Position numbers and translations under genes: made by a program. Below, piece by piece: positions 1 through 64,000 of a stretch of DNA of 64,000 nt. This stretch comes from an uncultured archaeon (GTDB lineage Archaea; Aenigmatarchaeota; Aenigmatarchaeia; QMZP01): positions 3,826 through 67,825 of the forward strand of contig CAZSLL010000003.1 in the NCBI GenBank assembly GCA_964607835.1, read 5' to 3'. The notes beneath the pieces were generated by a model. It searched no databases. It was not told the origin of the DNA and was given only the letters and a program-made list of their open reading frames with translations. How positions within the stretch are numbered: the first letter of the stretch is position 1; the number at the start of each line of letters is the position of its first letter.

Positions 1-30
1 GACTCCTTATGCGAGAACAGCCGCGACCTG

Positions 31-894
31 TTGAATTCAGGCATCAGGGGAGCCAACACCAGACCACATGCCCTGATAAAAGAGATTTTACATGCCGACC
101 TAGAAAGCGAGAAGATAAAACCAGACATAAATGAAGACTCGTTCAGGTATTCCTGCCACAAGCAGGAAATTGAGCCTATTATATCAAGCTGGGGGGATAT
201 CCTTCTATTCGGGGAGGGCAGCGATGCCCTGATATGCTACGCCCCGCTTTATGAGCAAAGGGGCAAAGAGCTAAAGGATGTCCTCACGGACAGCACCAAG
301 GCCGGTATGACTTCGTCAACCACCAGCTCAGAGATAGCTGGTCATGGAATCGAGGTCATATTCGAGCTGACAGAGGAAGGTGAAATAAAGAACCCTATGC
401 ATATCCTCATCGGTGTCAACAACCCTGTGAAGTCTTATGACAACTATTACAGGGCAGATTACGTTCTCCTCTCTGACAGGAACATGGATGGGAAGCTCGA
501 CAGCGTTTCCGCATACAATCTGCTGCTGCACAAGAGCCAATACCTTGACCAGAGCGGATTGGATGCAATTCTAGAGACCGTGCCGGCCCGAATTTTCAGC
601 GACAATGATTTTGATGGAAGCGCCGAGCATCTGAGCAGCACATACTGCGAGGCCGATGTGCTCATCATTGAGCCTCATCTGGGAGACCACCCGAAGGAAA
701 ACAACTTCTGTTACAATGACAAGAGGGAGTGGGTGGGCATCGCTACAACAGTAGCCGGGTTCGCCATAGACGCCACTGTAAAGGCAATACCGACGCCTGC
801 GACCTGGCTAATAGGCACTGCTGCTGACTGCTGGCTAGCCTACAAGACGACTGACTGGGTGAACCCTGACTGGCCAAGCAACGACTGGGGATAG
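31..894 (+). CDS. hypothetical protein (may be 5'-truncated at window edge)
   Basis: 287-aa ORF with no recognisable motif; frame may be open to position 1. Confidence 0.3.
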   Translation: MNSGIRGANTRPHALIKEILHADLESEKIKPDINEDSFRYSCHKQEIEPIISSWGDILLFGEGSDALICYAPLYEQRGKELKDVLTDSTKAGMTSSTTSSEIAGHGIEVIFELTEEGEIKNPMHILIGVNNPVKSYDNYYRADYVLLSDRNMDGKLDSVSAYNLLLHKSQYLDQSGLDAILETVPARIFSDNDFDGSAEHLSSTYCEADVLIIEPHLGDHPKENNFCYNDKREWVGIATTVAGFAIDATVKAIPTPATWLIGTAADCWLAYKTTDWVNPDWPSNDWG

Positions 895-896
895 AA

Positions 897-1556
897 TCAT
901 TTGACAAGATAGAACCTTCCGTCCTTCTTGGCCACGATAAGATAACGTTGGGTACCTGATTCCTCTCCATCATTCATCCTGGTGTATTCTGTTCTTACTC
1001 CGAGCGAGACCTCGTAGAAATCTGGCTTTTCCAGGCCCTTTCCGAGAAGCTCTTCTGGTATTTCAGATTCAGGTGCCTGTCTCATTCCCTTTATCCTGTA
1101 TGCTTCAAGACCCCTCTCCGGTATTCCCCATGTTGGCTCTGCTCCTGGGAGCATTATTTCCTCTTTGAACTTCTCTGCCTCCTCATTCCTCCTCAGCTCT
1201 ATGAGGGCCAGCATGAAGTTGTTTATGTTACCGAAGTTTCCATAATCCTCGTTGGGTTCAAAATCAGGATAAACTGCATCCATCCTGTGTTCAAAGCCTT
1301 CTGTGGTTGGAACCCCTGGCTCATGAACGTAGCCCCTTTCCACCATCTTCTTTACATCTGCCTGGGGCCTGGGGGCCTCCTTGAGGGCAAGCTCCTGCTT
1401 CCGGGGCTCCTGGTGGGCAGCGTTAATCCTGCTCTCGTCCACATCGCTGCTGTAGAGCTTCCAGGCAAGGCCGGCTACTGCTGCCAGGCCTCCGGCTACT
1501 GCCGCGGGCTTCATCCAGCCACTGTAACCCGAATCAAGAGTGGAATCCGTCATCAT
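897..1556 (-). CDS. hypothetical membrane-anchored protein
   Basis: 219-aa ORF; N-terminal hydrophobic helix (PAAVAGGLAAVAGLAW); no known catalytic motif. Confidence 0.4.
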   Translation of the reverse strand: MMTDSTLDSGYSGWMKPAAVAGGLAAVAGLAWKLYSSDVDESRINAAHQEPRKQELALKEAPRPQADVKKMVERGYVHEPGVPTTEGFEHRMDAVYPDFEPNEDYGNFGNINNFMLALIELRRNEEAEKFKEEIMLPGAEPTWGIPERGLEAYRIKGMRQAPESEIPEELLGKGLEKPDFYEVSLGVRTEYTRMNDGEESGTQRYLIVAKKDGRFYLVK

Positions 1557-1835
1557 AACACCTCTATTACAGGCTTTATTCGACTATTTATAAAGCTTAT
1601 GGTGGTGATTGACGTATTCACTGTGTGCTGTTTTTTCGGGGAGAGATATAACGGTGTTATATCCCTGAAAACCCAAGCAAAGCCGGATAAATGGCCTGCC
1701 CCAAATAATAACCATGGAAATGTCCATACGCACCATCATGGTTATCGTGATAGGCCTCATAGCCGCCCTGCTCATGCTCACCATCTTCGCCTCAGGGACC
1801 AGCCAGGGTAGCAGCATGCTGGATGGAATTTTCGA

Positions 1836-2024
1836 TTGGTTCAAGATTCTCGGAGGGGGAGGGGCCTCATGAGAGGAGAAGGAGGCATGCTGGAGCTCAT
1901 GGGCAGCTACGGAAAGCTCCTCTTCGCCATCCTAATCGTGGCCTTCCTGCTCATCATATTCATAGTCTACATCAACTCAAACCCAGAGCTGGGCATCTCC
2001 CTGCCAGAGCTCTTTGGAGGATAA
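1836..2024 (+). CDS. small pilin-like membrane protein (probable start at internal Met around 1869-1887)
   Basis: Hydrophobic core MLELMGSYGKLLFAILIVAFLLIIF mirrors the MEYLMTYGWAILIVIIV core of the class III signal-peptide pilins at 26781 and 57992; first gene of the plus-strand operon. Confidence 0.35.
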   Translation: MVQDSRRGRGLMRGEGGMLELMGSYGKLLFAILIVAFLLIIFIVYINSNPELGISLPELFGG

Positions 2025-2026
2025 AC

Positions 2027-2224
2027 ATGAATCAGAAGAAGGGAATAACAGTAATGACCCTGGGCCTGATAATAGGCATAATCCTGTTCGTGGCAGCCAT
2101 CATCTTCATCATGCTCTTCTACGAGGGCGACCTCTTCCAGGCCATACTCGGCGGCACCCAGAGCCAGTTCCCTGGCTTCGAAAGCGGAGGCTCAGGTGGT
2201 GGGGGAGCAAGCGGCGAGTTCTGA
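2027..2224 (+). CDS. small pilin-like/TM protein
   Basis: ATG at 2027 in frame of listed ORF 1823..2224; MNQKKG followed by a 22-residue hydrophobic helix and a Gly/Ser-rich tail; start 3 nt after the previous stop. Confidence 0.35.
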   Translation: MNQKKGITVMTLGLIIGIILFVAAIIFIMLFYEGDLFQAILGGTQSQFPGFESGGSGGGGASGEF

Positions 2225-2279
2225 GCTCCTCACCAATTTATAGCATTCCTGATAACTATTAACCATAGGTGTTTCTCTC

Positions 2280-2993
2280 ATGCCGGGAAAGGATGGCAGC
2301 GTTCCCATTGACTTCATGCTCTGGGTTGCAGGCACTCTCATCGCCATCGTGGTTTTCGTGGCCATAATATGGCCCTGGGTGCTCTCGTTCTGGTACGGCG
2401 GGTGCTGGTCAGATGCCCGCACAGATATCAGGGACCTGGGCAGCGAGATAGAGACAGGCATACGCAGCGACAACCCAGGCCAGTTCGTGAGGTACAGGCT
2501 CTCTGTGGGGGACTGCATAGGCGGAGTGGCTTTCATAAACGGCAGGGAGGACCCGGCATACTCTGGCTTCATCCAGAAGGAATGCGAGGAGTATTCAGGG
2601 TACAAGTCCTACATGATTCTCTTCCCCAAGGAGTACATGCTGGCCAAGGATGATGAATACCAGAAGGGCCTTGACGAGGAACTGGAGGAGAAAATCGATA
2701 ACCTCAAGGACGCAATGAGCTACTGGGAGGCCTTCAAGCTCTGGGTGAAGGAAAAGACAGGCAGGGTCCCGCCCGTATACTGCTATGAGCTCGAGCACGC
2801 AATCTCCGAGGACAGCATAAAGTCCCTTCCCGAAGGGTTCTACCAGGACCCCTTCACCGAAAGCAACTGGAACTCAGGGACCGACTACTGCATGCTCATA
2901 ACCCCGCGCCCGACATCCAGCCCCGGGGACTTCAACTACGATATCGAGAGCATCACCTGCCCGCCCAGGGAGTCTCCCGAAGAGGAGGAGTGA
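2280..2993 (+). CDS. hypothetical N-terminally anchored protein
   Basis: 237 aa; single N-terminal TM helix (FMLWVAGTLIAIVVFVAIIW), acidic C-terminus; stop overlaps start of next gene (ATGA at 2990). Confidence 0.5.
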   Translation: MPGKDGSVPIDFMLWVAGTLIAIVVFVAIIWPWVLSFWYGGCWSDARTDIRDLGSEIETGIRSDNPGQFVRYRLSVGDCIGGVAFINGREDPAYSGFIQKECEEYSGYKSYMILFPKEYMLAKDDEYQKGLDEELEEKIDNLKDAMSYWEAFKLWVKEKTGRVPPVYCYELEHAISEDSIKSLPEGFYQDPFTESNWNSGTDYCMLITPRPTSSPGDFNYDIESITCPPRESPEEEE

Positions 2994-4066
2994 TGAAAAC
3001 AATGAAAGCCTTCTCAGGACCCGCAGGCTCGTTCGTGCAGTGGGTGGGCCTTCTTCTCATCGCCCTGCTCATGCTCTACGTAATAATCCAGTGGGGGGAG
3101 GCAGGGGCCCATGTCCAGAGGGGCCTGGAGCAGGGTTCCATAATGTACTCGGTGGCCAATTCAGTGAGCGCCCTGTCCTCCATGGGAAGCGGCGAGGTTA
3201 GCCGCTATCTTCTGAACACCTATGACCTGACTGTCCGCTGCGATGGCGGCTCCTGCTTCGTGAGGGCCAGGCCCTATGACAGCTCAGGGAATCCAGGGGA
3301 GGAGAGCCAGGAGGTGCTCATCCTGGGCAATATCGAGCCGGCTTCCCTGAAAGAGGTGAACAGAATAACCTTATCCAAGGAGCCCGGAGGAAAGGTGGTC
3401 CTGACAGGGGAGAGGGTGGAGGACGCCTTCAGGGGAATCCTTGTCCCTGGGGAATACCCTACCATGTGCATAACCACCCACCCGGACATAGCAGGGCTCC
3501 TGGCTGACCCTGAAATAAACCAGGGCCTGGAGCCAGAACTCCTGGCAGCAATCATCCAGGCCGAGAGCTCCTGGCAGGAGGACGCCTACAGGTATGAGCC
3601 GGGGTACCAGTTCAGGTACCTTGAAGGCAGTGAGTGGGAGCAGGACAGCAACTGGCTCTCCAGCGGCCCCACTGTGGACCAGTGGCTGGGAAGCCACCCC
3701 TCCAGGCAGGGCGAGTCAGAGGGCCTCTCTGAAGAGCAGCTTTCCCGGACTGCCCAGACCAGCATATCAGCCAGCTACGGCCTCATGCAGCTCATGTACC
3801 CCACTGCTGTCCAGTCCTGCAGGGGGGCCAGCTTCAGGGGAAGCAGGGTGACCCTTGGAAGCCCGGACGACCTCTACGGCCCTGCCCTCAACATCTTCTG
3901 CGGTGCCAGGCACCTCAAGAGTCTCCAGTCCACCTACCAGGACCTCAGGGACCAGGTCTCGGCCTACAACGCAGGCCAGCCGAGGTGGACCACGAGTCTG
4001 GCCAACAGGGAGTACACTGCAAGGGTGCTTGGCTACTACAATGCCTACAGGGGGTGCGTGGCATGA
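2990..4066 (+). CDS. lytic transglycosylase (SLT domain) protein, membrane-anchored
   Basis: N-terminal TM helix; SLT family motifs seen directly: catalytic E-S motif in LAAIIQAESSWQEDAYRYE and the GLMQ motif in SYGLMQLMYPTA. Confidence 0.6.
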   Translation: MMKTMKAFSGPAGSFVQWVGLLLIALLMLYVIIQWGEAGAHVQRGLEQGSIMYSVANSVSALSSMGSGEVSRYLLNTYDLTVRCDGGSCFVRARPYDSSGNPGEESQEVLILGNIEPASLKEVNRITLSKEPGGKVVLTGERVEDAFRGILVPGEYPTMCITTHPDIAGLLADPEINQGLEPELLAAIIQAESSWQEDAYRYEPGYQFRYLEGSEWEQDSNWLSSGPTVDQWLGSHPSRQGESEGLSEEQLSRTAQTSISASYGLMQLMYPTAVQSCRGASFRGSRVTLGSPDDLYGPALNIFCGARHLKSLQSTYQDLRDQVSAYNAGQPRWTTSLANREYTARVLGYYNAYRGCVA

Positions 4067-4512
4067 GGGCAAGCATGTTCGAGATTTCCACCCTATACCT
4101 CATTGTAGCTTTTGGCATGGTCATGTTCATAGGCTTCGGGTTCATGACCTTCGGCAGCATCAGCTACTCTGCCGACGTGGTCTCCCAGAACCTGGGCCAC
4201 CTGAGGGCAGTGGACGCTGCCCATCTTGTTGCATCGTGCCTGGAGGGCGGGGACGGGTTCATAACATCCCAGGAGATGGAATCCTTCACAAAGGAAAGTT
4301 GCATATCCATATACCCCTCGCTCTCAGGCATCGATTTCGAATTCAGGGTAGAGGACCTCTCAGACCCGGGCATGTCCACTGAATCGCCAGGATACGATGA
4401 CTCAGCATACGGTATATCATTCTCAGAAGAGCTCACCAGCCACTCGCTCTTCATCAGCATAGAAGGGGAAGGCGAGGTCCATGCAGGGAGGTTGTATGTC
4501 CAGACCAGTTAG
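4063..4512 (+). CDS. hypothetical small membrane protein
   Basis: ATG at 4063 overlaps stop of SLT gene (ATGA); MRASMFEISTLYLIVAFGMVMFIGFGF hydrophobic N-terminus; internal part of listed ORF 3985..4512. Confidence 0.4.
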   Translation: MRASMFEISTLYLIVAFGMVMFIGFGFMTFGSISYSADVVSQNLGHLRAVDAAHLVASCLEGGDGFITSQEMESFTKESCISIYPSLSGIDFEFRVEDLSDPGMSTESPGYDDSAYGISFSEELTSHSLFISIEGEGEVHAGRLYVQTS

Positions 4513-5494
4513 GAAGGCCCAGGTCACCCCGATAGACCTATTCCTCATAGCCCTGGTGTTCTTCATGGGAGTGGGCCTCTTCCTTTTCATGAACTTCATG
4601 TCATCCAAGGACATGATAATCAGCAAGCAGACCATCTACAGCACCATGGAGCTGGATGACAGGGGAAGCGAGCTGGTGGCTGCCATGGCTTCCACCTACC
4701 AGGGCACGCCGTTCATGGTTCATGCCGGAGCCACTGCTGTCCAGGGATACAATGACCACATCTCAGATGCCCTTGAGGCCCTCTCCGAACTCAGGAAGAG
4801 CCTGGGCACTGGGTACGCCCTCAGGCTCCCCGGCATAAGGCTGGATTCTGGCGAGGACGAGTCAGGACCCGATGCTGTTCCGATACCATCAGGGTGCTTC
4901 ATAACCGATACAATTTCACAAAGCACAAAGCTTATCTGGCCCATGCCCGGAGTGAATGATGTCTCCAGCCAGCCTGGCCTGAGGCAACTTTCCGGAAGCG
5001 AGTGCCGCTGCCACAAGGGTGTGGACATACCGGGTGGAGGCCTTGACGTGATTGCGGCCTACTCAGGCACGGTATCCAGGGCGTACGAGAGCACCAGCTA
5101 CGGCAACACGGTCATTATCAACCACAATGGGGAGTGGTCAGGGTACAGTACCCTGTACGCGCACCTTGACTCCATTTCAGTCAGCGAAGGCGACAGGGTC
5201 TCTGCCGGGCAGAAAATCGGAATCTCGGGCAACACAGGAATATCCCACGGAAGCCACCTGCACTTCGAGGTAATCAGGGGCTCGATTGTCACAGACCCCA
5301 ATGTGGACCCCTGCAGATATCTGCAGTCCAGGCCCTCCTCCTGCGTGGTAATGGACAGGTGCGAGCTCGCAGAGGACCTGGAGCCCGTTTCCGGGAAGAG
5401 CCACATGATGGACGTCCCGCTTCCCGGAGCCAGGGAGGGCAGCCTGAAGGGCAGAGTCGAACTCGTAATGGGGGATTCGGGAGGGAGTCTGTGA
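4496..5494 (+). CDS. M23/LytM family metallopeptidase, membrane-anchored
   Basis: N-terminal TM helix, then the M23 motif series: HKGVDI...AAYSGTV...GNTVIINHNGEWSGYSTLYAHL...AGQKIGISGNTGISHGSHLHFEV; alternative start at 4481. Confidence 0.6.
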   Translation: MSRPVRKAQVTPIDLFLIALVFFMGVGLFLFMNFMSSKDMIISKQTIYSTMELDDRGSELVAAMASTYQGTPFMVHAGATAVQGYNDHISDALEALSELRKSLGTGYALRLPGIRLDSGEDESGPDAVPIPSGCFITDTISQSTKLIWPMPGVNDVSSQPGLRQLSGSECRCHKGVDIPGGGLDVIAAYSGTVSRAYESTSYGNTVIINHNGEWSGYSTLYAHLDSISVSEGDRVSAGQKIGISGNTGISHGSHLHFEVIRGSIVTDPNVDPCRYLQSRPSSCVVMDRCELAEDLEPVSGKSHMMDVPLPGAREGSLKGRVELVMGDSGGSL

Positions 5495-6411
5495 AGGGGA
5501 ACGCGCTTTTCATAGTGGTGATACTAATCGCCATCCTGGTGGCCTTCATGACAGCCTTCAGCATAAGGTTCAACCTCTTTGGAGGGGGCGAGGGAACTGT
5601 GCAAAAGGCAAGCCTACAGTCAGACATATACACAATGGGACACGCACTTGACGCTGCAGAACTATACATGGAAGCCTCGCTGGATTACTCTGTGTATCAG
5701 GCCTGCCATGACACCCTTTTGTTGGGCTCTTCTCTTGAACAAAAGAGCGAGGAAGATTTCAATTCTGAGATGCAGGACAAAGTTCAGGAATACTACAGCC
5801 GTTACCTCCATGCAGGTTTCTCGTTCCTCAATGGTTACTCAGTATCCCTCCCTGCTTCGGGCGTGAGCCTTTCTGGACAGAGTGATGCCTTCTCAGCTAA
5901 TGTCACTTCAATGGAAGAGATGACCACCACCAGCCTTGTGAAATCCGGAGAGTCCGTGACCCTCAGGGCAGGGGCAGAGTTTACCAGGGATTATTACATC
6001 CCCTGCTACTCAGTATACCATAAGGGAGTGGAGCTCGAGCCTTCCCTTTCCTCTGACCTTTCTGACGGGCTGGCGCTTGCGCTCGGGGAGACTGACCCAC
6101 TGGAATGCGCCACAGAGGATGAGTGCTCCCGCCTCCTCGAGCAGGAGCTTGACGGGCTCTTCAGCGAGTCAGGGAGGTTCCCCTCACTGCTTCAGGAAGG
6201 CTTCCGGGTGGAACGCGAAATCACGGAATCAGGATACAGGATAAGCACAATAGACCGCACCACAGGGGATGTGTCCTGGGAGGCCACCGCTTCCCAGAGA
6301 GTGACCATACAGCAGGAGGACCCTGAATACTACCCGGTATGGAACGGCCAGGAACTGGCCTTCAAGCCCATGAGGCTGACCTTCCTCATGGAGGCCTCCT
6401 CCTCGGGCTAG
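5491..6411 (+). CDS. hypothetical N-terminally anchored protein (GTG start overlapping previous stop)
   Basis: GTG at 5491 overlaps TGA of M23 gene; VKGNALFIVVILIAILVAFMTAF hydrophobic start (KG-hydrophobic, class III signal-like); listed ORF 5359..6411 extends upstream implausibly. Confidence 0.45.
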   Translation: MKGNALFIVVILIAILVAFMTAFSIRFNLFGGGEGTVQKASLQSDIYTMGHALDAAELYMEASLDYSVYQACHDTLLLGSSLEQKSEEDFNSEMQDKVQEYYSRYLHAGFSFLNGYSVSLPASGVSLSGQSDAFSANVTSMEEMTTTSLVKSGESVTLRAGAEFTRDYYIPCYSVYHKGVELEPSLSSDLSDGLALALGETDPLECATEDECSRLLEQELDGLFSESGRFPSLLQEGFRVEREITESGYRISTIDRTTGDVSWEATASQRVTIQQEDPEYYPVWNGQELAFKPMRLTFLMEASSSG

Positions 6412-6809
6412 GCCTGCGTTGGCTTCCTGCTCTTTTCTCCCCTCGCATTGGCCTGTGATACCCCGGCAGACCGGGTCTTCTCTTTCCCTGATTTTATGGT
6501 CCCGCTCACCCGCAGGCTCTGGAATATGACCTTCTGGTCCCCGAGCTGGTGTATGAGTCCCATGGACACCTTGACCGCGTCCACGTACTTCGGGGAGACC
6601 TGGATGAACCCCTTCTGCTCCCTGCTGTTCCAGAGGTTCCTGAGGATTCTCACCCCTGCCCTGGCCAGGCCGGCCTCCCCTATCCAGTGCTCCATGGAGT
6701 TCCATAGCGCGTCCCGAACGGCCTCGTAGCCCACGGGCCTCTCAGAGGCCACCCTGAATACGATGTATCTCCTGCTTCCCCGCGAGCTTGGCAGCCTCCT
6801 GATTCCCAT
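6408..6809 (-). CDS. rnp2: RNase P protein component Pop5 (Rnp2)
   Basis: 133 aa; N-terminal LPSSRGSRRYIVFRV matches the archaeal Pop5 signature (LPPxLRxKxRYixFev); size typical. Confidence 0.55.
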   Translation of the reverse strand: MGIRRLPSSRGSRRYIVFRVASERPVGYEAVRDALWNSMEHWIGEAGLARAGVRILRNLWNSREQKGFIQVSPKYVDAVKVSMGLIHQLGDQKVIFQSLRVSGTIKSGKEKTRSAGVSQANARGEKSRKPTQA

Positions 6810-6844
6810 AATAGTAATTTATACCCTTCCCATAAATAAGGGAT

Positions 6845-8266
6845 ATGGATTACAGCAGGCTCTCGGTTGCGGATTTCATATCCCAGGCCTCCTCAGGCTC
6901 CCTGGATGTCCGGGATTTCTACGAAAGGCTCTTCAAAAAACTGAAGGAGCTGGACAAAACCTACAACATATTCGTGACCCTTGCCGAGGACCAGGCCCTC
7001 TCAGAGGTGAAGTCCAGGAGGAAGCAGGAAGGCTCCCTTGCGGGCCTCCCTGTCTCGCTCAAGGACAACATATGCTCCAGGGGAATCCAGACCACTGCGG
7101 GCTCGAGAATCCTGGAGGGCTACATTCCTCCCTTTGACAGCACAGTGGCCCTTTCCGCCAAATCCCAGGGCGGGGTCATAATCGGAAAGACCAGCATGGA
7201 CGAGTTCGGCTTCGGCTGGGCCTCCACCAACTCCGGGTTCAAGGTTCCAAAGAACCCATGCGACCCGGCCAGGGTGACAGGGGGCTCCTCAGGGGGCGCG
7301 GCCGCTCTCACTGCGGCCCTGGACATGCCCCACATAGCCCTTGGCCAGTCCACTGGTGGCTCAATCTCGAGCCCTGCCTCATTGTGCGGCATTGTGGGAC
7401 TCACCCCCACATACGGGCTGGTCTCGAGGTACGGCCTCATAGACTTCGGCAACTCCCTTGACACAATAGGGCCCATGGCCAGGACCGTGGAGGACGCCGC
7501 CCTCATGCTCTCTGTTATAGCCGGCCACGACCACAGGGACCCCACTACGCTCTCCGAGAAGGTGCCCCATTACCACAGGAAGCTCAGCACCAAGGTGAAG
7601 GGCCTCAGGATAGGCGTCCCAGGGGAGTACTTCACAGACTCCGTGGACCAGGTAGTGAAGGACCATGTATGGTCAGGGATCAAGTCCCTTGAGTCCCAGG
7701 GAGCCATATGCAAAGAAATATCCCTTCCAATGACCCATGACGGTGTGGCCATATACTACATCCTGGCCACATCAGAGGCCAGCACCAACCTGGCAAAGTT
7801 CTGCGGCATCAGATACGGCGCAGAAGAAGAGATGGAGGGCGACTTCAACCAGTACTTCTCCAGGATACGCAGCAAGTACCTTGGCCAGGAGGCCAAGAGG
7901 AGAATCATCCTTGGAACCTACTCCAGGATGGCTGGCTACAGGGACCAGTTCTATCTCAAGGCCCTCAGGGCCAGGACACTCATGATAAGGGAGTTCAGAA
8001 AGGCATTCAGTTCCTGCGACCTGATTGCAGCCCCTGCCATGCCCGTTGCCGCTCCAACGTTCTCAGAAGCAGAATCCATGTCCGCACTTCAGCAATACAT
8101 GATGGATGTGCTCTCCATACCATCCAAGCTCGCGGGGCTTCCCTCAGTCTCTGTTCCCTGCGGTGAATCAAAGGGCATGCCCGTGGGGCTCCAGCTCATA
8201 GGCCCCCACCTCAAGGAGCAGGCCATCCTCAACGCAGCCCACGCCCTTGAGAAGGCCCGTGCCTGA
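6845..8266 (+). CDS. gatA: Glu-tRNA(Gln)/Asp-tRNA(Asn) amidotransferase subunit A
   Basis: Amidase signature GKTSMDEFGFG...VTGGSSGGAAALTAALDMP with Ser-cisSer-Lys arrangement; 473 aa. Confidence 0.85.
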   Translation: MDYSRLSVADFISQASSGSLDVRDFYERLFKKLKELDKTYNIFVTLAEDQALSEVKSRRKQEGSLAGLPVSLKDNICSRGIQTTAGSRILEGYIPPFDSTVALSAKSQGGVIIGKTSMDEFGFGWASTNSGFKVPKNPCDPARVTGGSSGGAAALTAALDMPHIALGQSTGGSISSPASLCGIVGLTPTYGLVSRYGLIDFGNSLDTIGPMARTVEDAALMLSVIAGHDHRDPTTLSEKVPHYHRKLSTKVKGLRIGVPGEYFTDSVDQVVKDHVWSGIKSLESQGAICKEISLPMTHDGVAIYYILATSEASTNLAKFCGIRYGAEEEMEGDFNQYFSRIRSKYLGQEAKRRIILGTYSRMAGYRDQFYLKALRARTLMIREFRKAFSSCDLIAAPAMPVAAPTFSEAESMSALQQYMMDVLSIPSKLAGLPSVSVPCGESKGMPVGLQLIGPHLKEQAILNAAHALEKARA

Positions 8267-8987
8267 CGGCCTCCCTGAGCAGCCTTCCGGTCTCCCTGAT
8301 TACTGTATCCTTGTAATCCCTCCATCCGGATTCTGTGTCCAGCCCTGTCTCTCCGAGGACGTAATCAAGGCCCTCCCTGTTCTCCTCAAGGAAATCCACT
8401 ATACCCTGCCCGTGCCTGGGATACATCCCGAAGTTCTCTACCATAATACTGTGCACCCTATCCACTTCATCCTCATATCTGGCAATCCCTTCAGGGAAGC
8501 CCATGGCCCAGAATATGGGAACCAGGCTCTCAGACAGTTCCCTCAAATCAGTCCCTTCCCTTAGTTCCGTTATCCTGAAGGGAAGTTCAGAGTCCTCTGA
8601 ATAAACCCTCCTGCAGGGGGCAAGCTCACCGAACCTGTGCGGCTCAAGCTCGCTCTCCCAGAATCCATCCGAAACGTCATAAGGCTTGTTCATTGGATGC
8701 ATCCCCGAGTAGGATATCCATTCCCTGGCCGCGTTCTGGAGCGGGTAGAGATTTCTGTGCACGGATTCATCGCATGCGCCGTGATTGGCCATGCCCTCGC
8801 CAACCCAGCTGTAGCCGTCGAGGCTTAGCAGCAATGATGCCCTGGCTATTCCTGAGTAGTCATGCGTAAGGTTCCTCGGATGCGAACCCAGCCTCGGAAA
8901 TATGTCGTTCAGCAGCGCCCCCAGAAAATTCGAGCCCCTTCCGTTCATTTCCTGGTATACCATTGAGTGGAACAGTGCGCCTGCCAT
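8229..8987 (-). CDS. hypothetical protein
   Basis: 252-aa ORF convergent with gatA, 38-nt 3' overlap; no confident motif (possible metal-dependent hydrolase, HGACDESVH). Confidence 0.4.
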   Translation of the reverse strand: MAGALFHSMVYQEMNGRGSNFLGALLNDIFPRLGSHPRNLTHDYSGIARASLLLSLDGYSWVGEGMANHGACDESVHRNLYPLQNAAREWISYSGMHPMNKPYDVSDGFWESELEPHRFGELAPCRRVYSEDSELPFRITELREGTDLRELSESLVPIFWAMGFPEGIARYEDEVDRVHSIMVENFGMYPRHGQGIVDFLEENREGLDYVLGETGLDTESGWRDYKDTVIRETGRLLREAVRHGPSQGRGLR

Positions 8988-9147
8988 GCAATAACCCTTT
9001 CTTTGTCAATTTGATGGAAAATGATTTAAGCCCTTGTGCTGTCTTCCCACCGTTTCCGGTTTAAATGAATGGACCCAAATATTATGCATGGAGGGGAAAC
9101 GCCCCAGACCAGGCAAAATCCTGAGGGAGTTCGAGCCAGGAGGCAAC

Positions 9148-9654
9148 ATGGTAAGGTTCAGGTACCTCAGGAAAGATGATATTGAGGGAGCCATGAGGCA
9201 CATCAATTCCCTGGTAAATGAGAAAGCCTACATCGGGATGCAGAAGAGCAAGACCAGGAAGCAGGAGAAGGAATGGCTCGAGCAGGCGCTTGAGGGCATG
9301 AGGAAGGGAAAATCCCTCACTGTTGTTGTGGAGGTAAACGGTGAGTTCAGGGGCTCTGCAGGCGTGAACAGGAAGCCCCTTGACGCCAATTCACATGTAT
9401 GCACCTTCGGACTGGGAATACACGGGGACTACAGGTCGATGGGCATAGGAACAGAGCTCATGAAGCTCCTGATACAGCAGGCCAGGGACGTGCTGGGCTG
9501 CAGAGTGGCAGAGATATCCGTTTATGAGCCCAACCTTGCTGCCAAGAGGCTCTACGAGAAGATGGGCTTCATGGAGACAGGCAGGATTCCTGAAGGGTGC
9601 CACTACTTCGGGAAATACTATGACGAGATAATACTGGTGAGGAAGCTTGATTGA
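9148..9654 (+). CDS. GNAT family N-acetyltransferase
   Basis: Acetyl-CoA binding motif region GLGIHGDYRSMGIGTELMKLLIQQAR and C-terminal AKRLYEKMGF; internal Met start chosen, listed ORF begins 9034. Confidence 0.6.
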   Translation: MVRFRYLRKDDIEGAMRHINSLVNEKAYIGMQKSKTRKQEKEWLEQALEGMRKGKSLTVVVEVNGEFRGSAGVNRKPLDANSHVCTFGLGIHGDYRSMGIGTELMKLLIQQARDVLGCRVAEISVYEPNLAAKRLYEKMGFMETGRIPEGCHYFGKYYDEIILVRKLD

Positions 9655-10756
9655 CCAGGAGAGGCTGACCAGGACCCTACAGGAGCTGGTGAGGATTCCC
9701 AGCCACAAGAGCATGGAGAAAATCTCTGATTACGTGGCCTCTGAGATTCGCAAGGCCGGGCTGGAGCCAGAGGCTGACGACGAGGGCAACGTCCTGGCCT
9801 CCGTTGGCTCTGGGGAGGGCTTCCTCCTCAACGCCCACCTGGACACCGTGGGGGTGGAGGGCTACCCTGACGCCTTCTCCGGTGAGGTCAGGGACGAGAA
9901 GCTCTACGGACGGGGCTCCACTGACTGCAAGGCAGGCGTGGCCGCCATGCTCGAGATTCTCAGGGTTCTCGCCAGGAGCCCGCCCAGAAAGCGTGTTGTC
10001 TTCGCCTTCACCGTGTGGGAAGAGGGCCACGGCCCTGGAAAGGATGGGGCCTATGCTCTTGCCCCAAAGATAAAGGCCTCGCACGGCCTGGTCCTGGAGG
10101 ATGCTGTAAAAGAGGACGGCTCCATGGGCGTGACCATAGGGTGCAAGGGCCGCTCTGGTTTCTCTGTTGAGGTGAAGGGTAAGGCAGGTCACTCCAGCCA
10201 GCCCAGGGATGCCGACAACCCGATTTACTCCGCAGCCAGGCTCTGCCAGGAAATAGAGTCCATCGAGCCCCAAAGCGTGGAGGTCCAGGGCTACGGGGAG
10301 CTGGAGTCAGCCATTAGCGTCACCGAGATTCATGCCCAGGAGGGAGGTAACGTCATACCCTCCACCTGCTCCCTCACAGTGGACAACAGGACCCTTCCGG
10401 GCAAGATCCCTGAGCAGGCCAGGAAGGAAATGGAGAGGCTCTGCTCCAAGGCCCTCGGTAAAAGATTCTCACTAAAAGCAAAGGGAAAGGAGGGCTTCCT
10501 CCAGCACGACCCTGCTTTCATTAGGCTCTGCCGCTCAGCCGTCAAGGAGGCATGCCTGAAGCCCTTCACCCACTTCTCCCCTGGCTGGAATGACGCTGCT
10601 GTGTTCAACAGCCACGGCATAAAGACCCTCAAGATGGGCCCGGGCACCATAGGCCAGGACCACCGGAATCCCGAGTACTGCTGGTTGCCTGGTTTCGTTA
10701 AGGGCACGCAGGCAATATTAAATGTCATAAAGGCATGGGACAGGGGAAAGCTTTAA
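9647..10756 (+). CDS. M20 family metallopeptidase (ArgE/DapE/LysK-like deacylase)
   Basis: LNAHLDTVGV and GRGSTDCKAGVAAMLEIL metal-binding motifs of the M20 family; 369 aa. Confidence 0.65.
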   Translation: MIDQERLTRTLQELVRIPSHKSMEKISDYVASEIRKAGLEPEADDEGNVLASVGSGEGFLLNAHLDTVGVEGYPDAFSGEVRDEKLYGRGSTDCKAGVAAMLEILRVLARSPPRKRVVFAFTVWEEGHGPGKDGAYALAPKIKASHGLVLEDAVKEDGSMGVTIGCKGRSGFSVEVKGKAGHSSQPRDADNPIYSAARLCQEIESIEPQSVEVQGYGELESAISVTEIHAQEGGNVIPSTCSLTVDNRTLPGKIPEQARKEMERLCSKALGKRFSLKAKGKEGFLQHDPAFIRLCRSAVKEACLKPFTHFSPGWNDAAVFNSHGIKTLKMGPGTIGQDHRNPEYCWLPGFVKGTQAILNVIKAWDRGKL

Positions 10757-10803
10757 ATTATATTCAATTATATGTGTCATATAATTACATATAAGGTGAT
10801 TTT

Positions 10804-10992
10804 ATGGGAAACCTTACCACAATCCAGGTAGAGAAAGGCACAAGGGAAGAGCTCAAGGAATGCGGCCTTAAGGATGAGACCTATAATGAAATCATAACAA
10901 GGCTGATAAACATAGCAAGAAAGCACGAGTTCTTCAGCAGACAGAGAAGCATTCTAGAGAGCGAGAGGTTTGTTGCTCTTGAAAGCGTATAA
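10804..10992 (+). CDS. putative antitoxin of RelE/ParE pair
   Basis: 62-aa ORF immediately upstream of, and slightly overlapping, a RelE-like toxin gene. Confidence 0.4.
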   Translation: MGNLTTIQVEKGTREELKECGLKDETYNEIITRLINIARKHEFFSRQRSILESERFVALESV

Positions 10993-10996
10993 GGTG

Positions 10997-11260
10997 ATGT
11001 TGTCAGAGACAGCGCTCTCCCATCTGCGCTTTCTTGATCATGATACCAGGGAAAGGGTTAAGCAGCATCTCAGAGAACTTGGCCGCGATCCCTTCTCGAG
11101 GAGGCCAAAAGCAGACATCAAAATCCTCCATGGCTCCAGGAACCCTGCACTATACAGGCTAAGAATTGGAAGCTACAGAGCGATTTTTGCTGTTAAAGGC
11201 GAGCAGGTAATGGTTACAGAGATTGTGCACAGGAGCAGGGGTTATAAATGGCTGGAATAG
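10997..11260 (+). CDS. RelE/ParE family toxin
   Basis: C-terminal YRLRIGSYRAIFAVKGEQVMVTEIVHRS matches the RelE/ParE core (YRlRiGdYRaiy...); alternative start 10970. Confidence 0.55.
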   Translation: MLSETALSHLRFLDHDTRERVKQHLRELGRDPFSRRPKADIKILHGSRNPALYRLRIGSYRAIFAVKGEQVMVTEIVHRSRGYKWLE

Positions 11261-11273
11261 AGGTGAATTGTAT

Positions 11274-12686
11274 ATGAAAGTCACAATTGGACTGGAGACC
11301 CACGTCCAGCTCAATACACAGAGCAAGGCGTTCTGCGGGTGCAGGAATCCGGTCAACCTCGAGGAGGAGCCTGAGCCCAATACACTGCTGTGCGAGACCT
11401 GCCTGGGTCTCCCGGGCTCAAAGCCCAGGGCCAACCGGGCCATGCTCGAGAAGGCCCTGAGGGTCTCGCTTGCACTGGAGTGTACCATAGCCAGGAAGAC
11501 ATACTTCTCCAGGAAAACCTACTTCTACCCTGACATGAGCAAGAACTTCCAGATAACCCAGTACGAGGTCCCCCTTGCGGCCACGGGCAGGCTCAGGGTG
11601 GGGGACCGGGACATCAGGATAAAGAGGGTGCACATGGAGGAGGACCCCTCAAAGATTGTTCACGTGGGCGGCCTTGGCGGCAGCCACACCCTGCTGGACT
11701 ACAACCGCGCAGGGGTCCCTCTAATCGAAATCGTCACAGAGCCTGACTTCACCAGCCCTGAGGAGGCCAGGCTCTTCCTCCAGAAACTCGAGAACATCCT
11801 GGAGTACCTCGGTGTTTATGACTCCTCCTCACGGGCGGTCTTCAAGTCAGACGCCAACATCTCCCTCTCCGGGGGGAAGCGGGTTGAGGTCAAGAACATC
11901 ACGGGCACCAGGGAAATCGAGCAGGCCCTCAAGTACGAGATAGTGCGCCAGCATAACCACATAAAGCGCGGCGGGAAAATCGTTCAGTCCACCAGGACCT
12001 GGGACCCTGCCACCGGGACAAGCAGGGAGCTCAGGCTCAAGGAGACCGAGGCTGATTATGGCTACATCTTCGAGCCCGACCTCACGGTTCAGGAGATAAA
12101 GGCCTCCTACGTGTCCTCCATCAGGAAGGCCCTCCCCGAGCTCCCTGACCAGAGGATGGCCAGGTTCGTGAAGCAGTACGGTCTCCACCCCAAGACAGCA
12201 GAGGCCCTGGTCTCAGAGCTCGACCTCTCAGAGCTCTACGAGCGGGCTGCCGGGAAGACCGACCCAAAGCTCGCCGCCACATGGGTAGCGGGCTACCTCA
12301 AGAAGAGCCTCAACTACAGAGACCTCCGCTACAGGGGCTCAGGCCTTAAAGAGGAGTGGCTCTTCTCCCTGCTGAAAACCACCCAGAGAGGAGAGCTCAC
12401 CGACCGCAATGCCGAGCTTGTCCTGCGGGGCATGGTGGAAAAGAGGGAGCCCCCTGAGAAGGCCATGAAGAGGCTTGGAATCGGGAAGCGGGTGGACCCC
12501 TCAAAGGACAGTGGAGTTACCCAGGCCATAGAGAAGGTGCTCAAAGCCAACCCCGGGGCCGTGCAGGACTACAAGTCAGGCGAGGAGAAGGCCCTCCACT
12601 TCCTGGTGGGCATGGCCATGCGCGAGACCCGCGGCCAGGTGGACGCCAACGACGCCAAGAGGCTCATACTAAAGCTTCTCGAATAG
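11274..12686 (+). CDS. gatB: Glu-tRNA(Gln)/Asp-tRNA(Asn) amidotransferase subunit B
   Basis: MKVTIGLETHVQLNTQSKAFCGC N-terminus typical of GatB; size about 470 aa argues for GatB rather than GatE; listed ORF starts upstream at 11223. Confidence 0.85.
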   Translation: MKVTIGLETHVQLNTQSKAFCGCRNPVNLEEEPEPNTLLCETCLGLPGSKPRANRAMLEKALRVSLALECTIARKTYFSRKTYFYPDMSKNFQITQYEVPLAATGRLRVGDRDIRIKRVHMEEDPSKIVHVGGLGGSHTLLDYNRAGVPLIEIVTEPDFTSPEEARLFLQKLENILEYLGVYDSSSRAVFKSDANISLSGGKRVEVKNITGTREIEQALKYEIVRQHNHIKRGGKIVQSTRTWDPATGTSRELRLKETEADYGYIFEPDLTVQEIKASYVSSIRKALPELPDQRMARFVKQYGLHPKTAEALVSELDLSELYERAAGKTDPKLAATWVAGYLKKSLNYRDLRYRGSGLKEEWLFSLLKTTQRGELTDRNAELVLRGMVEKREPPEKAMKRLGIGKRVDPSKDSGVTQAIEKVLKANPGAVQDYKSGEEKALHFLVGMAMRETRGQVDANDAKRLILKLLE

Positions 12687-13091
12687 CTCCTTCCCGAGCC
12701 TTGCCGTCTCTTCTGTCTCTCCGATGGTATTCAGCCTCTTGATGAGCTCAATGTCCACCCATTCGGGAACAGTCTTGTTGCTGACCCTAAGGTCCCCTTT
12801 GAACACCCTTGCTACGAATGCCGTGAAAGAGAACCGCTTTATGCCGTCCTTCTGCCGGATGTCAGTCAACCAGAGCTTGGGTATTTTGAAAAGTTCGTGC
12901 TCCTCCACCCTCAGCCCTGTCTCCTCCAGAAGCTCCCTGGCTGCAGCCTGCTTCTCGGTTTCCCCTGCTTCCAGCTTTCCCGCGGGCAGTCCGTAGCTGC
13001 CTGTAAGGTGGCTGGCCTGGTCAAGGTGCCTGACCAGCAATACCTGGCTTCCCTTCAGAACGACTATACCAGCTGTAGGTATTGCTTCCAT
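12669..13091 (-). CDS. NUDIX hydrolase
   Basis: Nudix box GKLEAGETEKQAAARELLEETGL; start at internal Met 13091 because the upstream part of listed ORF overlaps a tRNA gene. Confidence 0.6.
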   Translation of the reverse strand: MEAIPTAGIVVLKGSQVLLVRHLDQASHLTGSYGLPAGKLEAGETEKQAAARELLEETGLRVEEHELFKIPKLWLTDIRQKDGIKRFSFTAFVARVFKGDLRVSNKTVPEWVDIELIKRLNTIGETEETARLGKELFEKL

Positions 13092-13093
13092 GA

Positions 13094-13302
13094 TGAGCCC
13101 GGCAGGATTCTCGTTAGCCGGAAGTTGCCCCGAGCTCAAGCGAGCGGGCAACTCCTTTTGGCTGAAGCCTTTTCCTGAAAAAGGCTTCTTTCGAACCTGC
13201 AACCCCCCGGTTTCCCCGGCAGGTGGCCTCCGAAGCTTCACCTCTCCTCACCCCCCTCGGGAGTGCAGGGAACGGGTGCTCTATCCATTAAGCCACGGGC
13301 CC
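13094..13302 (-). tRNA. intron-containing tRNA (class II-like, anticodon unresolved)
   Basis: Minus-strand read GGGCCCG-TG-GCTT-AATGGATA-GAGC ... GCAGG-TTCGAAA [82-nt intron 13107..13188] CCTGC-CGGGCTC-A; acceptor pairs with one G-U; extra about 50 nt in anticodon region plus CCGGGGAAACCGGGG variable-arm-like hairpin. Confidence 0.5.
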
Positions 13303-13358
13303 ATCGCTCCCCTTTGGGAACGCATAACCAATATTGCGGGCTTTTAAATAAATCTTGC

Positions 13359-13745
13359 TCACTCCAGGGCCCCTATTTTAACAGAATCCCCGTCCTTCAG
13401 GCCCAGCCTCTCCCTCAGGTTCTCACCTGAAACAATCTCTATCACCCCTGGCTCGTGGGTGGCCCTGTCCGGGAACACGGCAGCGCCCGGAACCCCGTTC
13501 ACAGCGCAACTGATGAGGGAGAGCCCCCCATAGGTCCTATCCCCGTCCAAAAAGCCCTCTATCCTCTCCATGGCTCTCTTTCTCAGGAAACCGGTCTCCT
13601 CTGGTGAGGCCTTCACGTTGAGGGTGCCCGGAAAGGGCTGTTCCCCAAGAACCTTCCCGAATGCCCTCCTGTAATGCGCCATCTCCACGAAAAGCTTTCC
13701 CCTGCCCATGCCTGATTCCACTTTCCCCTCAACCTTCAATGCCAT
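13359..13745 (-). CDS. ribK: CTP-dependent riboflavin kinase (archaeal RibK, DUF120)
   Basis: GKVESGMGRGKLFVEMAHY ... PFPGTLNV pattern of archaeal riboflavin kinase. Confidence 0.55.
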   Translation of the reverse strand: MALKVEGKVESGMGRGKLFVEMAHYRRAFGKVLGEQPFPGTLNVKASPEETGFLRKRAMERIEGFLDGDRTYGGLSLISCAVNGVPGAAVFPDRATHEPGVIEIVSGENLRERLGLKDGDSVKIGALE

Positions 13746-13796
13746 GCTTTATGTTGGCTGCCAAGCCTTTTATCCGGGCTAGGCCAATTATATAAC

Positions 13797-14687
13797 ATGA
13801 ACAGGGGCATGCTCTTCCTCATAATATCCGGAATCTGCCTGAGCACAATCGGCATATTCATCAAGCTCCTCGGCCCGAGCATATCCCCCTTTCTCCTGGC
13901 CTCGGTTAGAATCCTGGCCGCAGCAGGGCTCATATACCTGTTCCTGGCCTCTGAGAGGAGGACAAAGCTTCTCGAGCTGAAAGAGGGGGACCTGCACATA
14001 TTCCTCCTCGCAGGGCTGTTCGGCATAGTCTTCGGCTTCGGGTTCTACGTCAAGTCGCTCACCATGATTCCCGTGGCCAATGCGGTCTTCCTCATGTACA
14101 TATACCCGGTTGTCACGGCCATCCTGGCCAGGCTCTTCCTTGACGAGCGGATAGGCAGGTACACCATCCTGGCCCTTCTGCTCTCCCTCTCAGGAATCTA
14201 CCTCATCTACGGATACGGCGTCAACATAGTGGCACTCTCAGAGGGGAGCATGTACGCCCTCATAGCGGGCCTGGGATACTCTGTGTTCATAGTGTCCATG
14301 AGGCACATGGAGAAGAAGGGTCACTCCTACTGGGATGTTGTTTTCTGGCCCCTGGTGCTGGGCGGCCTAATGCTCCTGCCCCTCAACCTCACCTCCGGCA
14401 TAATCCTGCTGCCGTCAGCAAACATGGTCCTCCTCCTGGCAGGTGTGGTGTTCATATCCACCTTCCTGGGATACCTGTTCTACGCCCGGGGCCTCAAGAC
14501 CATCCAGGCCAAGCACGCCACCATAATAGAGAACCTGGCCGAGCCCTCTGCCGCCATATTCCTGGCCTGGCTCATACTGGGAGAACTCGTCCCTGAGTAC
14601 GTGTTCCTGGGGGGCTTCCTCATAATCCTCGCCAACCTCGTGGTCAGGCTCGACATGGGGGAAGACGAACACAGGAAAAAGATATAA
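13797..14687 (+). CDS. EamA/DMT superfamily transporter
   Basis: 296 aa, about 10 TM helices arranged as two EamA-like halves. Confidence 0.65.
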   Translation: MNRGMLFLIISGICLSTIGIFIKLLGPSISPFLLASVRILAAAGLIYLFLASERRTKLLELKEGDLHIFLLAGLFGIVFGFGFYVKSLTMIPVANAVFLMYIYPVVTAILARLFLDERIGRYTILALLLSLSGIYLIYGYGVNIVALSEGSMYALIAGLGYSVFIVSMRHMEKKGHSYWDVVFWPLVLGGLMLLPLNLTSGIILLPSANMVLLLAGVVFISTFLGYLFYARGLKTIQAKHATIIENLAEPSAAIFLAWLILGELVPEYVFLGGFLIILANLVVRLDMGEDEHRKKI

Positions 14688-14720
14688 TAGTTAGGACCCC
14701 ACTATTATCTGTGACTGCAC

Positions 14721-16763
14721 ATGCTTCTGGGAAAGATATCAGGCAGGATTACCACCAAGAGCGTATCCTTTGACGCCGACGCCAGGGTCAGGAAGCTGGA
14801 CTATGTCTCCATCAAGGACCCTGAGGGAAGGTGGATACTGGCCAACATTGACAGCGTGACCAGGTACGAGACCAAGACCAAGGTCACGGCCAGGATTGTC
14901 GGATACAGGGACTCCAGGGGCTTCCTCAAGACCCCCAAGATTCCCTTCGCCCCCAGCACGCCTGTCTTCTCAGCCCCCAAGGACTTCATACGCCAGACCC
15001 TGGGCCTGAACAGGTCAGGCGCCTACATGGGACTCCTGGAGGGCTATGACATCAGGGTCATGCTGAACACAGAGCACATGATAAGGAAGCACATATCCAT
15101 TCTGGCCAAGACCGGCGCAGGCAAATCCTACGCAGGAGGGGTCCTGCTCGAGGAGCTCGCCGAGGCAAAGATGCCTGTGGTGGTGATAGACCCCCACGGG
15201 GAGTACAAGACCCTGAGGCTCAACAACAAGAACAAGAAGGAGACCAAATACCTGGAGAGGTTTGGGGTGGAGGCCAGGAACTACAGGGACCAGGTCACGG
15301 TTTACGGGGTTTCCACGGCCAAGAGCCTTCGCCTGAACTCCAAGCTGTCGGCAGAGGAGATTTTCTCCATGCTCCCCGCCGCCCTTTCCTCCACGCAGAA
15401 GGGCCTGCTCTTCTCCTCATTGAGGAACCTTGAGGGCAAGGACTACACCATCAGGGACATAATAGATGAGGTGGCCAACGCCAACTCCCAGGCCAAATGG
15501 AACCTTGTTTCCATGCTCGAGTTCCTGGAAGGCACCAGGCTCTTCTCAGCAAACCCCACCCTTCCCAACGACCTGGTGAAGCCCGGGCAGATAACTGTGC
15601 TCGACCTCAAGGAGGAGAGACCTGAAATCCAGCAGATAGTGGCGCTCAAGATTATAGAGGACCTGTTCAGGGCAAGGAAGCATGGCAAGATTCCCTCCTT
15701 CCTTCTCATGCTCGAGGAGGCCCACAACTTCTGCCCTGAGAGGGGATTCGGCGAGGTGGCCTCCTCCAGGATAATCCGGACAGTGGCCTCAGAGGGCAGG
15801 AAGTTCGGCTTCGGCCTTTGCATGGTCACCCAGAGGCCCGCCAGGGTGGACAAGTCCGTGCTCAGCCAGTGCAACACCCAGATTATACTCAAGGTAACCA
15901 ATCCCAACGACCTCAAGGCCATTACCGATTCCGTGGAGGGGGTGACCCCGGGGCTGAGGGAGGAGATAAGGGACCTGCCAGTGGGGGTGGCCCTTGTGGT
16001 GGGGGCCACAGAGCAGCCCCTGGTGATTGACATCCGTGTCAGGCGCACCCAGCACGGGGGTGAGTCCATAGAGATAGGGGAAATCAAGGAACTCCAGGAG
16101 AAGCCCCTGGCCTTCCAGCCTCTCATCGGAAAGGGAGAGGTGAGCAAGGAGTTCAAGTCCATCAAGGACGTAAACCTGCTTCACTACCCCATGTGGAGGG
16201 TTTCCGCCCTGTTCGGCAGCACACCTGTCACCTTCTACGTGGACGGCATATCTGGCGAGCTGGTGTTCAAGAAGGATGACTCCATAGAGCGCTCCAGCGG
16301 ACTCAGGGAGCTCATGGACCTGGCACCTTCAAGCAGGATAATCATATTCTACCTCACCAAGAACAAGCTCGCAACCGCGGAGAGGATTGCCGAGGACCTC
16401 AAGATGCCCCTTAGCACAGTCCAGGGCAACGTGAGGGAACTTCTGGCCAGGGACTACCTCACCACTGACGGCTACATGTTCAGCAACAAGCTCAGGTTTG
16501 AGAACATCCCCCCCAACCCCTCAAAGGTCCAGCTCTCTGAGAAGCCCGAGAAGAGGGAACTGGAGGGAAGGAAGCTGGAGTTCATGGTCACCCAGGACTT
16601 CGTGCGCAAGGTTTCGGAGCTCTGGTCCATGCCCATACGCTCCATAGAACCCTCCTATTACCCGTACTGGCTGGTCAGACACAAGGACAGCAACGTGCTC
16701 ATAGACGGCCTGAACAGGAGCCTTGACCACGAGACCACCAGGCTAATCGCAAAGTTCATCTGA
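14721..16763 (+). CDS. DUF87/HerA-like P-loop ATPase with C-terminal winged-helix domain
   Basis: Walker A ILAKTGAGKSY, VVVIDPHGEY, Walker B LLMLEEAHNF, QRPARVDKSVLSQCNTQIILKV; C-terminal IIFYLTKNKLATAERIAEDL wHTH-like segment. Confidence 0.6.
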   Translation: MLLGKISGRITTKSVSFDADARVRKLDYVSIKDPEGRWILANIDSVTRYETKTKVTARIVGYRDSRGFLKTPKIPFAPSTPVFSAPKDFIRQTLGLNRSGAYMGLLEGYDIRVMLNTEHMIRKHISILAKTGAGKSYAGGVLLEELAEAKMPVVVIDPHGEYKTLRLNNKNKKETKYLERFGVEARNYRDQVTVYGVSTAKSLRLNSKLSAEEIFSMLPAALSSTQKGLLFSSLRNLEGKDYTIRDIIDEVANANSQAKWNLVSMLEFLEGTRLFSANPTLPNDLVKPGQITVLDLKEERPEIQQIVALKIIEDLFRARKHGKIPSFLLMLEEAHNFCPERGFGEVASSRIIRTVASEGRKFGFGLCMVTQRPARVDKSVLSQCNTQIILKVTNPNDLKAITDSVEGVTPGLREEIRDLPVGVALVVGATEQPLVIDIRVRRTQHGGESIEIGEIKELQEKPLAFQPLIGKGEVSKEFKSIKDVNLLHYPMWRVSALFGSTPVTFYVDGISGELVFKKDDSIERSSGLRELMDLAPSSRIIIFYLTKNKLATAERIAEDLKMPLSTVQGNVRELLARDYLTTDGYMFSNKLRFENIPPNPSKVQLSEKPEKRELEGRKLEFMVTQDFVRKVSELWSMPIRSIEPSYYPYWLVRHKDSNVLIDGLNRSLDHETTRLIAKFI

Positions 16764-17145
16764 ATGGCTCTATTCCCCTCAGCCTCTTGTATTCTCCTAC
16801 AATTTGCTCTGCTAGCTCTTTGCTCGTTCCGGCGTATTCCAGAAACCCCCTGAGAAAAGCCAGGGCATTCCCCTCACCTGACTTATGCTCAATCTTCTGG
16901 GTCATCAGAAAGGCGTCCCTCATGGCTTCCTCCCTCTCCATTATGTCAGGCACGCACGACTCGCATGTGCTGTAAAGCCCCCTGCTGAATTCATCATAGA
17001 GGCCGGATATCCCGTGAGAGAGATAGTGCTCGCTTAGCTGCTCTCCGATTGGGCATTCGCTGCAGTTTCCCTGATATCCTGGGTCTTTCATACCCGGACC
17101 TGGGTCAAAATATATAAAAGCACAACATTCAATTCTTATAACCAA
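16756..17145 (-). CDS. hypothetical Cys-rich protein
   Basis: 129-aa ORF with CSECP and CESCVP pairs; no family assignment. Confidence 0.3.
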   Translation of the reverse strand: MVIRIECCAFIYFDPGPGMKDPGYQGNCSECPIGEQLSEHYLSHGISGLYDEFSRGLYSTCESCVPDIMEREEAMRDAFLMTQKIEHKSGEGNALAFLRGFLEYAGTSKELAEQIVGEYKRLRGIEPFR

Positions 17146-17146
17146 T

Positions 17147-17605
17147 GCCGGTGTGGCTTAGTGGTTAAAGCGCCAGACTCATAACCAGCCTTTTTCAGGA
17201 AAAGGCTGGAGCCAAAAGGAGTTACCCACTCGCTGATGCTCGGGGTAACTTCCATGGCCCGAATCCAAGCAAACATGATGGTTATGAGTGTTGAGGATGC
17301 CTTCAGTCAGGCGGATTCGCCGTCTGCATGCACGCCAGTGCGAGCATCCGATGATAGCTGGGAAATCTGGAGATCGAGGGTTCAAATAACCCTTTTGTCC
17401 AGGATAAACGGACAAAAGCGTTTGCGGAAAGAACGCTTCCGCAACAGGTTGAGCAAAACACGTAAAGGTGTTGGAAACGTCAATCGTTTCCTGTTGCTCC
17501 CCCGCTTGCGACATGCGAGCGCTGGCCCTTCACGGCCCGAGAATCTTTGTGAAGGCCGTGCAGGCGAAGCGTCTGTAAGCGGGGTTGGGAATCCCTCCAC
17601 CGGCA
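17147..17605 (+). tRNA. tRNA-Met: tRNA-Met (CAT) with two large introns
   Basis: Exon1 17147..17184 GCCGGTG-TG-GCTT-AGTGGTTA-AAGC-G-CCAGA-CTCATAA; exon2 17366..17387 TCTGG-AGATC-GAGGG-TTCAAAT; exon3 17593..17605 CCCTC-CACCGGC-A; exons total 73 nt; introns of 181 nt (after pos 37/38) and 205 nt (in T-loop). Confidence 0.75.
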
Positions 17606-17736
17606 TTCCTAATTCTGTCCTGAATCAAAATGAAGAATAAAATCACAACGAGACTTCGGTTCTTGTGGTTACCATCATTGCCCCAGTTGGAAACTGTTTC
17701 GTGTTGCTGTGTTTTCAGGGAGGTATCAGCCTGTGC

Positions 17737-17964
17737 TTATATCTCCTTTATCTTTGAAGAGACGAAGTCCTTTATCTCCTGCTCGTCAGGGATGGCAAGG
17801 CTCTTCTTGAACCTCTTGGTCCCGTCAGGAAGGAAGAAACCCCTTGAAATCGCAATGAACTCGTTCTCGCCGTCCTCAACGACAGCCTTCTTCCTTGCGA
17901 CCTCGAGGAAGTTGTTCTTGCCGAACTTTACCTCTTCTGACTTCACGGTCTGGAATTCAACCAT
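17737..17964 (-). CDS. small nucleic-acid-binding protein (PC4/YdbC-like?)
   Basis: 75 aa, EVARKKAVVEDGENEFIAISRGFFLPDGTKRFKKSLAIP resembles PC4-like ssDNA-binding fold proteins; weak. Confidence 0.3.
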   Translation of the reverse strand: MVEFQTVKSEEVKFGKNNFLEVARKKAVVEDGENEFIAISRGFFLPDGTKRFKKSLAIPDEQEIKDFVSSKIKEI

Positions 17965-18016
17965 TGTATTACCTCCTGTGTTGGGTATGAAATGAGTATC
18001 CGGATTTGGCTTAAAT

Positions 18017-18044
18017 AGTTAACGGTTAAACCAGTTAACTGTTA
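18017..18044. promoter_or_regulatory. GTTAAC-rich palindromic repeat upstream of nucleotidyltransferase gene
   Basis: AGTTAACGGTTAAACCAGTTAACTGTTA, 65-90 nt upstream of ATG 18110; related copies at 30591..30622 and 42846..42861. Confidence 0.3.
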
Positions 18045-18109
18045 TACTATACTGATTGCCCGGATTTCCGGCGCACCCTTTTTAAATCATTCCCGCGAAA
18101 GACACACTC

Positions 18110-18856
18110 ATGAAAGCGATTGTGCTGGCGGGCGGCTACGCCAAGAGGATGTGGCCCCTCACAAAGGACAGGCCCAAGCCCCTGCTCCCGGTTGGCGGGA
18201 GGCCCATGATAGACCATGTCATGGACAGGCTCCTCAACATAGGAAGCATTGACACTGTCTACATTACAACCAACCGCAAGTTCGAAGGGGTCTTCAGCGA
18301 GTGGCTCTCGGGCAAGGAGTTCCCAATCCCCGTCAGGCTCGTGGTCGAGGACACCGCAGCGGAGGAGGAGAAGCTGGGCTCCATAGGGGCCATGAGGCAC
18401 ATCATCCAGAAGGAGGGCATAGATGATGATGTCCTCTGCATGGGAGGGGACAACCTGCTGGAGGACCACCTCAGGGACTTCGTGAGATTCTTCAGGGAGC
18501 AGGGCACCACTGTGTTCGGGCTCTGGGAGATGGACTCAGGTGACCTGTGCAAGTTCGGAATAGCCTGCCTGGACGACCAGGGGAGGGTGGTGCATTTCGA
18601 GGAGAAGCCCCCGCAGCCCAAGTCCAGATTCGTGTCCACTGCGGTTTACGCCATACCCAGGGGCGAGCTTGGGCTCATCAGCGAGTACCTCTCCGGCAAG
18701 AACAACCCCGACGCATTCGGGCACTTCATATCCTGGCTCTACTCCAGGACCCCTGTCTACGGATTCGTTTTCAGGAACAAGTGGTTTGACATAGGCTCCA
18801 TTGAGGCCTATGAGTCAGCGAACAGGCACATGCTGGACAGGCAAATCAATTCCTGA
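18110..18856 (+). CDS. sugar-phosphate nucleotidyltransferase (glucose-1-phosphate thymidylyl/uridylyltransferase-like)
   Basis: MKAIVLAGGYAKRMWPLTKDRPKPLLPVGGRPMIDHV N-terminal NTP-transferase signature. Confidence 0.7.
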   Translation: MKAIVLAGGYAKRMWPLTKDRPKPLLPVGGRPMIDHVMDRLLNIGSIDTVYITTNRKFEGVFSEWLSGKEFPIPVRLVVEDTAAEEEKLGSIGAMRHIIQKEGIDDDVLCMGGDNLLEDHLRDFVRFFREQGTTVFGLWEMDSGDLCKFGIACLDDQGRVVHFEEKPPQPKSRFVSTAVYAIPRGELGLISEYLSGKNNPDAFGHFISWLYSRTPVYGFVFRNKWFDIGSIEAYESANRHMLDRQINS

Positions 18857-19544
18857 TTACCGTGCCCCGGAATCCCTTCCCCGAGAGGTAGCTGTCCAGG
18901 TTGCTTATCCTCTTCCCGTTCATTATGGCAACCTCGAGCCCGAGCTTCTCGGCCTCCTTCGAGGCCACGGGGTCGAAGGGGTGGCTGGCCCCTGGGTCCC
19001 ACCTGTCTCCCACGAGCTTCCTGAAATCCCCCCAGGACATCTCCTTTATGGGCTTTGCGTCCCTGTGGTATTTAGGGTCCTTGTCATACACGAAGTCTAT
19101 GTTGGAGAGGTTGATCAGCTTCCCTGCTTTGAAGTTCCTTGCCATGAGAACGGCGTCATAGTCAGTGGAGCACCCCGGCTTCCATCCAGCCCCTATCAGG
19201 ATGCTCTCCCTGAACCTTATCCTCTCTGAGGGGTCCTTGATGACCCTTGGGTGAGCGTGGTCCCTGAATATTGTCCTCAGAAGGTGGGCGTTGAACCTGG
19301 TGGCGTGTATGCCCAGCCAGTCCAGGTCGTCCCTGGTGAGCTTCGTTATCTCAGAGGCCGCCTTCTGGTAGCGCCTGCACACCTTTCCGCCGCCGGATAT
19401 GATGATGAACTTCCTTCCCTTCCTGGCGTGCTTCAGAATGAGCTCCCTGAAGCTTCTGAGAAAGGGAACGTCAACGCCGTCAGGGACTATTATGGAGCCG
19501 CCAAGGCTCAGGATTACGAGTTCTTTGTCCCCCGGCATTTGCAT
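18846..19544 (-). CDS. amino-acid kinase family protein, probably UMP kinase
   Basis: LVILSLGGSIIVP ... IIISGGG ... AGWKPGCSTDYDAVLMA ... NIDFVYDKDPKYHRDAKPI; start at internal MQMPG, listed ORF extends to 19640. Confidence 0.55.
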   Translation of the reverse strand: MQMPGDKELVILSLGGSIIVPDGVDVPFLRSFRELILKHARKGRKFIIISGGGKVCRRYQKAASEITKLTRDDLDWLGIHATRFNAHLLRTIFRDHAHPRVIKDPSERIRFRESILIGAGWKPGCSTDYDAVLMARNFKAGKLINLSNIDFVYDKDPKYHRDAKPIKEMSWGDFRKLVGDRWDPGASHPFDPVASKEAEKLGLEVAIMNGKRISNLDSYLSGKGFRGTVIRN

Positions 19545-19636
19545 CCTAAATGAATTGTTGTTTCTCATATATATAGCATATATCCCCCTTATTTGACAAT
19601 GCAAACAGAAAGGACCCGAAGGCCCTTTCCACATTC

Positions 19637-20233
19637 TCACGGGTTCCAGTAGTCAGCCTTTGGAGCCCTCCACTCCCGGTATAATTGCCTTGTATGCTTA
19701 ATCGCTTCAGCGCAGTAACTGAGAAAGTATTCGAATCTGTATACAAGTTTACTGTAGAAGATTAACACAAGAGAGAGCCCGAATCCCGCTAAGAGGAAGG
19801 GGTTTCCTGTCACAAGGAAGGCCACCAGTCCCGTCATGACTATCAGCTCTGCTGAAAGCCTGTCTTTTGGTATTCGCAGCCTTACGAAGCGCATGTTCAA
19901 TCGCTTTGAGTTGGGGGCAATCACCAACCCGGCAGCGAACCCTCCGGACAGCCACAGGAAGCCCCAGAAGGAGAAGCCTGCTATAATCGCATAGGGAATA
20001 AGGGCAATAAAGATGTATGCCACAGGGAAAAACCTGATGAATCCGGTCCTGCCAGGTAAAAGTTTATAGGAGTTCCATATCACCCAAGTGGTTGCGATGA
20101 CGTAGTATATCGTCACGCCTGTGACCAAAAGAAGGGGCCCGTGAGCCGTGAACCCGAGCACTGATATGCCCGAGGAGGCCAGGAACACCCCAACAGAAAT
20201 CATAAATACGATTGCAATCTCCAGCCATGCCAT
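19637..20233 (-). CDS. hypothetical polytopic membrane protein
   Basis: 198 aa, 5-6 predicted TM helices. Confidence 0.45.
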   Translation of the reverse strand: MAWLEIAIVFMISVGVFLASSGISVLGFTAHGPLLLVTGVTIYYVIATTWVIWNSYKLLPGRTGFIRFFPVAYIFIALIPYAIIAGFSFWGFLWLSGGFAAGLVIAPNSKRLNMRFVRLRIPKDRLSAELIVMTGLVAFLVTGNPFLLAGFGLSLVLIFYSKLVYRFEYFLSYCAEAIKHTRQLYREWRAPKADYWNP

Positions 20234-20248
20234 AGAGAATCCCTCCCT

Positions 20249-20878
20249 TCATCTCTTTGCGAATAGGTAAATGGTCAGCAGGAAAAGCACGGCCCCCAGC
20301 CCAATCGCAGCAGGGGCTGACCTGATGAGAAACCATGCTACCATGATGAAAATCAAAAGAAGCACGTACTTGAAGATGAGTCGCTCTATCCTGGTGGTCC
20401 TCTCCCACTCGCCCCTTCCCCTGTTCCTCTCGTAGGCCTCCTTCTGGGTCACGTATCCGCCGGGCTCCCTCTTCAGGTAGGTCATCCTTCTCGTGTTTCC
20501 CATATGCTCCTCTTTCACGACGTGCCTTCCTCCCCCCTTGGGCCTGTATAACTCCGGCAAAACCAGCGCCACCAGCCCGGCCAATATGCCCTTTCCAAAT
20601 GGCCAGAGGAAACCAGCCGGCACCGCCCCCACTGAAACCAGGACAGAGAGCCCTGTGGGCATGGCGCAGAGGATGAGCCAGATTAGCAGAAGCAAGCATC
20701 GGTCCTCAGAGGCAACCTCCAGAAGGCCCTCGCCCAGCCCTCTTGATTTGGTGTTCACCCAGACCAGGAGCACATAGATGAAGAGCGATGCGGCCAGGGT
20801 CCAGAAGTAGAGGGCCTGCTGCTCGCCCTCCAGTGATATCCAGGCGGCCACCGATGCCGCTGCCACAAATACCAGCAT
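20249..20878 (-). CDS. hypothetical membrane protein
   Basis: Internal Met start; the N-terminal 78 codons of listed ORF 20249..21112 are Arg/Gly-rich and overlap the next gene. Confidence 0.4.
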   Translation of the reverse strand: MLVFVAAASVAAWISLEGEQQALYFWTLAASLFIYVLLVWVNTKSRGLGEGLLEVASEDRCLLLLIWLILCAMPTGLSVLVSVGAVPAGFLWPFGKGILAGLVALVLPELYRPKGGGRHVVKEEHMGNTRRMTYLKREPGGYVTQKEAYERNRGRGEWERTTRIERLIFKYVLLLIFIMVAWFLIRSAPAAIGLGAVLFLLTIYLFAKR

Positions 20879-20898
20879 TGCAAGAAGCCTCAATCCAA

Positions 20899-21129
20899 TC
20901 ACCCCCCTTTGATTGACTCTGATATATTGTGCGCGTTGAACCACGCAATCCCTGTTCCAAGCAGGAATCCTGCGGCGACCTGACACACCGCGTCTTTTCC
21001 CCATTCCCCGGCCCCTGTGCAGGGAAGACCCGGAAGCGTGATGGAAAGGAACCCCCACCACATCAGAAGAGAGAATACAAGGAACATGACCGGCCCCCAG
21101 GGAACCCTGCAATAAGCTTGCCTTGCATC
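20899..21129 (-). CDS. hypothetical small membrane protein
   Basis: MDARQAYCRVPWGPVMFLVFSLLMWWGFLSI; internal start of listed ORF 20899..21261. Confidence 0.3.
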   Translation of the reverse strand, partial: DARQAYCRVPWGPVMFLVFSLLMWWGFLSITLPGLPCTGAGEWGKDAVCQVAAGFLLGTGIAWFNAHNISESIKGG

Positions 21130-21364
21130 CATAGCGAAGCCCTCCTTTCGTGAGAAATCGCGAGACCCCTCCCAGGGCCCGTAATGTTGGGGCCGGCCCA
21201 GGAAAGACTGGGCATGGCCTTGTTTCATTATATCACGGAATCCGAGGATGCCGTGCTTCATATATTAAGTTTTTCTTTTTGGAGAGCGTGAACGGGGAGG
21301 GCTATGATTCTGGTTTCCCGGAAAGCCATTTAAGCTTTGGCATCATACCCGGAAAGTTCAGTGA

Positions 21365-21373
21365 TTTAAAAAT
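21365..21373 (+). promoter_or_regulatory. candidate TATA box for mcm
   Basis: TTTAAAAAT about 45 nt upstream of the GTG start at 21417. Confidence 0.25.
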
Positions 21374-21416
21374 CATTCCTGCATAGAATATGCTGTAAAC
21401 TCTAGGGGTAATTATA

Positions 21417-24400
21417 GTGGCTGACAAGAAAAATGCGGTGGCAGAAAAGAAAAAGAGAGACAGGAAGCCGCCTGAAGAGGATGAGGGAAAGAAGACCGAG
21501 ATGGTGGCAAGGCTCAAGGAGCTCCTCCACAAGAAATACCTTAAGCAGCTCAACAAGGCCGCCCTTGAGGAAAAGGCACTTGTTATAGACTTCGCCACCC
21601 TTAGCAAGTTCTCATACGAGCTGGGAGAGGCCCTGCTCAGCCAGCCTGACTTCCTCCTGGAATGCGCCAAGGAGGCAGAGGAGGCAATAGAGGGAGTGCC
21701 CGGGCCGGTTCCGGTCAGGATTATGAGCCTGCCTGAGATGACATCCATCAGGGACCTGAGGGCCAAGCACCTCGGAAGGTTCCTCTCAGTGGAGGGCACG
21801 GTCAGGAGGGCATCTGAGATAAGGCCTGAGATACAGAAGGTTCTCTGGGAGTGCCCTGAATGCGGGGACATCATAGAGGCCTACTCAGAGGTGGGCATGA
21901 TAAGGAAACCCTTTGCCTGCAACTGCGGCAACCGCACAGGGTTCATAAAGAAGCATTCAGTCCTGGTGGACACGAGGTGGGTGACCATAGAGGAGCCCTT
22001 CGAGCTCACAGAGGGTGACCGCCCCTCCCAGATAAATGTGGTCCTCAATGACGACCTTGTTTCCAGGCATGGGCGGCGCATGACAGACCCGGGGAACAGG
22101 ATAAAGGTCACCGGAATCCTGAGGGAGACTCCCAAGGGAAAGATATTCTCCTCCAAGCTCGACCTCTTCATGAGCGCTAACCACGTGGAGCCCACTGAGA
22201 TTGGCTGGCACATGCTGGACATCTCAGAGGAGGATGAGAAGGAAATCAAGAGGCTGGCAAAGGACCCCAAGATATACGACCTCCTGGTGGGCTCCCTTGC
22301 CCCAAGCCTGTACGGGCTCACTGAGATAAAGGAGAGCATAATACTCCAGCTGTTCGGCGGCGTTCCCCTGCACCTCAGGGACAAGACCCATGTCAGGGGA
22401 GACATCCACGTGCTGCTTATCGGTGACCCCGCAGCGGGAAAGTCCCAGCTCCTCAAGCTCGTCCCTGAAATAGTCCCCAGGGGCAAGTACGTGTCCGGTA
22501 AGGGGACAACAGGAGCCGGGCTGTGCACGGTCTATGACAGCCTGGTCCAGATGGAGGACGGCGGTTTTGTTAGGATTGGTGAGCTGGTGGAGAATGAGCT
22601 CAGTGGAAACTCAAAGAGTCATTCAGAGGGGATTACCGTGGCCAGCAACCCCTCCCGCAGGAAGGTACTCAGCCTCTCGGGAAGCAGCGGCAAGCTGAAA
22701 CCCATGGAAATCACCCAGTACTGGAAGATAAAGGCCCCTGGAAAGCTGGTCAGGATAACGACCAGAAGCGGAAGAGAGGTAACAGTGACCCCGGACAACC
22801 CCATACTGACCATGTGCAATGGCATTCTCGAATGGAAGAAGGCAGCACATCTCAGTGACTCTGATTACGTGGCCTCGGCGAGGGCCATTGCAAAGCCCCC
22901 TGAAAGGGATGTTCCCCTGGCTGACCTTGTCGAGGATTCTGTGCATGTGCTGGAGTCAGGGGACATAGTCAAGAGGCTTGTCCATGAGATAAGAGCCCGT
23001 GGCAGTATCAGGGAATATTCCGCAAGGTCAGGAATCAACGAAAACAGCCTTTACCATTCCTGGATAAGGAATGATGCTGTTGGAAACCCAGACATGGGCA
23101 CGCTCAGGGGAATATGCCGCGACATGGGAATGGATTACGGCGAGCTCATTCCCCCAAGGATGCGGCTCTCACAATACAAGGGCCATGAGATAATGCTTCC
23201 CAGGCACCTGAATGCAGACCTGATGTACATTGCAGGCCTTATTGCAGGGGATGGAAGCATATCAAGCACAGCTTATGGCGGAATGGACATCAAATTCTGC
23301 AGCGCTGACGAATGCCTCCTCGAGTCATTCCGCCGGCTTTGCGAGAAGCATCTGAGGGCTCCGCTAAGGGAGGAGTCCAGGGGAAGGATACCTTACATGA
23401 GGTTCAGGTCCAAGATATTCGCCAGGATACTCTCAGAGCTGGGAATACCCCACGGGAAGAAGTCGTCCAGCATCAGGGTTTCGCAGATGCTCTCGTCCCT
23501 CCCTGACAGCCTCGTCCGGGCCTATCTCCAGGGCATCTTCGACACGGATGGCAGTGTGCAGCCGCGGACATCCGGCTCCAGTGTCATTGAGCTCACCACA
23601 GCCAGCAGGGAATATGCCCGCGGAATCCAGCTCCTTCTCCTGAGGTTCGGCGTATTGTCTTCGGTAAGGGAGAGGAGGGCCACAGAATCCGTCATTCATG
23701 GCAGGACTGTCAGGTCTGGCAGGAAATGGAGCCTTGAGATAAGGGGCGAAAACACATCATCCTTCGATGGTAGTGTTGGCTTCAGGCTCGCCAGGAAGTC
23801 TGCCAGACTCGATGAGCTTATTTCCTCTTCAGGGAAGAGCAACACGAATACAGATGTTGTGCCCGGGATAGCGGGATTGCTCAGAAGGGCCAGGCTATCG
23901 GCAGGCCTCTCGGCAAAGCAGCTATACGGATACAAGAACTACACTTATGAGCGTGGTGAAAGAAGCCCTTCGCGGGTCATGCTCAAGAGAATAGCTGACA
24001 GGCTGGCTGAGCATTCCAGCGGCAGGGATGCAGAAACCCTCATGATGCTCGCCTGTTCAGATATCCTGTGGGAAAGGCCGCGAATTGGCCTCATCGACAA
24101 CAAGGAGCACGAATATGTGTATGACGTGACGGTCGAGGGGGAGCACAGCTTCATGGCCAATGGGGTGATAATCCACAACACCGCGACCGTGACCAAGGAT
24201 GAGCAGTTCATGGGAGGCTGGGTGCTCGAGGCAGGGGCCATGGTGCTTGCCAACAAGGGCATGCTCGCAGTGGACGAGTTCGAGAAGATGTCGCCAGAGG
24301 ATCAGGTGGCCATGCATGAGGGCCTTGAGCAGGGCACTGTGTCCATAGCCAAGGCCTCCATTGTGGCAACACTTCCCGCAAAGACCTCTGTGCTTGCGGG

Positions 24401-25124
24401 AGGCAACCCCAAGTTCTCCAGGTTCGACCCTTACGTGCCCATCTCAAAGCAGATAACAATCACAGACACCCTGCTCTCCAGGTTCGATCTCAAGTTCGCG
24501 ATCCAGGACAAGCCCCAGAGCGCGAGGGACAAGAGCGTGGTGGACCACGTCATAAAGACCAGGGAGGACGAGAACTTCGAGGGCGCCATGCCAAAGATAG
24601 ACCCTGCCTTCATAAGGAAGTACATAGCCTATGCCAGGGAGCACTGCGAGCCAAAGTTCAACAAGGAGGCAGGCAAGATTCTCAGGAACTTCTACATAAA
24701 GACCAGGAAGAGGTCAGAGGGCTCCGGCTCTGTGCCCATAACCATGAGGCAGTTCGAGGCCCTGCTCAGGCTCTCAGAGGCTTCTGCCAAGATTCAGCTC
24801 CAGCCCGAGGTCAGGAAGGAGGACGCCCAGAGGGCCATAAGGCTCATGAAATGCTCGCTCAAGCAGCTGGGGCTTGACCCCGAGACCGGCGAGATTGACA
24901 TAGACCGCTCTGAGGGAGGAACCCCTGCCAGCGAGAGGTCCAAGATAAGGATTGTTCTTGACATAATCGACAAGCTCTCTGAGACCAAGAAGGAGATAGC
25001 CCTGGAGGAGCTCAGGAGCGCCGCAAGGGGAGACGGCGTGGACGACGTGGACGACATCATCGAGAGGCTCAAGACCCAGGGCCTCCTCTTCGAGCCCTCC
25101 CCCGGATTCGTGCAGAAGGTTTAG
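21417..25124 (+). CDS. mcm: MCM replicative helicase (intein-containing precursor)
   Basis: Zinc finger CPECGD...CNCGN, Walker A IGDPAAGKSQLLK, GKGTTGAGL | intein | TATVTKDE...VDEFEKM arginine finger region; extein about 683 aa. Confidence 0.9.
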   Translation: MADKKNAVAEKKKRDRKPPEEDEGKKTEMVARLKELLHKKYLKQLNKAALEEKALVIDFATLSKFSYELGEALLSQPDFLLECAKEAEEAIEGVPGPVPVRIMSLPEMTSIRDLRAKHLGRFLSVEGTVRRASEIRPEIQKVLWECPECGDIIEAYSEVGMIRKPFACNCGNRTGFIKKHSVLVDTRWVTIEEPFELTEGDRPSQINVVLNDDLVSRHGRRMTDPGNRIKVTGILRETPKGKIFSSKLDLFMSANHVEPTEIGWHMLDISEEDEKEIKRLAKDPKIYDLLVGSLAPSLYGLTEIKESIILQLFGGVPLHLRDKTHVRGDIHVLLIGDPAAGKSQLLKLVPEIVPRGKYVSGKGTTGAGLCTVYDSLVQMEDGGFVRIGELVENELSGNSKSHSEGITVASNPSRRKVLSLSGSSGKLKPMEITQYWKIKAPGKLVRITTRSGREVTVTPDNPILTMCNGILEWKKAAHLSDSDYVASARAIAKPPERDVPLADLVEDSVHVLESGDIVKRLVHEIRARGSIREYSARSGINENSLYHSWIRNDAVGNPDMGTLRGICRDMGMDYGELIPPRMRLSQYKGHEIMLPRHLNADLMYIAGLIAGDGSISSTAYGGMDIKFCSADECLLESFRRLCEKHLRAPLREESRGRIPYMRFRSKIFARILSELGIPHGKKSSSIRVSQMLSSLPDSLVRAYLQGIFDTDGSVQPRTSGSSVIELTTASREYARGIQLLLLRFGVLSSVRERRATESVIHGRTVRSGRKWSLEIRGENTSSFDGSVGFRLARKSARLDELISSSGKSNTNTDVVPGIAGLLRRARLSAGLSAKQLYGYKNYTYERGERSPSRVMLKRIADRLAEHSSGRDAETLMMLACSDILWERPRIGLIDNKEHEYVYDVTVEGEHSFMANGVIIHNTATVTKDEQFMGGWVLEAGAMVLANKGMLAVDEFEKMSPEDQVAMHEGLEQGTVSIAKASIVATLPAKTSVLAGGNPKFSRFDPYVPISKQITITDTLLSRFDLKFAIQDKPQSARDKSVVDHVIKTREDENFEGAMPKIDPAFIRKYIAYAREHCEPKFNKEAGKILRNFYIKTRKRSEGSGSVPITMRQFEALLRLSEASAKIQLQPEVRKEDAQRAIRLMKCSLKQLGLDPETGEIDIDRSEGGTPASERSKIRIVLDIIDKLSETKKEIALEELRSAARGDGVDDVDDIIERLKTQGLLFEPSPGFVQKV
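22524..24179 (+). mobile_element. MCM intein with LAGLIDADG homing endonuclease domain (552 aa)
   Basis: Begins with Cys (AGL|CTVYDS), ends VIIHN|T; LAGLIDADG motifs YIAGLIAGDGSI and LQGIFDTDGSV. Confidence 0.8.
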
Positions 25125-25213
25125 GGAGTCATGCATAACCATCCTGGGTAAGGTTACAGGCTTCCTGGGCTGGTCACACTATATGAATAAAACAGTTTCT
25201 CCCCAATCTGTAT

Positions 25214-26689
25214 ATGGCCAAGATTTCTGAGCGCACCTCCAGGACCTTCACAGAGTACCTCATCCTTCCCGGAAGGACATCCAGAAATGCCAGGATAGAG
25301 GACATCTCTCTGAGGAGCAGGCTCACCCATAACCTCGAGATTCCCCTTCCCTTTCTCAGCGCTGCCATGCAGTCAGTGACAGGCCACGAGTTGGCCATAG
25401 AGCTCGCCAAGCAGGGGGGCCTGGGCGTGGTGCCGGGAAGCCTTCCGGTTGAGGAGCAGGCCTCTGTCGTGAACATGGTGAAGCGATACAAGTCAGGCTT
25501 CGTGCACAATCCCATGACAGTATCACCCGATGACCGCATATCAAGGCTTCTGGAGCTGGAGAAGAGGCACGGCCATTCCACCTTCCCTGTTGTGGACCAG
25601 GGCAGGCTCGTTGGGCTCATAACAGAGAAGAAATACCACCCGGAGAAGGACAGGGATGTGCCGGTTTCCCAGAGGATGCTTCCCTTTGACAAGCTCATAA
25701 CAGGCAGGGAGGGCATGGGCCTGGACGAGGCCAATGACATGGTCATCCAGTCAGGCATAGGTGTCCTGCCCATAATAGACCAGGACAGGAACCTCAAATC
25801 CGTGGTCTTTTACAGGGACCTCAAGGAGCATATTACCTTCCCTGACGCATTCGTGGACCAGGGCAAGCGGCTGATGGTGGCGGCCGCCCTATCCACCCAC
25901 CCCGAGGACATGGTGAGGGCAGAGGCCGTGGTGAAGGCAGGCGCGGACTTCCTTTGCGTGGACTCATCTGACTTGTTCTCTGACTTCGCCCAGGAGGCCC
26001 TGGAGCGATATAAGCAGTTCAGGAAGCCCATAATCGCGGGCAACATTGTCACGGCAGAGGCATTCGATTTCCTGGCAGAGGCCGGGGCGGACTGCGTCAA
26101 GATAGGCCAGGGTTCGGGCTCCATATGCACCACCAGGAGGGTCAAGTCCACGGGAAGGGGCCAGGCCACAGCTGTCATGGAAGTCGCAAAAGCCAGGGAC
26201 AAATTCTTCTCTAAGACCGGGAAATACATCCCCATATGCTCTGACGGGGGAATAAGCTCCACAGGCGACATGGCCGTGGCCTTTGCTCTGGGGGCTGACC
26301 TGCTCATGATGGGCAAGTACTTCGCGGGGTTCACAGAGTCCCCCCAGGCCCTCGTTGAAAGGCCCTTCAGGGTCATAGCAGACGGGCCAGAGGACATGAG
26401 CACGGTCAACGCCTTTGTCAAGCCCTACTGGGGCGAGGCCTCTGCCAGGGCCAAGAACATAAGGCGATACGGGCACACAGACCCAAGGAGCTTTGTGATT
26501 GAGGGCGTGGAGGGATTCGTGCTCCACAAGGGGAGCCTTTCAGCGCAGGTGTCCAGGGATGTGCTGGCCCTGAAGGGCTCCATGAGCACAGCGGGCTGCA
26601 GGACCCTGAGTGAGCTCTACGAGAGGGCCAGGCTCGAGGTCCAGACCACGAGCTCGCACTCAGAGGGGGGGACCAGCGTGATAAAGTAG
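25214..26689 (+). CDS. guaB: IMP dehydrogenase
   Basis: IMPDH catalytic loop GIGSGSICTTRRV, tandem CBS region, SDGGISSTGD; 491 aa. Confidence 0.85.
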   Translation: MAKISERTSRTFTEYLILPGRTSRNARIEDISLRSRLTHNLEIPLPFLSAAMQSVTGHELAIELAKQGGLGVVPGSLPVEEQASVVNMVKRYKSGFVHNPMTVSPDDRISRLLELEKRHGHSTFPVVDQGRLVGLITEKKYHPEKDRDVPVSQRMLPFDKLITGREGMGLDEANDMVIQSGIGVLPIIDQDRNLKSVVFYRDLKEHITFPDAFVDQGKRLMVAAALSTHPEDMVRAEAVVKAGADFLCVDSSDLFSDFAQEALERYKQFRKPIIAGNIVTAEAFDFLAEAGADCVKIGQGSGSICTTRRVKSTGRGQATAVMEVAKARDKFFSKTGKYIPICSDGGISSTGDMAVAFALGADLLMMGKYFAGFTESPQALVERPFRVIADGPEDMSTVNAFVKPYWGEASARAKNIRRYGHTDPRSFVIEGVEGFVLHKGSLSAQVSRDVLALKGSMSTAGCRTLSELYERARLEVQTTSSHSEGGTSVIK

Positions 26690-26750
26690 CCGCTTGATGA
26701 CCCTTTCAAACCAAAACCAGAAACATACGGCAAAATAACCCCAAAAATGC

Positions 26751-26757
26751 TTATAAA
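26751..26757 (+). promoter_or_regulatory. candidate TATA box of pilin gene
   Basis: TTATAAA 24-30 nt upstream of ATG 26781 (leaderless-type spacing). Confidence 0.35.
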
Positions 26758-26780
26758 CCACCTGGGACAATAATTAAAGG

Positions 26781-27287
26781 ATGTCCATGAAGAAAGCACA
26801 GTCTGCAATGGAATACCTGATGACATACGGATGGGCAATCCTGATCGTCATAATAGTGGCGGCGGCGCTCTATGCCCTGGGAATCTTCAATCCTGCGACA
26901 TACACCGGAAGGATACCCACGGGTTTCACGACTCTTGGCGCCCCAGAGGACTGGGATGTCAACAGCGATGGCGATGTAAGGATAATCCTGAACAACCGTC
27001 TGGCAAGCCAGATAACAGTGTACGAGATATCCGTTACCTCTGGCACCACAACTGACACCTGGGAAACAGTCGGCTGCACCGGGGCAGGGACCTACCTGAC
27101 CATAGCACCGAACGGCCAGGTTGAACCCTCGAATACAACGTGTCCGAGCTCGAATGAGGAATACGAGCTCAACGTGGGTTCCCAGACCTCAGGAACAACC
27201 TACTCCGTAGATGTCGAGATACTCTACAATTCAGGCGGCTTCAACCACACTGAATCAGGCAAGATAACGGGCACCATCAGCTCCTAA
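26781..27287 (+). CDS. archaeal type IV pilin-like protein (class III signal peptide)
   Basis: MKKAQSAMEYLMTYGWAILIVIIVAAALY class III signal/hydrophobic core; Thr/Ser/Asn-rich body with NxT/S sequons. Confidence 0.7.
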   Translation: MSMKKAQSAMEYLMTYGWAILIVIIVAAALYALGIFNPATYTGRIPTGFTTLGAPEDWDVNSDGDVRIILNNRLASQITVYEISVTSGTTTDTWETVGCTGAGTYLTIAPNGQVEPSNTTCPSSNEEYELNVGSQTSGTTYSVDVEILYNSGGFNHTESGKITGTISS

Positions 27288-27316
27288 ACGGGCTGATTGT
27301 GTCTGACCGCCTTTAA

Positions 27317-27352
27317 CTTTTCTTTATTTATTACTCTGCTTCTTGTTTTTAT
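27317..27352 (+). terminator. T-rich putative archaeal terminator after pilin gene
   Basis: CTTTTCTTTATTTATT ... TTGTTTTTATT immediately downstream of stop. Confidence 0.3.
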
Positions 27353-27378
27353 TAACCGGAAGCAGCAATACTTTTATT

Positions 27379-27720
27379 ATGCACAAACAAGTAATAGCAG
27401 TCCGCAGGGACCTGAAGCTCTCCAGGGGAAAGCTCGCGGTCCAGGTTGCCCACGCCTCTCTGGAGGCCTACAAGAGAGTTGACTCCCGTTCCAGGGATGC
27501 CTGGGAGAGGGACGGCTCCAAGAAGGTGGTGGTGGGGGTCCAGGACCTGAGGGAACTTGAGGAGCTCCACAGGAAGGCCCGCTCCAAGAAGCTCCCCTGC
27601 GCCCTGATAAGGGATGCGGGAAGGACAGAGCTCCCCCCGGGGACGGTTACCTGCCTGGGCATAGGCCCGGTAAATGAGGGAGAGGCGGACAGCGTGACAG
27701 GAAACCTGAAGATGATATGA
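27379..27720 (+). CDS. pth2: peptidyl-tRNA hydrolase Pth2
   Basis: KQVIAVRRDLKLSRGKLAVQVAHAS ... LIRDAGRTELPPGTVTCLGIGP matches archaeal Pth2. Confidence 0.7.
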   Translation: MHKQVIAVRRDLKLSRGKLAVQVAHASLEAYKRVDSRSRDAWERDGSKKVVVGVQDLRELEELHRKARSKKLPCALIRDAGRTELPPGTVTCLGIGPVNEGEADSVTGNLKMI

Positions 27721-27732
27721 GGAGGATTTGAC

Positions 27733-28194
27733 ATGACAAAGGACATTTCAGTGAACACCGGGGACCAGGAGAGGGTCACCCAGGAGAACGTGCAGGAGAA
27801 GTTCATGATATACCAGCTCATGGAGCGGCAGGTTGAGCAGCTCGGCGAGCACAGGAACATGGTGGACAACAGGATGGTAGAGATAGAGACCACCCGAAAC
27901 GCCCTGAACGAGATAGAGGGACTGGAGAAGGACAATGAGGCCCTTGTCCCCCTGGGAAGCGGGATATACACCAGGGTGAGGATAACAACCAAGGACGTGC
28001 TCGAGGAGCTCGGTGCAGGCACCATGCAGGAGAGCGACATAAATGGCGCCAAGGCATTCCTGGACAAGAGGAAGAAGGAGCTCGACAACGCCGGGAGCCA
28101 GATTGACGAGCAGGTTGCAGAACTCAACCGAAGGCTGGCAGAGCTCAGGCCTGAGCTCCAGAGAATAGCTGCCCAGCTTCAGGGCCAGCAGTGA
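27733..28194 (+). CDS. pfdA: prefoldin subunit alpha
   Basis: Coiled coil - LVPLGSGIYTRVRI...VLEELGAGTMQESDINGAKAFLDKR beta-hairpins - coiled coil. Confidence 0.6.
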   Translation: MTKDISVNTGDQERVTQENVQEKFMIYQLMERQVEQLGEHRNMVDNRMVEIETTRNALNEIEGLEKDNEALVPLGSGIYTRVRITTKDVLEELGAGTMQESDINGAKAFLDKRKKELDNAGSQIDEQVAELNRRLAELRPELQRIAAQLQGQQ

Positions 28195-28664
28195 TTTCCC
28201 TGACATGATTCTCAGGTGATTGTGATTCCCAGCACCAGCTGTATGCTGTTGCCGGAATTGCCGAAACCCAGGCCCGGGAGGCGGAGGCTGCTATTCGCGG
28301 TCCGCTTCCTGAGTCGGAAGGAAGCCTCTTCTCAGAGACGCCGCGCATTCAGAGGGACATACGCTCCCGGAGCTTTCGCCTTCCGGCAGTCCCGGGCACA
28401 GGGCCCCGGCTTTTCTTAAAGCGCTGACATTCCCCGGAATAGAACCAGGGAAAACAGAGTCGGGCGAAGGAGAAAGGGTCATCCAGAAACCAAGGAATCA
28501 TCCCCAATCATACCCATGTAGTCTTCATGGCGATTGGGAACACGTTTAGATAGCCCTTGCACACGCTAAGAAGGTGCCCACAATTCATTGCGGAAACGGG
28601 CCTGGTCTGCATGGCTATCTCTAAATAATTAACCTATTAGTTTAAAAAAATTCCGGTTGCCCGG
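28195..28664. ncRNA. long convergent intergenic region, candidate structured RNA locus (unassigned)
   Basis: 470 nt with no credible ORF in an otherwise gene-dense genome; GC-rich hairpins; TATA-like A/T blocks at 28621..28650. Confidence 0.2.
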
Positions 28665-29000
28665 CTACTTGTGCTCGTACTTTTCCTTGAGCTCGATGTC
28701 TATCTTTACGCCCTCTGGTATGTGAATCCTCACGACCTGCCTGAGGGCCCGCTCGTTGGAGCCTATGTCCACGATCCTCTTGTGAATTCTCATCTCCCAG
28801 CGGTCCCAGGTTGCGTTTCCGTGCCCGGTCCCGTCTCCGCAGGGGGTCTTGAGTGTCTGTATCCTGAACTTCTTTGTGGGAAGCGGTATGGGTCCCCTTA
28901 TGGAAACCCCGTATCTCTTTGCGATGTCCATAATCTGGTCTATTATGGTCTGCAGCTCCTCTGTGCTCCTTCCCGCCAGCTTAATCCTCGCGAATTCCAT
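28665..29000 (-). CDS. rps10: 30S ribosomal protein S10 (uS10)
   Basis: IRIKLAGRS ... IRGPIPLPTKK ... WEMRIHKRIVDI. Confidence 0.8.
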   Translation of the reverse strand: MEFARIKLAGRSTEELQTIIDQIMDIAKRYGVSIRGPIPLPTKKFRIQTLKTPCGDGTGHGNATWDRWEMRIHKRIVDIGSNERALRQVVRIHIPEGVKIDIELKEKYEHK

Positions 29001-29069
29001 TTCCTTCACCTTGATTGTTTTCCATGGCAAACCTTTTCTCCCCGCCCTTATGGACTGGACTGAAAGGCT

Positions 29070-29498
29070 CTATCTCTTTGACCTCTGCTTGTATCTCCTT
29101 GGACCCTGCGAGGACCTCGGGGGCTTGTGGGGTTCTGTCCTCCTGGGGTCGTAAGCCACCAGGCTCCTGTCAAGGGCAAGGTACTTCTTCCTGAGGTCTT
29201 CGCCCATGGCATGCACCAGGCCCTTTGCTATGGCCTGCCTGACCGCGTCCACCTGCCCGGTGTTGCCGCCTCCCTTGACGTTTATGCTCACGTCCCATGC
29301 CCTCCAGGCGTCTCCTGCTATCATAAGGGGCTCCTGCAGCCTGAGCCTGAACATCTCGTTCTCCACTGAGTCCACTGGGATATTGTTGATCCTGATGCTG
29401 CCCTTTCCGGCCTTGAACCTGGCCCTTGCTATGGCCTTCTTCCTCTTGCCCACCGTGAGGAAGGCCTTCTCCTTCTTGTCCTTTTTCTCTTCAGCCAT
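29070..29498 (-). CDS. rps9: 30S ribosomal protein S9 (uS9)
   Basis: GKRKKAIARARFKAGKG ... GGGNTGQVDAVRQAIAKGL ... C-terminal YKQRSKR. Confidence 0.85.
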   Translation of the reverse strand: MAEEKKDKKEKAFLTVGKRKKAIARARFKAGKGSIRINNIPVDSVENEMFRLRLQEPLMIAGDAWRAWDVSINVKGGGNTGQVDAVRQAIAKGLVHAMGEDLRKKYLALDRSLVAYDPRRTEPHKPPRSSQGPRRYKQRSKR

Positions 29499-29567
29499 TG
29501 TCTCTCCATCAGTCGCCGCAGGCGACTGCAGGTAACCGGTTCACTCCGGGCCTGTTATAACATCATC

Positions 29568-29996
29568 TTACCAGGTCTTCTTGGTCCCGACCTTCTGGGC
29601 CAGTTTCCCGAGCTCCATGTATTTTGACCTCAGGTTGTTCCTGGCGCCCTCGGGCCTCACGAAATCCTTTCCCTGGAGCTCCTCAGGCACGGAAAGGTAC
29701 ACCCTGAGCCTCTTGAGAGCCTCCCTGCCCCTGGGGGTCTTTGGGAGCATGCCCCTCACGAACCTCTTGATGACCTGGTCAGGCCTCCTGGGGTAGAAGG
29801 GCCCGTGGTATGGGTCTCCCCTCTCGGATTTCTCCCTCATTGTCCTCACGCTGTAGGAGGGGTCCCCTGACATCACTGCCTTCTCTGCATTGACTATGTA
29901 TATTGACCTGCCCTTTATAAGTTCCTTGGCTGTCACTGATGCCAGCCTTCCTGCGATGCAGTCCTGTGCGTCGTATATATTTTCCATCTGAATCAT
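29568..29996 (-). CDS. rpl13: 50S ribosomal protein L13 (uL13)
   Basis: DAQDCIAGRLASVTAKELIKGRSIYIVNAEKAVMSG. Confidence 0.85.
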   Translation of the reverse strand: MIQMENIYDAQDCIAGRLASVTAKELIKGRSIYIVNAEKAVMSGDPSYSVRTMREKSERGDPYHGPFYPRRPDQVIKRFVRGMLPKTPRGREALKRLRVYLSVPEELQGKDFVRPEGARNNLRSKYMELGKLAQKVGTKKTW

Positions 29997-30349
29997 CCAA
30001 GTATCCTTACCTTCTCTCCCTTGGGGTGCTTTTTCACGAGTTCCTCGATGGTCATTACAGCGCCCTTGGCTGCCTTTATCTTTCTCTCGGCCTCGTCGCT
30101 GAACTTCAGCGCGGCTATGGTAACGGGCTTGGTGAGCTCACCCTCCCCGAGCACCGCGCCCGGGACAATTGCCACCTGTCCCTTCTCCAGGTTCCTCTCA
30201 ATGAGCTTGAGGTTGACTTCGTGCCTCTTCCTGGTGGGCTTGTTGAGCAGCCTGGCTACCGCGTCCCATATGGGAGCCTTGTTATCGCTGCTGGCCATGT
30301 GGAGACCCTTTATGGTGTCCCTGAGCACAGGGTTCTTGTTCCGAATCAT
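29993..30349 (-). CDS. rpl18e: 50S ribosomal protein L18e (eL18)
   Basis: APIWDAVARLLNKPTRKRHEVNLKLI ... VAIVPGAVLGEGEL pattern; heads L18e-L13-S9-S10 cluster. Confidence 0.8.
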   Translation of the reverse strand: MIRNKNPVLRDTIKGLHMASSDNKAPIWDAVARLLNKPTRKRHEVNLKLIERNLEKGQVAIVPGAVLGEGELTKPVTIAALKFSDEAERKIKAAKGAVMTIEELVKKHPKGEKVRILG

Positions 30350-30649
30350 GTTCCTTCCCTATCAGGTGTCACCTTGCATATTCCCTGACACCTGCATGCA
30401 TTCCTGTCCTTCCGGTTCCTCTGGAACCGGCATGCATTCCGGTGCGAATCAGGCAGCAAAACCCAACACACTCCAGTTCTGTCGGGTGCTACACGCCCGC
30501 ATATACTCCGTTGCTTACTCGATTGGGCAGAAGCAGTTCGCACAGCCCTGCCCGGCGCGGCCCTGGCCAGCCGGAAGCAGTCCTGCGCTGCAACCGGTTA
30601 ACCAGTTAACCGATTACTAACCAATATACGCAGATAGGTATTTAAAAGT

Positions 30650-30850
30650 TTTCAGTCCCGCTTGCTGTTTGGGACAATGAGTGAGGGGGGCCGGATTTCC
30701 GTTGAGCCGGAAGTTGCCCCGAACATCAGTAAGTGGGCAACTCCTTTTGGCCCACGCCTTTTCTTGAAAAGGGCGTGTTTCGAACCGACGAAGGCTTCCC
30801 ACCCAAAGACCTGACAATCAGGTGACTGCGTCACCTGCAATCACTCCTGG
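30650..30850 (-). tRNA. candidate intron-containing tRNA (boundaries and anticodon unresolved)
   Basis: Minus-strand GTCGG-TTCGAAA followed by an about 85-nt insertion sharing the intron module seen at 13107..13188 and 17185..17262, then CCGGC-CCCCCTC-A; 5' half not located. Confidence 0.3.
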
Positions 30851-31114
30851 ATACCGGGTCTCAGGGAACTGAGCCACAGGATTCCTTATCACCTCCCGGA
30901 CAATGCCCGGAATCAAATCTCAAGGCGACCTTGAGTCCTGCCCCTTTGGCCGAAACCTCTTTCAGAAGAAATTTCATCAGGAAGGAGCGTCGCTTCACCA
31001 TTTCCCGCTCACTTCCACTGATGTTCCTCTGAAACGTCTTTGACCGCTCGGGAACCCCCTCGCTTGAGAAATATACCAATCAGCACTTTAAAAGCGTTGG
31101 AAAGCAGAAAATGC

Positions 31115-31789
31115 CTACTGTATGTTGGAGAGCTCGCCCTTGATTCTCTCCATCTGGTCGTAGATGCCCTTTATGTAGTTGTCTATCTCCTCGTTGTCGC
31201 TGCTCTCCACTTCCTTTATTGAGGTGGTCCTGGAGAGCCTGGAGTCCAGCATTGTTATGACGTTGTTGAAGTCGTCCAGGGCCTTGTGGGATATGGCTAT
31301 TCCCGTGGATATCTCCTTTTCTATGTCGTTCAGCGCATCCAGGGCATCCCTGAGGTTCATGGCGTATGACTTCAGCTTCCTTATCTGCCTCACCATCTCA
31401 GCGTACTTGTCAATCTTTATGAAAACCGGCGGAGAAGATGAGACGTCAGCAGCCTCCTCTGCGGCTTCGTATGCCTCCCTGGATGCTGGTTTGGGAACTG
31501 CCTGCCTTATGTCCATGCCTGGTGCCTGCTGTTTTGGTTGCTCTTTCCTGGGCTGCGGCATGGGCGCTGGGGCTGGCTTCTGCTCAGCCTCCTTTGCGGC
31601 CTGCGGCTTCTGTTCGGGCTTCTCTTTTCCTCCCTCAACCGGAGTGGGTGCGTCAGGGATATCGTTGGCCTGCCCCTGAGGAGGAGCGGGCGCCGGAAGG
31701 TCGTCATCCGGTCCTGGTGCAGGAGGGGGAGGCATCTGGGCGGAAGAGCCCTGAACCTGCCTCTTTATGTCAGGTAAATCAGCCATCAA
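31115..31789 (-). CDS. hypothetical Pro/Gln-rich protein with C-terminal coiled coil
   Basis: 224 aa; low-complexity N-terminus (PPPAPGPDDDLPAPAPPQGQ...), conserved-looking C-terminal helical domain. Confidence 0.4.
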   Translation of the reverse strand: MMADLPDIKRQVQGSSAQMPPPPAPGPDDDLPAPAPPQGQANDIPDAPTPVEGGKEKPEQKPQAAKEAEQKPAPAPMPQPRKEQPKQQAPGMDIRQAVPKPASREAYEAAEEAADVSSSPPVFIKIDKYAEMVRQIRKLKSYAMNLRDALDALNDIEKEISTGIAISHKALDDFNNVITMLDSRLSRTTSIKEVESSDNEEIDNYIKGIYDQMERIKGELSNIQ

Positions 31790-31889
31790 ATCACTGTAAT
31801 AATAATTGTCCCAGAGGTTATAAAAGGTTTTTTCAATGCGTAGTGCATTCCTGATAGTTTAATATGTCTCCTCTGACAAGTCTATACCA

Positions 31890-32501
31890 ATGAAAGGAAA
31901 AACTCCTTTATTCGCTCTGATTGCTGTGATAGTGATTGCCAGTGGGTGCACCACAGACACGGGCTCGCAGGAAGGCACAGGCAACCTTGTCCTTAGGATA
32001 ACAGACCAGCCCAGGCTCGACCTCGAGAGAGCGGAGGTCACCATCTCTGACATCCAGGTCCACATGGCACCTGGCGAGGAGAACGGCACCCAGTCGGCTG
32101 ACTGGGAGACCATTGTGGAGGGACCTGTCACCTACGATCTTCTGGAGCTTGTTGGTGTCGAGCAACTGCTTGGGGAGAAGGAACTCCAGGCAGGCATATA
32201 CAGCCAGATAAGGCTCAGCGTGGACAGCGCTTCTGTGACCATTGGCGGAGAGGACTCTGAGCTCACCATACCATCCGGTTCTGTGAAGCTTGTCCGGGCA
32301 TTCGAGATAATCGAGGGCGAGGACACCGAGCTCACCCTTGACTTCGACGCCCATGATTCCATCCACCCTGCAGGAGCAAGCGGAAGGTACATTATGAGCC
32401 CTGTCATCCGCGTGATTGGCCCCTCGCCAGGAGACGGCCGTGACAGTGATGGCAACCAGACCCAGGACAGCGGTGACGGCCCTCTTAACCAGTCCTCGTG
32501 A
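31890..32501 (+). CDS. DUF4382-like lipoprotein
   Basis: Signal plus lipobox-like IASGC; LVLRITDQP ... YDLLEL ... AGIYSQIRLSV ... IPSGSVKL ... LTLDFDAHDSI ... YIMSPVIRV follows the DUF4382 pattern. Confidence 0.5.
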   Translation: MKGKTPLFALIAVIVIASGCTTDTGSQEGTGNLVLRITDQPRLDLERAEVTISDIQVHMAPGEENGTQSADWETIVEGPVTYDLLELVGVEQLLGEKELQAGIYSQIRLSVDSASVTIGGEDSELTIPSGSVKLVRAFEIIEGEDTELTLDFDAHDSIHPAGASGRYIMSPVIRVIGPSPGDGRDSDGNQTQDSGDGPLNQSS

Positions 32502-32608
32502 GCCCTGTCAGGTCTCCTGCATAATGGCGCGTCCCTTCGGAATGAGTCTTCTGACGAGCTCAAGCTAATGCAGCTGGCCTGAAATAAATAAAAAAAGGGG
32601 CTGTGCCC

Positions 32609-33229
32609 CTATTTGTAGAAACCCAGTCCTGCTGAGACAGGAGAAAGGTACTGCATCCCGTGCAGCCCCGCGCAGGGGTCATTCTCCACCTGCTGTATTA
32701 TGGCGAATGCTCCCCATATTGAATGTCCAATCTCCTCTCCATCAGCCGTATGCCATGTTCCTTCATCCAATACAGCGTCATCAGGAACGGCCACAATCTT
32801 CACGAAGTAGTTCCATTTACATGTCTTTCCGTCCTGCTCGTACTCGCCGCTCTGGTGGTTGGTAAGCCAGGCACCTGAGCCTATATAGCTGTCATGGCCA
32901 TAATGTCTGTCCAGCAGACCGTCGCCGTCGCAGTCCTTGTTCGATATCCACGCATCGTTCCATTTCATGCTAAGCTTTACGTTTTTATATGGCTGGCACC
33001 ATTCTGCATCCCTGTACGAGTCGCAATAGTATCCGTTGAACAGGTGCGCCTGGTAGTTGTAACCCCATTCATCAAATCCAGTCTCTATGACAGAGCCGTC
33101 GCTTGCCAGGAGCTCGCCGCTCTGTATGGTAGTGCATTGCTGACCCTTGCCGTTCCCGTTTGGCGCGGCCATGGATATGCCCACCAGGAACAGGACAGAC
33201 AGCAACCCAGCAAAAATCTCCTTTCTCAT
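32609..33229 (-). CDS. hypothetical secreted protein
   Basis: Start at MRKEIFAGLLSVLFLVGISMA signal peptide, internal Met of listed ORF; Cys/Trp/Asp-rich body. Confidence 0.45.
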   Translation of the reverse strand: MRKEIFAGLLSVLFLVGISMAAPNGNGKGQQCTTIQSGELLASDGSVIETGFDEWGYNYQAHLFNGYYCDSYRDAEWCQPYKNVKLSMKWNDAWISNKDCDGDGLLDRHYGHDSYIGSGAWLTNHQSGEYEQDGKTCKWNYFVKIVAVPDDAVLDEGTWHTADGEEIGHSIWGAFAIIQQVENDPCAGLHGMQYLSPVSAGLGFYK

Positions 33230-33407
33230 TTCAACACCTCTTCTGTTGAACGTTGCAGAATTTGTGGATTTTTTCTTGCCGGGCCGGAATAAAAAACTTT
33301 CCCAAACCACGGCACGGAGCAATTACGATACATTTGATTCTGCTGTTCTCCGATTCTGGACAAAGCTCAGTGAGTTCCTGATCATGCCCATGGTCGCCTT
33401 ATCAGAT

Positions 33408-33962
33408 TCAGGGTGGGGGCTGAAAACCACTACCCTTCCGCGTCCATAGCCCGAGCAGGCCACTGCACATGAGCCGTTCCCGAATAATACCAAAGACCGG
33501 ACATTGCTCCCGGGAATTAGCCTCGGGCCCCAGCCATAGGGGACCCGAATATTTCCCTGATACCCCCCGAGTCACGGGGTGGATTCCTTTGACACACAAA
33601 ATAACCGACCTTTCTTTCTTCATGGCTTCAGGGGCATATCTGCACTCAATGTCTATGAGCCCAATTCCCTCAGGAAGATTTTCCGGAATCTTCTTGCTTG
33701 CAAGCAGGGCGCCTGCGCTTATGCCTATATAGCCTCCACCCTTTGAAACGAACTCCCTTATCTTATCAAAAGATTTCCCGAGGTCATGAAAAACCCTTTG
33801 TGTGTGCCCTCCTGGTATTATGATAGCCTGGTACTCGTCCAGCCTGTCCCTGAAATCCTGCTGGTCTATGAGATTGTAACCTATGCCCATATTATCCAGC
33901 GCATCGCCAACCTTAAAGTGGCTGGTCTCCGGCCCTGAATAGAGAGCTATAGTATTTTCCAT
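33408..33962 (-). CDS. class I glutamine amidotransferase-like fold protein
   Basis: YQAIIIPGGHT ... SKGGGYIGISAGALLAS nucleophile-elbow-like arrangement. Confidence 0.4.
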   Translation of the reverse strand: MENTIALYSGPETSHFKVGDALDNMGIGYNLIDQQDFRDRLDEYQAIIIPGGHTQRVFHDLGKSFDKIREFVSKGGGYIGISAGALLASKKIPENLPEGIGLIDIECRYAPEAMKKERSVILCVKGIHPVTRGVSGKYSGPLWLGPEANSREQCPVFGIIRERLMCSGLLGLWTRKGSGFQPPP

Positions 33963-34000
33963 GATTTAGATTCCTGGCTATTTGTTAAAAAGAAATGGGA

Positions 34001-34198
34001 TGCGCCGAGCGGGATTCCCGTACTCCTTTGCGCGCTTTAATGCGCAAAAGGGTTCATTCGAACCCGCGTCACAGGCTTGGAAGGCTTATCCCAATCACCG
34101 CCCCTGCCTTTGCCTCCGTTCCATCTGGAACGGTATTGGCGGATGGGGCTCAGGATTTCCAAGTGACTGTCTGGATCCTGCCACTAGACTATCGGCGC
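34001..34198 (-). tRNA. candidate intron-containing tRNA (anticodon unresolved)
   Basis: Minus-strand GCGCCGA-TA-GTCT-AGTGG at 5' end and GCGGG-TTCGAAT [42-nt intron GAACCCTTTTGCGCATTAAAGCGCGCAAAGGAGTACGGGAAT] CCCGC-TCGGCGC-A at 3' end; acceptor stems complementary. Confidence 0.4.
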
Positions 34199-34266
34199 AT
34201 TCATTCGAAAGAGTGTGGCATTGCTATGATTATTGCCCCATATCTATTTATATTTGGCTTGCGGGC

Positions 34267-34809
34267 TCAGAAATCGAAGCTTATCTCCTGATGGTCAGGG
34301 CTCCTGGGCTTTCTCTCCTCTTCCTTGACTGCCTCTTCTGCGGACTCCTCTGGCTCAGGCTCCTCTTTTGGGGGCTCGGTCCTGGTCTGGGGGATGCTCC
34401 CGGAAATCTTCTTTGCCATTGCATCCAGGGCAGGCTCCTCCTGCTTCCTGACCGGGAAAACGCTCTCCAGGCCCATTCCCCTCTCAGCCTCTGTCCTGGG
34501 TATAACGTGGAAATGCACGTGCGGGACGACCTGGCCTGCCATCTGGCCGTTGCTCTGGGATATTGATATGCCCTTGGCCCCCGTGGCCTTCTGCACCCCT
34601 ATGGCCACCTTCCGGATGGCCTTCATGAGCTCTGCTGCCTGCTCCTCCCCTATGGAGAGTATGTCCTGGGCGTGCTCTCTGGGTATGACCAGTGTGTGCC
34701 CCGGGTTCCTGGGGTTGATGTCCAGGAAGGCAAAGCTGTGTGAGTCCTCGTAAACCTTCTTGGATGGAATCTCGCCTGCGGCTATCCTGCAGAATATGCA
34801 CTCGTCCAT
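34267..34809 (-). CDS. HIT family protein (histidine triad) with acidic C-terminal tail
   Basis: CIFCRI ... HVHFHVIPR histidine triad. Confidence 0.75.
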   Translation of the reverse strand: MDECIFCRIAAGEIPSKKVYEDSHSFAFLDINPRNPGHTLVIPREHAQDILSIGEEQAAELMKAIRKVAIGVQKATGAKGISISQSNGQMAGQVVPHVHFHVIPRTEAERGMGLESVFPVRKQEEPALDAMAKKISGSIPQTRTEPPKEEPEPEESAEEAVKEEERKPRSPDHQEISFDF

Positions 34810-34813
34810 GCCA

Positions 34814-35248
34814 TCACTTTGGAATCTTGGACTTAATCTTTTTAACTATTTTCCCCTTCTCTGCGTCAGAGACCCTTTTTATGGGCAGGATGCCCTCTAT
34901 GCTCACGGGGTCCTCGTTGGCGAACCTTGGGATTATGTGGAAATGGATGTGCCTTATGAGCTGGCCCGCAGATGAGCCGCTGCTCTGCGCAAGGGTGACG
35001 CCGTCCGCTGTGGTCCCTTCCACAATGCCTTTGGACACCTTCCTCACGGCCTCGAACAGGGGCCCGGCCTCCTTTTTGGGGAGGTCGAATATGTCCTCGT
35101 AGTGCTTGTTGGTGACCACCACGGTGTGCCCCGGGTTCCTGGGGTTGATGTCCAGGAAGGCAGTGGCGTGTTTGTCCTGGTAGACCTTCCAGGCCTTTAT
35201 CTTGCCCTTCACTATGTCGCAGAATATGCACCCTTCCTTGCTCTCCAT
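34814..35248 (-). CDS. HIT family protein (paralogue)
   Basis: CIFCDI ... HIHFHIIPR; tandem to previous HIT gene. Confidence 0.75.
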   Translation of the reverse strand: MESKEGCIFCDIVKGKIKAWKVYQDKHATAFLDINPRNPGHTVVVTNKHYEDIFDLPKKEAGPLFEAVRKVSKGIVEGTTADGVTLAQSSGSSAGQLIRHIHFHIIPRFANEDPVSIEGILPIKRVSDAEKGKIVKKIKSKIPK

Positions 35249-35439
35249 GATGAATCCCTTTGTATTGATTATTGCCTCGCCGGGTTTAAATATCCTGCCG
35301 GGGAACCTCTAAACCATTTATATACCTGCTCCCTATCTCATTCTATCAGTGGGGCCGTGGCGTGAAGCCTTTACGGGAGCTTGCGCTTCCACAAAGGTTT
35401 CATCCAAATGGTCATGTCCCCACGATGTAACAATGCGAT

Positions 35440-35635
35440 GGGGCCGTGGTGTAGCTTGGTCTAGCATTGCGGCTTTGGGCATCCTGTCCGGAAAGAATAA
35501 AAGCATTCGCCGGATGGAATAAAAAGAGCCGTTGACCCCGGTTCAAATGAACCCTTTAGCACAGGTAAACGCGCTAAAGCGTTCGCGGAAAGACCGCTCC
35601 CGCAAAGGCGCGGTTCCGGAGTCCGGGCGGCCCCA
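35440..35635 (+). tRNA. intron-containing tRNA, probably tRNA-Pro (TGG)
   Basis: GGGGCCG-TG-GTGT ... GCGGC-TTTGGGC anticodon loop candidate; CCCGG-TTCAAAT [74-nt T-loop intron 35549..35622] CCGGG-CGGCCCC-A; further extra sequence near anticodon stem. Confidence 0.45.
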
Positions 35636-35644
35636 TCAGAAAAA

Positions 35645-35809
35645 GCCTCGGTAGCTCAGTTGGTACCACCCGGCCCAGGCCGGAAGGCAGCAAAGAGCGA
35701 TCGCCTCGTATGACCCTTTGGCAACTGTGAACGTGCCAAACCGTCAACGGAAACAACGCTTCCGCAAGGGGAGAGCGATAGGTCGAGAGTTCAAACCTCT
35801 CCCGGGGCT
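35645..35809 (+). tRNA. tRNA-Thr: tRNA-Thr (CGT) with D-loop and anticodon-loop introns
   Basis: GCCTCGG-TA-GCTC-AGTTGGTA [29-nt intron 35666..35694] GAGC-G-ATCGC-CTCGTAT [63-nt intron 35712..35774] GCGAT-AGGTC-GAGAG-TTCAAAC-CTCTC-CCGGGGC-T; exons total 73 nt. Confidence 0.6.
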
Positions 35810-37506
35810 TAAAGAATCAGATTGAGAAGCCCGCCCACGAGAACAGCCATGCATGCCATTATTAGGGCTGACTTCGCCATGTCCCTGGCGCCGAGCTCTC
35901 TTAACAGCACCATGAAGGTGGCCACACAAGGGAAGTACATTGTAAGAACCACGCTTGCTATCACAAGCTGCTTGAAGTCCAGCCCGAGGGGAAGCAGCAT
36001 GCCCACTGCCACGTCCTTTCTCAGGAACCCAACCACAAGGGCCCCTGCCGATTCGCCGGGCAGGCCCATGATTCCGGTCACTACGGGCGAGGAAAGGAAG
36101 GCTATTATGTCTATTATCCCTGATGCGTAGAGCACGTTTATTATGAGCACCCCGAGCAGGACGTAGGGGATGGCCTCCTTCAGGAAGCCCCTTATCCTCA
36201 TCCAGAGCTTCTTTGCCAGAGAGCCCCAGAAGGGGAGCTGGTAGGGGGGTATCTCTATGAATATCTCAGGGCTCCCGCCCTTCATTATCCTGTTCAGCGC
36301 CAGGCCAAGAGCCAGCCAAACCAGGAAAAGCGTGGAGAAAACTATCCCAAGCCCCCAGGGCCCGTACCTGCCCAGGAGCCCCACCACCATGGCAATCTGT
36401 GCCATGCAGGGAATTGCTATTGCCATTAGAGTGGCTGCTATGAACCTCTGCCTCTTTGTCTCCAGTATCCTGGTCGAGAGGGCCCCCGGAACGTTGCACC
36501 CCAGACCAAGGAGCATGGGAACCACGGAAAGGCCGTGCATGCCCATCCTGTGCATTATGTTGTCCATTAACGTGGCCAGCCTGGGAAGGTATCCGCTGTC
36601 CTCGAGGACCCCGAGAATGATGTAGAAGGCGAATATGTAGGGAAGGACCATGGCTATGGGCACGTAGAGCCCTGTGGTGAGAAGTCCCATGGACTGCACG
36701 TAGTCAATCTGCCCTCCGATGAGCCTTCCTATGAGTATGTCCCTTATGAATCCAGGGCCCAGGGCTTCATTCAGCCCCATAGCCAATACAGAGTATGCGC
36801 TGAATATGGGGTCGAACACAAGTGATATCATGGCCTCGCCCACGAGCCTTATGAGCATAAAGGCCAGGAATATTATCCCCACTGCCATGGGTATTCCCGT
36901 GAGCGGGGTGATGCTGGCGTCCCCGAGCCTGTCCAGAAGGCTCTCCTTTCTCTTTGTTATCCTCTCTGTTTTCTTTATTATCTCCCCTATTCTTGCCCAC
37001 CTTTCGCCGTCGCTCCTCTTTTCTTTATGTGCCCTGGCGTCCCTGAGCCTTGAGACCAGCTCCTTGACGCCCTCTCCTGTGACAGCCACTGTGGGCACAA
37101 CAGGCACGCCGAGCATCTTCTCCAGCTTCTTTGTGTCAATATTTATGCCTTTTCTCTTTGTCCTGTCCCATAGGTTGAGGGCCACTACCACTGGAATCCC
37201 CTTCTCCAGAAGCTGGAGGGTCAGGTAAAGGTTCCTTTCCAGATTGGTGGCGTCCACCACGTTTATGACAACGTCCCCTTCTTTGAGCACCCTGACCGGC
37301 ACTTTCTCTGCTTTTGATGTGGGCTCGAGTGTGTAGGTCCCTGGGACGTCTATTATCTCTGAGAGGCCTCTGTTGAGCTTTATCTTGCCCCTCTTCATCT
37401 CCACCGTGGTTCCTGGGTAGTTGGATATGGTGACGTTCACGCCCGTCAGCCTCGAGAACATGGCTGACTTGCCCACGTTCTGGTTTCCCACAAGAAGTAT
37501 CCTCAT
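35809..37506 (-). CDS. feoB: ferrous iron transporter FeoB
   Basis: N-terminal GTPase LVGNQNVGKSAMFSRLTG ... DVPGTYTL plus polytopic permease domain. Confidence 0.85.
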   Translation of the reverse strand: MRILLVGNQNVGKSAMFSRLTGVNVTISNYPGTTVEMKRGKIKLNRGLSEIIDVPGTYTLEPTSKAEKVPVRVLKEGDVVINVVDATNLERNLYLTLQLLEKGIPVVVALNLWDRTKRKGINIDTKKLEKMLGVPVVPTVAVTGEGVKELVSRLRDARAHKEKRSDGERWARIGEIIKKTERITKRKESLLDRLGDASITPLTGIPMAVGIIFLAFMLIRLVGEAMISLVFDPIFSAYSVLAMGLNEALGPGFIRDILIGRLIGGQIDYVQSMGLLTTGLYVPIAMVLPYIFAFYIILGVLEDSGYLPRLATLMDNIMHRMGMHGLSVVPMLLGLGCNVPGALSTRILETKRQRFIAATLMAIAIPCMAQIAMVVGLLGRYGPWGLGIVFSTLFLVWLALGLALNRIMKGGSPEIFIEIPPYQLPFWGSLAKKLWMRIRGFLKEAIPYVLLGVLIINVLYASGIIDIIAFLSSPVVTGIMGLPGESAGALVVGFLRKDVAVGMLLPLGLDFKQLVIASVVLTMYFPCVATFMVLLRELGARDMAKSALIMACMAVLVGGLLNLIL

Positions 37507-37736
37507 TCAACTACCTCTACGAGTATCTTGTTCGCCATGCCCCTCCCAAGTGATATCCGCCTTCCGCACACCTCTATGACCACAGGCCCCCTCAGGGGCT
37601 GGGAGGCAATCTTCCTTATGACCTTGCCCGTCCTTATGTTGAGGCATGAGACCCTTTTCATGAACTCTGCGCCCCCTGCTATTGACATTATCCTCGCCCT
37701 GCTTCCCACCTTCATGTCAGCCAGAGAAATCTCCAT
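37503..37736 (-). CDS. feoA: FeoA
   Basis: 77-aa SH3-like FeoA (MKVGSRARIMSIAGGAEFMKRV...G) overlapping feoB start. Confidence 0.7.
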   Translation of the reverse strand: MEISLADMKVGSRARIMSIAGGAEFMKRVSCLNIRTGKVIRKIASQPLRGPVVIEVCGRRISLGRGMANKILVEVVE

Positions 37737-37745
37737 ATTAACTCC

Positions 37746-38111
37746 TTATTCCTTATTTCCCACAAACGCTCGTAGCTTCCTTATGGTCCTGTTGCTCAGG
37801 ACGTGCTCTGCCAGGCATGCATCGTGCAGAGCGGTCTTCTCGTCAACGCCCAGGCTCGTGAAGAACCTTGCCAGGAGCTTGTGCTTCTCGTACGTCTTCC
37901 TGCCTATTGCCCTGCCCCTCTGGCTCAGTGTAACAGGACCGTATCGCTCGTATGTTATGAGCCCCCTGGCCGCGAGCTTCTTCATGGCCCCTGTGACGCT
38001 GGGCATGCTTATTCCCAGGTGGGATGCTATGTCGCTGACCTTCACTGGCCCGCTTCTCTCCAGTATGAACATGGCCTCAAGATAGTCCTCAGCGCTCTGC
38101 GAAAGCTCCAT
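37746..38111 (-). CDS. DtxR/MntR family metal-dependent transcriptional repressor
   Basis: EDYLEAMFILERSGPVKVSDIASHLGISMPSVTGAMKKLAARGLI HTH; completes a repressor-feoA-feoB unit. Confidence 0.75.
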   Translation of the reverse strand: MELSQSAEDYLEAMFILERSGPVKVSDIASHLGISMPSVTGAMKKLAARGLITYERYGPVTLSQRGRAIGRKTYEKHKLLARFFTSLGVDEKTALHDACLAEHVLSNRTIRKLRAFVGNKE

Positions 38112-38201
38112 GCCATCATCCGCCTATTAAAAAGCCTGAGTATATTAGTCCCGCCTAACTTTTATAAAGCTTGCGGTGCAATAATCCACTGGTTGGTTCT
38201 G

Positions 38202-38393
38202 ATGGTAAGAATACCTGGATTCGGAAGGCGCGCAGGCTCTGGTGCGGGAAGGGGAAGGATGGGCGGCTTTTCTGCGGGCCCCGGCGGCCAGTGCGTGTGC
38301 CCCAAATGCGGTAAAAAGGTGGCACATCAGATAGGTACTCCCTGTTACGAGCACAAATGCCCTGAGTGCGGCGCCACCATGACAAGAACCTAG
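38202..38393 (+). CDS. small zinc-ribbon protein with Gly/Arg-rich N-terminus
   Basis: CPKCGKK ... CPECG pairs; internal start of listed ORF 37803..38393. Confidence 0.3.
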   Translation: MVRIPGFGRRAGSGAGRGRMGGFSAGPGGQCVCPKCGKKVAHQIGTPCYEHKCPECGATMTRT

Positions 38394-38423
38394 ATCAATG
38401 CCCATAAAGAACCTGTCAGGAAC

Positions 38424-39107
38424 TCATTCCAGTCTCTTCTGCTTGGCCTGGATGGTAACCTCTCCGGTGTCTGCGTTCATGTTTATCATGTCCCCGTGCT
38501 TTATGAGGCTCGTGGCGTTTCCAGTCCCTATTACAGCAGGGAACCCGTTCTCTCTCGCCAGTATGGCCATGTGGCAGAGTCTCCCTCCCTGGTCAGTGAC
38601 CACACCCCTTGTCCTGAGAAGCCCCTCTGCTATACCTGGCTCGGCGTGCTCAAGAACAGCGATGCTGTCCTCGGGTGCCTTGTGAGCGGGGTTCCTGTCG
38701 TCCACAAGATACGCCGAACCCGATACCATGCCCCCTGATATGGGGGTTCCCCTGACCTCGTGCCCGTTTCCGGGCTTCCTCTCCGCGAAATCCATGTCCT
38801 TCATGTGGGCTATGGCATGGCTGAATGCCCTCGGGAAGCTGATGCCCCGAACCTTCATGAGCAGGAGCAGCTGCACCAATGCCTGGCTGAACGCCACGGT
38901 CTCGGCCTCCTTGGTCTTGCTCTTCCTGTACCTTGTTATGGGGTTGTGCTTCTTGTCGTGGTATATGAATTTGGCGAGCTCCATCTGTCCCATGAAAACC
39001 GCAGCCCTGAAAAGGTCGCTGTGCTGGCTCTCGGGAAGGATGTCCAGCACCTCCTGGATCTCCCTCTCGAGCTCCTTTATTGTGACCCCTGAAAAATTCC
39101 TTTCCAT
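38424..39107 (-). CDS. PEP-utilising enzyme mobile-domain protein
   Basis: C-terminal GGRLCHMAILARENGFPAVIGTGNAT matches the PEP-utilizers phosphohistidine domain. Confidence 0.55.
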   Translation of the reverse strand: MERNFSGVTIKELEREIQEVLDILPESQHSDLFRAAVFMGQMELAKFIYHDKKHNPITRYRKSKTKEAETVAFSQALVQLLLLMKVRGISFPRAFSHAIAHMKDMDFAERKPGNGHEVRGTPISGGMVSGSAYLVDDRNPAHKAPEDSIAVLEHAEPGIAEGLLRTRGVVTDQGGRLCHMAILARENGFPAVIGTGNATSLIKHGDMINMNADTGEVTIQAKQKRLE

Positions 39108-39168
39108 TGGTCAGTTTTGGGAGATAGTATTTTTATATCCAATACAAATCTTCTTAATGAAAGAGGCC

Positions 39169-40194
39169 ATGTTCTGGAAGCCCCTGGATGAAAACGCGGT
39201 TCAGTGCTTCCTGTGCCCACGGGAATGCAGAATCCCGGAGGGAAAGGAGGGCTTCTGCGGGGTGAGGCACAACCAGGCAGGAAGGCTCCAGAGCCTGGTG
39301 TACGGGAAGCTGTGTTCCATGAGCCTTGACCCCATAGAGAAGAAGCCCCTCTACCATTTCGCCCCGGGCTCGAGGTGCCTCTCGGTGTGTACCGTGGGCT
39401 GCAACCTTGACTGCTCGTTCTGCCAAAACTGGGAGATATCCCATCCCAGGCTCATGAGCAGGCCGTCTGAGAGGGGAAGCACGCACATTCCCGGGCAGGA
39501 CGTTCCGCCAGAAGCCATAGTCCAGGCCGCTAAGAGCATGGGTGCAGAGGGCATTGCCTACACCTACACAGAGCCCACCATATTCTTCGAGTACGCTCTT
39601 GACACCATGAAACTTGCCAGGAAGGCCGGGCTCTACAATGCATGGGTCTCAAACGGCTTCACTTCACTGGAGCCTGTCATGGAGGCCTCAAAGTACCTGG
39701 ATGCCATAAACATAGACATAAAGGGAAGCGACAGCTTCTACCAGCGGCTATGCAACGCCCCGAGCGAGAAGGCCGTGAAGGCAGCGGCCAGGCTGTACAG
39801 GGAGCAGGGGGTCTGGGTGGAAACCACCACCCTGGTCATACCGGGCTACAACGACGACGAGAAGACCCTCAGGGGCATTGCCCGCTGGGTAAAGGCCAGG
39901 CTCGGCCCGGAGACGCCCATGCACTTCTCCAGGTTCCACCCTGACTTCAGGCTCAAGAGCATTGGCCCCACGCCTGCCTCCACGCTTGAGAAGGCATACA
40001 GCATAGCAAGGGAAGAGGGCCTGCACTATGTCTACGTGGGCAACGTTCCGGGGCACAGCAGCCTGAGGACAGAGTGCCCAAAATGCAGCAAGGTGCTGGT
40101 GGACAGGGGCTCTATGCCCGCAAGGCTCAGAGACTCCTGCACCTGCGGACACGTTCTAGCCCTGGCTGGCAAGCAGTGGATCAGATTGAAATAG
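39169..40194 (+). CDS. AmmeMemoRadiSam-system radical SAM enzyme (AmrS-like)
   Basis: CFLCPRECRIPEGKEGFCGVR ... DPIEKKPLYHFAPGSRCLSVCTVGCNLDCSFCQNWEIS; CxxxCxxC radical SAM cluster; start at internal ATG of listed ORF 38728..40194. Confidence 0.7.
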   Translation: MFWKPLDENAVQCFLCPRECRIPEGKEGFCGVRHNQAGRLQSLVYGKLCSMSLDPIEKKPLYHFAPGSRCLSVCTVGCNLDCSFCQNWEISHPRLMSRPSERGSTHIPGQDVPPEAIVQAAKSMGAEGIAYTYTEPTIFFEYALDTMKLARKAGLYNAWVSNGFTSLEPVMEASKYLDAINIDIKGSDSFYQRLCNAPSEKAVKAAARLYREQGVWVETTTLVIPGYNDDEKTLRGIARWVKARLGPETPMHFSRFHPDFRLKSIGPTPASTLEKAYSIAREEGLHYVYVGNVPGHSSLRTECPKCSKVLVDRGSMPARLRDSCTCGHVLALAGKQWIRLK

Positions 40195-40221
40195 TTTCCA
40201 TGCAAAATATGAAGCGATGAC

Positions 40222-40608
40222 ATGATGTCAAAAATTCTCAAGGCAGAAAAGGACGAGGAGAACTCCTGCGTCGTGGTCACCACAGAGCTGGGCCAGGACT
40301 GGGTTAGCTGCGCGGAGTGCAGTTTCGGGGAGATGGAGTGCAGCTACCTCAGGAGCAAGTGGGGCATCAACCCCTGCCTCTACAGGAGGGGAGTGAGGCT
40401 CGGGAGGGGGCTGGAGCCTGACCCCAGGGACGTTGTCCGGATTGTCCAGAACAACCTGGCCGTGTACCAGAACATGCTTGAGGACAAGGGCCCCTTCCTG
40501 AAGGCAGAGAGGGATATGCTTCAGGATTTCCTCAGTAACCAGTTCGGGGAGCTGGAGAGGGCAAAGGGAATGCTCTCGGGAAAGAGGCCTCCAAAGGGCA
40601 ATGCTTAA
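40222..40608 (+). CDS. hypothetical Cys-containing protein
   Basis: 128-aa ORF, CAECSFGEMEC; no family assignment. Confidence 0.35.
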   Translation: MMSKILKAEKDEENSCVVVTTELGQDWVSCAECSFGEMECSYLRSKWGINPCLYRRGVRLGRGLEPDPRDVVRIVQNNLAVYQNMLEDKGPFLKAERDMLQDFLSNQFGELERAKGMLSGKRPPKGNA

Positions 40609-40633
40609 ATAGCGCTCAGACAATAGTGAGTCC

Positions 40634-41068
40634 ATGGATGACAAGCTCAGGAAGCAGGAGGAAAAGAGGCTAAAGGAGGGCTGGATAAAGGCCACCATGA
40701 TTATCGAGGTCCTTGCCGTTACTGAGGAGGCTGCGAAGTCTGCCCTTGAGAAGCATGTGGAGAAGATTAGCCAGGAGGAGAAGACCCTCGTCCTGGAGAA
40801 GAGGTTCCACGATTCAGTGGAAGTGGAGAAGCCCTTCAGGAACATAGAGAAGGCCTATTCCATTCTGGCTGACGTGGATTTCATGACCAGGGACCTGGAC
40901 CAGATGGTCAAGATAGTGGTGTCCTACGCGCCCTCGAGCATCGAGATACTCGAGCCCGAGAAGCTCAAATTAGACATGGGAGAGGCCCAGGGCATTCTCA
41001 ACTCCATGGCAGAGCTCATCCACAAGTTTGTCCAGTCAGGGATAGGCGGGGTAATGATTTCCAGCTAG
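40634..41068 (+). CDS. hypothetical protein
   Basis: 144-aa ORF, charged helical N-terminus. Confidence 0.4.
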   Translation: MDDKLRKQEEKRLKEGWIKATMIIEVLAVTEEAAKSALEKHVEKISQEEKTLVLEKRFHDSVEVEKPFRNIEKAYSILADVDFMTRDLDQMVKIVVSYAPSSIEILEPEKLKLDMGEAQGILNSMAELIHKFVQSGIGGVMISS

Positions 41069-41149
41069 TCTCCCATGCCAGGTCCATGTCCGGGGTCACC
41101 CTGTGCTCGGTTCCCTCATCATCGGACAGTTTAAGAAAATATTTCATGT

Positions 41150-41812
41150 TCACACCAGTATCCTCACGTCAGCCGCCCACACATTCTTTGAGTCCGCGAA
41201 AAGTGGGTTTATGTCAAGCTCCTGGATTTTCTTGCCTTTGCCCGTATTCTCCCAGACCATTTTCGAGACCTTCATGAGGGTGAGCTCGAGCAGCCTGGTG
41301 TTCACGGGCTCCTCGCCCCTCACGCCCTCCAGGACACTGTAGCCCTTTATCTCCCTGACCATGCTGCTGGCGTCCCTCCTCTCCAGGGGCGCGAGCCTGA
41401 AGGACACGTCCTTGAGTACCTCCACGAATATGCCCCCCAGGCCAAACATTATGACAGGCCCGAACTGGGGGTCCTGCTTGGCCCCTATTATGACCTCCTT
41501 CGCGCCCTCCGGAACCATCCTCGACAGGGTCACTCCCTCGATCATGGCCTTTGGCTTGTGCTTCTTCGCGTTCCTCAGTATCTGCCCGTAGGCCTTCCTG
41601 GCAGAATCAGCGCTCTCCACGTTCAGGATCACGGCCTTTGCATCTGTCTTGTGCACAATATCAGGGCTTGAAACCTTCATTGCCAGGGGAAAGCCCAGCT
41701 TCTTGGCTGCCCTCGCTGCGGACTCCTCGCTCTTCGCCAGCCCGGTCCTTGGCGCAGGAATCCTGTACTTGTCAAGAAGCCGCTTCGTCTCCCTGTCAGA
41801 GAGCTTTTCCAT
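41150..41812 (-). CDS. ATP-grasp domain protein (ADP-forming acetyl-CoA synthetase beta-subunit-like)
   Basis: LGFPLAMKVSSPDIVHKTDAKAV ... QFGPVIMFGLGGIFVEVLKDVSFRLAP ... LDINPL. Confidence 0.55.
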   Translation of the reverse strand: MEKLSDRETKRLLDKYRIPAPRTGLAKSEESAARAAKKLGFPLAMKVSSPDIVHKTDAKAVILNVESADSARKAYGQILRNAKKHKPKAMIEGVTLSRMVPEGAKEVIIGAKQDPQFGPVIMFGLGGIFVEVLKDVSFRLAPLERRDASSMVREIKGYSVLEGVRGEEPVNTRLLELTLMKVSKMVWENTGKGKKIQELDINPLFADSKNVWAADVRILV

Positions 41813-41858
41813 GGCTTATTTTTATCCCGCTGCGTTATATTATTTATCCGGAGGATAC

Positions 41859-42605
41859 ATGCCCAACCTCGAGGAGCACCCCCTGACCTGGGGATTGATA
41901 ATAATCAACGTCCTGGTATTCATAGTAATGTTCAGCCTCCCGAATCTGGAGGCAGCCTTCGGGCTCCTGTCCTTCTCGTGGGCCACCAAGCTCGAGGTCT
42001 GGAGATGGGTGACCAGCCTGTTCGTCCACGTCTCTGCATCCCACCTGTTCTTCAACATGCTGGGCCTGTTCTTCTTTGGCAAGGTTCTGGAGAAGGAAGT
42101 GAGCAGGGAATGGTTCCTCTCCATATACTTCGTGAGCGGCTTCCTGGGAAGCTTTGTTTACATGTTCACGAGCATGGACCCGGTGGTGGGGGCCTCGGGC
42201 TGCGTGTTCGGGGTCATGGGCGCTGCCATGCTCCTGAACCCCATAAAGAGGATACACATTTACCTCTTCCCACTTCCCCTTGGTGTGGTGGCCATCGCCT
42301 TCGTGATTTTCGAGACCCTTGCCGTGTACTACCAGCCTGACCTTGTGGCAGAGACCAGCAATGTGGCCCACATCGCCCACCTCGGCGGCGTCATGACCGG
42401 GGCCATGTTCTCATTCTTCAACAACGTGAAACGCTCCCTCAAGGGCGTGCTCGTCCTTGGCATCTCCGTAGTGCTGCTCATCGTGCTTAGCCCTGTCTTT
42501 GCCCTCATCGCAGGCCTGGCCTCCATAGTGCTCGGCATCCTTGACGCCCTGGTGGGCTTCGTTCTCTACACCCTCGCGGGCCTGCTCTCCAGAATATGGG
42601 GCTAG
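41859..42605 (+). CDS. rhomboid family intramembrane serine protease
   Basis: HLFFNMLGLFFFG, catalytic GASGCVFGVMGA and AHIAHLGGVMTG His helix; start at internal ATG of listed ORF 41649..42605. Confidence 0.7.
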   Translation: MPNLEEHPLTWGLIIINVLVFIVMFSLPNLEAAFGLLSFSWATKLEVWRWVTSLFVHVSASHLFFNMLGLFFFGKVLEKEVSREWFLSIYFVSGFLGSFVYMFTSMDPVVGASGCVFGVMGAAMLLNPIKRIHIYLFPLPLGVVAIAFVIFETLAVYYQPDLVAETSNVAHIAHLGGVMTGAMFSFFNNVKRSLKGVLVLGISVVLLIVLSPVFALIAGLASIVLGILDALVGFVLYTLAGLLSRIWG

Positions 42606-42931
42606 GGGGGGGGATGAGAGGGTTGCATACATGACCGCTTTCGGTCCCAGGTACTGGATGCCCATACTCGAGGGCATGGCCAACGTGGAAGTAATAGAAA
42701 TAGGAAGGCCCAGAGAGGACCGGAAACACTTTTAGCCCATTCTGATATCAGGAGGGAGTGCTGCGGAACTCCAACACTATCCGGTGCTTTCAGCACCGGC
42801 AGACACTCCAGGGCGACATGCGCCCTCGAACAGACAGCTTCACTGCCATTAACTGTTAAAGTGCCCTATGCGGAGCCCCGCAGCTACCTGATACTTCCTC
42901 CCTGCTCATTCGCCGGGAGGCTGGTGGCAAA
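42606..42931 (-). ncRNA. candidate RNase P RNA (tentative) or other structured RNA
   Basis: Minus-strand GGGAGGAAGU ... CGGGGCUCCGCAUAGGGCA resembles conserved RNase P RNA P2/P4 region GGAGGAAAGUCCGGGCUCCAUAGGGCA; perfect hairpin CCGGTGC-TTTCA-GCACCGG; long-range pairing between 42745..42768 and 42880..42912; 326-nt convergent gap. Confidence 0.35.
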
Positions 42932-44338
42932 TCAGGCCCGGGTCACCATGGGTATCCCGAGCTCCTGGGAGAAGTCCTTTCTCTCCTCCTGCTTTGCCAC
43001 CGGGCCGAGTATGTAGGGCGACTTCACACCGGTTATTATGGTTATCACCCGCAGCTTGCCCTTCCAGTCGTTGTTTATCCTCGCTCCCCAGATTACCTGG
43101 GCGTCGGGGTCCAGCTGCTTTGACACATACTCCCCTATCATGTTCACCTCGTCCAGCTTGAGGTCTGTTCCTCCTGTTATGTGGACGAGCGCTCCTGTTC
43201 CGCCATCGTAGTTGACCTCCAGTAGTGGGTTGGTCATGGCCTTGGTTACCGCTTCCTCGGCCCTGTTCTTGGTGTCAGACTCGCCGAATCCCACCGCAGC
43301 AACGCCGCCGCTGTGCATGATGGTCTTTACATCGGCATAGTCCAGGTTCACGAGGCTTGGCACGGCAATGGTCTCTGTGACGCCCTTTATTATGGTTGAT
43401 ATTAGGTTGTCAGCCACTCCGAATGCCTGGTCCAGGGGAAGGTCGCCCGCCACCTTGAGAAGCCTGTCGTTCTCAATCACGATGACAGTGTCGCAAACCT
43501 GCCTGAGCTGGTAAAGGCCGTCCTCTGCCTTGCTTATCCTCGCGCCCTCTATCTTGAAGGGCATGGTGCAGCACCCGATAACGATGCAGCCAAGCTCCTT
43601 GGCAATCCTCGCTATCTCAGGGGCCGCTCCTGTCCCTGTTCCTCCGCCAAGCCCTGTCACCAGGTATATCATGTCCGTGTCAGAGAGGGCCTTCTTAATG
43701 TCTTTCTCAGACTCCTCTGCCGCCCTCTTTCCCACGTCCGGGTATCCGCCTGCTCCCAGGCCCCTGGTGAGCTCCTTCCCTATGAGCATCTTGCTGTGGG
43801 CCTTGGATATTGACAGGTGCTTGACGTCTGTGTTCACCGCCAGTGTGGAGGCTCCCTTGATTCCCATCTCAGTGAGCCTGCTTATGCAGTTGTTTCCTCC
43901 GCCTCCTGCTCCTATGATGGTTATCTTTGCCTCCTTCACGCTGAGCCCGAACTCGTCCTCCAGGCTCTTTGTCTGCTCCTCTCCAGTGAAGTTCGCGTAC
44001 ACCGGGGCATCGCTCTGCGCCTGCTGGGGCTGCTGTGCTGGCTGCCCGTATCCCTGGCCCTGCTGAGCCGGGGGCGTGAACTGCGCCAGTCCCTGGGCAG
44101 GCGTGTGCTGCGGCTCCTGCGCCGGCGGTGGCTGCGCCTCGTGTGCCGGTTCCTGTGGTTGCTGCTGGAAAGGGTCTCCTCTTTCAGGCTCCGGTGTGGG
44201 CATCTGGTATGGCATGCCCTGTGGAGGGCCCTGCGGCTCAGGCTCCTGTGCCTGCTGCGAACCCTGATACTCAGGGCTCTCAGCCTCCTTCTTTTCCCTG
44301 AAAGACCTTTCAAAAACTTCTTGCACCAATGACTCCAT
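42932..44338 (-). CDS. ftsZ: cell division protein FtsZ with about 130-aa Pro/Gln-rich N-terminal extension
   Basis: IIGAGGGGNNCISRL ... GLGAGGYPDVG ... GGGTGTGAAPEIARIAKELG tubulin/FtsZ signatures. Confidence 0.85.
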   Translation of the reverse strand: MESLVQEVFERSFREKKEAESPEYQGSQQAQEPEPQGPPQGMPYQMPTPEPERGDPFQQQPQEPAHEAQPPPAQEPQHTPAQGLAQFTPPAQQGQGYGQPAQQPQQAQSDAPVYANFTGEEQTKSLEDEFGLSVKEAKITIIGAGGGGNNCISRLTEMGIKGASTLAVNTDVKHLSISKAHSKMLIGKELTRGLGAGGYPDVGKRAAEESEKDIKKALSDTDMIYLVTGLGGGTGTGAAPEIARIAKELGCIVIGCCTMPFKIEGARISKAEDGLYQLRQVCDTVIVIENDRLLKVAGDLPLDQAFGVADNLISTIIKGVTETIAVPSLVNLDYADVKTIMHSGGVAAVGFGESDTKNRAEEAVTKAMTNPLLEVNYDGGTGALVHITGGTDLKLDEVNMIGEYVSKQLDPDAQVIWGARINNDWKGKLRVITIITGVKSPYILGPVAKQEERKDFSQELGIPMVTRA

Positions 44339-44628
44339 TTCTCTCCCTCCTGTTTTTAATCGCTTCCCTAAACGTTTTATCCAAACCTATGTTTTGGAAA
44401 GGCAGTTTTCGGGAACCGAAATCATTTTTAAATACCTTTTCCTAGTTTCATCAACATTCTTCAGAATAAGACAGAATCCCCAAATTCACCTGGCAGAAAC
44501 TCAATTCCCCAATTGAGTTGTGCGCCACTGCTTCTGATTCCCCCGAATCAGAGTTAACTGATACACTTGGTTCCCCAACCAAGCGATATTATATTCAATT
44601 CCTGATTTATAAAAGAATACGTAGCCGC

Positions 44629-45261
44629 TCAGTAGGTTTCCTCGATTCTCCCGCCCAGCCTCTTTGCCCGCTTCCCGGCAGCGTACGCATCGTGTTCAGA
44701 GTAAAGCCAGCGGTGAAATTCCTTCACTGTCCGGATGCCCTTCCTGGCCTTCCTTAAGCCATCAAGGCTCTTTCTCTCCCTGGTCCGCTTGAGCTCCAGC
44801 AGCTCTTTGTCCATTCCGGTATCAGGAGCCTCCTCAAAACCCAGCACTATGCCCGGGGAGGGCTTCAGGCCGAACACCCACTCAAATGCCTCCCTTGTCC
44901 GCTCCATGTGGAATTCCGAGGTCATGACCAGCATGCTCTCCAAGCCCAGGGGCTCAGCATGCAGGACACGGCAGAACCAGGCATTGCCAATGGTGTCTTT
45001 TGAGGCCTCCTCCGTTAGAATCCTCTCCGGCCTGATGCCCTTTCTGATGAGATACTCCGCTCCCGCACTGGACTCTGGGATGGGGAACCCCATGCTGTCA
45101 AGAACAGGGGGCTTGTTTGGCGTGACCCCGCTCAGGCAAATGAGGATTTCCCCTCCCTTCTGGACCTCCAGAGCATGGTCGAACCTCGCCATTGCCCATG
45201 GGCTGAGCTTGCCCCTGCTGTCAATCCCTCCCCCTGGAATGGCTATGGCCTGCCATTGCAT
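44629..45261 (-). CDS. DUF218 (YdcF/ElyC-like) domain protein
   Basis: ILICLSGV ... SSAGAEYLIRKGIRPERILTEEASKDTIGNAWFCRV ... VMTSEFHMERT pattern; start at internal Met. Confidence 0.5.
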   Translation of the reverse strand: MQWQAIAIPGGGIDSRGKLSPWAMARFDHALEVQKGGEILICLSGVTPNKPPVLDSMGFPIPESSAGAEYLIRKGIRPERILTEEASKDTIGNAWFCRVLHAEPLGLESMLVMTSEFHMERTREAFEWVFGLKPSPGIVLGFEEAPDTGMDKELLELKRTRERKSLDGLRKARKGIRTVKEFHRWLYSEHDAYAAGKRAKRLGGRIEETY

Positions 45262-45293
45262 GATATATAATTCCCCTAAGCGAAGAAATATGC

Positions 45294-45971
45294 ATGCCCT
45301 CAATCCCCGAGTGCACGGTCGAGCAGATGCGCCAGGTTGATGAACTTATGGAGGGGGAGTTCTCTGTCTCCCCGCTCCAGCTCATGGAGCTTGCCGGCTT
45401 TGTCACGGCAAGGGCTGCAATGGACCTTTTCAGGCCGTCCCGGGTACTGGTCCTGGCGGGCAAGGGCAACAACGGCGGGGACGGTATGGCTGCGGCCAGG
45501 CACCTCCACTGCATGGGGGTTCGGGTGCAGGTAAGGCTGGCGGGAGACGTGCACAGGGAGCTCCCTGCCCTCCAGCTGGAGGCCTTGAACAAGCTTAAAA
45601 TCCAAGTGGAGGACAAGCCCCTATTCCAGCCCGACTTAATTATAGACGCCCTGCTGGGGTACGGCGCCGAGGGCGAGCCCGGGGGAGGCGCGGCCCTGCT
45701 CATCCATGACGCCAGGAGGCTGTGCGTGCCTGTCCTCTCCGTTGACGTGCCTTCCGGGCTGGACGTGTCCGCGGGGAAATGGTTCGAGCCATGCTTCCGG
45801 GAAGCCACGGTGCTTACCCTGGGGCTCCCCAAGAAAGGCATGAAAAAAGACAGTGGGATAAAGCGCCTTCTTGTGGGAGACATAGGAATCCCGCCTGAGT
45901 GCTACCAGCGCATCGGCATCAATGCCCATCACATGTTCAGAAAAGGGTGCTATGAAGAAATAAAGGGCTGA
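45294..45971 (+). CDS. NAD(P)H-hydrate epimerase (YjeF N-terminal domain)
   Basis: LMELAGFVTARAA ... RVLVLAGKGNNGGDGMAAARHL. Confidence 0.7.
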   Translation: MPSIPECTVEQMRQVDELMEGEFSVSPLQLMELAGFVTARAAMDLFRPSRVLVLAGKGNNGGDGMAAARHLHCMGVRVQVRLAGDVHRELPALQLEALNKLKIQVEDKPLFQPDLIIDALLGYGAEGEPGGGAALLIHDARRLCVPVLSVDVPSGLDVSAGKWFEPCFREATVLTLGLPKKGMKKDSGIKRLLVGDIGIPPECYQRIGINAHHMFRKGCYEEIKG

Positions 45972-45993
45972 GCGTGAAATGCCGTTAAGGCCT

Positions 45994-47493
45994 TCAGCAG
46001 CAAAGCGCGAATAGCCATGCAGGCATGAAGAGCACATCTGATTCCAGCTTTAAAGTCTTCTCGGTTATCATGATACTGAGCTCAATCCCTTGTTTCCTCA
46101 TGAAGCTTATGAGTGCTGATTTGTCGTGACTCCCTGAAGCATCGTGTTTGACCTCTATTGGTAGCACATATTTGCCGTAATTGATTATTATATCGATTTC
46201 CCCCTCCTTGGTCTCTGTGTAACCAACATCTACTTTATCGTGATCAGAAAGGAAGAACTGAAGCCTCTGGGCATGGTTGAATATACAGGTCTCCAGCACC
46301 TTTCCCATCTCAGTCCGATTGTTGAGAAGGGTCTCGTTCAGTGAGCTCACGATGGCGTTTCTCAGTCCGATGTCATTGATATGTATCTTGTAGTCCTTTC
46401 TCATACTCTTCATTCCGCTCACTGAGAAGAACCTCGAAAGCGAAATAAGATATGCCTTCTCCAGGTAACCGATGTACTCTGTGACAGTCACCTTGTCTAT
46501 GCCCAGGTTCTGGGACAGGCTTGAATAGTTCATGTTCTTTGACGTGACATCAGACAGCAGGTACAGAATCTTCTCTATATACTGGGTGTTCCTTATCTTA
46601 TATCTCTTTACGAGGTCGAGTATTGTCATTTCCATTTTATCCTTCAGCATCCTGGACGCCTGGGAATACGTGGAGATTCTCAGCAATCCTGGATAGCCCC
46701 CACGAATGAGATACTCGCTGAATCTTATCTTTAACTCTTCCTCTATCAGAGATGTCCTGGTCATGTTTTCCATGATGTCTTTGTACAGTTGCTTGGCATC
46801 CCCTGACTCGATGGACCTTCTCATACTGTTCCTCAGGTCAATGCTTATGTTCAATATCTCTGGTCTGTGATTCCTCATATAGAAGCAGGCGAAATCAGAG
46901 AATTTCATTGTAGATATCACTCTTTTGCTCATTCTTCCTTGCAGGGGATTACTGGCTTCATATATCTCGGTGCTTGAGGAGCCTGAAACAAAAAACTTTA
47001 TTCTGTATTTCTTGTCATAGAGCGACTTCATGGCATGGGACCAGCCCTTCATATGCTGTATCTCGTCGAGGAAGATGTATACAGTATCTGACATCTTCGC
47101 CAGCGGCTCTTTCAATACGTATCTTGTGTAGACTTCTATGCAGTCATTGATGATATCGTCTGTTACGTTTTTCAGTGACGTGTCATCAAGCTCTACGTAT
47201 AATATCCTCTTAGGCTCCACGCCCCTGCCTATGATCTCGTCAATTAACTGGAACATTATTGATGTCTTTCCGACCTGCCTCGGCCCGGTAATTAGTGTTA
47301 TGTGTTTGCTGCCAATCTCACCTCTCAGTGCAAAGAAATCCCTTCTCCTGTAAGGCTCTATCATCTCTTCAGGAACCTTCCCGCTTGTCCAGTGTCTGTT
47401 GAACGTGACGCTTAGGAGGCTCAACAGTTTCTGCTCATCCAGCTTTGGCTTCGCTATTGAAGGGCCCTTTTCTTTGGTCATGTAGTATATCAT
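45994..47493 (-). CDS. AAA-family ATPase with C-terminal DUF4143 (AAA_14/DUF4143 family)
   Basis: Walker A ITGPRQVGKTSIMFQL, Walker B IFLDEIQ, C-terminal GEIDIIINYGKYVLPIEVK nuclease-like fold; gene sits in a markedly AT-rich segment. Confidence 0.65.
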   Translation of the reverse strand: MIYYMTKEKGPSIAKPKLDEQKLLSLLSVTFNRHWTSGKVPEEMIEPYRRRDFFALRGEIGSKHITLITGPRQVGKTSIMFQLIDEIIGRGVEPKRILYVELDDTSLKNVTDDIINDCIEVYTRYVLKEPLAKMSDTVYIFLDEIQHMKGWSHAMKSLYDKKYRIKFFVSGSSSTEIYEASNPLQGRMSKRVISTMKFSDFACFYMRNHRPEILNISIDLRNSMRRSIESGDAKQLYKDIMENMTRTSLIEEELKIRFSEYLIRGGYPGLLRISTYSQASRMLKDKMEMTILDLVKRYKIRNTQYIEKILYLLSDVTSKNMNYSSLSQNLGIDKVTVTEYIGYLEKAYLISLSRFFSVSGMKSMRKDYKIHINDIGLRNAIVSSLNETLLNNRTEMGKVLETCIFNHAQRLQFFLSDHDKVDVGYTETKEGEIDIIINYGKYVLPIEVKHDASGSHDKSALISFMRKQGIELSIMITEKTLKLESDVLFMPAWLFALCC

Positions 47494-47535
47494 GATTTAC
47501 TTATTTAAATAATTAGGTATATCATGATTTACTTT
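47483..47535. repeat. 19-bp direct repeat GTATATCATGATTTACTT (2 copies, 33 bp apart) at the ATPase gene start
   Basis: Copies at 47483..47501 and 47516..47534; first copy contains the ATG of the 45994..47493 gene. Confidence 0.4.
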
Positions 47536-47670
47536 TTTAGGTTATATGAGTAAATTATACTATACCTGGCATGTCCTTTTGCTGCAGAAACAATCTTGGT
47601 TATGAGAACATGAATATAATTGACTCTCCTGGATAGCTTTTCACAGGTGAGAAACAGGTACAGTGCTAGC

Positions 47671-49143
47671 CTATTTCTTTGTGCAGAAAACCATTGTGTC
47701 CAGCTTGGTCATCTCGTCTATGGAGTAGCCTATGCCCTCTCTGCCCATACCTGAGTCCTTGTTCCCTCCGAAGGGGAATATACCCACCCCGTGCGCTGGG
47801 TGGCCGTTTATGGTGACAGAGCCGTCCTCGAGCTCCCTGGCTATGCTTATGGCCTTGTCCACATCCTGGGTGAAAACGCTGGCGTCCAGCCCGTACTGGG
47901 ATTTGTTGGATAGCTCCACTGCCTCCCTGCTGCTCTTCACCCTCATGACCGTGACAACGGGGCCGAATGTCTCCTCCCAGGCAATCCTCATCTTTGGCGT
48001 TACCCTGTCCAGGACAGTTGGCGCATAGTAGAGCCCCTTGACCTTCCTTCCGCCGAGAAGGACCTTTGCTCCCTTCTCCCTGGCGTCTTCCACCAGGGCC
48101 TCCACCTTTTCCAGGGCGCCCTTGTTTATTAGCGGGCCTATGGTGGTCTTTGGGCTCGAGGTGGGCCCGGTCTTCCAGTTCTTTGCCCCCTTCACAATGA
48201 GTCTCAAGAATTTGTCAGCCGCCTTCTGCTCAACCAGTATCCTGGATATGGCGTCGCACCGCTGGCCAGAGAACTTGAGGGCCCCTGAGAGGCACTCCTT
48301 TGCAGCCAGCTCCACGTCAGCATCAGCCAAAACTATGGCCGCTCCCTTGCCCCCCAGCTCGAGGTGCATCCTCTTCATGCCTGCCTTCTCCGCAATCCTC
48401 TTTCCTGCAGAAGAGCTGCCTGTGAATGAAACCATGTTGACCTTTGGGTGGGACACCAGGAAATCCCCTATCTCTGAGCCAGAGCCCGTCAGCACGTTGA
48501 GCGCCCCCCTGGGTACTCCTGCCATCTCAGCCAGCCTTGCGAACATGAGCATGCATATGGGGTCGTCAGAGGCTGCCTTGTGCACGACAGTGTTGCCCGC
48601 TGCCAGGGCAGGGGCTATCTTGGCCACGCTAATGAAGAGCGGGTAGTTGAACGGTGAGATGGAGAGTATCACTCCCTTGGGCTTTCTGGAAACCAGGGCG
48701 AACCTGCTTCCCTTGCCCACGAGCTCGCCCGGGATGTACTCGTTCCTGAACCTTCCGATTTCCTCGCACGCCAGGTGCAGTCTCTCTGCGGCTGCCTTGA
48801 CCTCTCCCTCGCAGTACTTCACGGGCTTGCCTGCCTCCCTGGAAATCATGTCCACGAGGTCCTTGCGGTGCTCCTTTACCAGGCAGGACAGCCGCTCCAG
48901 CATTTCCACCCTCTTGTCAGCGCTCATGCCGGACATTAGGGGCCTGGCCTTCCAGGCAGCCTGCACCGCAGCCTCGGCATCCTTCTTGAGGCAGTATGGT
49001 ACTTTGCCCACGGACTTGCCGCTGGCCGGGTCATGCACCTCTATGGTGCCCTTACCAGTGGCCTCTACCCACTTCCCGCTGATGTAGTTCCTGTAAGAAG
49101 GGGGGCTTCCCGAGTTCCTTATGGGCTTCCAGGGACTCGCCAT
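47671..49143 (-). CDS. NAD(P)-dependent aldehyde dehydrogenase
   Basis: ALDH Glu motif LELGGKGAAIV and Cys motif FSGQRCDAISRILV; start at internal Met of listed ORF. Confidence 0.8.
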   Translation of the reverse strand: MASPWKPIRNSGSPPSYRNYISGKWVEATGKGTIEVHDPASGKSVGKVPYCLKKDAEAAVQAAWKARPLMSGMSADKRVEMLERLSCLVKEHRKDLVDMISREAGKPVKYCEGEVKAAAERLHLACEEIGRFRNEYIPGELVGKGSRFALVSRKPKGVILSISPFNYPLFISVAKIAPALAAGNTVVHKAASDDPICMLMFARLAEMAGVPRGALNVLTGSGSEIGDFLVSHPKVNMVSFTGSSSAGKRIAEKAGMKRMHLELGGKGAAIVLADADVELAAKECLSGALKFSGQRCDAISRILVEQKAADKFLRLIVKGAKNWKTGPTSSPKTTIGPLINKGALEKVEALVEDAREKGAKVLLGGRKVKGLYYAPTVLDRVTPKMRIAWEETFGPVVTVMRVKSSREAVELSNKSQYGLDASVFTQDVDKAISIARELEDGSVTINGHPAHGVGIFPFGGNKDSGMGREGIGYSIDEMTKLDTMVFCTKK

Positions 49144-49202
49144 GTTATCAATTATATACTTGCCAGAGCCGCAATATAAGTGTTGAGCCGGGCCGGGAGC
49201 CA

Positions 49203-49210
49203 TTTAAATA
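49203..49210 (+). promoter_or_regulatory. TATA box of SRP RNA gene
   Basis: TTTAAATA centred about 26 nt upstream of predicted SRP RNA 5' end. Confidence 0.45.
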
Positions 49211-49232
49211 CCCCTGATTCAAAAGTAAGGTT

Positions 49233-49579
49233 GCAGGGGACCTCCAGCCACGGGGTTAGGCCTACCGTACCTTCTGGTGACAAACGGTCTATATGCCCCC
49301 TCCCGGAAGGGAGCAGGCAGGACATATGGTCGGCTGTAGCCCATGGATGGTTCTGCGAAGGATGCGCGGGCCCTTCCTTCCAACTGCGAAGCCCTGTCCC
49401 CCAGGGTTGTTGGTGCGGTGAACCGAGTCAGGCGGGGAACCGAGCAGCTCTAAGCGCCCGCTCTGAAAGGAGCCGGCAGGAGTCGCTGCATTGATGATGC
49501 TTGGGGGGTCAACGGGGTGGAGGCGGAAGGCAGTTCAGTTTGCGCCCCTGAGCGGGGTCTACCATGGGCACGTCCCCTG
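49233..49579 (+). ncRNA. signal recognition particle (7S) RNA
   Basis: Helix-8 hallmark CUAUAUGCCCCCUCCC-GGAA-GGGAGCAGGCAGGACAUAUGG (compare E. coli 4.5S GGUCC-GGAA-GGAAGCAGCCAAGGCAGA); 5' GCAGGGGAC pairs with 3' GUCCCCUG; about 570-nt gap with no credible ORF. Confidence 0.6.
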
Positions 49580-49618
49580 TATATTTTCCTTAAGTCCTTT
49601 CAATGACATATGATAATC

Positions 49619-49774
49619 ATGAACAAGTATCCTGTTTATGATGAGGACTGCACCACGCTTCCCTGCTGCGCCAAGAAGCATGCTTACCAGGACCGGGAGG
49701 GGGATGCATATAAGGTGGCCCCTTCCTGCGACCCCTTCACAGAGTGCGCATGGAAAATAAAAGATGACGAGTGA
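49619..49774 (+). CDS. hypothetical small Cys-rich protein (51 aa)
   Basis: MNKYPVYDEDCTTLPCCAKKHAY...CDPFTECAWKIKDDE; below ORF-track length cutoff. Confidence 0.25.
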   Translation: MNKYPVYDEDCTTLPCCAKKHAYQDREGDAYKVAPSCDPFTECAWKIKDDE

Positions 49775-49777
49775 TAG

Positions 49778-50245
49778 CTACTTCCTGACCCTCACCATTT
49801 TCCCCTCGTTGGTCCTTTGTATCTCCTCTGGCGAGACCCTCACAAGTGAGTTCTCAGAGCCCCCTGATGTCCACACCAGCTCCTTGTCCATGACCATGGG
49901 GTCAATGAGGAAGGTGGCCTGGTATCCGAACGAAGGGAGCCCGCCGCATGGGTATCCGGTCTTTTCGAGGATTTCCTCAGGGCCGGCGGCACGCGGTCTC
50001 TCCCCAAGGCCGAGTGCTATGGCCACCCTCTTTGTGCTGGCCCTGTCCTCCCCCTTCACTATAGCCACGATTGCCCTGTCCTGGCTGTCCAGCATGCATA
50101 TGTTCTTGATGAAGTCCTGCGGGTCTGCCCCCGCCGCCCGTGCTGCCTCCTCAACTGAGTGGCAGGATTCCTGGAAACGGAAATATTTTGCCTGGATTCC
50201 CTTCTCCTTCATGAACGCCCTGAGCCTGTCCTCTGAACTGCTCAT
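49778..50245 (-). CDS. YbaK/ProX-type aminoacyl-tRNA deacylase domain protein
   Basis: KNICMLDSQDRAIVAIVKGEDRASTKRVAIALG ... GGLPSFGYQATFLIDP; start at internal Met. Confidence 0.6.
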   Translation of the reverse strand: MSSSEDRLRAFMKEKGIQAKYFRFQESCHSVEEAARAAGADPQDFIKNICMLDSQDRAIVAIVKGEDRASTKRVAIALGLGERPRAAGPEEILEKTGYPCGGLPSFGYQATFLIDPMVMDKELVWTSGGSENSLVRVSPEEIQRTNEGKMVRVRK

Positions 50246-50550
50246 GACAAGGAATTGGTGGGGAAGGAAATAAAAGATGGCTTTGCGAATCTCAAGCATG
50301 AGCGGACATCGGAAATACCAGATTCATCTTGGAGCAGGCTCTGAGGGCAGGGCAAAGCAGATAACAGACTACCTCCTTGAGGACCCGGGACCCTCGAGCA
50401 TACTCGGCATGGGGTATTCCCCCAGCACTGGAATAATGGAAATCAGAATGCTCGGGAAGCTTGGCGAATCCATGACAGGGAAGCGGCTCATGGAGAAATA
50501 CAGGTGCAGGTTGGTCATGGAAAGAAATGATGAGAAAAGTCGTTTCTGAA

Positions 50551-51051
50551 TCATGATTCTGTTGAGAATCTTCCATCATCCCTTATGCATTTCCCCTTGT
50601 CGAGCGCTCTTTCCAACCAGCCCCTCCTTATGCCCTCTATCGGGCTGAACTCAGGCACGAAGGGCTTGATGTCAAGGAGCGGGGTGTTGTCAAGGGCATC
50701 GATCCCCTCCACCTCCAGAACGCTTCCCTTTACTGATATCAGGCGCACAACGGATATGCCTATGGGATTCGGCCTTGACGGGGAGCGCGTAGCGAACACC
50801 CCCCTCTCCTCGCTGTCCATGAAGGGCCTCACAACCAGTGGGCGTCCCCGGGCCAGGTGGGTATGGTAGACAATCGTAATGTGCGAGAATCCCTCCAGGT
50901 CTTTCAGCCCATCCTTGTATTCAGGGAGGAGCTCGATTCTTCCCCTGGCATTTTCAGAAAAAACTGGCTGGATAGGGGTTCCCTTGGGACTCCTGAAGGG
51001 GCTCCTTATGACCCCTATGGGACTGAATCTGACGATTTCCATTCCATTCAC
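50551..51051 (-). CDS. TsaA/TrmO (YaeB, UPF0066) tRNA methyltransferase family protein
   Basis: PIGVIRSPF ... LEGFSHITIVYHTH ... GVFATRSPSRPNPIGISVV ... DNTPLLDIKPF. Confidence 0.65.
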   Translation of the reverse strand: MNGMEIVRFSPIGVIRSPFRSPKGTPIQPVFSENARGRIELLPEYKDGLKDLEGFSHITIVYHTHLARGRPLVVRPFMDSEERGVFATRSPSRPNPIGISVVRLISVKGSVLEVEGIDALDNTPLLDIKPFVPEFSPIEGIRRGWLERALDKGKCIRDDGRFSTES

Positions 51052-52236
51052 CTAGACCAGCTTCCTGGCCACGCTTATCAGGGCAGGCCTCTTCATGAGG
51101 AGCTTTGCGAGCATGGAGAACCCCTTTGCCTTTGAGAAGTCCACCAGGCTCTCGCCATCGAGGTTCTCTGCCAGCCAGTTCAGGTCATCATCATTCAGGC
51201 ACTCCACCGCCATCCTGAGCTTAAGCACCTTGTTCAGCATGTTGCCCCTCTCCTTCCACCACCTTTCGTTGTATATGGATAGGAATGCCTCTGAGAAGTC
51301 CCCGGCTTCCCTGGCCTCTGCCGCAAGCTCGCCTGCCAGCCTTCCACCCACCCAGGCTTCTGCCATCCCGCCTCCGTGGATGGGGTTGACCTGATGGGCC
51401 GCGTCACCCACTATAATCATGTTGTCTCTGACCATGTTCTCCATGAGACCTCCCACAGGAACCCCTCCTGAGTTGGCCTCCAGAACAGAGCCCTTCCTCA
51501 GGCCAGGCCTGCTCTCTATGAAATCCCTGAGGTACTCCAGCGCTGGCTTCTTTGCAAATGGCCTCCTCACCCCTATGCCCACGTTTGCCACGCCCTTTCC
51601 CTTGGGGAATATCCAGACATAGCCTCCCGGGGCCACCTCGTTGCCGAAGTAAAGCTCTATCCTGTCAGGGTCTATATCAATTCCGGCCATCTCGAACTGC
51701 GCCCCGCTGGCTATGTCAGAGAGCTTGAGCGTTGTATCCACGCCCGCCATCCTGGCCACCGTGGACTCCACCCCGTCAGCCGCTATTATGAGGGGGGCCT
51801 TTACCTTCCATTTCCTGCCCGAGGTCTCGAGCTCCGCGCCTGAGATTATTCCGTCCTCCTCCAGGAGACCTGTTACCTCGGTCCTGGCCATGACCCTGGC
51901 CCCCGCCCGCACGGCGAGCTCGGCCAGGTACTTGTCGAATATCTTCCTCTCTATGACCCAGCCCTCAGGGCCCTCCCTGTAGTCCACCCTCACGAGCTTT
52001 CCACTGGGGGCGTAGCATGTGGCCCCCTTTATGGTCTGCCTCACCCATTCCGGCCGGGGCTCAATGCCCATCCTCCCTGCAGAGCTCTTTGATAGGCCCT
52101 CGCCGCACCTCTTGGGCGAGCCTATCTCCTGCCTTTTCTCAACCATGAGCACTCTCAGGCCCTTCTCTGCAGCGGCCTTTGCCGCCCCTGAGCCCCCCGG
52201 GCCCGCGCCAACAACAATCACGTCATATGTCTCCAT
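51052..52236 (-). CDS. geranylgeranyl reductase family FAD-dependent oxidoreductase
   Basis: YDVIVVGAGPGGSGAAKAAAEKGLRVLMVEKRQEIGSPKRCGEGLS. Confidence 0.8.
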   Translation of the reverse strand: METYDVIVVGAGPGGSGAAKAAAEKGLRVLMVEKRQEIGSPKRCGEGLSKSSAGRMGIEPRPEWVRQTIKGATCYAPSGKLVRVDYREGPEGWVIERKIFDKYLAELAVRAGARVMARTEVTGLLEEDGIISGAELETSGRKWKVKAPLIIAADGVESTVARMAGVDTTLKLSDIASGAQFEMAGIDIDPDRIELYFGNEVAPGGYVWIFPKGKGVANVGIGVRRPFAKKPALEYLRDFIESRPGLRKGSVLEANSGGVPVGGLMENMVRDNMIIVGDAAHQVNPIHGGGMAEAWVGGRLAGELAAEAREAGDFSEAFLSIYNERWWKERGNMLNKVLKLRMAVECLNDDDLNWLAENLDGESLVDFSKAKGFSMLAKLLMKRPALISVARKLV

Positions 52237-52237
52237 T

Positions 52238-52417
52238 CTAACCCTTCCCCAGGCTGAGCGCGTTCACAGGGCAGAAGCTCACGCATATGCCGCAGCCCAC
52301 GCATTTCTCCCTGTCGCACTCTATCCCGTGCTCTGTGAGCCTGAGCGCGGAATGCGGGCACACAGCCACGCAGCCGGAGCATCTCAGGCAAAGCCGCTGG
52401 TCAGCCTTCACAGTCAT
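52238..52417 (-). CDS. 4Fe-4S ferredoxin (59 aa)
   Basis: Hand translation MTVKADQRLCLRCSGCVAVCPHSALRLTEHGIECDREKCVGCGICVSFCPVNALSLGKG; two CxxCxxCxxxCP motifs; stop 1 nt after GGR start. Confidence 0.6.
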   Translation of the reverse strand: MTVKADQRLCLRCSGCVAVCPHSALRLTEHGIECDREKCVGCGICVSFCPVNALSLGKG

Positions 52418-52575
52418 ATGAAAAAACCCCCGATAATAGGTTTTTTTGCCTTCAATCCTTTAAATGCATATCCAGAACAGGGGCTGGAAGGCGAAAACAA
52501 AAGAAAAAGAGGGTGAACGGCATCATTGTCTGCCCGTTTCCAGCCGTTGCTGCTATCCATCTATCCGGGACTGAT

Positions 52576-52932
52576 TCATGCTACAGGGTTTCGTCCCATG
52601 GTGTAAATAGCCTTCAGAGCCACAACAAGAGCTGCAGGGGCAACGAATGCCGCCAGGTAAAGCACCATGCTTGCTAGGTAGGAACCAATCAACGGTATGG
52701 TCGAGAGGTTCGCAGCTCCCACAGCAATCAATGCGATTGCTGCGATAAGGAAGTCAGTGACTTCCTTGGCGCTGATGTTAAGGAAACCAACTACCAGGCC
52801 CAGTACCACGAGCACGATGCCCACGTATCCCTGCATTGTTGCATCGAGCGCGCCTGCTCCGAGGCCTGATATTATGGCTATCAGTACACCTAAGATGAAT
52901 GCCCAACTTCCTAAGGAGTTGTTCATTTCCAT
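52576..52932 (-). CDS. hypothetical small membrane protein
   Basis: 118 aa, 3-4 TM helices. Confidence 0.4.
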   Translation of the reverse strand: MEMNNSLGSWAFILGVLIAIISGLGAGALDATMQGYVGIVLVVLGLVVGFLNISAKEVTDFLIAAIALIAVGAANLSTIPLIGSYLASMVLYLAAFVAPAALVVALKAIYTMGRNPVA

Positions 52933-53008
52933 CTAGCCACCGATATATAATTGGGCATGCCTGTTTATAAGTATTGTTCGACATATGGCGTATTTTCGGG
53001 GCAAAAGC

Positions 53009-53812
53009 CTACAAATATACCTCAATCGCCGCACCCAGCAGAATCAGGCACACTGCAAGCACTAACACCTTGAGGGCGTCAAATGCTATGATTTTCAGGA
53101 CCTTCCTGTTCTGCTTCCTGAGCATGGCCGCTGAGAGGATTCCTCCCGCCAGGCCCGCTGCCACGTACCCGCCAATCTCGGGTATGCCGTGGGGAAGGAA
53201 GAACAGCCCCCACCAGGGAACCTCCAGAACGTGCCTTGAGAGCATCCTTATGTAAACCCCTAGTATGGAGGCATTCCAGGCTATTATGAACACAGCCCCT
53301 GCCCCGAAGAATAGGGAGAACAGGAAGGAGAACACCATGACCTGGAGGTTGTTGATTAGTATCATCATGAAGCTCAGGTAGCTCCCCTGTGTCAGCGCTC
53401 CTGACACTCCGTGGATGGAGTTGATTTTCGCGGTCTGGACCTGGAAGAAGTCCGAGGGCATGGCGAATGCCCACACAGCGAAGGCCACGCTCAGGCCTGC
53501 GAAAAAGAACAGCGACATCATTATGTAGTTGCCGTGCTTGTCCCAGAACGTGCCCCTGTGGTACTTGAGTATGGCCAGCTCCTCGAGCTCCTCATCCCTC
53601 TTTATGAACATGGTCATGTAGTAGGCAGATGGGATTATGATGAAGAGAACAGAGAATATGCCCGAGAGGTTGAACCACACCCCTCCAAGGGCTACCCTGT
53701 ACGCTATCTGGGCGCTTATGAGTATGGCCACGCTGGCCAGCACCACAGCCCACACGAACATGAGCCAGGGCTTCTTCTCGACCTCCTCGTAGGAGAGAAT
53801 AGACTCGAACAC
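53009..53812 (-). CDS. SpoIIM-like (DUF95) membrane protein
   Basis: INNLQVMVFSFLFSLFFGAG ... NASILGV ... LPHGIPEIGGYVAAGLAG matches DUF95/SpoIIM core. Confidence 0.5.
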   Translation of the reverse strand: MFESILSYEEVEKKPWLMFVWAVVLASVAILISAQIAYRVALGGVWFNLSGIFSVLFIIIPSAYYMTMFIKRDEELEELAILKYHRGTFWDKHGNYIMMSLFFFAGLSVAFAVWAFAMPSDFFQVQTAKINSIHGVSGALTQGSYLSFMMILINNLQVMVFSFLFSLFFGAGAVFIIAWNASILGVYIRMLSRHVLEVPWWGLFFLPHGIPEIGGYVAAGLAGGILSAAMLRKQNRKVLKIIAFDALKVLVLAVCLILLGAAIEVYL

Positions 53813-53998
53813 TCATCTACCACCCTTCAAACGCAACGCCTATGTTATATAGTATGCCCCAGCACGGATAAATAGGTTTCCGGCCTCTCCAGGCCTTCCC
53901 AAGGTTGGTTTATTTAAGCGTGTTTTCACATAAACTATTAGAAAGGCACTGCACGGCTTCTGTGCGGACTGCACATCAAACAGGCAAGGCGGAGCGAA

Positions 53999-56578
53999 AT
54001 GGCGCGGCTCGAGAAGATAGTGGTACAGGGGTTCAAGTCCTTCAAGAGGAAGTCATCGATTCCCTTTCCCACCGGTTTCTCTGTGATAACAGGCCCCAAC
54101 GGCGCCGGAAAGTCCAACGTGGGAGACGCCATCGCCTTTGTCCTGGGCAAGTCCTCCAGCAAGTCCCTGAGGGCCAAGAAGGCCAAGGACCTGGTTTTCC
54201 ACGGAAGCCAGAAGAAGGGCGGGGCAGACCACGCCAAGGTTGCCCTTTACTTTGACAACTCAGAGAAGACCCTTCCTGTTGACGAGACCATGGTGTCCAT
54301 AAGCAGGAGAATCAACAAGAAGGGGGTCTCCACCTACCGGATGAACGGAAGGGTGGTAACCAGGCAGCAGATAGTTGACATGTTCTCGCTGGCCGGGGTG
54401 TCAGCTGACGGCCACAACATAATCCAGCAGGGAGACGTCACCAAGATAGTGGAGATGGACCCTGAGCAGAGGAGGCAGATAATAGACGAGATATCGGGAA
54501 TCTCGGAGTTCGATGAGAAGAAGCACAAAGCCGAGAAGGAGCTCGCCAGGATAGAGGAGCGGGTGAGGGAAGCCGAGATACTCATAAACGAGAAGGCCTC
54601 CATCATGGAGAAGGTCAAGGCAGAGAGGGATGCTGCCATGAGGTACAGGGAGCTTGAGTCCGAGCTCAACCGGGTGCGCTCCGCAATAATATGGAAGGAC
54701 TACTCCGGCGCCATGAAGAGCATGGAGACCATTGACCAGGAGCTCGGGGAGAAGGAGGCTGAGCTCGGGAAGCTCGAGGCAAAGATTAAGGAGTATGATG
54801 ATGTGCTGGCCGAGAAGGAGGGCAAGCTCGAGGAGCTCACCAAGAGCGTGCTCAAGGCCTCCAGCCAGATAGACGTTACCAGGAAGATAGAGAAGCTCAG
54901 GGGAGAGATTGAGAGGAAGCGCGACAGGGTTGACTCCAACCTCAGGGAGATAGAGCGCCTGGAAAGCATAATGGAGAAGATATCCAGCATCTCCTCAGGC
55001 AGCAACCCGGCCCTGGACGCTGTCAAGAGCATGCCTGGGGTTCAGGGCTCGCTCTCAGAGCTCATAATGGTACCCCCGCAATACAAGACCGCTGTGGAGG
55101 TGTCAGCCGGGGCTCACCTCAGGGACATTGTGGTTGACTCCACCAACAACGCCGTGAAGGCGGTCAAGTACCTCAAGACAAACAAGCTGGGCCGAGCCCG
55201 TTTCCTGCCCATGGACAAGATACGCGGATTCCCCACAAAGCCCCTTCCCACGGGCGCAGTGGGATGGCTCTCAGAGCTCATCCAGCATGACCCCATGTAT
55301 GACAGCATAATCAGTTACGTGTTCTCCACCACCGCGGCCGTGAATGACATAGACCGGGCCAAAGCCATAGCAAAGAACAACAGGATAAGGATGGTAACCC
55401 TGGACGGAGACCTCATGGAGGCCTCCGGCGCCATCACCGGGGGGTATTTCAGGAAGAAGAGCAAGGCAGACCCTGAGGTGGGCAGGTACCAGGAGGAGAA
55501 GAAGCGGATGAAGGCCGAGAATGACAGCCTCCAGGCCGAGCTCAAGAGCATGAACATGGACCTGGAGATTCTGGCTGAGAAGGAGAAGAGGACCAAGACC
55601 ACTGACCTGGAGAGGGAGAGGGTAAAGCTCGACGAGGCCCTCAAGGAGACCAGGGAGAAGAGGAAGGAGGCGTACGAGAAGAGGCTCATACTCCAGCAGG
55701 AAGTGGGAAAGGCCAACATAAACAAGGCCAGGCTCGAGGCCAGGTTCGAGAACCTCAAGGTCCAGTGGGAAGAGAAGGCCAGGAACGAGGACCCTGAAAA
55801 AGAGCCCGGCGACCAGGAATCCGGAAAGGCAAGGGAGAGCAGGACCGAGGAATCCGGGAAGAAGGAAAAGCCCGGAAGGGAAAGGGTCCCCAAGGAGCTT
55901 GAGGAGCACGTAAAGCTCGGCATGCCCAGGCTCAAGGACATAGAGAAGCAGACCATAATCGAGATGCAGAACCTGGGGCCAATAAACCTCAAATCAGTTG
56001 ATGATTTCGAGTCCATGAGGACAGAGTTCGAGGACTTCAGGGAGAAGGTTGACAAGATAATAGAGGAGAAGGAGAAGATAATCCAGACAGTCTCCAAGAT
56101 AGAGGAGAAGAGACTCGAGGCGTTCAACAAGTGCCTGGGTGACGTGGCCAGGCACTTCAAGAAGGTGTACAGCGAGCTCGTTGGCGGGGAGGCCGAGCTC
56201 GTGCTCGACGACCCCAGCGATCTGGAGTCAGGCCTCATGATAAAGGCCCAGCCCCCTGGAAAGAAGCTCCTGAACATAGACAGCATGTCAGGAGGGGAGA
56301 AAACCCTCACGGCTTTCACGTTCCTGTTCGCCATACAGAGGCACAGGCCAAGCCCCTTCTACATCCTGGATGAAGCCGACGCCGCCCTTGACAAGAGCAA
56401 CACCAAGAAGGTCTCTGAGCTCATAAAGAAGCAGGCCCAGATGGCCCAGTTCATTGTCATCTCCCACAACGACGCCCTTGTGAGCGAGGCAGACCAGGTG
56501 TACGGGGTGTCCATGGAGGACGGCGAGTCCAAGATAATGGGCATTGAACTCCCCAAGAACAAACAGAAGAACAACTGA
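53999..56578 (+). CDS. smc: chromosome segregation protein SMC (shortened, 859 aa)
   Basis: N-terminal Walker A ITGPNGAGKSNVGDAIAFVLG, hinge around SELIMVPPQYKTAVEV, C-terminal signature MSGGEKTLTAFTFLFAI ... ILDEADAALD. Confidence 0.8.
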   Translation: MARLEKIVVQGFKSFKRKSSIPFPTGFSVITGPNGAGKSNVGDAIAFVLGKSSSKSLRAKKAKDLVFHGSQKKGGADHAKVALYFDNSEKTLPVDETMVSISRRINKKGVSTYRMNGRVVTRQQIVDMFSLAGVSADGHNIIQQGDVTKIVEMDPEQRRQIIDEISGISEFDEKKHKAEKELARIEERVREAEILINEKASIMEKVKAERDAAMRYRELESELNRVRSAIIWKDYSGAMKSMETIDQELGEKEAELGKLEAKIKEYDDVLAEKEGKLEELTKSVLKASSQIDVTRKIEKLRGEIERKRDRVDSNLREIERLESIMEKISSISSGSNPALDAVKSMPGVQGSLSELIMVPPQYKTAVEVSAGAHLRDIVVDSTNNAVKAVKYLKTNKLGRARFLPMDKIRGFPTKPLPTGAVGWLSELIQHDPMYDSIISYVFSTTAAVNDIDRAKAIAKNNRIRMVTLDGDLMEASGAITGGYFRKKSKADPEVGRYQEEKKRMKAENDSLQAELKSMNMDLEILAEKEKRTKTTDLERERVKLDEALKETREKRKEAYEKRLILQQEVGKANINKARLEARFENLKVQWEEKARNEDPEKEPGDQESGKARESRTEESGKKEKPGRERVPKELEEHVKLGMPRLKDIEKQTIIEMQNLGPINLKSVDDFESMRTEFEDFREKVDKIIEEKEKIIQTVSKIEEKRLEAFNKCLGDVARHFKKVYSELVGGEAELVLDDPSDLESGLMIKAQPPGKKLLNIDSMSGGEKTLTAFTFLFAIQRHRPSPFYILDEADAALDKSNTKKVSELIKKQAQMAQFIVISHNDALVSEADQVYGVSMEDGESKIMGIELPKNKQKNN

Positions 56579-56607
56579 TTTTATTCCTTTTCCTGCAAGA
56601 TTCTCTC

Positions 56608-56955
56608 ATGGCCAGCAGATTCATCTACACCAGGAAATGCATGGGCCCCCTCATGAGGGACCTTGCCGGAATAGGCGAGCTTGGCGGAATCCAGAGTGGC
56701 ATACAGGCCGAGCTCAGGAACCACATCTATGTCATGGTAAAGGAGGTGACTGATAGCGACCCGCATGCAAGGGGCGCCAGCTCAATGGTTCATTTCCAGG
56801 ACTTCCATGCCAACCGTGACAGCCATGATACGGACATGTTCTGCCTTGATGGCTGGAGGCTCTACAGGGATATTATTGGTGCAGCAAGCCCTTCAGCAGT
56901 ATGGAACAGCACACACCAGAGCTATGTCAGGGACCCTCTCAGTGGAACGGGCTGA
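56608..56955 (+). CDS. hypothetical protein
   Basis: 115-aa ORF, no motif. Confidence 0.3.
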   Translation: MASRFIYTRKCMGPLMRDLAGIGELGGIQSGIQAELRNHIYVMVKEVTDSDPHARGASSMVHFQDFHANRDSHDTDMFCLDGWRLYRDIIGAASPSAVWNSTHQSYVRDPLSGTG

Positions 56956-56956
56956 G

Positions 56957-57334
56957 TCACTTCCTCTTTAGCTCTTTGAGTTTGACCTCGAGCTCGGTGA
57001 GCTCTGACTCGTACCTTTGGGTAAGGTGCCTGTATGACTCCTCGTCAAGCTTCTTCTTGAGGTACTTGTTCTTGAGTTCCTTCTGGATTTCCCTGATTTC
57101 CTCTATCCTCTTCTCCATGGTTGTGGCAAGATGGGAGCCCACCTTCTTGATGCCCGCGAAAACCATGAGAAAGGCCATTGAAAGTCCCAGATAGAGGACT
57201 ATGTACCCCACTGCGGCGAGCATTCCTGCGTAGGCCCCTGAAACCCTTGTGAAGAAGAAAGCGAGGGCAAAGGTCACGCCCGATATTATGAAGCATGCCG
57301 CCCAGATGACCTGGAGCTTTTGCTCGCTGTCCAT
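56957..57334 (-). CDS. hypothetical membrane protein with C-terminal coiled coil
   Basis: Two N-terminal TM helices then KRIEEIREIQKELKNKYLKKKLDEE; same strand and adjacent to pilin gene. Confidence 0.4.
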   Translation of the reverse strand: MDSEQKLQVIWAACFIISGVTFALAFFFTRVSGAYAGMLAAVGYIVLYLGLSMAFLMVFAGIKKVGSHLATTMEKRIEEIREIQKELKNKYLKKKLDEESYRHLTQRYESELTELEVKLKELKRK

Positions 57335-57527
57335 GACATAGATATTCTCCCGGAGTTTTAAATAGTGCCCTGAGGGGACGAGCTTAAATCCATGCGCATC
57401 CAGAATATAGCTTCATGTTCGCAAGGTATTCACCGTTTGGTCCTGATATGGATGTCTACCTCACATGGGAGGAGATTTCCAGGCATATACCCGAGCTTCT
57501 GGAATGACAAAGGGATTGTTTCAGGGC

Positions 57528-57992
57528 CTATCCGCTCACAGTGCCTGTCAGTGTCCCGGTTTCGGTGTGGTTGAGACCCCCGCCCGCGTTGTAGAAAATC
57601 TCCACGTTGACTGAGTATGTTGTTCCTGCTGTCTTGCTTCCCAGGTTGAGCCCGCTCGCTGATGCAGGGTACTGGTACTCCTCGCCCGGGGCCATGCTGA
57701 ACGAGGTCTCGTTGGTGTCAGTGGCCGTTCCCATTGAAGCGGTCACGCTGTACACTGTTATGGGGTCAGCCAGCCTGTTGTTGAGTATTATGCTAAGGTC
57801 CCCGCTGCTCGTGAGGTCCCAGTCAGTGGGCGTTCCCAGGGTGGTGAACCCGGTGGGTATCCTTCCGGTGTACGTGGCTGGATTGAATATCCCCAGAGAA
57901 TATAGCGCAGCAGCCACGATGATGACTATGAGTATGGCCCAGCCGTACGTCATCAGGTACTCCATCGCAGACTGCGCTTTTTTCCTTGTCAT
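57528..57992 (-). CDS. archaeal type IV pilin-like protein (class III signal peptide), paralogue of 26781..27287
   Basis: MTRKKAQSAMEYLMTYGWAILIVIIVAAALYSLGIFNPATYTGRIPTGFTTLG identical over about 50 aa to the other pilin at protein level. Confidence 0.7.
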   Translation of the reverse strand: MTRKKAQSAMEYLMTYGWAILIVIIVAAALYSLGIFNPATYTGRIPTGFTTLGTPTDWDLTSSGDLSIILNNRLADPITVYSVTASMGTATDTNETSFSMAPGEEYQYPASASGLNLGSKTAGTTYSVNVEIFYNAGGGLNHTETGTLTGTVSG

Positions 57993-58033
57993 TGTTTAAT
58001 AATTGTCCATTCCCTTTAATATTGTTTTCATGC

Positions 58034-58987
58034 TCAGGAGGGTATGAGCGAGCCGAACATTATCTGTATGAGCAGGCCTGAGAGGAAGAAAGCAGCCAGT
58101 GCCGCCCCCATCATGATGGGGATGTACTTGATGCCTGCCTTCTCCTTGCCAGAGTCAATTATGCCTATTATCATGCCCCCGAACACAGTTGTTATGATTA
58201 TTGCTGCCAGAGAGAACATGAACAGGAAGCCCGGGTCCACGGATATCTCACCGAACCTCATCATGGGTATCCTGCTCTGGAACTCTGAGGGTACCTCTGC
58301 CACCATGCCCAGTTCGCCAATGGTGGTCACCAGGTAAGAGGAGAGAGCGTACAGCACAGGGGCGCCGGCGCACCCCGCGAATCCTATGAATATGCCGTAC
58401 ATGAGTATGTTGGCCTTGACCTCCTTCTTGATGGCCTGCCTTCTCCTTATGTCCAGGGCGGTCTCCTCGAAGAGGGCCACGAGCTGGCCCCCTGATTTGA
58501 TGCCCTTTATGACCAGGGATATGGTCCTGTCCAGGGTGTCGGATTTTATGGTCTTGGGGACCTCGGTGAGGCTCTCCTGCAGGCTCCTCCCGGTCATCAT
58601 CTCCTTTCCTGCCCTCTTGATGGAGTCTGAGAGCGGGCCGAACTCCTTCCTGGCAGAGAGAATCATGGCCCTGCTGGGAATGAACCCTGACTTTATGTTG
58701 GCTGCCATGAGCTGGAGTGCGTCAGGGAGTATGTTCTCCACGAATTTGCTCCTCTTCTCCACCGCCAGTATGAGGAATCCGTGGAGGAGAGCGAACATTG
58801 CACCGAAGCCTCCAGCAAAGGCCAGAAGAATGGAGCCAGGGAACACGGCAGCTGCCAGCGCCCCTGCGCCCAGCCCGATGACCATGGCCCTGAGGAAGAA
58901 CCGCGCAGGGGTCTTCCTGCTCCCTGAGTACATGAGAAGGCTCTCGACCCTCCTTGAGTATGGCCTTGGCAGGAGCCGGTCTATCAT
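58034..58987 (-). CDS. TadC/FlaJ-like pilus assembly platform protein (T2SS-F domain)
   Basis: Polytopic; IKSGFIPSRAMILSARKEFGPLSDSIKRAGKEMMTGRSLQESL ... IKGIKSGGQLVALFEE matches GspF/TadC domain; directly upstream of pilin. Confidence 0.6.
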   Translation of the reverse strand: MIDRLLPRPYSRRVESLLMYSGSRKTPARFFLRAMVIGLGAGALAAAVFPGSILLAFAGGFGAMFALLHGFLILAVEKRSKFVENILPDALQLMAANIKSGFIPSRAMILSARKEFGPLSDSIKRAGKEMMTGRSLQESLTEVPKTIKSDTLDRTISLVIKGIKSGGQLVALFEETALDIRRRQAIKKEVKANILMYGIFIGFAGCAGAPVLYALSSYLVTTIGELGMVAEVPSEFQSRIPMMRFGEISVDPGFLFMFSLAAIIITTVFGGMIIGIIDSGKEKAGIKYIPIMMGAALAAFFLSGLLIQIMFGSLIPS

Positions 58988-59112
58988 GTATAATATATTC
59001 TCCCTTCCGGAATAATAAGCTTGCCTCCTTCCGGGGGTTAGTGCCCCTTTTTATATTTTCCTGGACAAATATTCTACAGATACGTGCTGGCTTGCATTAA
59101 TTATGGCAAGCC

Positions 59113-59448
59113 ATGCCCGTAACAGTCTATAAGGTGATGTTTATGCAGTGCCCAAAGTGCAGCGGAGGTACATTCCTTTCTGACGAGGAGCTGGTCAAGG
59201 TAATGGAAGGGCCTGAGCCCCACAGGATTCTCATAAAGGCCATGCACACATGCATGTCCTGCCAGGAGAGGTTCTCCAGGCTGGTGTGGGACGAGCTCGG
59301 CCCGCACAGGAGGCACGCTCCCCAGGGCCAGGCGCCCTACCAGCAGCCCCAGCAGCCATCGCAGCCTAACCCCTACCAGCAGTACCAGCAGCCCCAGCAG
59401 CAGCAGAGGCAGGAAGAGCCTGTGGTGGACGGGCTCAAGTTCTTCTAG
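59113..59448 (+). CDS. zinc-ribbon protein with Gln/Pro-rich C-terminus
   Basis: CPKCSG ... CMSCQ ribbon; tail QQPQQPSQPNPYQQYQQPQQQQRQ. Confidence 0.35.
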   Translation: MPVTVYKVMFMQCPKCSGGTFLSDEELVKVMEGPEPHRILIKAMHTCMSCQERFSRLVWDELGPHRRHAPQGQAPYQQPQQPSQPNPYQQYQQPQQQQRQEEPVVDGLKFF

Positions 59449-59659
59449 GGCCTTTCTTTACGGACGCTTTTGCATGTCCCAATATCGTGCCTCGCCAATA
59501 TCAGAGTGGCGCGAGACACCTCGCATCACTTTGCATTGGTGAGATGCGAAACCCTCGGGAAAGGAACATGCACGACTGGCAAACCATTTCAGGATGCCTG
59601 GTTCTAAGTCTATACATTGCAGTGTATAAACTTGAGCATCATAACCGAAAGATTTATAA

Positions 59660-60184
59660 ATGGTAAGATACATAGTCCTCATTATGTCAGAATCCTTCCT
59701 CCAGAGGTATGAGAAGGCAGTCAGGGTGGAAGAGGTCTACGAGCTGGTCAAGGAGGCTGTCAGGGAGAGCCTCTCAAGGGAGAGGGCAGGGCTCATGCTC
59801 GGCCTCTCTGACCTGGGCATATCCGCCCAGGGCTTCATGGGCGGCTACCACCAGATGGGCTCCAACGCCATTATCCTGAACAGCTCTGTGCTGAAGAGGA
59901 TATCGAACGCCAGCCCGGAGAGCCTCAAGCCCTATGCCTTTTCTGTCCTGCTGCACGAGTACCTGCACGCCCTGGGGGTGCTTGATGAGGCCAGGACCAG
60001 GCTCCTCACCTACAAGATTTGCACTGACCATTTCGGGGATGAGCATGATGTCACCAGGATGTCCAGGGAATTTGGTAAGGTGGCCGCGAAGCTGGTCACC
60101 AGGCTCGGGCCTGAGGAGCCGGGCAACTATGACGTGACATTTGTGGATGGATTCGACAGCCAGGAGACCGGGTACATAGGCTAG
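59660..60184 (+). CDS. putative HExxH metallopeptidase-like protein
   Basis: LLHEYLHALG zinc-binding motif; otherwise unassigned. Confidence 0.4.
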   Translation: MVRYIVLIMSESFLQRYEKAVRVEEVYELVKEAVRESLSRERAGLMLGLSDLGISAQGFMGGYHQMGSNAIILNSSVLKRISNASPESLKPYAFSVLLHEYLHALGVLDEARTRLLTYKICTDHFGDEHDVTRMSREFGKVAAKLVTRLGPEEPGNYDVTFVDGFDSQETGYIG

Positions 60185-60226
60185 CTGACTGAACCGCGTC
60201 CGGCATCATGGCAGAAGGAGAAGCTC

Positions 60227-60472
60227 ATGAGACGTGACCCCCTCGAGATAATGGAGGCCATACTGAGGATGCTCGAGAAGGAGAGGGAGGCCATGAGCAT
60301 AAACGAGATAGCCAAGAGGACCGGGCTCCACAACGTGACCGTCAGGAGATACGTGCGCATAATGAAGATGGTCAGGGAGGAGCCCATGGAGATAATCAGG
60401 ACCAGGCACAGCATAATCATAAGGGCTGAGAGGCCAAGGAGGAGGCGCGAAGAGGACGATGAAGACTGGTGA
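60227..60472 (+). CDS. small winged-helix DNA-binding protein
   Basis: MSINEIAKRTGLHNVTVRRYVRIM HTH; Arg/Glu/Asp-rich tail. Confidence 0.4.
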   Translation: MRRDPLEIMEAILRMLEKEREAMSINEIAKRTGLHNVTVRRYVRIMKMVREEPMEIIRTRHSIIIRAERPRRRREEDDEDW

Positions 60473-60643
60473 CACACCTGTGACACACCTTTTACAGGAG
60501 CCTCCGTTGCGCGGCCTTCACCTATAAGTCAGGGCCGTGAAGGGACAGCATCCGGATTCCTCAAAAGGCGTCCGAAAACCTGAAAGTTTCGGAAACAGGC
60601 CGGTTATAAAAAAATGCGCGCCCATAGATAAAACCCATAGGGA

Positions 60644-62944
60644 GTGATGTTCATGCCAGACAAGAACGAGCCAATAAGCCTGAAGGTCGGGGAGCTGACC
60701 AACAGGGAGGAATTCGGAAGGGGCATAGTCAGGATAGACACCAAGACAATGTCCAAGCTGGGGTCCAAGGAGGGGGACGTTGTCCAGCTCCACGGAAAGG
60801 AGGTCACCACAGCCCTGGCCGTGAGGGCCTATCCCGCTGATGTCGGGCTCAATCTTGTCAGGATGGACGGAATCACCCGGAGGAATGCCGGGATAGGCGT
60901 GGGCGAGACCATAAAGGTCGCCAGGATAGAGCCCAAGGAGGCCAAGAGAGTGGTCCTGGCCCCTGCCCAGAAGGGAATCATGCTCCAGATGAGCCCGGAG
61001 CTCCTCAAGAAGAACCTGTTCATGCGCCCGGTGACAAAAAAGGACATCATAATGCCCTTCCCTGTGGTCAAGCAGAGGAGGCAGTCCCCGTTTGATGACT
61101 TCTTCGGCATGAACCTGGAGGACATATTCTTCACCCCTGTACCCGGCGAGACCAAGCTGGCGGTGGTTTCCACCAATCCAGAGGGCGTTGTGAGGATAAC
61201 CGACGCCACTGAGGTGGAGCTCAAGCCAGAGGCCGTGGACATAGTGGAGGATGCCAGGATACCCACCCTGACCTATGAGGACATAGGAGGGCTGCACGAG
61301 GAAATCAAGAAGATTCGCGAGATGGTGGAGCTGCCCATGAGGCATCCAGAGCTCTTTCAGAGGCTGGGTATAGACCCGCCCAAGGGCGTTCTGCTGTACG
61401 GCCCGCCGGGGTCAGGGAAGACCCTGCTGGCGAAGGCCGTGGCCAACGAATCAGGCGCCCAGTTCACAGCCATCAACGGCCCTGAGGTCATGAGCAAGTG
61501 GTACGGCCAGAGCGAGGAGAACCTCAGGAAGATATTCGAGGAGGCTGAGAAGAACGCCCCTGCCATAATATTCTTCGACGAGATAGACGCCATCGCTCCC
61601 AAGAGGGAAGAGGTCTCCGGAGAGGTGGAGAGGAGGGTGGTTTCCCAGATACTCACCCTGATGGACGGCCTGAAATCAAGGGGGAAGGTCATAGTCATAG
61701 CCGCAACCAACAGGCAGAACGCCCTGGACCCTGCCCTCAGGAGGCCCGGAAGGTTTGACAGGGAGCTCGAGATTGGGGTCCCTGACAGGAAGGGCAGGGA
61801 AGAGATACTGCAGATTCACACCAGGAACATGCCCATGGCAGACGACGTGAGCACCAAGGGGCTGGCTGACGTTACCTACGGGTTCGTGGGAGCTGACCTT
61901 GAGTCCCTCACCAAGGAGGCCGCCATGCTCTCCCTTAGAAGGAACCTCCCTGACCTCAGCTGGAAGCAGGAGGAGGAGCTCCCGAGCGACATACTTGAGA
62001 AGCTAAGGGTCACCAAGAAGGATTTCGAGGAAGCCCTCAAGGTGGTGGAGCCATCCGCCATGAGGGAAGTGCTGGTGGAGATTCCCAAGGTCACCTGGGA
62101 TGACGTGGGCGGGCTCACGGACGCCAAGCAGAGCCTCAAGGAGGCCGTGCAGTGGCCCCTTGAGAAGCCCGAGGCCTTCACCAGGCTGGGCATCAGGCCG
62201 CCAAAGGGGATCCTGCTGTACGGCCCGCCAGGCACTGGCAAGACCCTGCTCGCGAGGTCAGTGGCCACCGAGTCAGGAGCCAACTTCATTTCCATAAAGG
62301 GCCCTGAGGTGTTCAGCAAGTGGGTGGGTGAGTCAGAGAAGCGGATAAGGGAGATATTCAAAAGGGCCAAGCAGGTAGCTCCCACCATAATCTTTTTCGA
62401 TGAGATAGACGCCATCGCACCCAGGAGGGGAGGGCATGACTCAGGTTCAAGGGTAACGGAGAACGTGGTGTCCATGATTCTGACCGAGATGTCAGGCCTG
62501 GAGGACCTGCACAACGTGGTGGTCATAGCGGCCACCAACAGGCCGGACATGATTGACCCCGCCCTGCTCAGGCCGGGAAGGTTTGACCGGCAGATACTGG
62601 TTCCTGCACCAGAGGACAAGGCAAGGCTCCAGATACTCAAGATACACACCAGGAACATGCCCCTCGGCAGGGACGTCACCCTGGACAAGCTCGTCAAGGA
62701 GACCGAGGGCTTCTCAGGCGCTGACATAGAGGCCCTTGTCAGGGAGGCCGGGCTCCATGCCCTGAGGAAGGACTTCAATGCCAAGACCGTGGGCTGGTCT
62801 GGGTTCAGGGAGGCCCTGGCCACGGTTACCCCGAGCATAAACACAGAGATGGTCAAGTTCTATGAGCAGATAGCGGACAGGATGAAGACCAGGGTCAGGA
62901 AGAAGGGCGAGAAGGAAGAGGACGAGATGGTGTACGTGGGCTAG
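60644..62944 (+). CDS. cdc48: CDC48/VCP-like AAA+ ATPase (two AAA domains)
   Basis: N-domain plus two Walker [16 protein letters not shown] / [15 protein letters not shown], Walker [13 protein letters not shown] twice, SRH regions. Confidence 0.9.
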
Positions 62945-63267
62945 GCCTCGTGGCCTTCCCAAATTTATTTCTTTCACCCTTTATTTCTTTCAATGTCAGA
63001 CAAAGAGCCCTGTCCTTCAGGGTGTTATTTCAAGTCATCAGCAGGAACGGTTCATCTTGTAAACAGGGGAGGCGAATATTCCCCATTTTATATTGACAGC
63101 TATGTAAGCAGCAACCTGATGAGCCCGCCTGTCAGGTACAGGACGGTTGCGGAGTTCTTCGGGGTAAGCCATGCTGACATATCCAGGCATCCCGCCGGAA
63201 GGCTGACTGATGACAGGTTCCTCAGCTTCCTGTAGGATTATAAAAGCCAGCTCCTCAATTCCTAACC

Positions 63268-64000
63268 ATGGCCACCGAAACCAGGAAGCCCGCCGTGGCG
63301 GGCATGTTCTACGACTCCAGCAGGGAGGGACTTGAGGAAACGCTTGGCAACCTGTTCTCAGGGATAAAGGAGGGTCCGGTATATAACGGTGTTATATCCC
63401 CCCACGCCGGCTATCCCTACTCAGGGAGGACCGCAGCACGCGCGGTCTCCGCCCTCAGGCCCTCCAGGAGGTTCATAATCCTGGGACCCAACCACACAGG
63501 AATGGGGGGCGCATTCTCCACCATGTCCTATGGCTCCTGGGAGACCCCCCTGGGAGAGGTCCCCATAGACCATGCAATGGCCAGGGAAATCCTTGGGTGC
63601 GGCCTTCCTGAGGATGATGCCCTGGCCCACTCCAGGGAGCACTCCATAGAGGTCCAGCTCCCCTTCCTCCAGCACCGCTTCGGCTCAGGCATATCCTTCG
63701 CGCCCGTATCCATAATGGGCTTTGGCCACACCCAGGCCTTCCTGGAGCAGTGCCGGGAGCTGGGCTCCTGCCTCGCCGGAGTCGCGGAGAAGCACGACGC
63801 CAGGCTAATAGCGAGTTCTGACTTCTCCCACTACGTATCCTGGGAGGCTGCCAGGGACAAGGACGGCAGGGCCTTTGAGATGATTAAGGACCTTGACCTG
63901 GAGGGATTCTTCAGAACCCTGCACAAGACCCATGCCTCTGTGTGCGGGTACGGCCCCATAGCCGTGCTCATGGCCGCTGCGAAGAAGCTGGGCTGGGAAA
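63268..64000 (+). CDS. AmmeMemoRadiSam-system protein B (Memo-like), 3'-truncated by window end
   Basis: Hand translation from ATG 63268: MATETRKPAVAGMFYDSSREGLEETL ... VISPHAGYPYSGRTAA ... ILGPNHTG ... HSREHSIEVQLPFLQ ... SSDFSHY matches MEMO1 family. Confidence 0.65.
   Translation, partial: MATETRKPAVAGMFYDSSREGLEETLGNLFSGIKEGPVYNGVISPHAGYPYSGRTAARAVSALRPSRRFIILGPNHTGMGGAFSTMSYGSWETPLGEVPIDHAMAREILGCGLPEDDALAHSREHSIEVQLPFLQHRFGSGISFAPVSIMGFGHTQAFLEQCRELGSCLAGVAEKHDARLIASSDFSHYVSWEAARDKDGRAFEMIKDLDLEGFFRTLHKTHASVCGYGPIAVLMAAAKKLGWE

Follow-up and report, generated by a model that had tools for sequence, protein, structure and literature searches.

The presence of two predicted murein hydrolases in an operon of membrane-anchored proteins raises the question of what such enzymes do in an archaeon, murein being, to our knowledge, not known in archaea. 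The locus lies near the start of the 64,000 nucleotide stretch of DNA that was analysed as a whole, here called the window. A sequence-only reading had described it as a pilin-led operon with hydrolases aimed at bacteria. That observation is confirmed after the corrections given below.

Host, operon and flanking sequence

The contig is archaeal, as had been read from the sequence. An intein-containing MCM, Rpp14, GatAB and a geranylgeranyl reductase (GGR) are encoded in the window, and the orthologous loci of relatives encode G1P dehydrogenase, GGGP synthase and Alba. The GC content of the operon is normal.

The operon consists of eight co-directional plus-strand genes, most of them overlapping, at 1714-6411 (Table 1). 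Eight coupled genes had been placed at 1836-6411, but that interval holds only seven, the first gene of the operon, s1, having been overlooked. Stops and starts are coupled through ATGA at 1869, GTGATG at 2990/2993, ATGA at 4063 and GTGA at 5491, the last three as previously noted. The B and D genes overlap by 17-32 nt (4481/4496-4512). A GGAGG-type ribosome-binding site precedes most of the genes. For s2, the 51 aa ORF with an ATG at 1869 is more likely than the 62 aa ORF with a TTG at 1836. All eight products have an N-terminal hydrophobic segment, in agreement with the anchors described earlier. Their pI values are 4.2-5.2, compared with 5.7-11.3, mostly 8.5-10, for the housekeeping proteins checked, and they contain invariant cysteines. 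Judged by this low pI and the conserved cysteines, the operon proteins look extracellular.

In relatives, a TATA-like element is found 25-31 nt upstream of s1. The 17 bp palindrome, for which the chance expectation in the window is 0.00, precedes the operon in L002, L005, L006 and L007 and also the large surface protein gene in L002 and L006, and may be an operator. The TATA-like box, of which cgactATTTATAAAg is kept in L002, L005 and L006, may serve as a promoter. The large surface protein matches its counterparts in L088, L007, L002 and L006 (BLASTP, E 1e-4 to 1e-16); a search for Pfam domains in it found none. In relatives the full-length protein has 773-1001 aa and a class III-like N-terminus, RRILKG/QTWQVEEMLKLFLLIVVFGG (here and below a slash marks the junction with the hydrophobic stretch). 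Copies of the divergent membrane protein in relatives have 214-240 aa and are weakly similar among themselves, and the window copy has no BLASTP match to them and no Pfam family.

Table 1. Positions in the window of the operon genes, flanking features and possibly related genes
Feature	Position	Strand	Basis or detail
Large surface protein, C-terminal 297 codons	1..894	+	BLASTP to large proteins of relatives; N-terminus outside window
Divergent single-pass membrane protein, 219 aa	897..1556	-	Synteny in L002, L005, L006, L007
Palindromic TATA-like box TTTATAAA	1589..1596	.	About 30 nt upstream of divergent gene
17 bp palindrome ATATAACGGTGTTATAT, candidate operator	1646..1662	.	Conserved upstream of operon
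s1, small membrane protein, 52 aa (MEMSIRTIMVIVIGLIAALLML...FDWFKILGGG)	1714..1872	+	ORF, orthologs in all loci
s2, small membrane protein, 51 aa (…GGMLELMGSYGKLLFAILIV…LPELFGG)	1869..2024	+	ATGA overlap with s1, GGAGG upstream, orthologs
s3, prepilin-like, 65 aa (MNQKKG/ITVMTLGLIIGIILFV)	2027..2224	+	K-G ahead of hydrophobic helix
A, prepilin-like scaffold, 237 aa, conserved cysteines	2280..2993	+	[KR][GA]/ in relatives
SLT protein, modular pilin-like lytic transglycosylase	2993..4066	+	Pilin-like module 2993-3412 (residues 1-140), linker, SLT 3482-4063 (residues 164-357)
B, prepilin-like scaffold, 149 aa (MRA/SMFEISTLYLIVAFG)	4063..4512	+	[KR][GA]/ conserved in 7 relatives
D, prepilin-like scaffold (RKA/QVTPIDLFLIAL) with inserted M23 metallopeptidase domain	4496..5494	+	M23 at about 5009-5296, PF01551
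C, prepilin-like scaffold, 306 aa (MKG/NALFIVVILIAIL)	5491..6411	+	Founder of 235-cluster family
Canonical pilin, M(S)MKKAQSAMEYLMTYGWAILIV	26781-27287	+	N-terminus
Canonical pilin, M(S)MKKAQSAMEYLMTYGWAILIV	57528-57992	-	N-terminus
T2SSF/PilC-like platform protein, possible assembly partner	58034-58987	-	Adjoins canonical pilin 57528-57992

Prepilin-like N-termini and hydrolase domains

A [KR][GA] pair stands directly ahead of the hydrophobic stretch in s3, A, the SLT protein, B, D and C across five loci, with leaders that are mostly only three residues long. The window copy of A is the exception with KDG/S, its relatives having MKA/V, MKG/F, RGA/V and KKG/L. All seven proteins of the distant locus L088 have such an N-terminus, and in the C family it is present in 92% of 149 representatives, against 33% of composition-matched shuffles. 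The canonical pilins of the window start with KKA/QSAMEYL, where the KA/Q junction is like that of the operon proteins. Against the pilin reading stand these short leaders and the strict FlaFind pattern, as applied here, which is satisfied by only some of the operon N-termini. On sequence grounds, s3, the SLT protein, B, D and C, and A in relatives, are predicted to have class III signals.

Pilin-like subunits had been proposed from the first two small proteins. Of these, s1 does not have the motif and s2 has an N-terminus that varies among relatives; the best prepilin-like N-termini are those of the larger proteins and of the third small one, s3, in which the K-G is kept in all relatives. The pilin idea is stronger than originally put forward, covering the enzyme-bearing proteins themselves. 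It is supported by the conserved N-termini, but not by profile matches, and similarity in fold is weak. None of the operon proteins was hit by a pilin HMM of Pfam or NCBIfam, a test of low power because the canonical pilins of the window themselves score marginally (UpsA E=0.002). The scaffold as a whole has no Pfam or NCBIfam family match; searches found nothing for A in Pfam, NCBIfam or PDB, and known-domain searches with B, including Pfam and NCBIfam, were empty.

Structure models cover the SLT protein and C. The AlphaFold2 model of the SLT protein has a 52-residue N-terminal helix (11-62), a β-sheet "lollipop" (67-140), a linker and the SLT domain. The predicted fold of its N-terminal module is pilin-like, with weak similarity to pilins. 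In the C model a low-confidence Gly-rich linker separates the transmembrane helix from the next helix where a single α1 would be expected, and the resemblance to pilins is weak.

Both enzyme assignments made from the sequence hold. The SLT domain matches PF01464 (E=7.1e-15 in the Pfam search, with a score above the curated cut-off) and both motifs quoted earlier, AIIQAESSWQED and SYGLMQLMYPTA, are present. The catalytic Glu191 is encoded at 3563-3565, and E191-S192, S261-Q266 (SYGLMQ) and A324-G328 (AYNAG) are invariant in 14 homologs. These E-S, GLMQ and AYNAG motifs align with those of MltC and Slt70, and the lysozyme-like fold matches Slt70, MltC and MltE. The domain is thus a predicted family 1 lytic transglycosylase (GH23) with its catalytic motifs intact. 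The M23 domain of D matches PF01551 (E=3.4e-27, 94.9 bits against a cut-off of 28.7), and its best M23 match in the PDB has E=3e-14. The zinc and catalytic motifs HKGVD (HKGVDI), YAHLD and SHLHFEV (HLHFE) are conserved in orthologs. Retention of the HxxxD and HxH zinc ligands and the catalytic His predicts a peptidase of family M23 (LytM/lysostaphin).

Synteny and exchange of cargo domains

A survey of related archaeal genomes, which had been suggested as a check, found the operon at the same chromosomal position and with the same gene order in at least eight independent assemblies. The arrangement is not due to chance, because the gene order is repeated among them. No relative of the C-family scaffold was found among the 2.9 M viral contigs of IMG/VR. 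With its constant position and normal GC, the operon is a core chromosomal trait.

The hydrolase domains are less constant. In alignments of D, the M23 block lies between the N-terminal part of the scaffold and its C-terminal strand and is missing in L002, L013 and L088. The whole scaffold is present in L088 with no hydrolase, a 163 aa protein taking the position of the SLT protein. In L013 C carries GDSL and Amidase_3 domains, and P0024 is a fusion of C with SLT. Among 32 long C-family members the extra domain is SLT in 15 and Amidase_3 in three, with YkuD, M15_4, GDSL, PG_binding_1 and SLT_2 found once each. On a conserved scaffold, the hydrolase domains behave as swappable cargo. If the pilin assignment holds, cargo-free carriers (D in L002, L013 and L088) and alternative cargo on C characterise these proteins as modular pilins. 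By domain family nearly all of the C-family cargo acts on murein; with SLT, M23, Amidase_3, YkuD, M15 and PG_binding_1 across the wider family, the proposal that murein is the target gains support.

Interpretation and known systems

With two pilin-like proteins that carry intact wall-cutting enzymes, the operon resembles an instrument for breaching bacteria, borne on the surface or on a pilus. This fits earlier hints of small archaea living on bacteria. The explanation favoured here, with a probability of roughly one half, is that bacterial cells are confronted with murein hydrolases displayed on modular pilin-like subunits. The locus would encode a prepilin-like (class III signal) surface set, with the three subunits s1-s3 being very short and the five others (A, the SLT protein, B, D and C) larger scaffolds, two of which carry grafted enzymes, the lytic transglycosylase following a pilin-like module and the M23 endopeptidase lying inside D. 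The proteins would be inserted into the membrane N-in/C-out, and a prepilin peptidase would cut off the short MKG-type leaders. The N-terminal helices may then join the subunits into a type IV pilus-like fibre or a short pseudopilus or tip complex, using machinery encoded elsewhere. The T2SSF gene at 58 kb may be functionally linked to the operon in this way. The fibre would keep the hydrolase modules off the archaeal surface, and on contact with a bacterium SLT would cut the glycan strands and M23 the peptide cross-links of the sacculus. The resulting local opening of the wall could serve attachment, feeding or killing, and the operon would thus mediate attack on, or contact with, bacteria.

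A possible but less probable explanation is a membrane-anchored ectoenzyme complex without a filament, in which the N-terminal segments are uncleaved signal anchors and the proteins are located in the archaeal membrane or the S-layer space, digesting bacterial wall for necromass scavenging, competition or close contact. In no assembly does the operon contain or adjoin a gene for an assembly ATPase, a platform protein or a prepilin peptidase, and a scan of roughly 50 window ORFs turned up neither peptidase nor ATPase. The unmatched pilin HMMs, the weak fold similarity to pilins and the flexible Gly linker past the transmembrane helix of C also favour simple anchoring, and the enzymes and cargo repertoire fit it equally well. 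However, a plain membrane anchor needs positive charge but no conserved Gly or Ala right after it, and the [KR][GA] pair is kept in a family diverged to below 30% identity and throughout the L088 set. The predicted long helix and sheet of the SLT protein are pilin architecture, and enzyme anchoring hardly accounts for three helix-only proteins of 37-65 aa.

It is improbable that the archaeon makes a murein-like wall of its own and uses the hydrolases as autolysins, remodelling it as the cell grows or divides or as pili pass through. In bacteria, wall remodelling normally relies on SLT, M23, amidase and L,D-transpeptidase-fold proteins, and wall synthesis genes could lie outside the 64 kb of genome in view. 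The sequence-only reading had named evidence of such a wall as grounds for refutation; the roughly 50 window ORFs scanned yielded no Mur ligase, MraY, MurG or PBP. Beyond the apparent lack of murein in archaea, pseudomurein does not contain MurNAc and D-amino acids, the substrates of SLT, Amidase_3 and M15. Retention of the scaffold without M23 (L002, L013) or without any hydrolase (L088) would be odd for essential autolysins.

The other origin suggested from the sequence, in which the locus would be what remains, or a modified form, of a horizontally acquired bacterial machine for secretion or conjugation (VirB1-like T4SS, T2SS), is largely refuted and very improbable. SLT enzymes do accompany bacterial T4SS, T3SS and flagella, but no VirB4, VirD4, VirB6, secretin or GspE/F was found at the window locus, L002, L004-L007 or L088, and a VirB1-type T4SS transglycosylase was rejected on the absence of VirB4/VirD4 ATPase or channel genes from these loci. 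The scaffold proteins belong to no Pfam or NCBIfam family and persist free of hydrolases in L088, the archaeal synteny is stable with native GC, and the SLT domain is nearest to small phage-borne SLTs, not to VirB1. Equally slight is the chance that the locus serves an integrated virus or other mobile element for lysis or entry: the closest outside relatives of the SLT domain, at 25-33% identity, are SLTs of 150-170 aa encoded on viral contigs, adjoining terminase and DNA polymerase genes, but the scaffold is unmatched in IMG/VR and the operon, of native GC, has a constant site among the housekeeping genes of divergent genomes, with no integrase, capsid or terminase gene nearby.

Phage virion-associated or endolysin SLT lysins, represented by these viral-contig SLTs, share with the archaeal domain the signature ES…YRYEP…GLMQ…AYNAG and an insertion between motifs I and II, which is about 72 residues in the archaeal domain and 38 in the viral ones. 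There is also a likeness in concept, in that the end of a fibre would bear the wall-cutting enzyme, whereas the archaeal domain is chromosomal and fused to a pilin-like module. Minor-pilin and pseudopilin tip complexes (T2SS GspH-I-J-K; T4aP FimU-PilVWX) have no sequence homology and a weak structural match to the operon proteins, which have no adjacent ATPase, platform or secretin gene; we know of no such complex that bears murein hydrolases. The Sulfolobus bindosome reportedly combines class III-signal sugar-binding proteins with small pilin-like proteins. By description it is likewise a set of archaeal extracellular functional proteins with prepilin-type signals, but it comes with a dedicated ATPase and membrane protein (BasEF) and carries binding proteins rather than wall hydrolases as cargo.

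Bacterial modular type IV pilins, such as Streptococcus sanguinis PilB/PilC (Raynaud et al. 2021, PMC8179133), join an N-terminal class III-type pilin module through a linker to a functional module that is shown on filaments, with many different modules on one carrier, a design that the operon proteins would share. They are bacterial, have the IPR012902 methylation motif and carry mostly adhesin or lectin modules, whereas the operon has an archaeal host, catalytic murein-specific cargo, M23 inserted within a scaffold and several modular subunits grouped in a single operon. The lectin-tipped pili of episymbiotic Saccharibacteria (PMC11623550) are, like the modular pilins, a precedent for the favoured explanation. 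In DPANN archaea, SLT (GH23) and M23 genes have been taken by their authors to point to archaea that attack bacteria or attach to them (Castelle 2021 PMC8204110; Vigneron 2022 PMC9723730; Chen 2018 PMC5864196; Vazquez-Campos 2021 PMC8561730). These too are extracellular murein hydrolases in archaeal genomes, but are described as single genes, often for very large and presumably Sec-exported proteins of up to 3000 aa. The four reports describe no conserved multi-gene pilin-like scaffold operon, grafting pattern or hydrolase-free variant. The operon combines, as a variant, two known things: the modular pilins of bacteria and the SLT and M23 genes of DPANN-type archaea.

The operon, its enzymes and its chromosomal setting

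The operon consists of eight genes if s1 is counted. The sequence-only reading also gave eight genes, but from a start at 1836, a range that omits s1 and holds seven. Stop/start overlaps of the ATGA, GTGA and TGATG types occur within the operon and most of its starts have GGAGG-type sites upstream. The five larger prepilin-like proteins (A, the SLT protein, B, D and C) are called the scaffold here, and the hydrolase domains grafted onto them the cargo. The SLT protein matches PF01464 (E=7e-15) and D matches PF01551 (E=3.4e-27), which bears out the enzyme families first recognised from the sequence alone. The SLT protein family is tiny, with 14 full-length homologs in 5.8 billion proteins, all of which conserve the catalytic E191-S192, SYGLMQ and AYNAG motifs and six cysteines without exception. 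An insertion of approximately 60 residues relative to MltC and Slt70 separates motifs I and II. The M23 domain of D retains HKGVD, YAHLD and HLHFE. Both enzymes look active on all sequence criteria.

Coordinates of the operon genes and of other features (window positions unless a locus handle, L002 to L116, indicates another assembly or contig)
Feature	Location	Strand	Length or sequence
s1	1714-1872	+	52 aa
s2	1869-2024	+	51 aa
s3	2027-2224	+	65 aa
A	2280-2993	+	237 aa
SLT protein	2993-4066	+	357 aa
B	4063-4512	+	149 aa
D-M23	4496-5494	+	332 aa
C	5491-6411	+	306 aa
Palindrome	1646-1662		17 bp
Palindrome, L002	4616-4632, 4692-4708, 8541-8557
Palindrome, L005	3093-3109
Palindrome, L006	2445-2461, 3346-3362, 6775-6791
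Palindrome, L007	3062-3078
Intragenic palindrome copy	63381-63400		20 nt
MCM helicase gene	21417-25124		1235 aa in total
Canonical pilin	26781-27287	+
AAA_14/DUF4143 ATPase gene	45994-47493	-
Canonical pilin	57528-57992	-
C-type protein, L013	1441-3492		683 aa
Scaffold operon, L088	7747-11113
Stand-alone SLT subfamily, widespread	L033 7938-8408, L062 7962-8411, L092-L116		ESSG..AYRYEP.FW.RY, 38-aa gap before GLMQ

Located 3' of the operon are Rpp14, in convergent orientation, and then GatA; 5' of it are a divergent gene whose product is a membrane protein of 219 aa, and a gene for a large protein of which only the C-terminal end falls inside the window. Gene order and neighbours are unchanged in loci L002 to L007, which read G1P dehydrogenase, GGGP synthase, large protein, small divergent gene, operon and Alba/Rpp14/GatA. 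The operon is present in part in L008 to L011, and more distant forms are found in L012, L013, L088/L089 and L090. Given this constancy of order and neighbours, the operon is a chromosomal trait that an archaeal lineage has passed on vertically, not contamination or a recent island. Its GC content is native.

The window is archaeal chromosome, with genes for an intein-containing MCM, GatA/B, HerA, FtsZ, SMC, Cdc48 and geranylgeranyl reductase. The intein that splits the MCM helicase gene has a LAGLIDADG homing endonuclease domain. Between 46000 and 48000, where the AAA_14/DUF4143 ATPase gene lies, GC content is 0.45 against approximately 0.55 elsewhere, and this stretch may be foreign DNA. A tRNA scan and an Rfam scan were both empty. 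Even the housekeeping proteins of the window have no relatives at 90% identity or above in a collection of 15 billion proteins, so the host organism is very poorly sampled. Relatives stem from sediment projects of the Salton Sea type and from a cold seep in the South China Sea. With pI values of 4.2-5.2, the operon proteins are acidic, unlike the housekeeping proteins examined, which are basic for the most part (pI 5.7-11.3, most 8.5-10). The contrast fits export and speaks against a salt-in halophile. Halophily, considered on account of halo-type DUFs in L006, was ruled out by the basic cytoplasmic proteins. Weak Pfam matches to MIT and DUF533 were set aside as noise.

A 17 bp palindrome, ATATAACNNTGTTATAT, lies between the divergent promoters. 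In several genomes it is found at the operon promoter and also at that of the gene for the large upstream surface protein. It is a candidate for an operator shared by the two, and its location upstream of both suggests one regulon. An exact 20 nt copy of the operon's upstream palindrome (ATATAACGGTGTTATATCCC) also occurs within a MEMO1/AmmeMemoRadiSam-B-like coding sequence (ATG at 63269), in which it is translated as VYNGVIS. The copy is very unlikely to match by chance; it could be an intragenic operator or the coincidence of a conserved motif.

Prepilin-like character of the scaffold

In every ortholog of s3, the SLT protein, B, D and C, a [KR][GA] dipeptide directly precedes the hydrophobic segment, as in RKA/QVTPIDLF, MRA/SMFEIST and MKG/NALFIVV. 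Relatives of A have the motif, the window copy reading KDG/S instead. In the distant locus L088, all seven proteins carry it, and the large upstream protein of the relatives likewise has a class III-like N-terminus (LKG/QTWQVEE…). Among representatives of the family of protein C, many of them below 30% identity, the dipeptide is kept in 137 of 149, compared with 33% in composition-matched shuffles. Both canonical pilins of the window read KKA/QSAMEYLMTYGWAILIV. These two are paralogous, with nearly identical N-terminal halves, and a short T2SSF/PilC-like gene (317 aa) adjoins only the one on the minus strand. Neither an assembly ATPase nor a prepilin peptidase was seen among the window ORFs scanned.

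The best-supported reading is that a pilus, pseudopilus or tip complex displays murein hydrolases on modular pilin-like subunits, for use against bacterial cells. Its main rival is that the same enzymes are plain membrane-anchored ectoenzymes. None of the pilin HMMs matches any operon protein, and hhalign comparison of the five scaffold families found similarity confined to the TM helix, the families not being detectably related. Neither A nor B had any match in profile searches against PDB sequences, and a Foldseek search of C against the PDB gave nothing significant. Sequence conservation supports the class III assignment well, and for one protein structure supports it too; it is otherwise unproven.

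Hydrolase domains carried as cargo

The cargo logic is the most informative result of the analysis. The M23 domain is inserted in scaffold D between its N-terminal part and its last strand, and D occurs without it in L002/L003, L013 and L088. The C-type protein of L013 is extended by a GDSL/SGNH esterase and an Amidase_3 domain (E=7e-49; N-acetylmuramoyl-L-alanine amidase), the C of L090 bears an SLT domain, and extra SLT genes are present in L007, L011 and L090. At the same place in the chromosome, L088 (and L089) has a complete prepilin-like scaffold operon of seven genes. In L088, a pilin-sized 163-aa protein occupies the place of the SLT protein, and neither SLT nor M23 nor any other hydrolase domain is recognisable in the scaffold operon. 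Such cargo-less relatives are natural "controls".

A profile search of 1.84 billion representatives placed 235 clusters in the family of protein C. The extra domains of its 32 longest members are SLT (15), Amidase_3 (3), and YkuD, Peptidase_M15_4, GDSL, PG_binding_1 and SLT_2 (one each), the remainder being Ig-like, PKD and fn3 domains and, in two members, a purple-acid-phosphatase N-terminal domain. Amidase_3, M15 and YkuD enzymes act on MurNAc-L-Ala and D-amino-acid peptides, which, according to established biochemistry, are missing from pseudomurein and S-layers; true bacterial murein is therefore the very probable target. Remodelling of the cell's own wall by these enzymes is unlikely: no murein-synthesis genes were found among the approximately 50 window ORFs scanned. 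The bacterial-derived secretion system offered by the sequence-only reading is improbable. A scan of species-representative genomes with the SLT protein gave a sole match, to an unrelated Acidobacteriota.

Outside the SLT protein family, the nearest relatives of the SLT domain are stand-alone SLTs of 150-170 aa that share its ES…YRYEP…GLMQ signature. These are found on IMG/VR viral contigs, adjoining terminase and DNA polymerase genes, and are probably phage lysins. No match to the domain was found by tblastn in deposited phage genomes, although uncultivated viral contigs did match. The SLT domain is likely to be a captured phage-type lysin domain. That the operon as a whole is a viral module is doubtful, no viral relatives of the scaffold itself having been found.

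A possible lytic pilus

In its fullest form, the display of murein hydrolases on pilin-like subunits would amount to a 'lytic pilus', for which a probability of roughly one in three seems appropriate. Uncultured, probably ultrasmall archaea would bear a type IV pilus-like fibre with murein-hydrolase minor or tip subunits, and with it they would drill through the walls of bacteria that serve as hosts or prey. Such an apparatus, epibiotic or predatory, would act across domains and would be made from phage-type lysin domains grafted onto archaeal pilins. A transglycosylase and an M23 endopeptidase would serve as the hydrolases, as would an amidase, an M15 peptidase and an L,D-transpeptidase-fold domain in relatives.

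The idea of bacteria-dwelling archaea rests on scattered SLT/M23 genes in DPANN genomes, and no archaeon is known to have been shown so far living on bacteria or preying on them. The locus makes this hint testable, having a conserved operon, a recognisable carrier-plus-cargo logic and a cargo that is almost entirely murein-specific. It suggests that phage lysin domains were recruited for this purpose, and the C family is a marker by which archaea that may associate with bacteria can be picked out of metagenomes. Neither this operon nor archaeal murein hydrolases grafted onto pilins nor the cargo-swapping family was found to be described in the literature. SLT or M23 genes reported from DPANN-type archaea have been read as anti-bacterial (PMC8204110, PMC9723730, PMC5864196, PMC8561730). 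Bacterial modular pilins are established (PMC8179133), and the pili of episymbiotic Saccharibacteria have large lectin-like minor pilins (PMC11623550). The modular-pilin principle would here extend from bacterial adhesins to archaeal catalytic subunits.

Follow-up and report, generated by a model that had tools for sequence, protein, structure and literature searches.

Structured cassettes shared among BHB introns of tRNA genes in a probable Aenigmatarchaeota-like archaeon

Several tRNA genes of what is probably an Aenigmatarchaeota-like DPANN archaeon are interrupted by large introns in which two RNA modules recur, and it is likely that these modules are homologous cassettes lodged in bulge-helix-bulge (BHB) introns, forming a spreading family of selfish type. 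Since the same cassettes occur at different tRNAs and positions in related archaea, introns appear to spread from gene to gene. This agrees with the main reading of the original prediction, in which introns are shared across tRNAs and sites through gain or transposition, and it fits all the evidence, including at least ten host tRNA species, the turnover of modules in tRNA-Gln and copies that are 94% identical across genomes. The window, by which we mean the whole 64,000-nucleotide stretch that was analysed, encodes an IMP dehydrogenase whose closest named relative is a Ca. Aenigmarchaeota MAG protein (74% identity). With its nearest named protein in that group, the organism does not belong to the order Thermoproteales. 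One related locus that bears module 1 (L003) is itself Ca. Aenigmatarchaeota.

Intron-split tRNA genes of the window

The six tRNA genes identified (Arg-TCG, Met-CAT, Leu-CAA, Gly-TCC, Pro-TGG and Thr-CGT) contain 15 introns in all. On the raw, unspliced window, ARAGORN reports zero tRNAs and Rfam, whether at gathering thresholds or at E<=1, matches neither a tRNA nor a module family. Spliced by hand, all six genes fold as cloverleaves that ARAGORN accepts; removal of the inserts restores a canonical tRNA.

The minus-strand tRNA-Arg(TCG) at 13094..13302 comprises exons 13302-13273, 13236-13230, 13211-13190 and 13107-13094, its central exon having been located by testing exhaustively for sequences that complete a valid anticodon arm. 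Its introns lie at 30/31 (13272-13237, 36 nt), 37/38 (13229-13212, 18 nt) and 59/60 (13189-13108, 82 nt), and each of the three junction pairs gives a BHB whose central helix is 4/4. A T-loop intron had been proposed at 13107..13188: it is real, with corrected limits of 13108-13189, and is the 59/60 intron of this three-intron gene. The elongator tRNA-Met(CAT), on the plus strand at 17147..17605 (exons 17147-17183, 17365-17386 and 17592-17605), has two introns, at 37/38 (17184-17364, 181 nt) and 59/60 (17387-17591, 205 nt). Both junction pairs are 4/4 BHB (h = 5), and the orthologous genes of L010 and L029, two syntenic loci, have an identical splicing pattern. Four introns split the minus-strand tRNA-Leu(CAA) at 30682..31061, whose 5' acceptor strand was placed by complementarity: in the D-loop (31039-30946, 94 nt), at 37/38 (30929-30883, 47 nt), in the variable arm (about 30867-30796, 64-72 nt, with an ambiguous 5' site) and at 59/60 (30778-30696, 83 nt). 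Three alternative spliced versions of this gene all pass ARAGORN.

On the minus strand, tRNA-Gly(TCC) at 34001..34198 (exons 34198-34171, 34085-34057 and 34014-34001) contains introns at 29/30 (34170-34086, 85 nt) and 59/60 (34056-34015, 42 nt), with 4/4 BHB at both junction pairs. The remaining two genes are neighbours on the plus strand. In tRNA-Pro(TGG), at 35440..35635 (exons 35440-35479, 35527-35547 and 35622-35635), the 37/38 intron (35480-35526, 47 nt) has a 3/4 central helix and the 59/60 intron (35548-35621, 74 nt) only a relaxed BHB. In tRNA-Thr(CGT), at 35645..35809 (exons 35645-35664, 35694-35710 and 35774-35809), the central helix is 4/4 for the D-loop intron (35665-35693, 29 nt) once its boundaries are shifted by -1, and 3/4 for the 37/38 intron (35711-35773, 63 nt).

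The conserved BHB structure at exon-intron junctions that had been put forward as a check is thus largely present. A 4/4 central helix with 3-nt bulges occurs at 9 of the 15 junction pairs with the mature sequence unchanged, and at 11 when two more are counted after boundary shifts of 1-10 nt that leave the tRNAs valid; three pairs are 3/4 and one, tRNA-Pro intron 2, is relaxed. By our calculation, a random junction pair has a chance of roughly 2% of forming a 4/4 helix. Exon boundaries were inferred from sequence, with an ambiguity of 1-10 nt at tRNA-Leu introns 1 and 3. On this basis, most introns of the window are 3-4-3 BHB introns, for which excision is predicted.

Two modules and their copies in related genomes

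Module 1 is made of two hairpins joined by the linker CCAAAAGGAG: hairpin 1 has the distal stem CCUUUU/AAAAGG, and hairpin 2 is closed by GGAG/CUUCC. Its core GCCAAAAGGAGTTRCCC occurs three times in the window versus 0.02 expected by chance, and a repeat finder returns direct copies at 13116-13197 and 30705-30786 (83% identity) and an inverted one at 17174-17253 (83%). The covariance model R1 places these copies in the 59/60 intron of tRNA-Arg (13117..13189, minus strand; 78 bits, E 4e-16; repeat families D7, I2 and I3), at the 5' end of the anticodon intron of tRNA-Met, its intron 1 (17184..17256, plus strand; 81 bits), and in the T-loop intron of tRNA-Leu (30706..30778, minus strand; 72.7 bits). 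In the minimum-energy fold of the tRNA-Arg copy, both hairpins meet the T-stem/H helix at a three-way junction (z = -3.0). Three copies had indeed been described, those of the minus-strand tRNA and tRNA-Met in one orientation relative to the host tRNA; to the one given as 30705..30790 we can now add a host, the T-loop intron 30696-30778 of the previously unparsed tRNA-Leu-CAA. A degenerate, weakly scoring module-1-like sequence (27.4 bits, E 7e-4) lies in the D-loop intron of the same gene at 30951..31019, on the plus strand and hence antisense to tRNA-Leu.

In module 2, hairpin 1 has the loop GGUAAAC and CGGAAAGAACGCUUCCGCAA comes after it. Three occurrences of its core CGGAAAGAACGCTTCCGCAA (<=3 mismatches) are found in the window versus 0.00 expected, and the repeat finder locates copies at 17391-17444, 35552-35605 and 35714-35767. 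The hosts are the T-loop introns of tRNA-Met, at the 5' end of intron 2 (17387..17447, plus strand; R2 85 bits over 17383-17455; repeat family D5), and of tRNA-Pro (35548-35621, plus strand; 82.5 bits), the anticodon intron of tRNA-Thr (35711-35773, plus strand; 62.7 bits) and, in a short form that keeps hairpin 1 only, the T-loop intron of tRNA-Gly (34015-34056, minus strand; 37 bits over 34009-34059). The original prediction had equated module 2 with tRNA-Met intron 2, given as 17388..17460; the copy is real, but the intron is 205 nt long and the module is its first ~60 nt. The T-loop intron given as 35549..35622 and the shorter relative at 34014..34055 are now attributed to tRNA-Pro(TGG) and tRNA-Gly-TCC. 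The copy in the canonical 37/38 intron of tRNA-Thr-CGT had been missed. Apart from the degenerate module-1-like sequence, every copy in the window is in sense orientation with respect to the tRNA that hosts it.

Further copies of both modules were found in dozens of metagenomic and MAG loci. In the window and 30 loci, sampled with a sequence pattern rather than as a whole-genome census, R1 recovers 47 non-redundant copies of module 1 (E<1e-5), of which 32 are sense and have hairpin 1 beginning 1-4 nt after a tRNA 5' splice site. By our reading of the flanks, the tRNA-hosted copies occupy the T-loop (17), the anticodon loop (11) or the D-loop (4); ARAGORN, run on 82,872 single-intron-deletion variants, recovered few host tRNAs because most hosts carry several introns. 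Over the window and some 30 related loci, at least ten tRNA species serve as hosts, at 59/60, at 37/38 and in the D-loop, those in related loci also including Gln, Glu, Gly, Val, Ile, Pro and Thr. Highly similar introns are present in tRNAs of different identity and at different positions.

Individual copies illustrate an apparent mobility across genomes. For each copy in the window, the closest relative lies in another genome, sometimes in another tRNA, at 94% identity: the tRNA-Leu copy matches the T-loop intron of a tRNA-Thr(TGT) over 69 nt (L001/L034), and the tRNA-Met copy matches a copy in L002, from a genome of 37% GC, over 68 nt. Outside the module copies, nothing is alignable between the window and the genomes of L001 or L002. 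In orthologous tRNA-Gln genes (L005, L025 and L052), the 37/38 site is occupied by a plain intron of 41 nt, by that intron with an inserted module 2, or by module 1, and the 59/60 site by either module 1 or module 2. The tRNA-Met genes of the syntenic relatives L010/L029 keep intron 1 and have an unrelated T-loop intron.

Alignments fitted to the covariance model support both folds. In module 1, 94% of cells are paired and compensatory changes affect 13 of 20 pairs, a result equalled by none of 500 shuffles; in hairpin 1 of module 2, 6 of 9 pairs show such changes. The structure of module 1 was specified manually, and the copies were then aligned again to the covariance model; RNAalifold on a MAFFT alignment missed hairpin 1, because shifts in T-runs misaligned the sequences. 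The hairpins of module 1 include G.U pairs, one of them invariant, which indicates selection on the RNA of the sense strand. Hairpin 2 varies greatly, and roughly one copy in three (type B) forms no real hairpin there. We also note that a purely structural or selfish role does not account for the strongly conserved single-stranded motifs CCAAAAGGAG and CGGAAAGAACGCU, the invariance of CCAAAAGGAG in our sample being partly by construction, since the metagenome search pattern required it.

Neither module matches any of 4227 Rfam families (Rfam 15) at gathering thresholds in the window and 20 loci, permissive matches being at chance level; viral, phage and plasmid collections gave no match in the phage and plasmid sets and no genuine match in IMG/VR. 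Other identities were considered and rejected: a hammerhead or other ribozyme (the CUGAUG of hairpin-2 loops is not conserved and Rfam has no match), an ordinary K-turn in module 1 (no tandem G.A pairs) and a Shine-Dalgarno sequence with a small ORF (wrong distance to any ATG).

Candidate explanations for the sharing of modules

Cleavage of BHB motifs by the splicing endonuclease, followed by RtcB-type ligation, is established, and these introns would be spliced in that way. The pre-tRNA would be transcribed with its introns in place; at each junction four exon nucleotides would pair with four intron nucleotides, with a 3-nt bulge on each side holding the splice site, and the 59/60 junction of the T-arm would copy the geometry of the canonical 37/38 site of the anticodon arm. 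The archaeal endonuclease would cut both bulges and the ligase would join the exons. Each module would fold independently right after the 5' splice site, so that the intron ends would stay free to form the BHB, also where the intron is as long as 80-205 nt. The cassettes occupy structurally equivalent sites in many tRNAs and in at least one RNase P RNA, are common to genomes of one archaeal lineage, and appear to be exchanged or inserted inside existing introns; copies might move either as DNA or as RNA.

A possible, though not a favoured, alternative is that the modules are selected functional RNA domains rather than selfish ones, acting as a splicing-factor site ('splicing enhancer') or as a trans-acting circular intron RNA. 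It would account for blocks that are invariant across genomes of 36-58% GC (the distal stem and loop of hairpin 1 in module 1, and CGGAAAGAACGCU in module 2), for the fixed site beside the 5' splice site with fixed sense orientation and for the conserved G.U pair. The orthologous introns described above speak against it, as they lack the module or have swapped it, so that no module is needed at any given site; so do the copies outside tRNA genes, the variability of hairpin 2 and the lack of a match among the Rfam families.

The same alternative might draw on a separate element of tRNA-Met intron 1, part of neither module, which we predict to be a credible K-turn guide for Cm34. Read from the sequence, this putative box C'/D'-like element (17275..17356, plus strand) would consist of the guide GGTTATGAGT (17280-17289), a D'-like TTGA (17291-17294), a C'-like (G)ATGATA (17350-17356) and a K-turn stem pairing GGATGC (17295-17300) with GCATCC (17344-17349). 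The guide is a perfect complement of tRNA-Met nt 31-38 plus two intron nucleotides, and C34 pairs with its fifth nucleotide counted upstream from D'. L010 retains the element with a different stem (GGAC/GTCC) and a compensated U-A pair. A single K-turn is recognisable, with no convincing terminal box C/box D pair in the intron, and Rfam searches, including a permissive run on the tRNA-Met gene, gave no C/D family match, only chance-level ones. Box C/D RNPs are described as the guides for Cm34 of archaeal tRNA-Met (PMC6601510, citing Joardar 2011). A credible guide at this place suggests that introns of this lineage are able to host functional RNAs; the earlier suggestion of small RNAs hosted in introns would hold for this element alone and fails for the modules.

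We judge it unlikely that the modules are a MITE- or REP-like DNA insertion element which transposes anywhere and whose tRNA copies survive through chance BHB ends, although several observations point that way. Eleven of the 47 module 1 copies lie outside recognisable tRNA genes, several intergenic ones beginning at or just past a stop codon; one splits an archaeal RNase P RNA gene and has ends that form a 4/4 BHB. Antisense orientation is seen in one or two copies (L050 134-202; window 30951-31019). The cassette thus cannot be called an intron element in the strict sense. Scans for BHB motifs near intergenic copies were uninformative, with ~600 position pairs per copy and many chance matches. 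Long direct target repeats flank three copies (14 nt in L017 and 16 nt in L012, both from a tRNA 5' end; ~26 nt in L044, spanning the last codons and stop of a convergent gene), and comparison of L025 with L005 gives module 2 the appearance of an insertion into a pre-existing intron. Against this, 68% of copies reside in tRNA introns, well under 1% of the genome, an enrichment that random insertion and survival are unable to give, and nearly all of these are sense and 1-4 nt past the 5' splice site. Flanking repeats occur at some copies only, with inconsistent lengths (7, 10, 14, 16 and ~26 nt), and many copies have none. No terminal inverted repeats or associated transposase were found around module copies, the phage, plasmid and IMG/VR searches gave no support, and the G.U pairs indicate selection on one RNA strand. 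Copies mostly outside tRNA genes, or a lack of co-orientation, would by the original prediction have refuted an intron family; this is seen only in part, about a quarter of module 1 copies lying outside tRNA genes, whereas the large majority (32 of 47) are co-oriented tRNA introns. Target-site duplication as the origin of T-loop introns was rejected, as the 3' intron ends complement the exon and do not repeat it.

Vertical inheritance from one ancestral tRNA gene that duplicated and diverged is hardly credible: it has nothing specific in its favour, although some orthologues do keep a module at its site (tRNA-Met intron 1 in the window and L010/L029), and the modules sit in isoacceptors without relation to one another (Arg, Leu, Met, Pro, Thr, Gly, Gln, Glu, Val and Ile) with introns at different positions (D-loop, 37/38 and 59/60) that are 83-94% alike, far more than the exons, and close orthologues differ in module content.

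We tentatively raise the idea that module 1, perhaps module 2 as well, is an archaeal counterpart of an 'introner': a small mobile cassette that enters structured-RNA genes (tRNA, RNase P RNA), and occasionally other places, and is tolerated because the splicing endonuclease takes it out at a BHB that its flanks form. A target duplication containing a 4-nt palindrome would let the repeat copies pair as the central BHB helix, and excision at the RNA level would then regenerate exactly the sequence present before insertion. Such a geometry is matched by three copies (AGCT in L017, ACGT in L044 and CATG in L042). Should the idea prove correct, it would give the unexplained 'intron transposition' of archaeal tRNAs a concrete mechanism. 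Introner elements are transposon-derived spliceosomal introns of algae and fungi; like the modules, they are repeated families that yield many near-identical introns and also lie outside genes, but they depend on the spliceosome rather than on a protein endonuclease and BHB, they affect mRNA rather than structured-RNA genes, and transposition is only putative here.

Relation to known systems

The gain of archaeal tRNA introns at many positions has a mechanism that reviews, as represented in PMC4090602, give as unknown. Alignable cassettes, insertion and absence differences, copies outside tRNA genes, flanking duplications and the RNase P copy make intron gain testable, with comparative genomics as well as simple biochemistry. 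In addition, intron-split tRNAs cause standard tools to find none in such genomes (0/6 here for ARAGORN and Rfam), which matters for MAG completeness estimates and for DPANN biology.

The putative guide resembles the C/D guide of the archaeal tRNA-Trp intron and sR-tMet, as far as these are described in PMC4090602 and in PMC6601510 (citing Joardar 2011), in its C'/D' K-turn and in C34 at the fifth position. It differs in having a single K-turn with a spacer of ~9 nt, in sitting inside the intron of its own substrate and in being an add-on to module 1. Caldiarchaeum subterraneum offers a parallel at the DNA level, a tRNA 5' fragment and a mobile element lying beside an intron-gaining tRNA-Thr (PMC3293823). 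L012, L017 and L002 likewise show a duplicated tRNA 5' piece, an insert and a whole tRNA, but the Caldiarchaeum insert is a 1.8-kb recombinase-encoding element (PMC3293823), whereas here it is only the ~75-nt module, without an enzyme gene.

The closest precedent comes from Thermoproteales, with their transposed families of tRNA introns (Fujishima et al. 2010, as related in PMC4090602 and PMC4033280), which, in those accounts, share with ours several introns per gene and an unexplained mechanism of spread. What we describe is this type of 'intron transposition' in a new lineage, a DPANN Aenigmatarchaeota-like host rather than a crenarchaeon, with cassettes that are new, large, structured and absent from Rfam. 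Module-carrying introns measure 42-205 nt as compared with the usual 12-25 nt, and extend the size range of archaeal tRNA introns to 205 nt from the maximum of 129 nt given in PMC4090602; four introns in one tRNA gene probably extend a reported maximum of three. Unlike in Thermoproteales, the shared unit is a defined two-hairpin cassette with covariation support, whose copies are common to many genomes and also occur outside tRNA genes.

Intron-split tRNA genes and their recurring modules

Neither ARAGORN nor Rfam, at gathering thresholds or at E<=1, reported a tRNA in the raw 64-kb window. The tRNA regions were parsed by hand with the help of small scripts and the spliced sequences were then submitted to ARAGORN, which accepted all six as cloverleaf tRNAs. 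Three genes lie on the minus strand: tRNA-Arg(TCG) at 13302-13094, with introns at positions 30/31 (36 nt), 37/38 (18 nt) and 59/60 (82 nt); tRNA-Leu(CAA) at 31061-30682, with introns in the D-loop (~94 nt), at 37/38 (47 nt), in the variable arm (64-72 nt) and at 59/60 (83 nt); and tRNA-Gly(TCC) at 34198-34001, with introns at 29/30 (85 nt) and 59/60 (42 nt). The plus strand carries tRNA-Met(CAT) at 17147-17605, interrupted at 37/38 (181 nt; 17184-17364) and 59/60 (205 nt; 17387-17591), tRNA-Pro(TGG) at 35440-35635, interrupted at 37/38 (47 nt) and 59/60 (74 nt), and tRNA-Thr(CGT) at 35645-35809, interrupted in the D-loop (29 nt) and at 37/38 (63 nt). No further tRNAs emerged when the window was scanned heuristically for the combination of acceptor stem and T-arm. 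tRNA-Leu(CAA) is probably a four-intron gene; the 5' site of its variable-arm intron is ambiguous, with three alternatives each yielding a valid tRNA. Archaeal SRP RNA is matched over its full length at 49234-49579 (plus strand), but at 55.4 bits the match stays below the gathering score of 96.5; it corresponds either to a divergent SRP RNA or to one with insertions.

The original prediction of two modules recurring in these genes holds: a repeat finder recovers both families. The module 1 copies at 13116-13197 and 30705-30786 are direct repeats of each other with 83% identity, and 17174-17253 is inverted relative to both; the second family comprises 17391-17444, 35552-35605 and 35714-35767. 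The core of each module occurs three times in the window, against 0.02 (module 1) and 0.00 (module 2) occurrences expected by chance. Module 1 constitutes the 59/60 introns of tRNA-Arg and tRNA-Leu; in tRNA-Met it spans nt 1-73 of intron 1. The corresponding 5' part of Met intron 2 (~60 nt) is module 2, which also forms the bulk of the Pro 59/60 and Thr 37/38 introns, while the short T-loop intron of tRNA-Gly has hairpin 1 of module 2 only. Every one of these copies has the sense orientation. The Leu D-loop intron additionally contains a weak, antisense module-1-like sequence (30951-31019, plus strand). The ~145 nt of Met intron 2 downstream of module 2 have no match in the fetched loci.

In Met intron 1, module 1 is followed by a box C'/D'-like K-turn (17275-17356, plus strand). 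Its antisense element, GGTTATGAGT, is a perfect complement of nucleotides 31-38 of tRNA-Met and of two further nucleotides that belong to the intron; C34 comes fifth counting from the D'-like TTGA. The element probably guides Cm34 in cis. It is kept, with a different stem, in L010 and L029, two syntenic relatives of the window with 76-84% nucleotide identity.

Both relatives have tRNA-Met inverted with respect to the neighbouring ORF, compared with the window. Upstream of the EamA transporter gene, window 13094-13745 carries tRNA-Arg together with a small ORF; the corresponding position of L029 is occupied by an IS1595-family DDE transposase gene (1402-2187, minus strand). The MCM helicase gene of the window (21417-25124, plus strand) is interrupted at ~22520-24180 by an intein that includes a LAGLIDADG endonuclease domain; L010 is without this segment. 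A low-GC stretch (45994-47493, minus strand; 45% vs ~55%) contains an AAA_14/DUF4143 ATPase gene and may have been horizontally acquired. Elsewhere in the window, inverted repeats at 26765-27238 and 57580-58008 (295 nt at 74% identity, plus 75 nt) correspond to two paralogous small ORFs (26781-27287, plus strand; 57528-57992, minus strand) with no match in Pfam. The direct repeats at 61325-62662 are explained by a CDC48-type ATPase, whose two AAA domains they encode.

Module structure and splice junctions

The covariance model of module 1 identifies 47 non-redundant copies at E<1e-5. Their structure-fitted alignment has 94% paired cells, with compensatory changes in 13 of 20 pairs; none of 500 shuffles, and no slid register, comes close to this pairing. 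For hairpin 1 alone the paired fraction is 98.7%. The closing segment of hairpin 2, GGAG/CUUCC, is invariant and includes a G.U pair, although CCAAAAGGAG and CUUCC were demanded by the search pattern. Through their G.U pairs, these hairpins point to selection acting on the RNA of the sense strand. About one third of the copies are 'type B', with a pyrimidine-rich inner part of hairpin 2 in which pairing is scarce. The module 2 model returns 14 good matches, with covariation in 6/9 pairs of hairpin 1; the second helix is nearly invariant and covariation uninformative there. Neither module matches any Rfam family. The module 2 model weakly matches two module-1 loci (17 bits), a hint that the two modules are distantly related.

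Each junction pair was tested for a canonical bulge-helix-bulge (BHB) motif, defined by a 4-bp helix pairing exon -5..-2 with intron -6..-3, 3-nt bulges and a cut after the second bulge nucleotide. All four central pairs form at 9 of the 15 junction pairs, using boundaries that leave the mature sequence unchanged; the calculated chance of four pairs at a random junction pair is ~2%. Leu introns 1 and 3 reach a 4/4 helix after boundary shifts of 1-10 nt, the tRNAs remaining valid, three junction pairs form three of the four pairs, and Pro intron 2 presents a relaxed BHB motif only. BHB geometry and hairpins are thus supported computationally, and the splicing steps would be those established for archaeal EndA and RtcB. 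At 59/60, the outer helix is the T-stem, and the exon side of the central helix is contributed by T54-57. The 59/60 BHB of the T-arm is positionally equivalent to that at 37/38 in the anticodon arm, so that one cassette is able to occupy either site.

Distribution, turnover and possible routes of spread

When species-representative genomes were scanned for the exact pattern, three archaeal MAGs proved to contain module 1, among them one titled Ca. Aenigmatarchaeota; at the nucleotide level these loci have nothing else in common with the window. The closest named relative of the window's IMP dehydrogenase is a Ca. Aenigmarchaeota MAG protein (74% identity), and the window therefore probably comes from an Aenigmatarchaeota-like DPANN archaeon. 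A looser scan of metagenomes returned 50 loci, ~32 with genuine module copies that include hairpin 1. Three viral matches to the module 1 pattern lacked hairpin 1 and were attributed to chance.

We assigned the contexts of the 47 module-1 copies by reading their flanks. Sense copies are located in the T-loop directly after GGTTCRA (17 copies, the 3' strand of the T-stem being matched downstream for 14), after the anticodon loop (11) and in the D-loop (4); in these 32 intron copies, hairpin 1 begins 1-4 nt past the 5' splice site. One copy is antisense, head to head with a sense copy within a single T-loop intron (locus L050, 134-281). Three stand beside a tRNA whose own 5' end is duplicated in front of it (loci L012, L017 and L002), and 11 lie elsewhere, several starting at, or just past, a stop codon. 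At locus L042, an archaeal RNase P RNA gene (7402-7781; Rfam 50.6 bits, E 4e-13, below the gathering score) has its P3 region interrupted by ~100 nt containing module 1 (7448-7517). The ends of this insert form a perfect 4-bp BHB helix, CTCA/TGAG, and it is possibly a BHB intron. By these contexts, module 1 is overwhelmingly a family of introns in structured-RNA genes, though some copies fall outside. A module-2 copy is also found outside any intron, in the 3' trailer right after a tRNA gene (L030, 523-595, minus strand).

Module content differs between orthologous genes. In the tRNA-Gln orthologues of three loci, module 1 sits in the D-loop in all cases, and the other sites vary: L005 has a plain 41-nt intron at 37/38 and module 1 at 59/60; L025 has at 37/38 an L005-type intron whose 5' end carries an inserted module 2, and module 2 again at 59/60; L052 has module 1 at 37/38 and module 2 at 59/60. 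Likewise, Met intron 1, including module 1 and the guide element, is common to the window and L010/L029, and the tRNA-Met T-loop intron of these relatives is 40 nt long and unrelated to the window's. The nearest relative of each window copy comes from another genome. A tRNA-Thr T-loop intron of locus L001 matches the Leu T-loop intron at 94% identity, and a copy in L002, from a genome of 37% GC, matches the Met copy at 94%. The differing tRNA-Gln orthologues and the cross-genome copies fit intron gain or transposition between tRNA genes, as originally proposed.

Mobility, as suggested by this distribution, may involve insertion of modules at the DNA level. Intergenic and antisense copies point to such a route, as do flanking duplications: module 1 is bounded by direct repeats of the tRNA 5' end at L012 (3060-3168; 16 nt) and L017 (4150-4270; 14 nt), and at L044 (175-310) by a ~26-nt imperfect direct repeat that duplicates the C-terminal codons and stop of a convergent gene, the interrupted gene being intact on one side of the module at all three loci. 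The conserved single-stranded motifs may have a function, which would be compatible with mobility. A simple MITE is disfavoured by the extreme enrichment of copies beside 5' splice sites in sense orientation, by the absence of terminal inverted repeats, and by searches that found no enzyme gene and, in the phage and plasmid collections covered, no vector. The data are best explained by a family of BHB introns with common self-folding cassettes, spreading among structurally equivalent sites.

Comparison with known archaeal introns

Our literature search, incomplete in coverage, retrieved no description of modules 1 or 2. The closest precedent comes from Thermoproteales: according to two reviews, similar introns occur there in tRNAs unrelated to one another, at canonical as well as non-canonical positions, and were read as the result of intron transposition by an unknown mechanism (PMC4090602, PMC4033280, reviewing Fujishima 2010). 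DPANN lineages have been reported to show more tRNA disruption and undetected tRNAs (PMC5829648). Archaeal tRNA introns are reviewed as spanning 11-129 nt, with medians of 12-25 nt (PMC4090602), whereas those of tRNA-Met here reach 181 and 205 nt; and three introns is the maximum per gene given in reviews (PMC4033280), against the probable four of tRNA-Leu(CAA). Compared with the Thermoproteales introns, the present family belongs to a different lineage, its cassettes have a covariation-supported structure and are common to many genomes, and its copies are also found outside tRNA genes, including one in an RNase P RNA.

Follow-up and report, generated by a model that had tools for sequence, protein, structure and literature searches.

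A tRNA-Met(CAU) gene in three exons

In the 64,000-nucleotide stretch of archaeal DNA analysed here (hereafter the window), positions 17147–17605 contain three exons that, when joined, form a canonical 73-nt tRNA-Met(CAU) in which all stems are perfect (Table 1). ARAGORN run on the joined exons calls tRNA-Met(cat), in agreement with the first-pass annotation, which had read the gene in this way and had given the intron lengths correctly as 181 and 205 nt. The splice sites are ambiguous from the window sequence alone because short repeats lie at the junctions (A at intron 1 and AAT at intron 2). The related loci described below, together with bulge-helix-bulge geometry, settle the sites at 37/38 and 59/60 and hence give exons of 37, 22 and 14 nt; the 22-nt exon length and the 73-nt sum of the original 38 + 22 + 13 parse (17147–17184, 17366–17387 and 17593–17605) stand, and its splice boundaries do not. 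Specifically, U60 must belong to the 3′ exon because the T-loop of the relatives reads TTCAAA^C... (^ marks a splice site). The first intron thus keeps the canonical position assigned to it, where a covarying bulge-helix-bulge is found, and the second is indeed a non-canonical T-loop intron, with its site moved from 60/61 to 59/60. CCA is not encoded in the gene. The pair G1-C72, together with an anticodon stem without three consecutive G-C pairs, indicates that the tRNA is not an initiator. A putative archaeal promoter, whose function is inferred, is provided by an A/T-rich box upstream of the gene; relatives also have such a box, about 35–50 nt upstream.

Table 1. Elements of the split tRNA-Met gene and their positions in the window (^, splice site)
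Feature	Coordinates	Strand	Description
TATA-like A/T-rich box ATATATAAAA	17110..17119	+	28–37 nt upstream of tRNA position 1; direct reading
Exon 1	17147..17183	+	37 nt, tRNA positions 1–37: acceptor 5′ strand, D arm, anticodon stem 5′ strand, loop CUCAUA
Intron 1	17184..17364	+	181 nt, canonical position 37/38
HP1 hairpin CCAGCCUUUUUCAGGAAAAGGCUGG	17185..17209	+	11 bp from intron base 2; supplies outer helix (h′) beside the 5′ splice site
Module GCCA-AAA-HP2(GGAGUUACCC...GGGUAACUUCC)-UGGC	17211..17258	+	with HP1, a cassette present also in other tRNA introns; no function assigned
Guide-like segment UGGUUAUGAGUG	17279..17290	+	complement of A31–A37 and the first four intron bases (ACUCAUA^ACCA, 17177–17187)
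UUGA	17291..17294	+	box D′-like element, non-bulged kink-turn strand; UUGA in 9/10 sequences, UAGA in 1/10
HP3	17295..17349	+	kink-turn C-stem GGAUGC/GCAUCC, topped by a lineage-specific branched insertion
Bulge GAU and GAUA	17350..17356	+	3-nt bulge, then box C′-like element, bulged kink-turn strand: G•A, A•G, U•U, A-U
UGGG and AA	17359..17364	+	UGGG, 3′ strand of central splice helix; AA, first two bases of 3′ bulge
Exon 2	17365..17386	+	22 nt, tRNA positions 38–59
Intron 2	17387..17591	+	205 nt, non-canonical position 59/60 in the T-loop
Exon 3	17592..17605	+	14 nt, positions 60–73: U60, T-stem 3′ strand, acceptor 3′ strand, discriminator A

Standard tools do not recognize this gene. ARAGORN finds no tRNA in the whole 64-kb window and nothing when its intron option is applied to the unspliced locus; when the T-loop intron is removed by hand it does find tRNAs, with introns and anticodons misplaced. 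No Rfam family matches the locus or the window at gathering score, and the Rfam tRNA model reaches only 20.9 bits on the 5′ part of the locus, against a cut-off of 29. Across both the gathering and E-value modes, and across the locus, the window and the relatives, the sole useful result from Rfam was a sub-threshold SRP RNA. Hypothetical ORFs are called over the locus (for example, a 111-amino acid ORF at 17179–17514 on the minus strand, and another at 17236–17640 on the plus strand); we rejected a coding reading of both because intron lengths among the relatives differ by non-multiples of three.

The split gene is conserved among related archaea

The same split tRNA-Met gene is present at nine related Aenigmarchaeota loci, with exons that are identical or compensated, and these loci plus the window make up all ten-sequence comparisons reported here. 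Exon 1 is identical or almost so in the nine relatives, and T-stem pair 50:64 changes from A-U to U-G or U-A; this conservation holds across species whose neighbouring proteins are only 65–83% identical. One Aenigmatarchaeota genome assembly aligns collinearly with the window, at 70–79% amino-acid identity, and the HerA homologues are labelled Aenigmarchaeota by their sources; synteny is lost at one locus (L017) with a 65% identical HerA. A pattern scan of metagenomes with the intron-1/exon-2 junction retrieved nothing beyond the species of L005 and one chance match. The independent Logan assembly SRR7048225 is identical to the window over positions 15456–18882.

Intron 1 is found in all 10 sequences, with lengths of 48–143 nt outside the window. 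Intron 2 occupies 0–91 nt in the nine relatives, where it is of type A, of type B or missing, the last in L010 only. Its first ~60 nt are homologous to the 75–91-nt introns of relatives, and the remaining ~125 nt form an insertion that only this genome has. The unusual length noted in the first-pass annotation is therefore real: both introns are the longest in the gene family, and archaeal tRNA introns measured 11–129 nt in a 2014 review, mostly 12–25 nt (PMC4090602). The strong hairpins described earlier are likewise present and are in part shared intron modules and lineage-specific insertions, but the hairpin quoted as an example (AAGCCTTTTTCAGGAAAAGGCTT) lies outside the interval, at 13187–13165 on the minus strand, in the T-loop intron of another tRNA gene; the copy at the tRNA-Met locus is CCAGCCTTTTTCAGGAAAAGGCTGG at 17185–17209.

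Covarying splice motifs border both introns

Folding the junctions, as had been advised, yields a bulge-helix-bulge motif at each intron, and each intron's fold beats all 200 shuffles (z = −3.1 for intron 1 and −4.9 for intron 2). At intron 1, the motif comprises the anticodon stem, a central helix between C32–A35 (CUCA) and UGGG at 17359–17362, the bulges UA^A and AA^A, and the hairpin HP1. The position of the cut within the bulge is an assumption of ours, taken from canonical 37/38 geometry. UGGG pairs with C32–A35 at 4/4 positions, and the relatives have UGGG, AGGG or UGCG, then AA; the central helix is imperfect in some of them, with 3/4 pairs in L010 and L011 and one mismatch in L016 and L020. 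In the long forms of intron 1, the outer helix is the local hairpin HP1, not a pairing of both intron ends, and HP1 covaries among the relatives (CCAGCC/GGCUGG, UAAGCC/GGCUUA and UGAACC/GGUUCA); in the short forms L016 and L020, the outer helix is end-to-end and normal (UUUGG:CCAGG). A local-hairpin outer helix would be a variant splicing substrate and, without cleavage data, counts somewhat against the inferred splicing of intron 1.

Intron 2 has an hBHBh′ motif built from the T-stem, a central helix UUCA:UGGG, bulges AA^U and AA^U, and an outer helix AACCC:GGGGU with one mismatch. The central helix is paired at 4/4 positions and covaries in relatives and in other tRNAs (UGAA, UGGA, UUCG/CGGG or CGAG; 11 introns). 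Site 59/60 is a known intron position that the ARMAN-2 enzyme cleaves in vitro (PMC3239211). Because the exons are conserved and the bulge-helix-bulge motifs covary, the inserts are, on this comparative evidence, introns spliced by endonuclease and not the result of decay or misassembly. A self-splicing group I or group II intron was considered and rejected: no Rfam intron family matches in the window in either gathering or E-value mode, and relatives have versions of 48 and 40 nt, where such ribozymes usually exceed 200–400 nt.

Split tRNA genes with shared intron modules

The first-pass annotation had described such a gene as rare; within its own genome this does not hold, because at least five further tRNA genes of the window are split in a like manner. 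These genes, at least six with tRNA-Met, have 2–4 introns each and share intron modules, and ARAGORN and Rfam detect none of them. Not one of the six is uninterrupted, and the search of the 64 kb turned up no intact tRNA gene. Their introns measure 18–205 nt, most of them above 40 nt; tRNA-Leu needs four removals, and the tRNA-Arg orthologues have 1–3 introns, with three different intron types at 59/60. The HP1/HP2 cassette of tRNA-Met intron 1 has two paralogues, 85–88% identical, at 13186–13120 and 30770–30709 on the minus strand, which both sit in a T-loop intron, in tRNA-Arg and tRNA-Leu. Copies of the intron-2 module are present in introns of tRNA-Pro and tRNA-Thr. With related intron sequences in different tRNA genes and presence or absence among close relatives, these introns fit the paralogous or ‘transposed’ class of the Thermoproteales type, and the shared modules show intron gain, loss and swapping in this lineage. 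An automated bulge-helix-bulge search combined with ARAGORN proposed 7,000–10,000 motifs on each strand, with assemblies that were ambiguous or spurious; the tRNA parses relied on here are manual and were checked by ARAGORN.

A guide-like core with a kink-turn in intron 1

All 10 copies of intron 1 share a core, missed in the first-pass annotation, that consists of a complement to the anticodon loop, UUGA, a variable hairpin, a 3-nt bulge and GAUA. The complementary stretch is 9–12 nt long and covers the anticodon loop and the first bases of the intron; it gives 11 contiguous pairs in the window and 7–12 in the relatives, where a box C/D guide is expected to form at least ~9 bp with its target. 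In the 10 sequences taken together, 97% of this helix is paired, and the substitutions at the intron bases are compensatory (A:U to G:C, and CCA:UGG to UCA:UGA to UAA:UUA). The covariation is with intron bases 1–4 and not with mature position 38 (in L020, the intron base is G and the guide base is C), which indicates that the precursor is the target.

The elements that follow meet the criterion for a kink-turn (tandem G•A pairs, U•U and a 3-nt bulge), with the topology of an internal C′/D′ motif; a U•U pair after tandem G•A pairs is typical of box C/D kink-turns. The sequence (G/U/A)AU followed by GA(U/A/C)A is present in 10/10 sequences, and in every one its last A is paired to the U that opens UUGA. 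The intervening hairpin is 10–55 nt long in relatives, and its three closing pairs are 100% paired and all covary. Counted upstream from UUGA, the fifth base is in all 10 sequences the guide G paired to C34 (17180), which satisfies the box C/D targeting rule. For guide and kink-turn together, 97.9% of cells are paired and both sides change at 6 pairs; 0/500 shuffles reach the observed pairing or covariation score, and sliding the partners by 1–3 columns lowers pairing to 35–49%. The alignment was built by one of us around the motif, which favours the structure.

Inspection of the 10 intron 1 copies revealed no second (C/D) kink-turn: there is no conserved RUGAUGA/box C upstream of the guide and no CUGA/box D downstream. 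The ‘UGAU’ strings present in some copies shift along with the complementarity to the start of the intron. At gathering score there is no match to an Rfam C/D family, and no snoRNA or sRNA matches at E ≤ 10 on 16900–17900. A standard box C/D RNA has guides of about 12 nt between its boxes, and as a rule archaeal C/D particles depend on both motifs to methylate efficiently. Because no second kink-turn is conserved, we do not file intron 1 as a standard C/D RNA; a complete one is rejected, and it is at most a half-mer.

The same guide and kink-turn layout occurs in the 37/38 intron of tRNA-Leu(CAA), where it is aimed at C34; the L021 orthologue keeps it, with compensatory changes in the guide, kink-turn and C-stem. 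A weaker version, aimed at U34, is present in the 29/30 intron of tRNA-Gly(UCC). A generic scan of the window for a kink-turn plus guide was noisy (15 matches against about 5 in shuffles, with a looser version performing worse) and served only to confirm these three intron cases, not for discovery.

Processing and modification proteins

The relatives L016 and L020 encode a 393-amino acid splicing endonuclease (Pfam tRNA_int_endo) that matches the ARMAN-2 epsilon2 enzyme 4FZ2 over its full length with E = 1e-97; no splicing endonuclease lies in the 64-kb window itself. With conserved exons and covarying motifs at 37/38 and 59/60, this three-unit enzyme in close relatives bears out the suggested likeness to multi-intron tRNAs of the Thermoproteales/ARMAN type. 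Fibrillarin is encoded in the close relative L008 (Pfam PF01269, E = 7.8e-79). Of the tblastn searches with fibrillarin and L7Ae queries, only the fibrillarin match was kept, after Pfam confirmation. No fibrillarin, Nop5 or L7Ae was found in the 64-kb window, and Nop5 and L7Ae were not seen in the examined DNA of the relatives either.

A model for intron 1 and its alternatives

Exon assembly and conservation, the covariation of splice motifs and of the guide helix, and the kink-turn are observed, and from them we build a reading that we consider probable, with a good deal of room for doubt: this is a functional elongator-type tRNA-Met(CAU) gene, from a member of the Aenigmarchaeota (DPANN), with two bulge-helix-bulge introns, the first of which carries a methylation guide for C34. 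Splicing in vivo, protein binding and C34 methylation are inferred, and, without RNA data, neither splicing nor methylation has been observed. Transcription from the TATA-type promoter would yield a precursor of about 460 nt. The core of intron 1, inferred to be an intron-borne ‘half’ box C/D guide for Cm34 without any methylation data, would pair through the segment upstream of its single C′/D′-type kink-turn with the anticodon loop and exon–intron junction of the unspliced precursor. L7Ae, Nop5 and fibrillarin would assemble on this half-mer, acting in cis or with a Nop5 dimer that bridges two precursors or two excised introns, and the complex would 2′-O-methylate the wobble C34, the partner of the fifth guide base upstream of UUGA. 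Because the guide helix buries the 5′ splice site, the precursor would then have to refold into its splice-competent bulge-helix-bulge form. The introns at 37/38 and 59/60 would be cut out by the archaeal tRNA splicing endonuclease, probably a three-unit epsilon2 enzyme of broad specificity, and the exons would then be ligated. The great length of the introns stems from hairpin modules and insertions, namely HP1/HP2, the upper part of HP3 and the bulk of intron 2, which are missing or shorter in relatives. More tentatively, and with slightly more doubt than belief, we suggest that tRNA introns of this Aenigmarchaeota lineage commonly bear single-kink-turn half-mer guides that methylate nucleotide 34 of their own precursor before splicing; the sequence evidence for such guides is strong in tRNA-Met and tRNA-Leu(CAA) and weak in tRNA-Gly(UCC), and methylation is inferred in each.

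It is also possible, although we think it unlikely, that both introns are spliced and that the anticodon complement and kink-turn of intron 1 are merely structural, without methyl transfer. The core might then be an L7Ae-bound scaffold or folding chaperone that organises the precursor, masks the anticodon or times splicing. L7Ae also binds kink-turns in RNAs that are not guides, such as RNase P RNA and mRNA leaders, and a single kink-turn without a conserved box C or D partner fits such a role. In addition, the 5′ part of the guide in the short introns can instead pair with the C′-box region to give a 9-bp outer splice helix, and so part of the guide's conservation could serve splicing. However, the central splice helix needs just 4 pairs, which UGGG supplies separately, and splicing has no need of an 11–12-bp helix that buries the 5′ splice site. 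A structural role also leaves aside that the distance from the kink-turn to the partner of nucleotide 34 is fixed in 10/10 tRNA-Met introns and recurs in tRNA-Leu (two species) and tRNA-Gly, that the U•U pair is a feature of box C/D-type kink-turns, and that Cm34 of tRNA-Met is a known C/D-guided mark, made by such a guide in haloarchaea (PMC4033218) and likewise in humans (PMC6601510).

Two further alternatives concern the gene itself. The anticodon alone leaves open that this could be tRNA-Ile2(CAU), whose C34 becomes agmatidine to read AUA; the structure would be unchanged and the methylation target doubtful. CAU is common to archaeal Met and Ile2 tRNAs, ARAGORN takes the isotype from the anticodon only, and no second CAU tRNA of this genome was at hand for comparison. 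We nonetheless regard this identity as rather improbable, on grounds that are not decisive: the gene is not an initiator, the guide aims at the ribose of C34, a modification documented in elongator tRNA-Met (PMC4033218, PMC6601510), and the closest precedent, a C/D-like intron of Nanoarchaeum, sits in elongator tRNA-Met (PMC3491384). A reading in which the inserts stay in place, with the locus either a tRNA pseudogene (decayed or disrupted) or an artefact of assembly, is strongly disfavoured and scarcely credible. It would account for the failure of standard tools to see a tRNA and for the hypothetical ORFs that gene callers place there, but not for an identical sequence in an independent assembly, exons conserved across species while intron lengths vary by non-multiples of three, covarying splice motifs, a suitable endonuclease in relatives, or six of six tRNA genes split with no intact one in 64 kb. 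A spliced elongator tRNA-Met whose first intron carries a C34 guide remains the reading that we prefer.

Implications

That ARAGORN and Rfam miss all six tRNA genes in 64 kb affects inferences of completeness and codon usage for these lineages. Incomplete tRNA sets have been reported for DPANN genomes (PMC5829648); split genes that escape gene finders directly explain such sets. The known limits are also extended, from 129 nt to 181 and 205 nt in intron length and to what look like four introns in a single gene, and an endonuclease of the epsilon2 type is now placed outside the Micrarchaeum group. If the core does guide Cm34, intron-borne guides would reach beyond tRNA-Trp as a recurring solution for wobble-ribose methylation, and one kink-turn would be enough in vivo, which bears on the assembly of C/D particles and on the co-evolution of guide RNAs and introns. 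It would then be a minimal cis-encoded RNA-guided modification, the natural counterpart of the artificial half-mer C/D RNAs of structural work. The introns of the short relatives (48–53 nt) are of a handy size for in vitro work.

Comparison with known systems

The intron of pre-tRNA-Trp in Haloferax, Pyrococcus and other Euryarchaeota, which guides Cm34 and Um39, offers several parallels: it lies at 37/38 and has kink-turn boxes, the anticodon region of the precursor itself is bound by the guide with nucleotide 34 fifth from the D-type box, and its guide and splice conformations are mutually exclusive (PMC4090602, PMC11408192). All four boxes (C, D′, C′ and D) and two guides, for C34 and U39, make the Trp intron a complete C/D RNA, whereas tRNA-Met intron 1 has only a D′/C′-type kink-turn and one guide. 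The host also differs, being tRNA-Met here, with the design found also in tRNA-Leu(CAA) and perhaps in tRNA-Gly(UCC), and the intron reaches 181 nt, compared with about 65–105 nt for the Trp intron.

A 66-nt intron of Nanoarchaeum equitans (Randau 2012, PMC3491384) is similar in host (elongator tRNA-Met) and superphylum (DPANN). It is described there as a stable C/D-like RNA, unusually long for its genome as is the case here, in which a strong G-C hairpin separates a consensus box D from a degenerate box C, an arrangement that resembles UUGA-hairpin-GAUA; the introns of the short relatives L010, L016 and L020 are near it in size. The portion available gives no target or guide rule for that intron (PMC3491384). 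The gene studied here differs in adding a T-loop intron and large extra modules.

With regard to splicing, the closest resemblance is to Thermoproteales and ARMAN-2 (Candidatus Micrarchaeum), which have epsilon2 or (alpha-beta)2 endonucleases: there too, genes have several introns with 59/60 as a recurrent site, heavily split tRNA sets accompany a broad-specificity endonuclease, and related introns in different tRNAs have been described as ‘intron transposition’ (PMC3239211, PMC5829648). The reported maximum is three introns per gene (PMC3239211), compared with four removals in the window's tRNA-Leu, and the epsilon2 enzyme had been reported only from the Micrarchaeum/Mancarchaeum group (PMC5829648), whereas here it is matched in Aenigmarchaeota relatives.

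Finally, the trans-acting box C/D RNA sR-tMet of Haloferax has the same target nucleotide, C34 of elongator tRNA-Met, and is listed in PMC4033218. Its guide reportedly pairs with the intron-containing precursor across the exon–intron junction, and its C′/D′ motif is said to be atypical (Joardar et al. 2011). sR-tMet is a separate gene that acts in trans with both C/D and C′/D′ motifs, whereas the guide described here lies inside the very intron that it pairs beside.

A split tRNA-Met gene conserved among Aenigmarchaeota

The first-pass annotation read a three-exon tRNA-Met (17147-17184, 17366-17387 and 17593-17605) that joins into 73 nt and whose acceptor, D, anticodon and T stems are all perfect; ARAGORN draws the joined exons as tRNA-Met(cat), and the intron lengths it had proposed, 181 and 205 nt, are right. 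With the introns in place, ARAGORN finds no tRNA in the entire 64-kb window, Rfam yields no match at the locus at gathering score, and in E-value mode the Rfam tRNA model reaches 20.9 bits on the 5′ part of the locus versus a cut-off of 29. Run SRR7048225, assembled independently in Logan, gives the identical sequence across window positions 15456-18882, so the split structure is not an assembly accident; the split gene is real. A hairpin attributed to these introns is absent from 17147-17605, its exact string lying at 13187-13165 (-); the local version is CCAGCCTTTTTCAGGAAAAGGCTGG at 17185-17209.

Archaeal neighbour genes encode GatB, a CTP-dependent riboflavin kinase, HerA and an MCM with an intein. 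A D-arm and anticodon-arm scan of species-representative genomes gave five matches, three of them intron-less tRNA-Met genes of Iainarchaeum/Forterrea-type DPANN archaea and two carrying introns at the same place as the window gene. One of these two, L002 (Candidatus Aenigmatarchaeota), shares gene order with window 10670-17190, its proteins being 70-79% identical. Further copies were obtained from contigs encoding HerA homologues (65-83% identical to the window HerA), whose sources name them Aenigmarchaeota. Ten distinct versions were thereby compared: the window and the loci L002, L005, L010, L011, L012, L014, L016, L018 and L020. The mature tRNA is 73 nt and near-identical in all ten, with T-stem pair 50:64 compensated (A-U to U-G or U-A). 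All ten have intron 1 (48-181 nt); L010 lacks intron 2, which measures 40-205 nt in the others. Both are longest in the window.

Several other features of the neighbourhood were recorded. ORFs of 111 aa (17179-17514 (-), listed as a gene in the public Logan gene call, L001 1301-1636) and 134 aa (17236-17640 (+)) sit wholly over the tRNA-Met introns; since the introns of relatives differ in length by non-multiples of three, both ORFs are very probably spurious, and we rejected them as genes. A 129-aa ORF without a Pfam match (16756-17145 (-)) fills the 384-nt gap between HerA and tRNA-Met. In L002 this gap is only ~35 nt, with the tRNA promoter box overlapping the HerA end, and the ORF region may be a lineage-specific insertion. 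The intein-interrupted MCM helicase gene (21417-25124 (+), 1235 aa) has an orthologue in L012 with Pfam Intein_splicing and LAGLIDADG_3 matches. A divergent archaeal SRP RNA lies at 49234-49579 (+), a 346-nt match to the full length of Rfam Archaea_SRP (1-317; E = 9e-10, 55.4 bits versus a gathering score of 96.5). Just upstream of tRNA-Met in locus L007, a stretch at ~10285-10390 begins AATGATGG and ends TTCTGAACC, ~95 nt apart, and is identical in L008, L005 and L015; a free-standing box C/D small RNA is one possibility, of greater length than is usual in archaea.

Splice motifs and endonuclease

The splice points proposed in the first pass are ambiguous from the window sequence alone, because the intron 1 junctions repeat an A and those of intron 2 repeat AAT; relatives place the T-loop site at 59/60. 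Their T-loop reads TTCAAA^C...^TCCC (carets mark junctions), so U60 is supplied by the 3′ exon. Every intron 2 shows a bulge-helix-bulge motif in this register. Specifically, it is flanked by the T-stem, its outer helix begins at intron base 2, its 4-bp central helix pairs U54-A57 with the four intron bases preceding the last two, and two 3-nt bulges bear the cut sites. The central helix covaries (UUCA with UGGG, UGAA or UGGA; in other window tRNAs, UUCG with CGGG or CGAG), as does the outer helix (GAACC/GGUUC, GACC/GGUC). Intron 1, at 37/38, has a CUCA:UGGG central helix, bulges UA^A and AA^A, and the anticodon stem as flank. The outer helix of its short forms (L016, L020) joins the intron end-to-end (UUUGG/CCAGG); that of the long forms is a local 11-bp hairpin, HP1, which starts at intron base 2 and covaries across species.

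The clade has a splicing enzyme fit for cutting at these positions: 1.3-1.4 kb downstream of tRNA-Met, L016 (11653-12834 (+)) and L020 (5360-6541 (+)) encode a tRNA splicing endonuclease of 393 aa. It matches the three-unit epsilon2 enzyme of ARMAN-2 (PDB 4FZ2) full-length, with E = 1e-97; no epsilon2-type endonuclease was found in the 64-kb window. In vitro, the ARMAN-2 enzyme cuts introns at 37/38 as well as at 59/60 (PMC3239211), and PMC5829648 has this type only in Micrarchaeum (ARMAN-1, ARMAN-2) and Mancarchaeum.

A guide-like segment and kink-turn within intron 1

In the minimum-energy fold of the precursor, the anticodon loop pairs with a segment inside intron 1. Alignment of the ten introns gives an invariant core, U(U/C)AUGAGU(G/U) - U(U/A)GA - 10-55-nt hairpin - (G/U/A)AU - GA(U/A/C)A, whose first element is complementary to A31-A37 and extends into the first intron bases. 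The remainder has the anatomy of a kink-turn: the hairpin forms the Watson-Crick stem, a 3-nt bulge follows, and tandem G.A and A.G pairs between the GA of UUGA and the GA of GAUA lead into U.U and A-U pairs. A U.U pair is typical of box C/D kink-turns, and the order of the strands, from a D-type box through a loop to a C-type box, matches the internal C′/D′ motif of box C/D RNAs.

In an alignment of the ten introns put together by hand (58 columns), 97.9% of cells are paired and six pairs change on both sides; 0 of 500 shuffles reach the observed pairing or covariation score, and sliding the partners by 1-3 columns gives 35-49% pairing. All three scored kink-turn stem pairs vary. The pairs between the guide 5′ end and intron bases 1-4 covary as well: the A:U pair between intron base 1 and the guide is G:C in L020, and where the window has intron:guide CCA:UGG, L014 has UCA:UGA and both L002 and L018 have UAA:UUA. 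Because of this covariation with intron bases, the partner of the guide is the unspliced precursor and not the mature tRNA.

Other split tRNA genes in the window

The initial interpretation of the locus is correct in outline, but tRNA-Met is no singular oddity, as other split tRNA genes share the window. BLAST of both introns against the window showed their hairpin modules recurring elsewhere, and the places of recurrence are split tRNA genes missed by every tool. The six genes tabulated here come from a search for acceptor/T-arm pairing followed by manual parsing, and ARAGORN confirms each once its introns are removed. For tRNA-Leu(CAA), recognition requires removal of four segments and the variable-arm junction is unresolved; the maximum reported for an archaeal tRNA gene is three introns (PMC3239211). 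A NUDIX ORF (12669-13241 (-)) is over-extended across the tRNA-Arg gene.

Split tRNA genes of the window and the exon-intron structure of tRNA-Met
Feature	Coordinates	Strand	Introns
tRNA-Met	17147-17605	+	2
tRNA-Met exon 1	17147-17183	+	
tRNA-Met intron 1	17184-17364	+	
tRNA-Met exon 2	17365-17386	+	
tRNA-Met intron 2	17387-17591	+	
tRNA-Met exon 3	17592-17605	+	
tRNA-Arg(UCG)	13302-13094	-	3: 30/31 36 nt, 37/38 18 nt, 59/60 82 nt
tRNA-Leu(CAA), 380 nt	31061-30682	-	4: D-loop 94 nt, 37/38 47 nt, variable arm about 64-77 nt, 59/60 83 nt
tRNA-Gly(UCC)	34198-34001	-	2: 29/30 85 nt, 59/60 42 nt
tRNA-Pro(UGG)	35440-35635	+	2: 37/38 47 nt, 59/60 74 nt
tRNA-Thr(CGU)	35645-35809	+	2: D-loop 29 nt, 37/38 63 nt

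The 37/38 intron of tRNA-Leu(CAA) reads CCUUGAG-AU-UUGA-(8-bp hairpin)-GGU-GAUA, a layout like that of the short tRNA-Met introns, with guide and kink-turn at 30925-30887 (-) and the fifth base paired with C34. An orthologue in L021 (8803-9075; same assembly as L005) keeps this layout with compensatory changes: the guide is GGCUUGAG-UA, intron base 1 and its guide partner go from G:C to C:G, the kink-turn stem differs in sequence, and a D′ box UCGA with a non-canonical strand GAGA turns the U.U position into C-G. This orthologue lacks the D-loop intron, which in the window gene holds UGAUGA ... CUGA strings. The 29/30 intron of tRNA-Gly(UCC) carries CUGA-(GCCCC...GGGGC)-GGU-GAUU at 34165-34093 (-), and the fifth base of its guide pairs with U34; the case rests on the window copy alone, where the duplex is just 7 bp long. 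A generic scan for guide plus kink-turn was too noisy for discovery.

Modular introns and their turnover

About 48 nt suffices for the intron 1 core (L016). To this the window intron adds HP1 and GCCA-AAA-HP2-UGGC (17185-17258), a linker, and a branched insertion topping the kink-turn stem (17295-17349). The T-loop introns of the window tRNA-Arg and tRNA-Leu are formed by the same HP1/HP2 cassette; apart from providing the outer splice helix, the cassette has no function for which we have evidence. Introns of tRNA-Pro and tRNA-Thr repeat the initial part of intron 2 (AACCCUUUUG...CAAAAGCGUU.GCGGAAAGAACGCU.CCGCA), and another ~125 nt of this intron is matched nowhere in the sequences compared.

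Orthologues of tRNA-Arg (L011, L016, L008, L002, L012, L018) have one to three introns each, with three different intron types at 59/60, a pattern that, on sequence comparison, indicates that introns were recently gained, lost or replaced. Intron 2 of tRNA-Met comes in two types and can be absent, and the L021 orthologues of tRNA-Pro and tRNA-Thr have intron sets that differ from the window's. Evidently, this lineage gains, loses and exchanges introns, like the turnover proposed for Thermoproteales introns in work cited in PMC3239211.

Just upstream of tRNA-Pro, at window ~35350-35439 (+), the first ~13 nt of the gene recur as a partial copy (GGGGCCGTGGCGT...), and an intron-like hairpin module comes next; the arrangement is conserved in position in L021 (~6409-6539). 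It could be a leader element, an intron-insertion remnant or a further gene split.

A possible role in methylation of C34

Box C/D guides pick the nucleotide for 2′-O-methylation by a fifth-base rule, and the guide G opposite C34 is the fifth base upstream of UUGA in all ten introns. The other boxes that a full C/D RNA would have (a box C ahead of the guide, a box D beyond the C′-type box) are not conserved among them and no Rfam C/D family matches at the tRNA-Met locus, so the core is at most a half-mer, a guide with a single kink-turn. In the main rival explanation the kink-turn and anticodon pairing are merely a folding or timing device; the missing second half speaks for it and the invariant spacing to C34 against it. 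At least part of the methylation machinery exists in the clade: L008 encodes fibrillarin (11187-11846 (-), Pfam E = 7.8e-79) ~2 kb from its tRNA-Met gene; that locus stops before a possible adjacent Nop5 gene. As a side issue, CAU could mark tRNA-Ile2, for which we have no isotype classifier result; the window tRNA is not an initiator.

The sequence and its comparison show that the split gene is conserved and has a promoter-like box, that its splice motifs covary, as does the helix between guide and precursor, and that a C′/D′-type kink-turn is kept at a fixed distance from C34. We infer that the precursor would take the guide conformation first, whereupon L7Ae, Nop5 and fibrillarin would bind and methylate C34. 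A Nop5 dimer may bridge two half-mers, as it does in the artificial half-mer particles used for crystallography. The RNA would afterwards refold to the bulge-helix-bulge form, from which an epsilon2-type endonuclease and a ligase would excise both introns. We regard the splicing part of this mechanism as highly probable; towards the methylation part we only lean.

Relation to known systems

The window gene gives a view of a system that spans its lineage, in which tRNA introns are long and modular and some resemble minimal, self-targeting guides for methylation. It is already established that tRNA genes can hold several introns, that introns occur at 59/60, that splice motifs can be relaxed, and that these features go with broad-specificity endonucleases (PMC3239211, PMC5829648, PMC4090602). 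A C/D RNA within a tRNA intron is established for tRNA-Trp, the example in reviews up to 2024 (PMC4090602, PMC11408192), and C/D guides direct Cm34 formation on elongator tRNA-Met both in haloarchaea and in humans (PMC4033218, PMC6601510). We found no literature describing such introns in Aenigmarchaeota, which is weak evidence given incomplete search coverage.

The closest description is that of Randau (2012; PMC3491384), who reported the elongator tRNA-Met intron of Nanoarchaeum, 66 nt long, to be a stable RNA; it contains a box D, a degenerate box C and a G-C hairpin, and is very likely the same kind of element as the core described here. Relative to these systems, routine tRNA detection fails completely in the window, the intron sizes lie well above the reported 129-nt maximum, and one gene apparently has four introns. 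Also new are the epsilon2 endonuclease predicted in Aenigmarchaeota, the single-kink-turn architecture deduced from a ten-fold comparison, its recurrence in tRNA-Leu and perhaps in tRNA-Gly, and the covariation that we take as proof that the precursor is the pairing partner of the guide.
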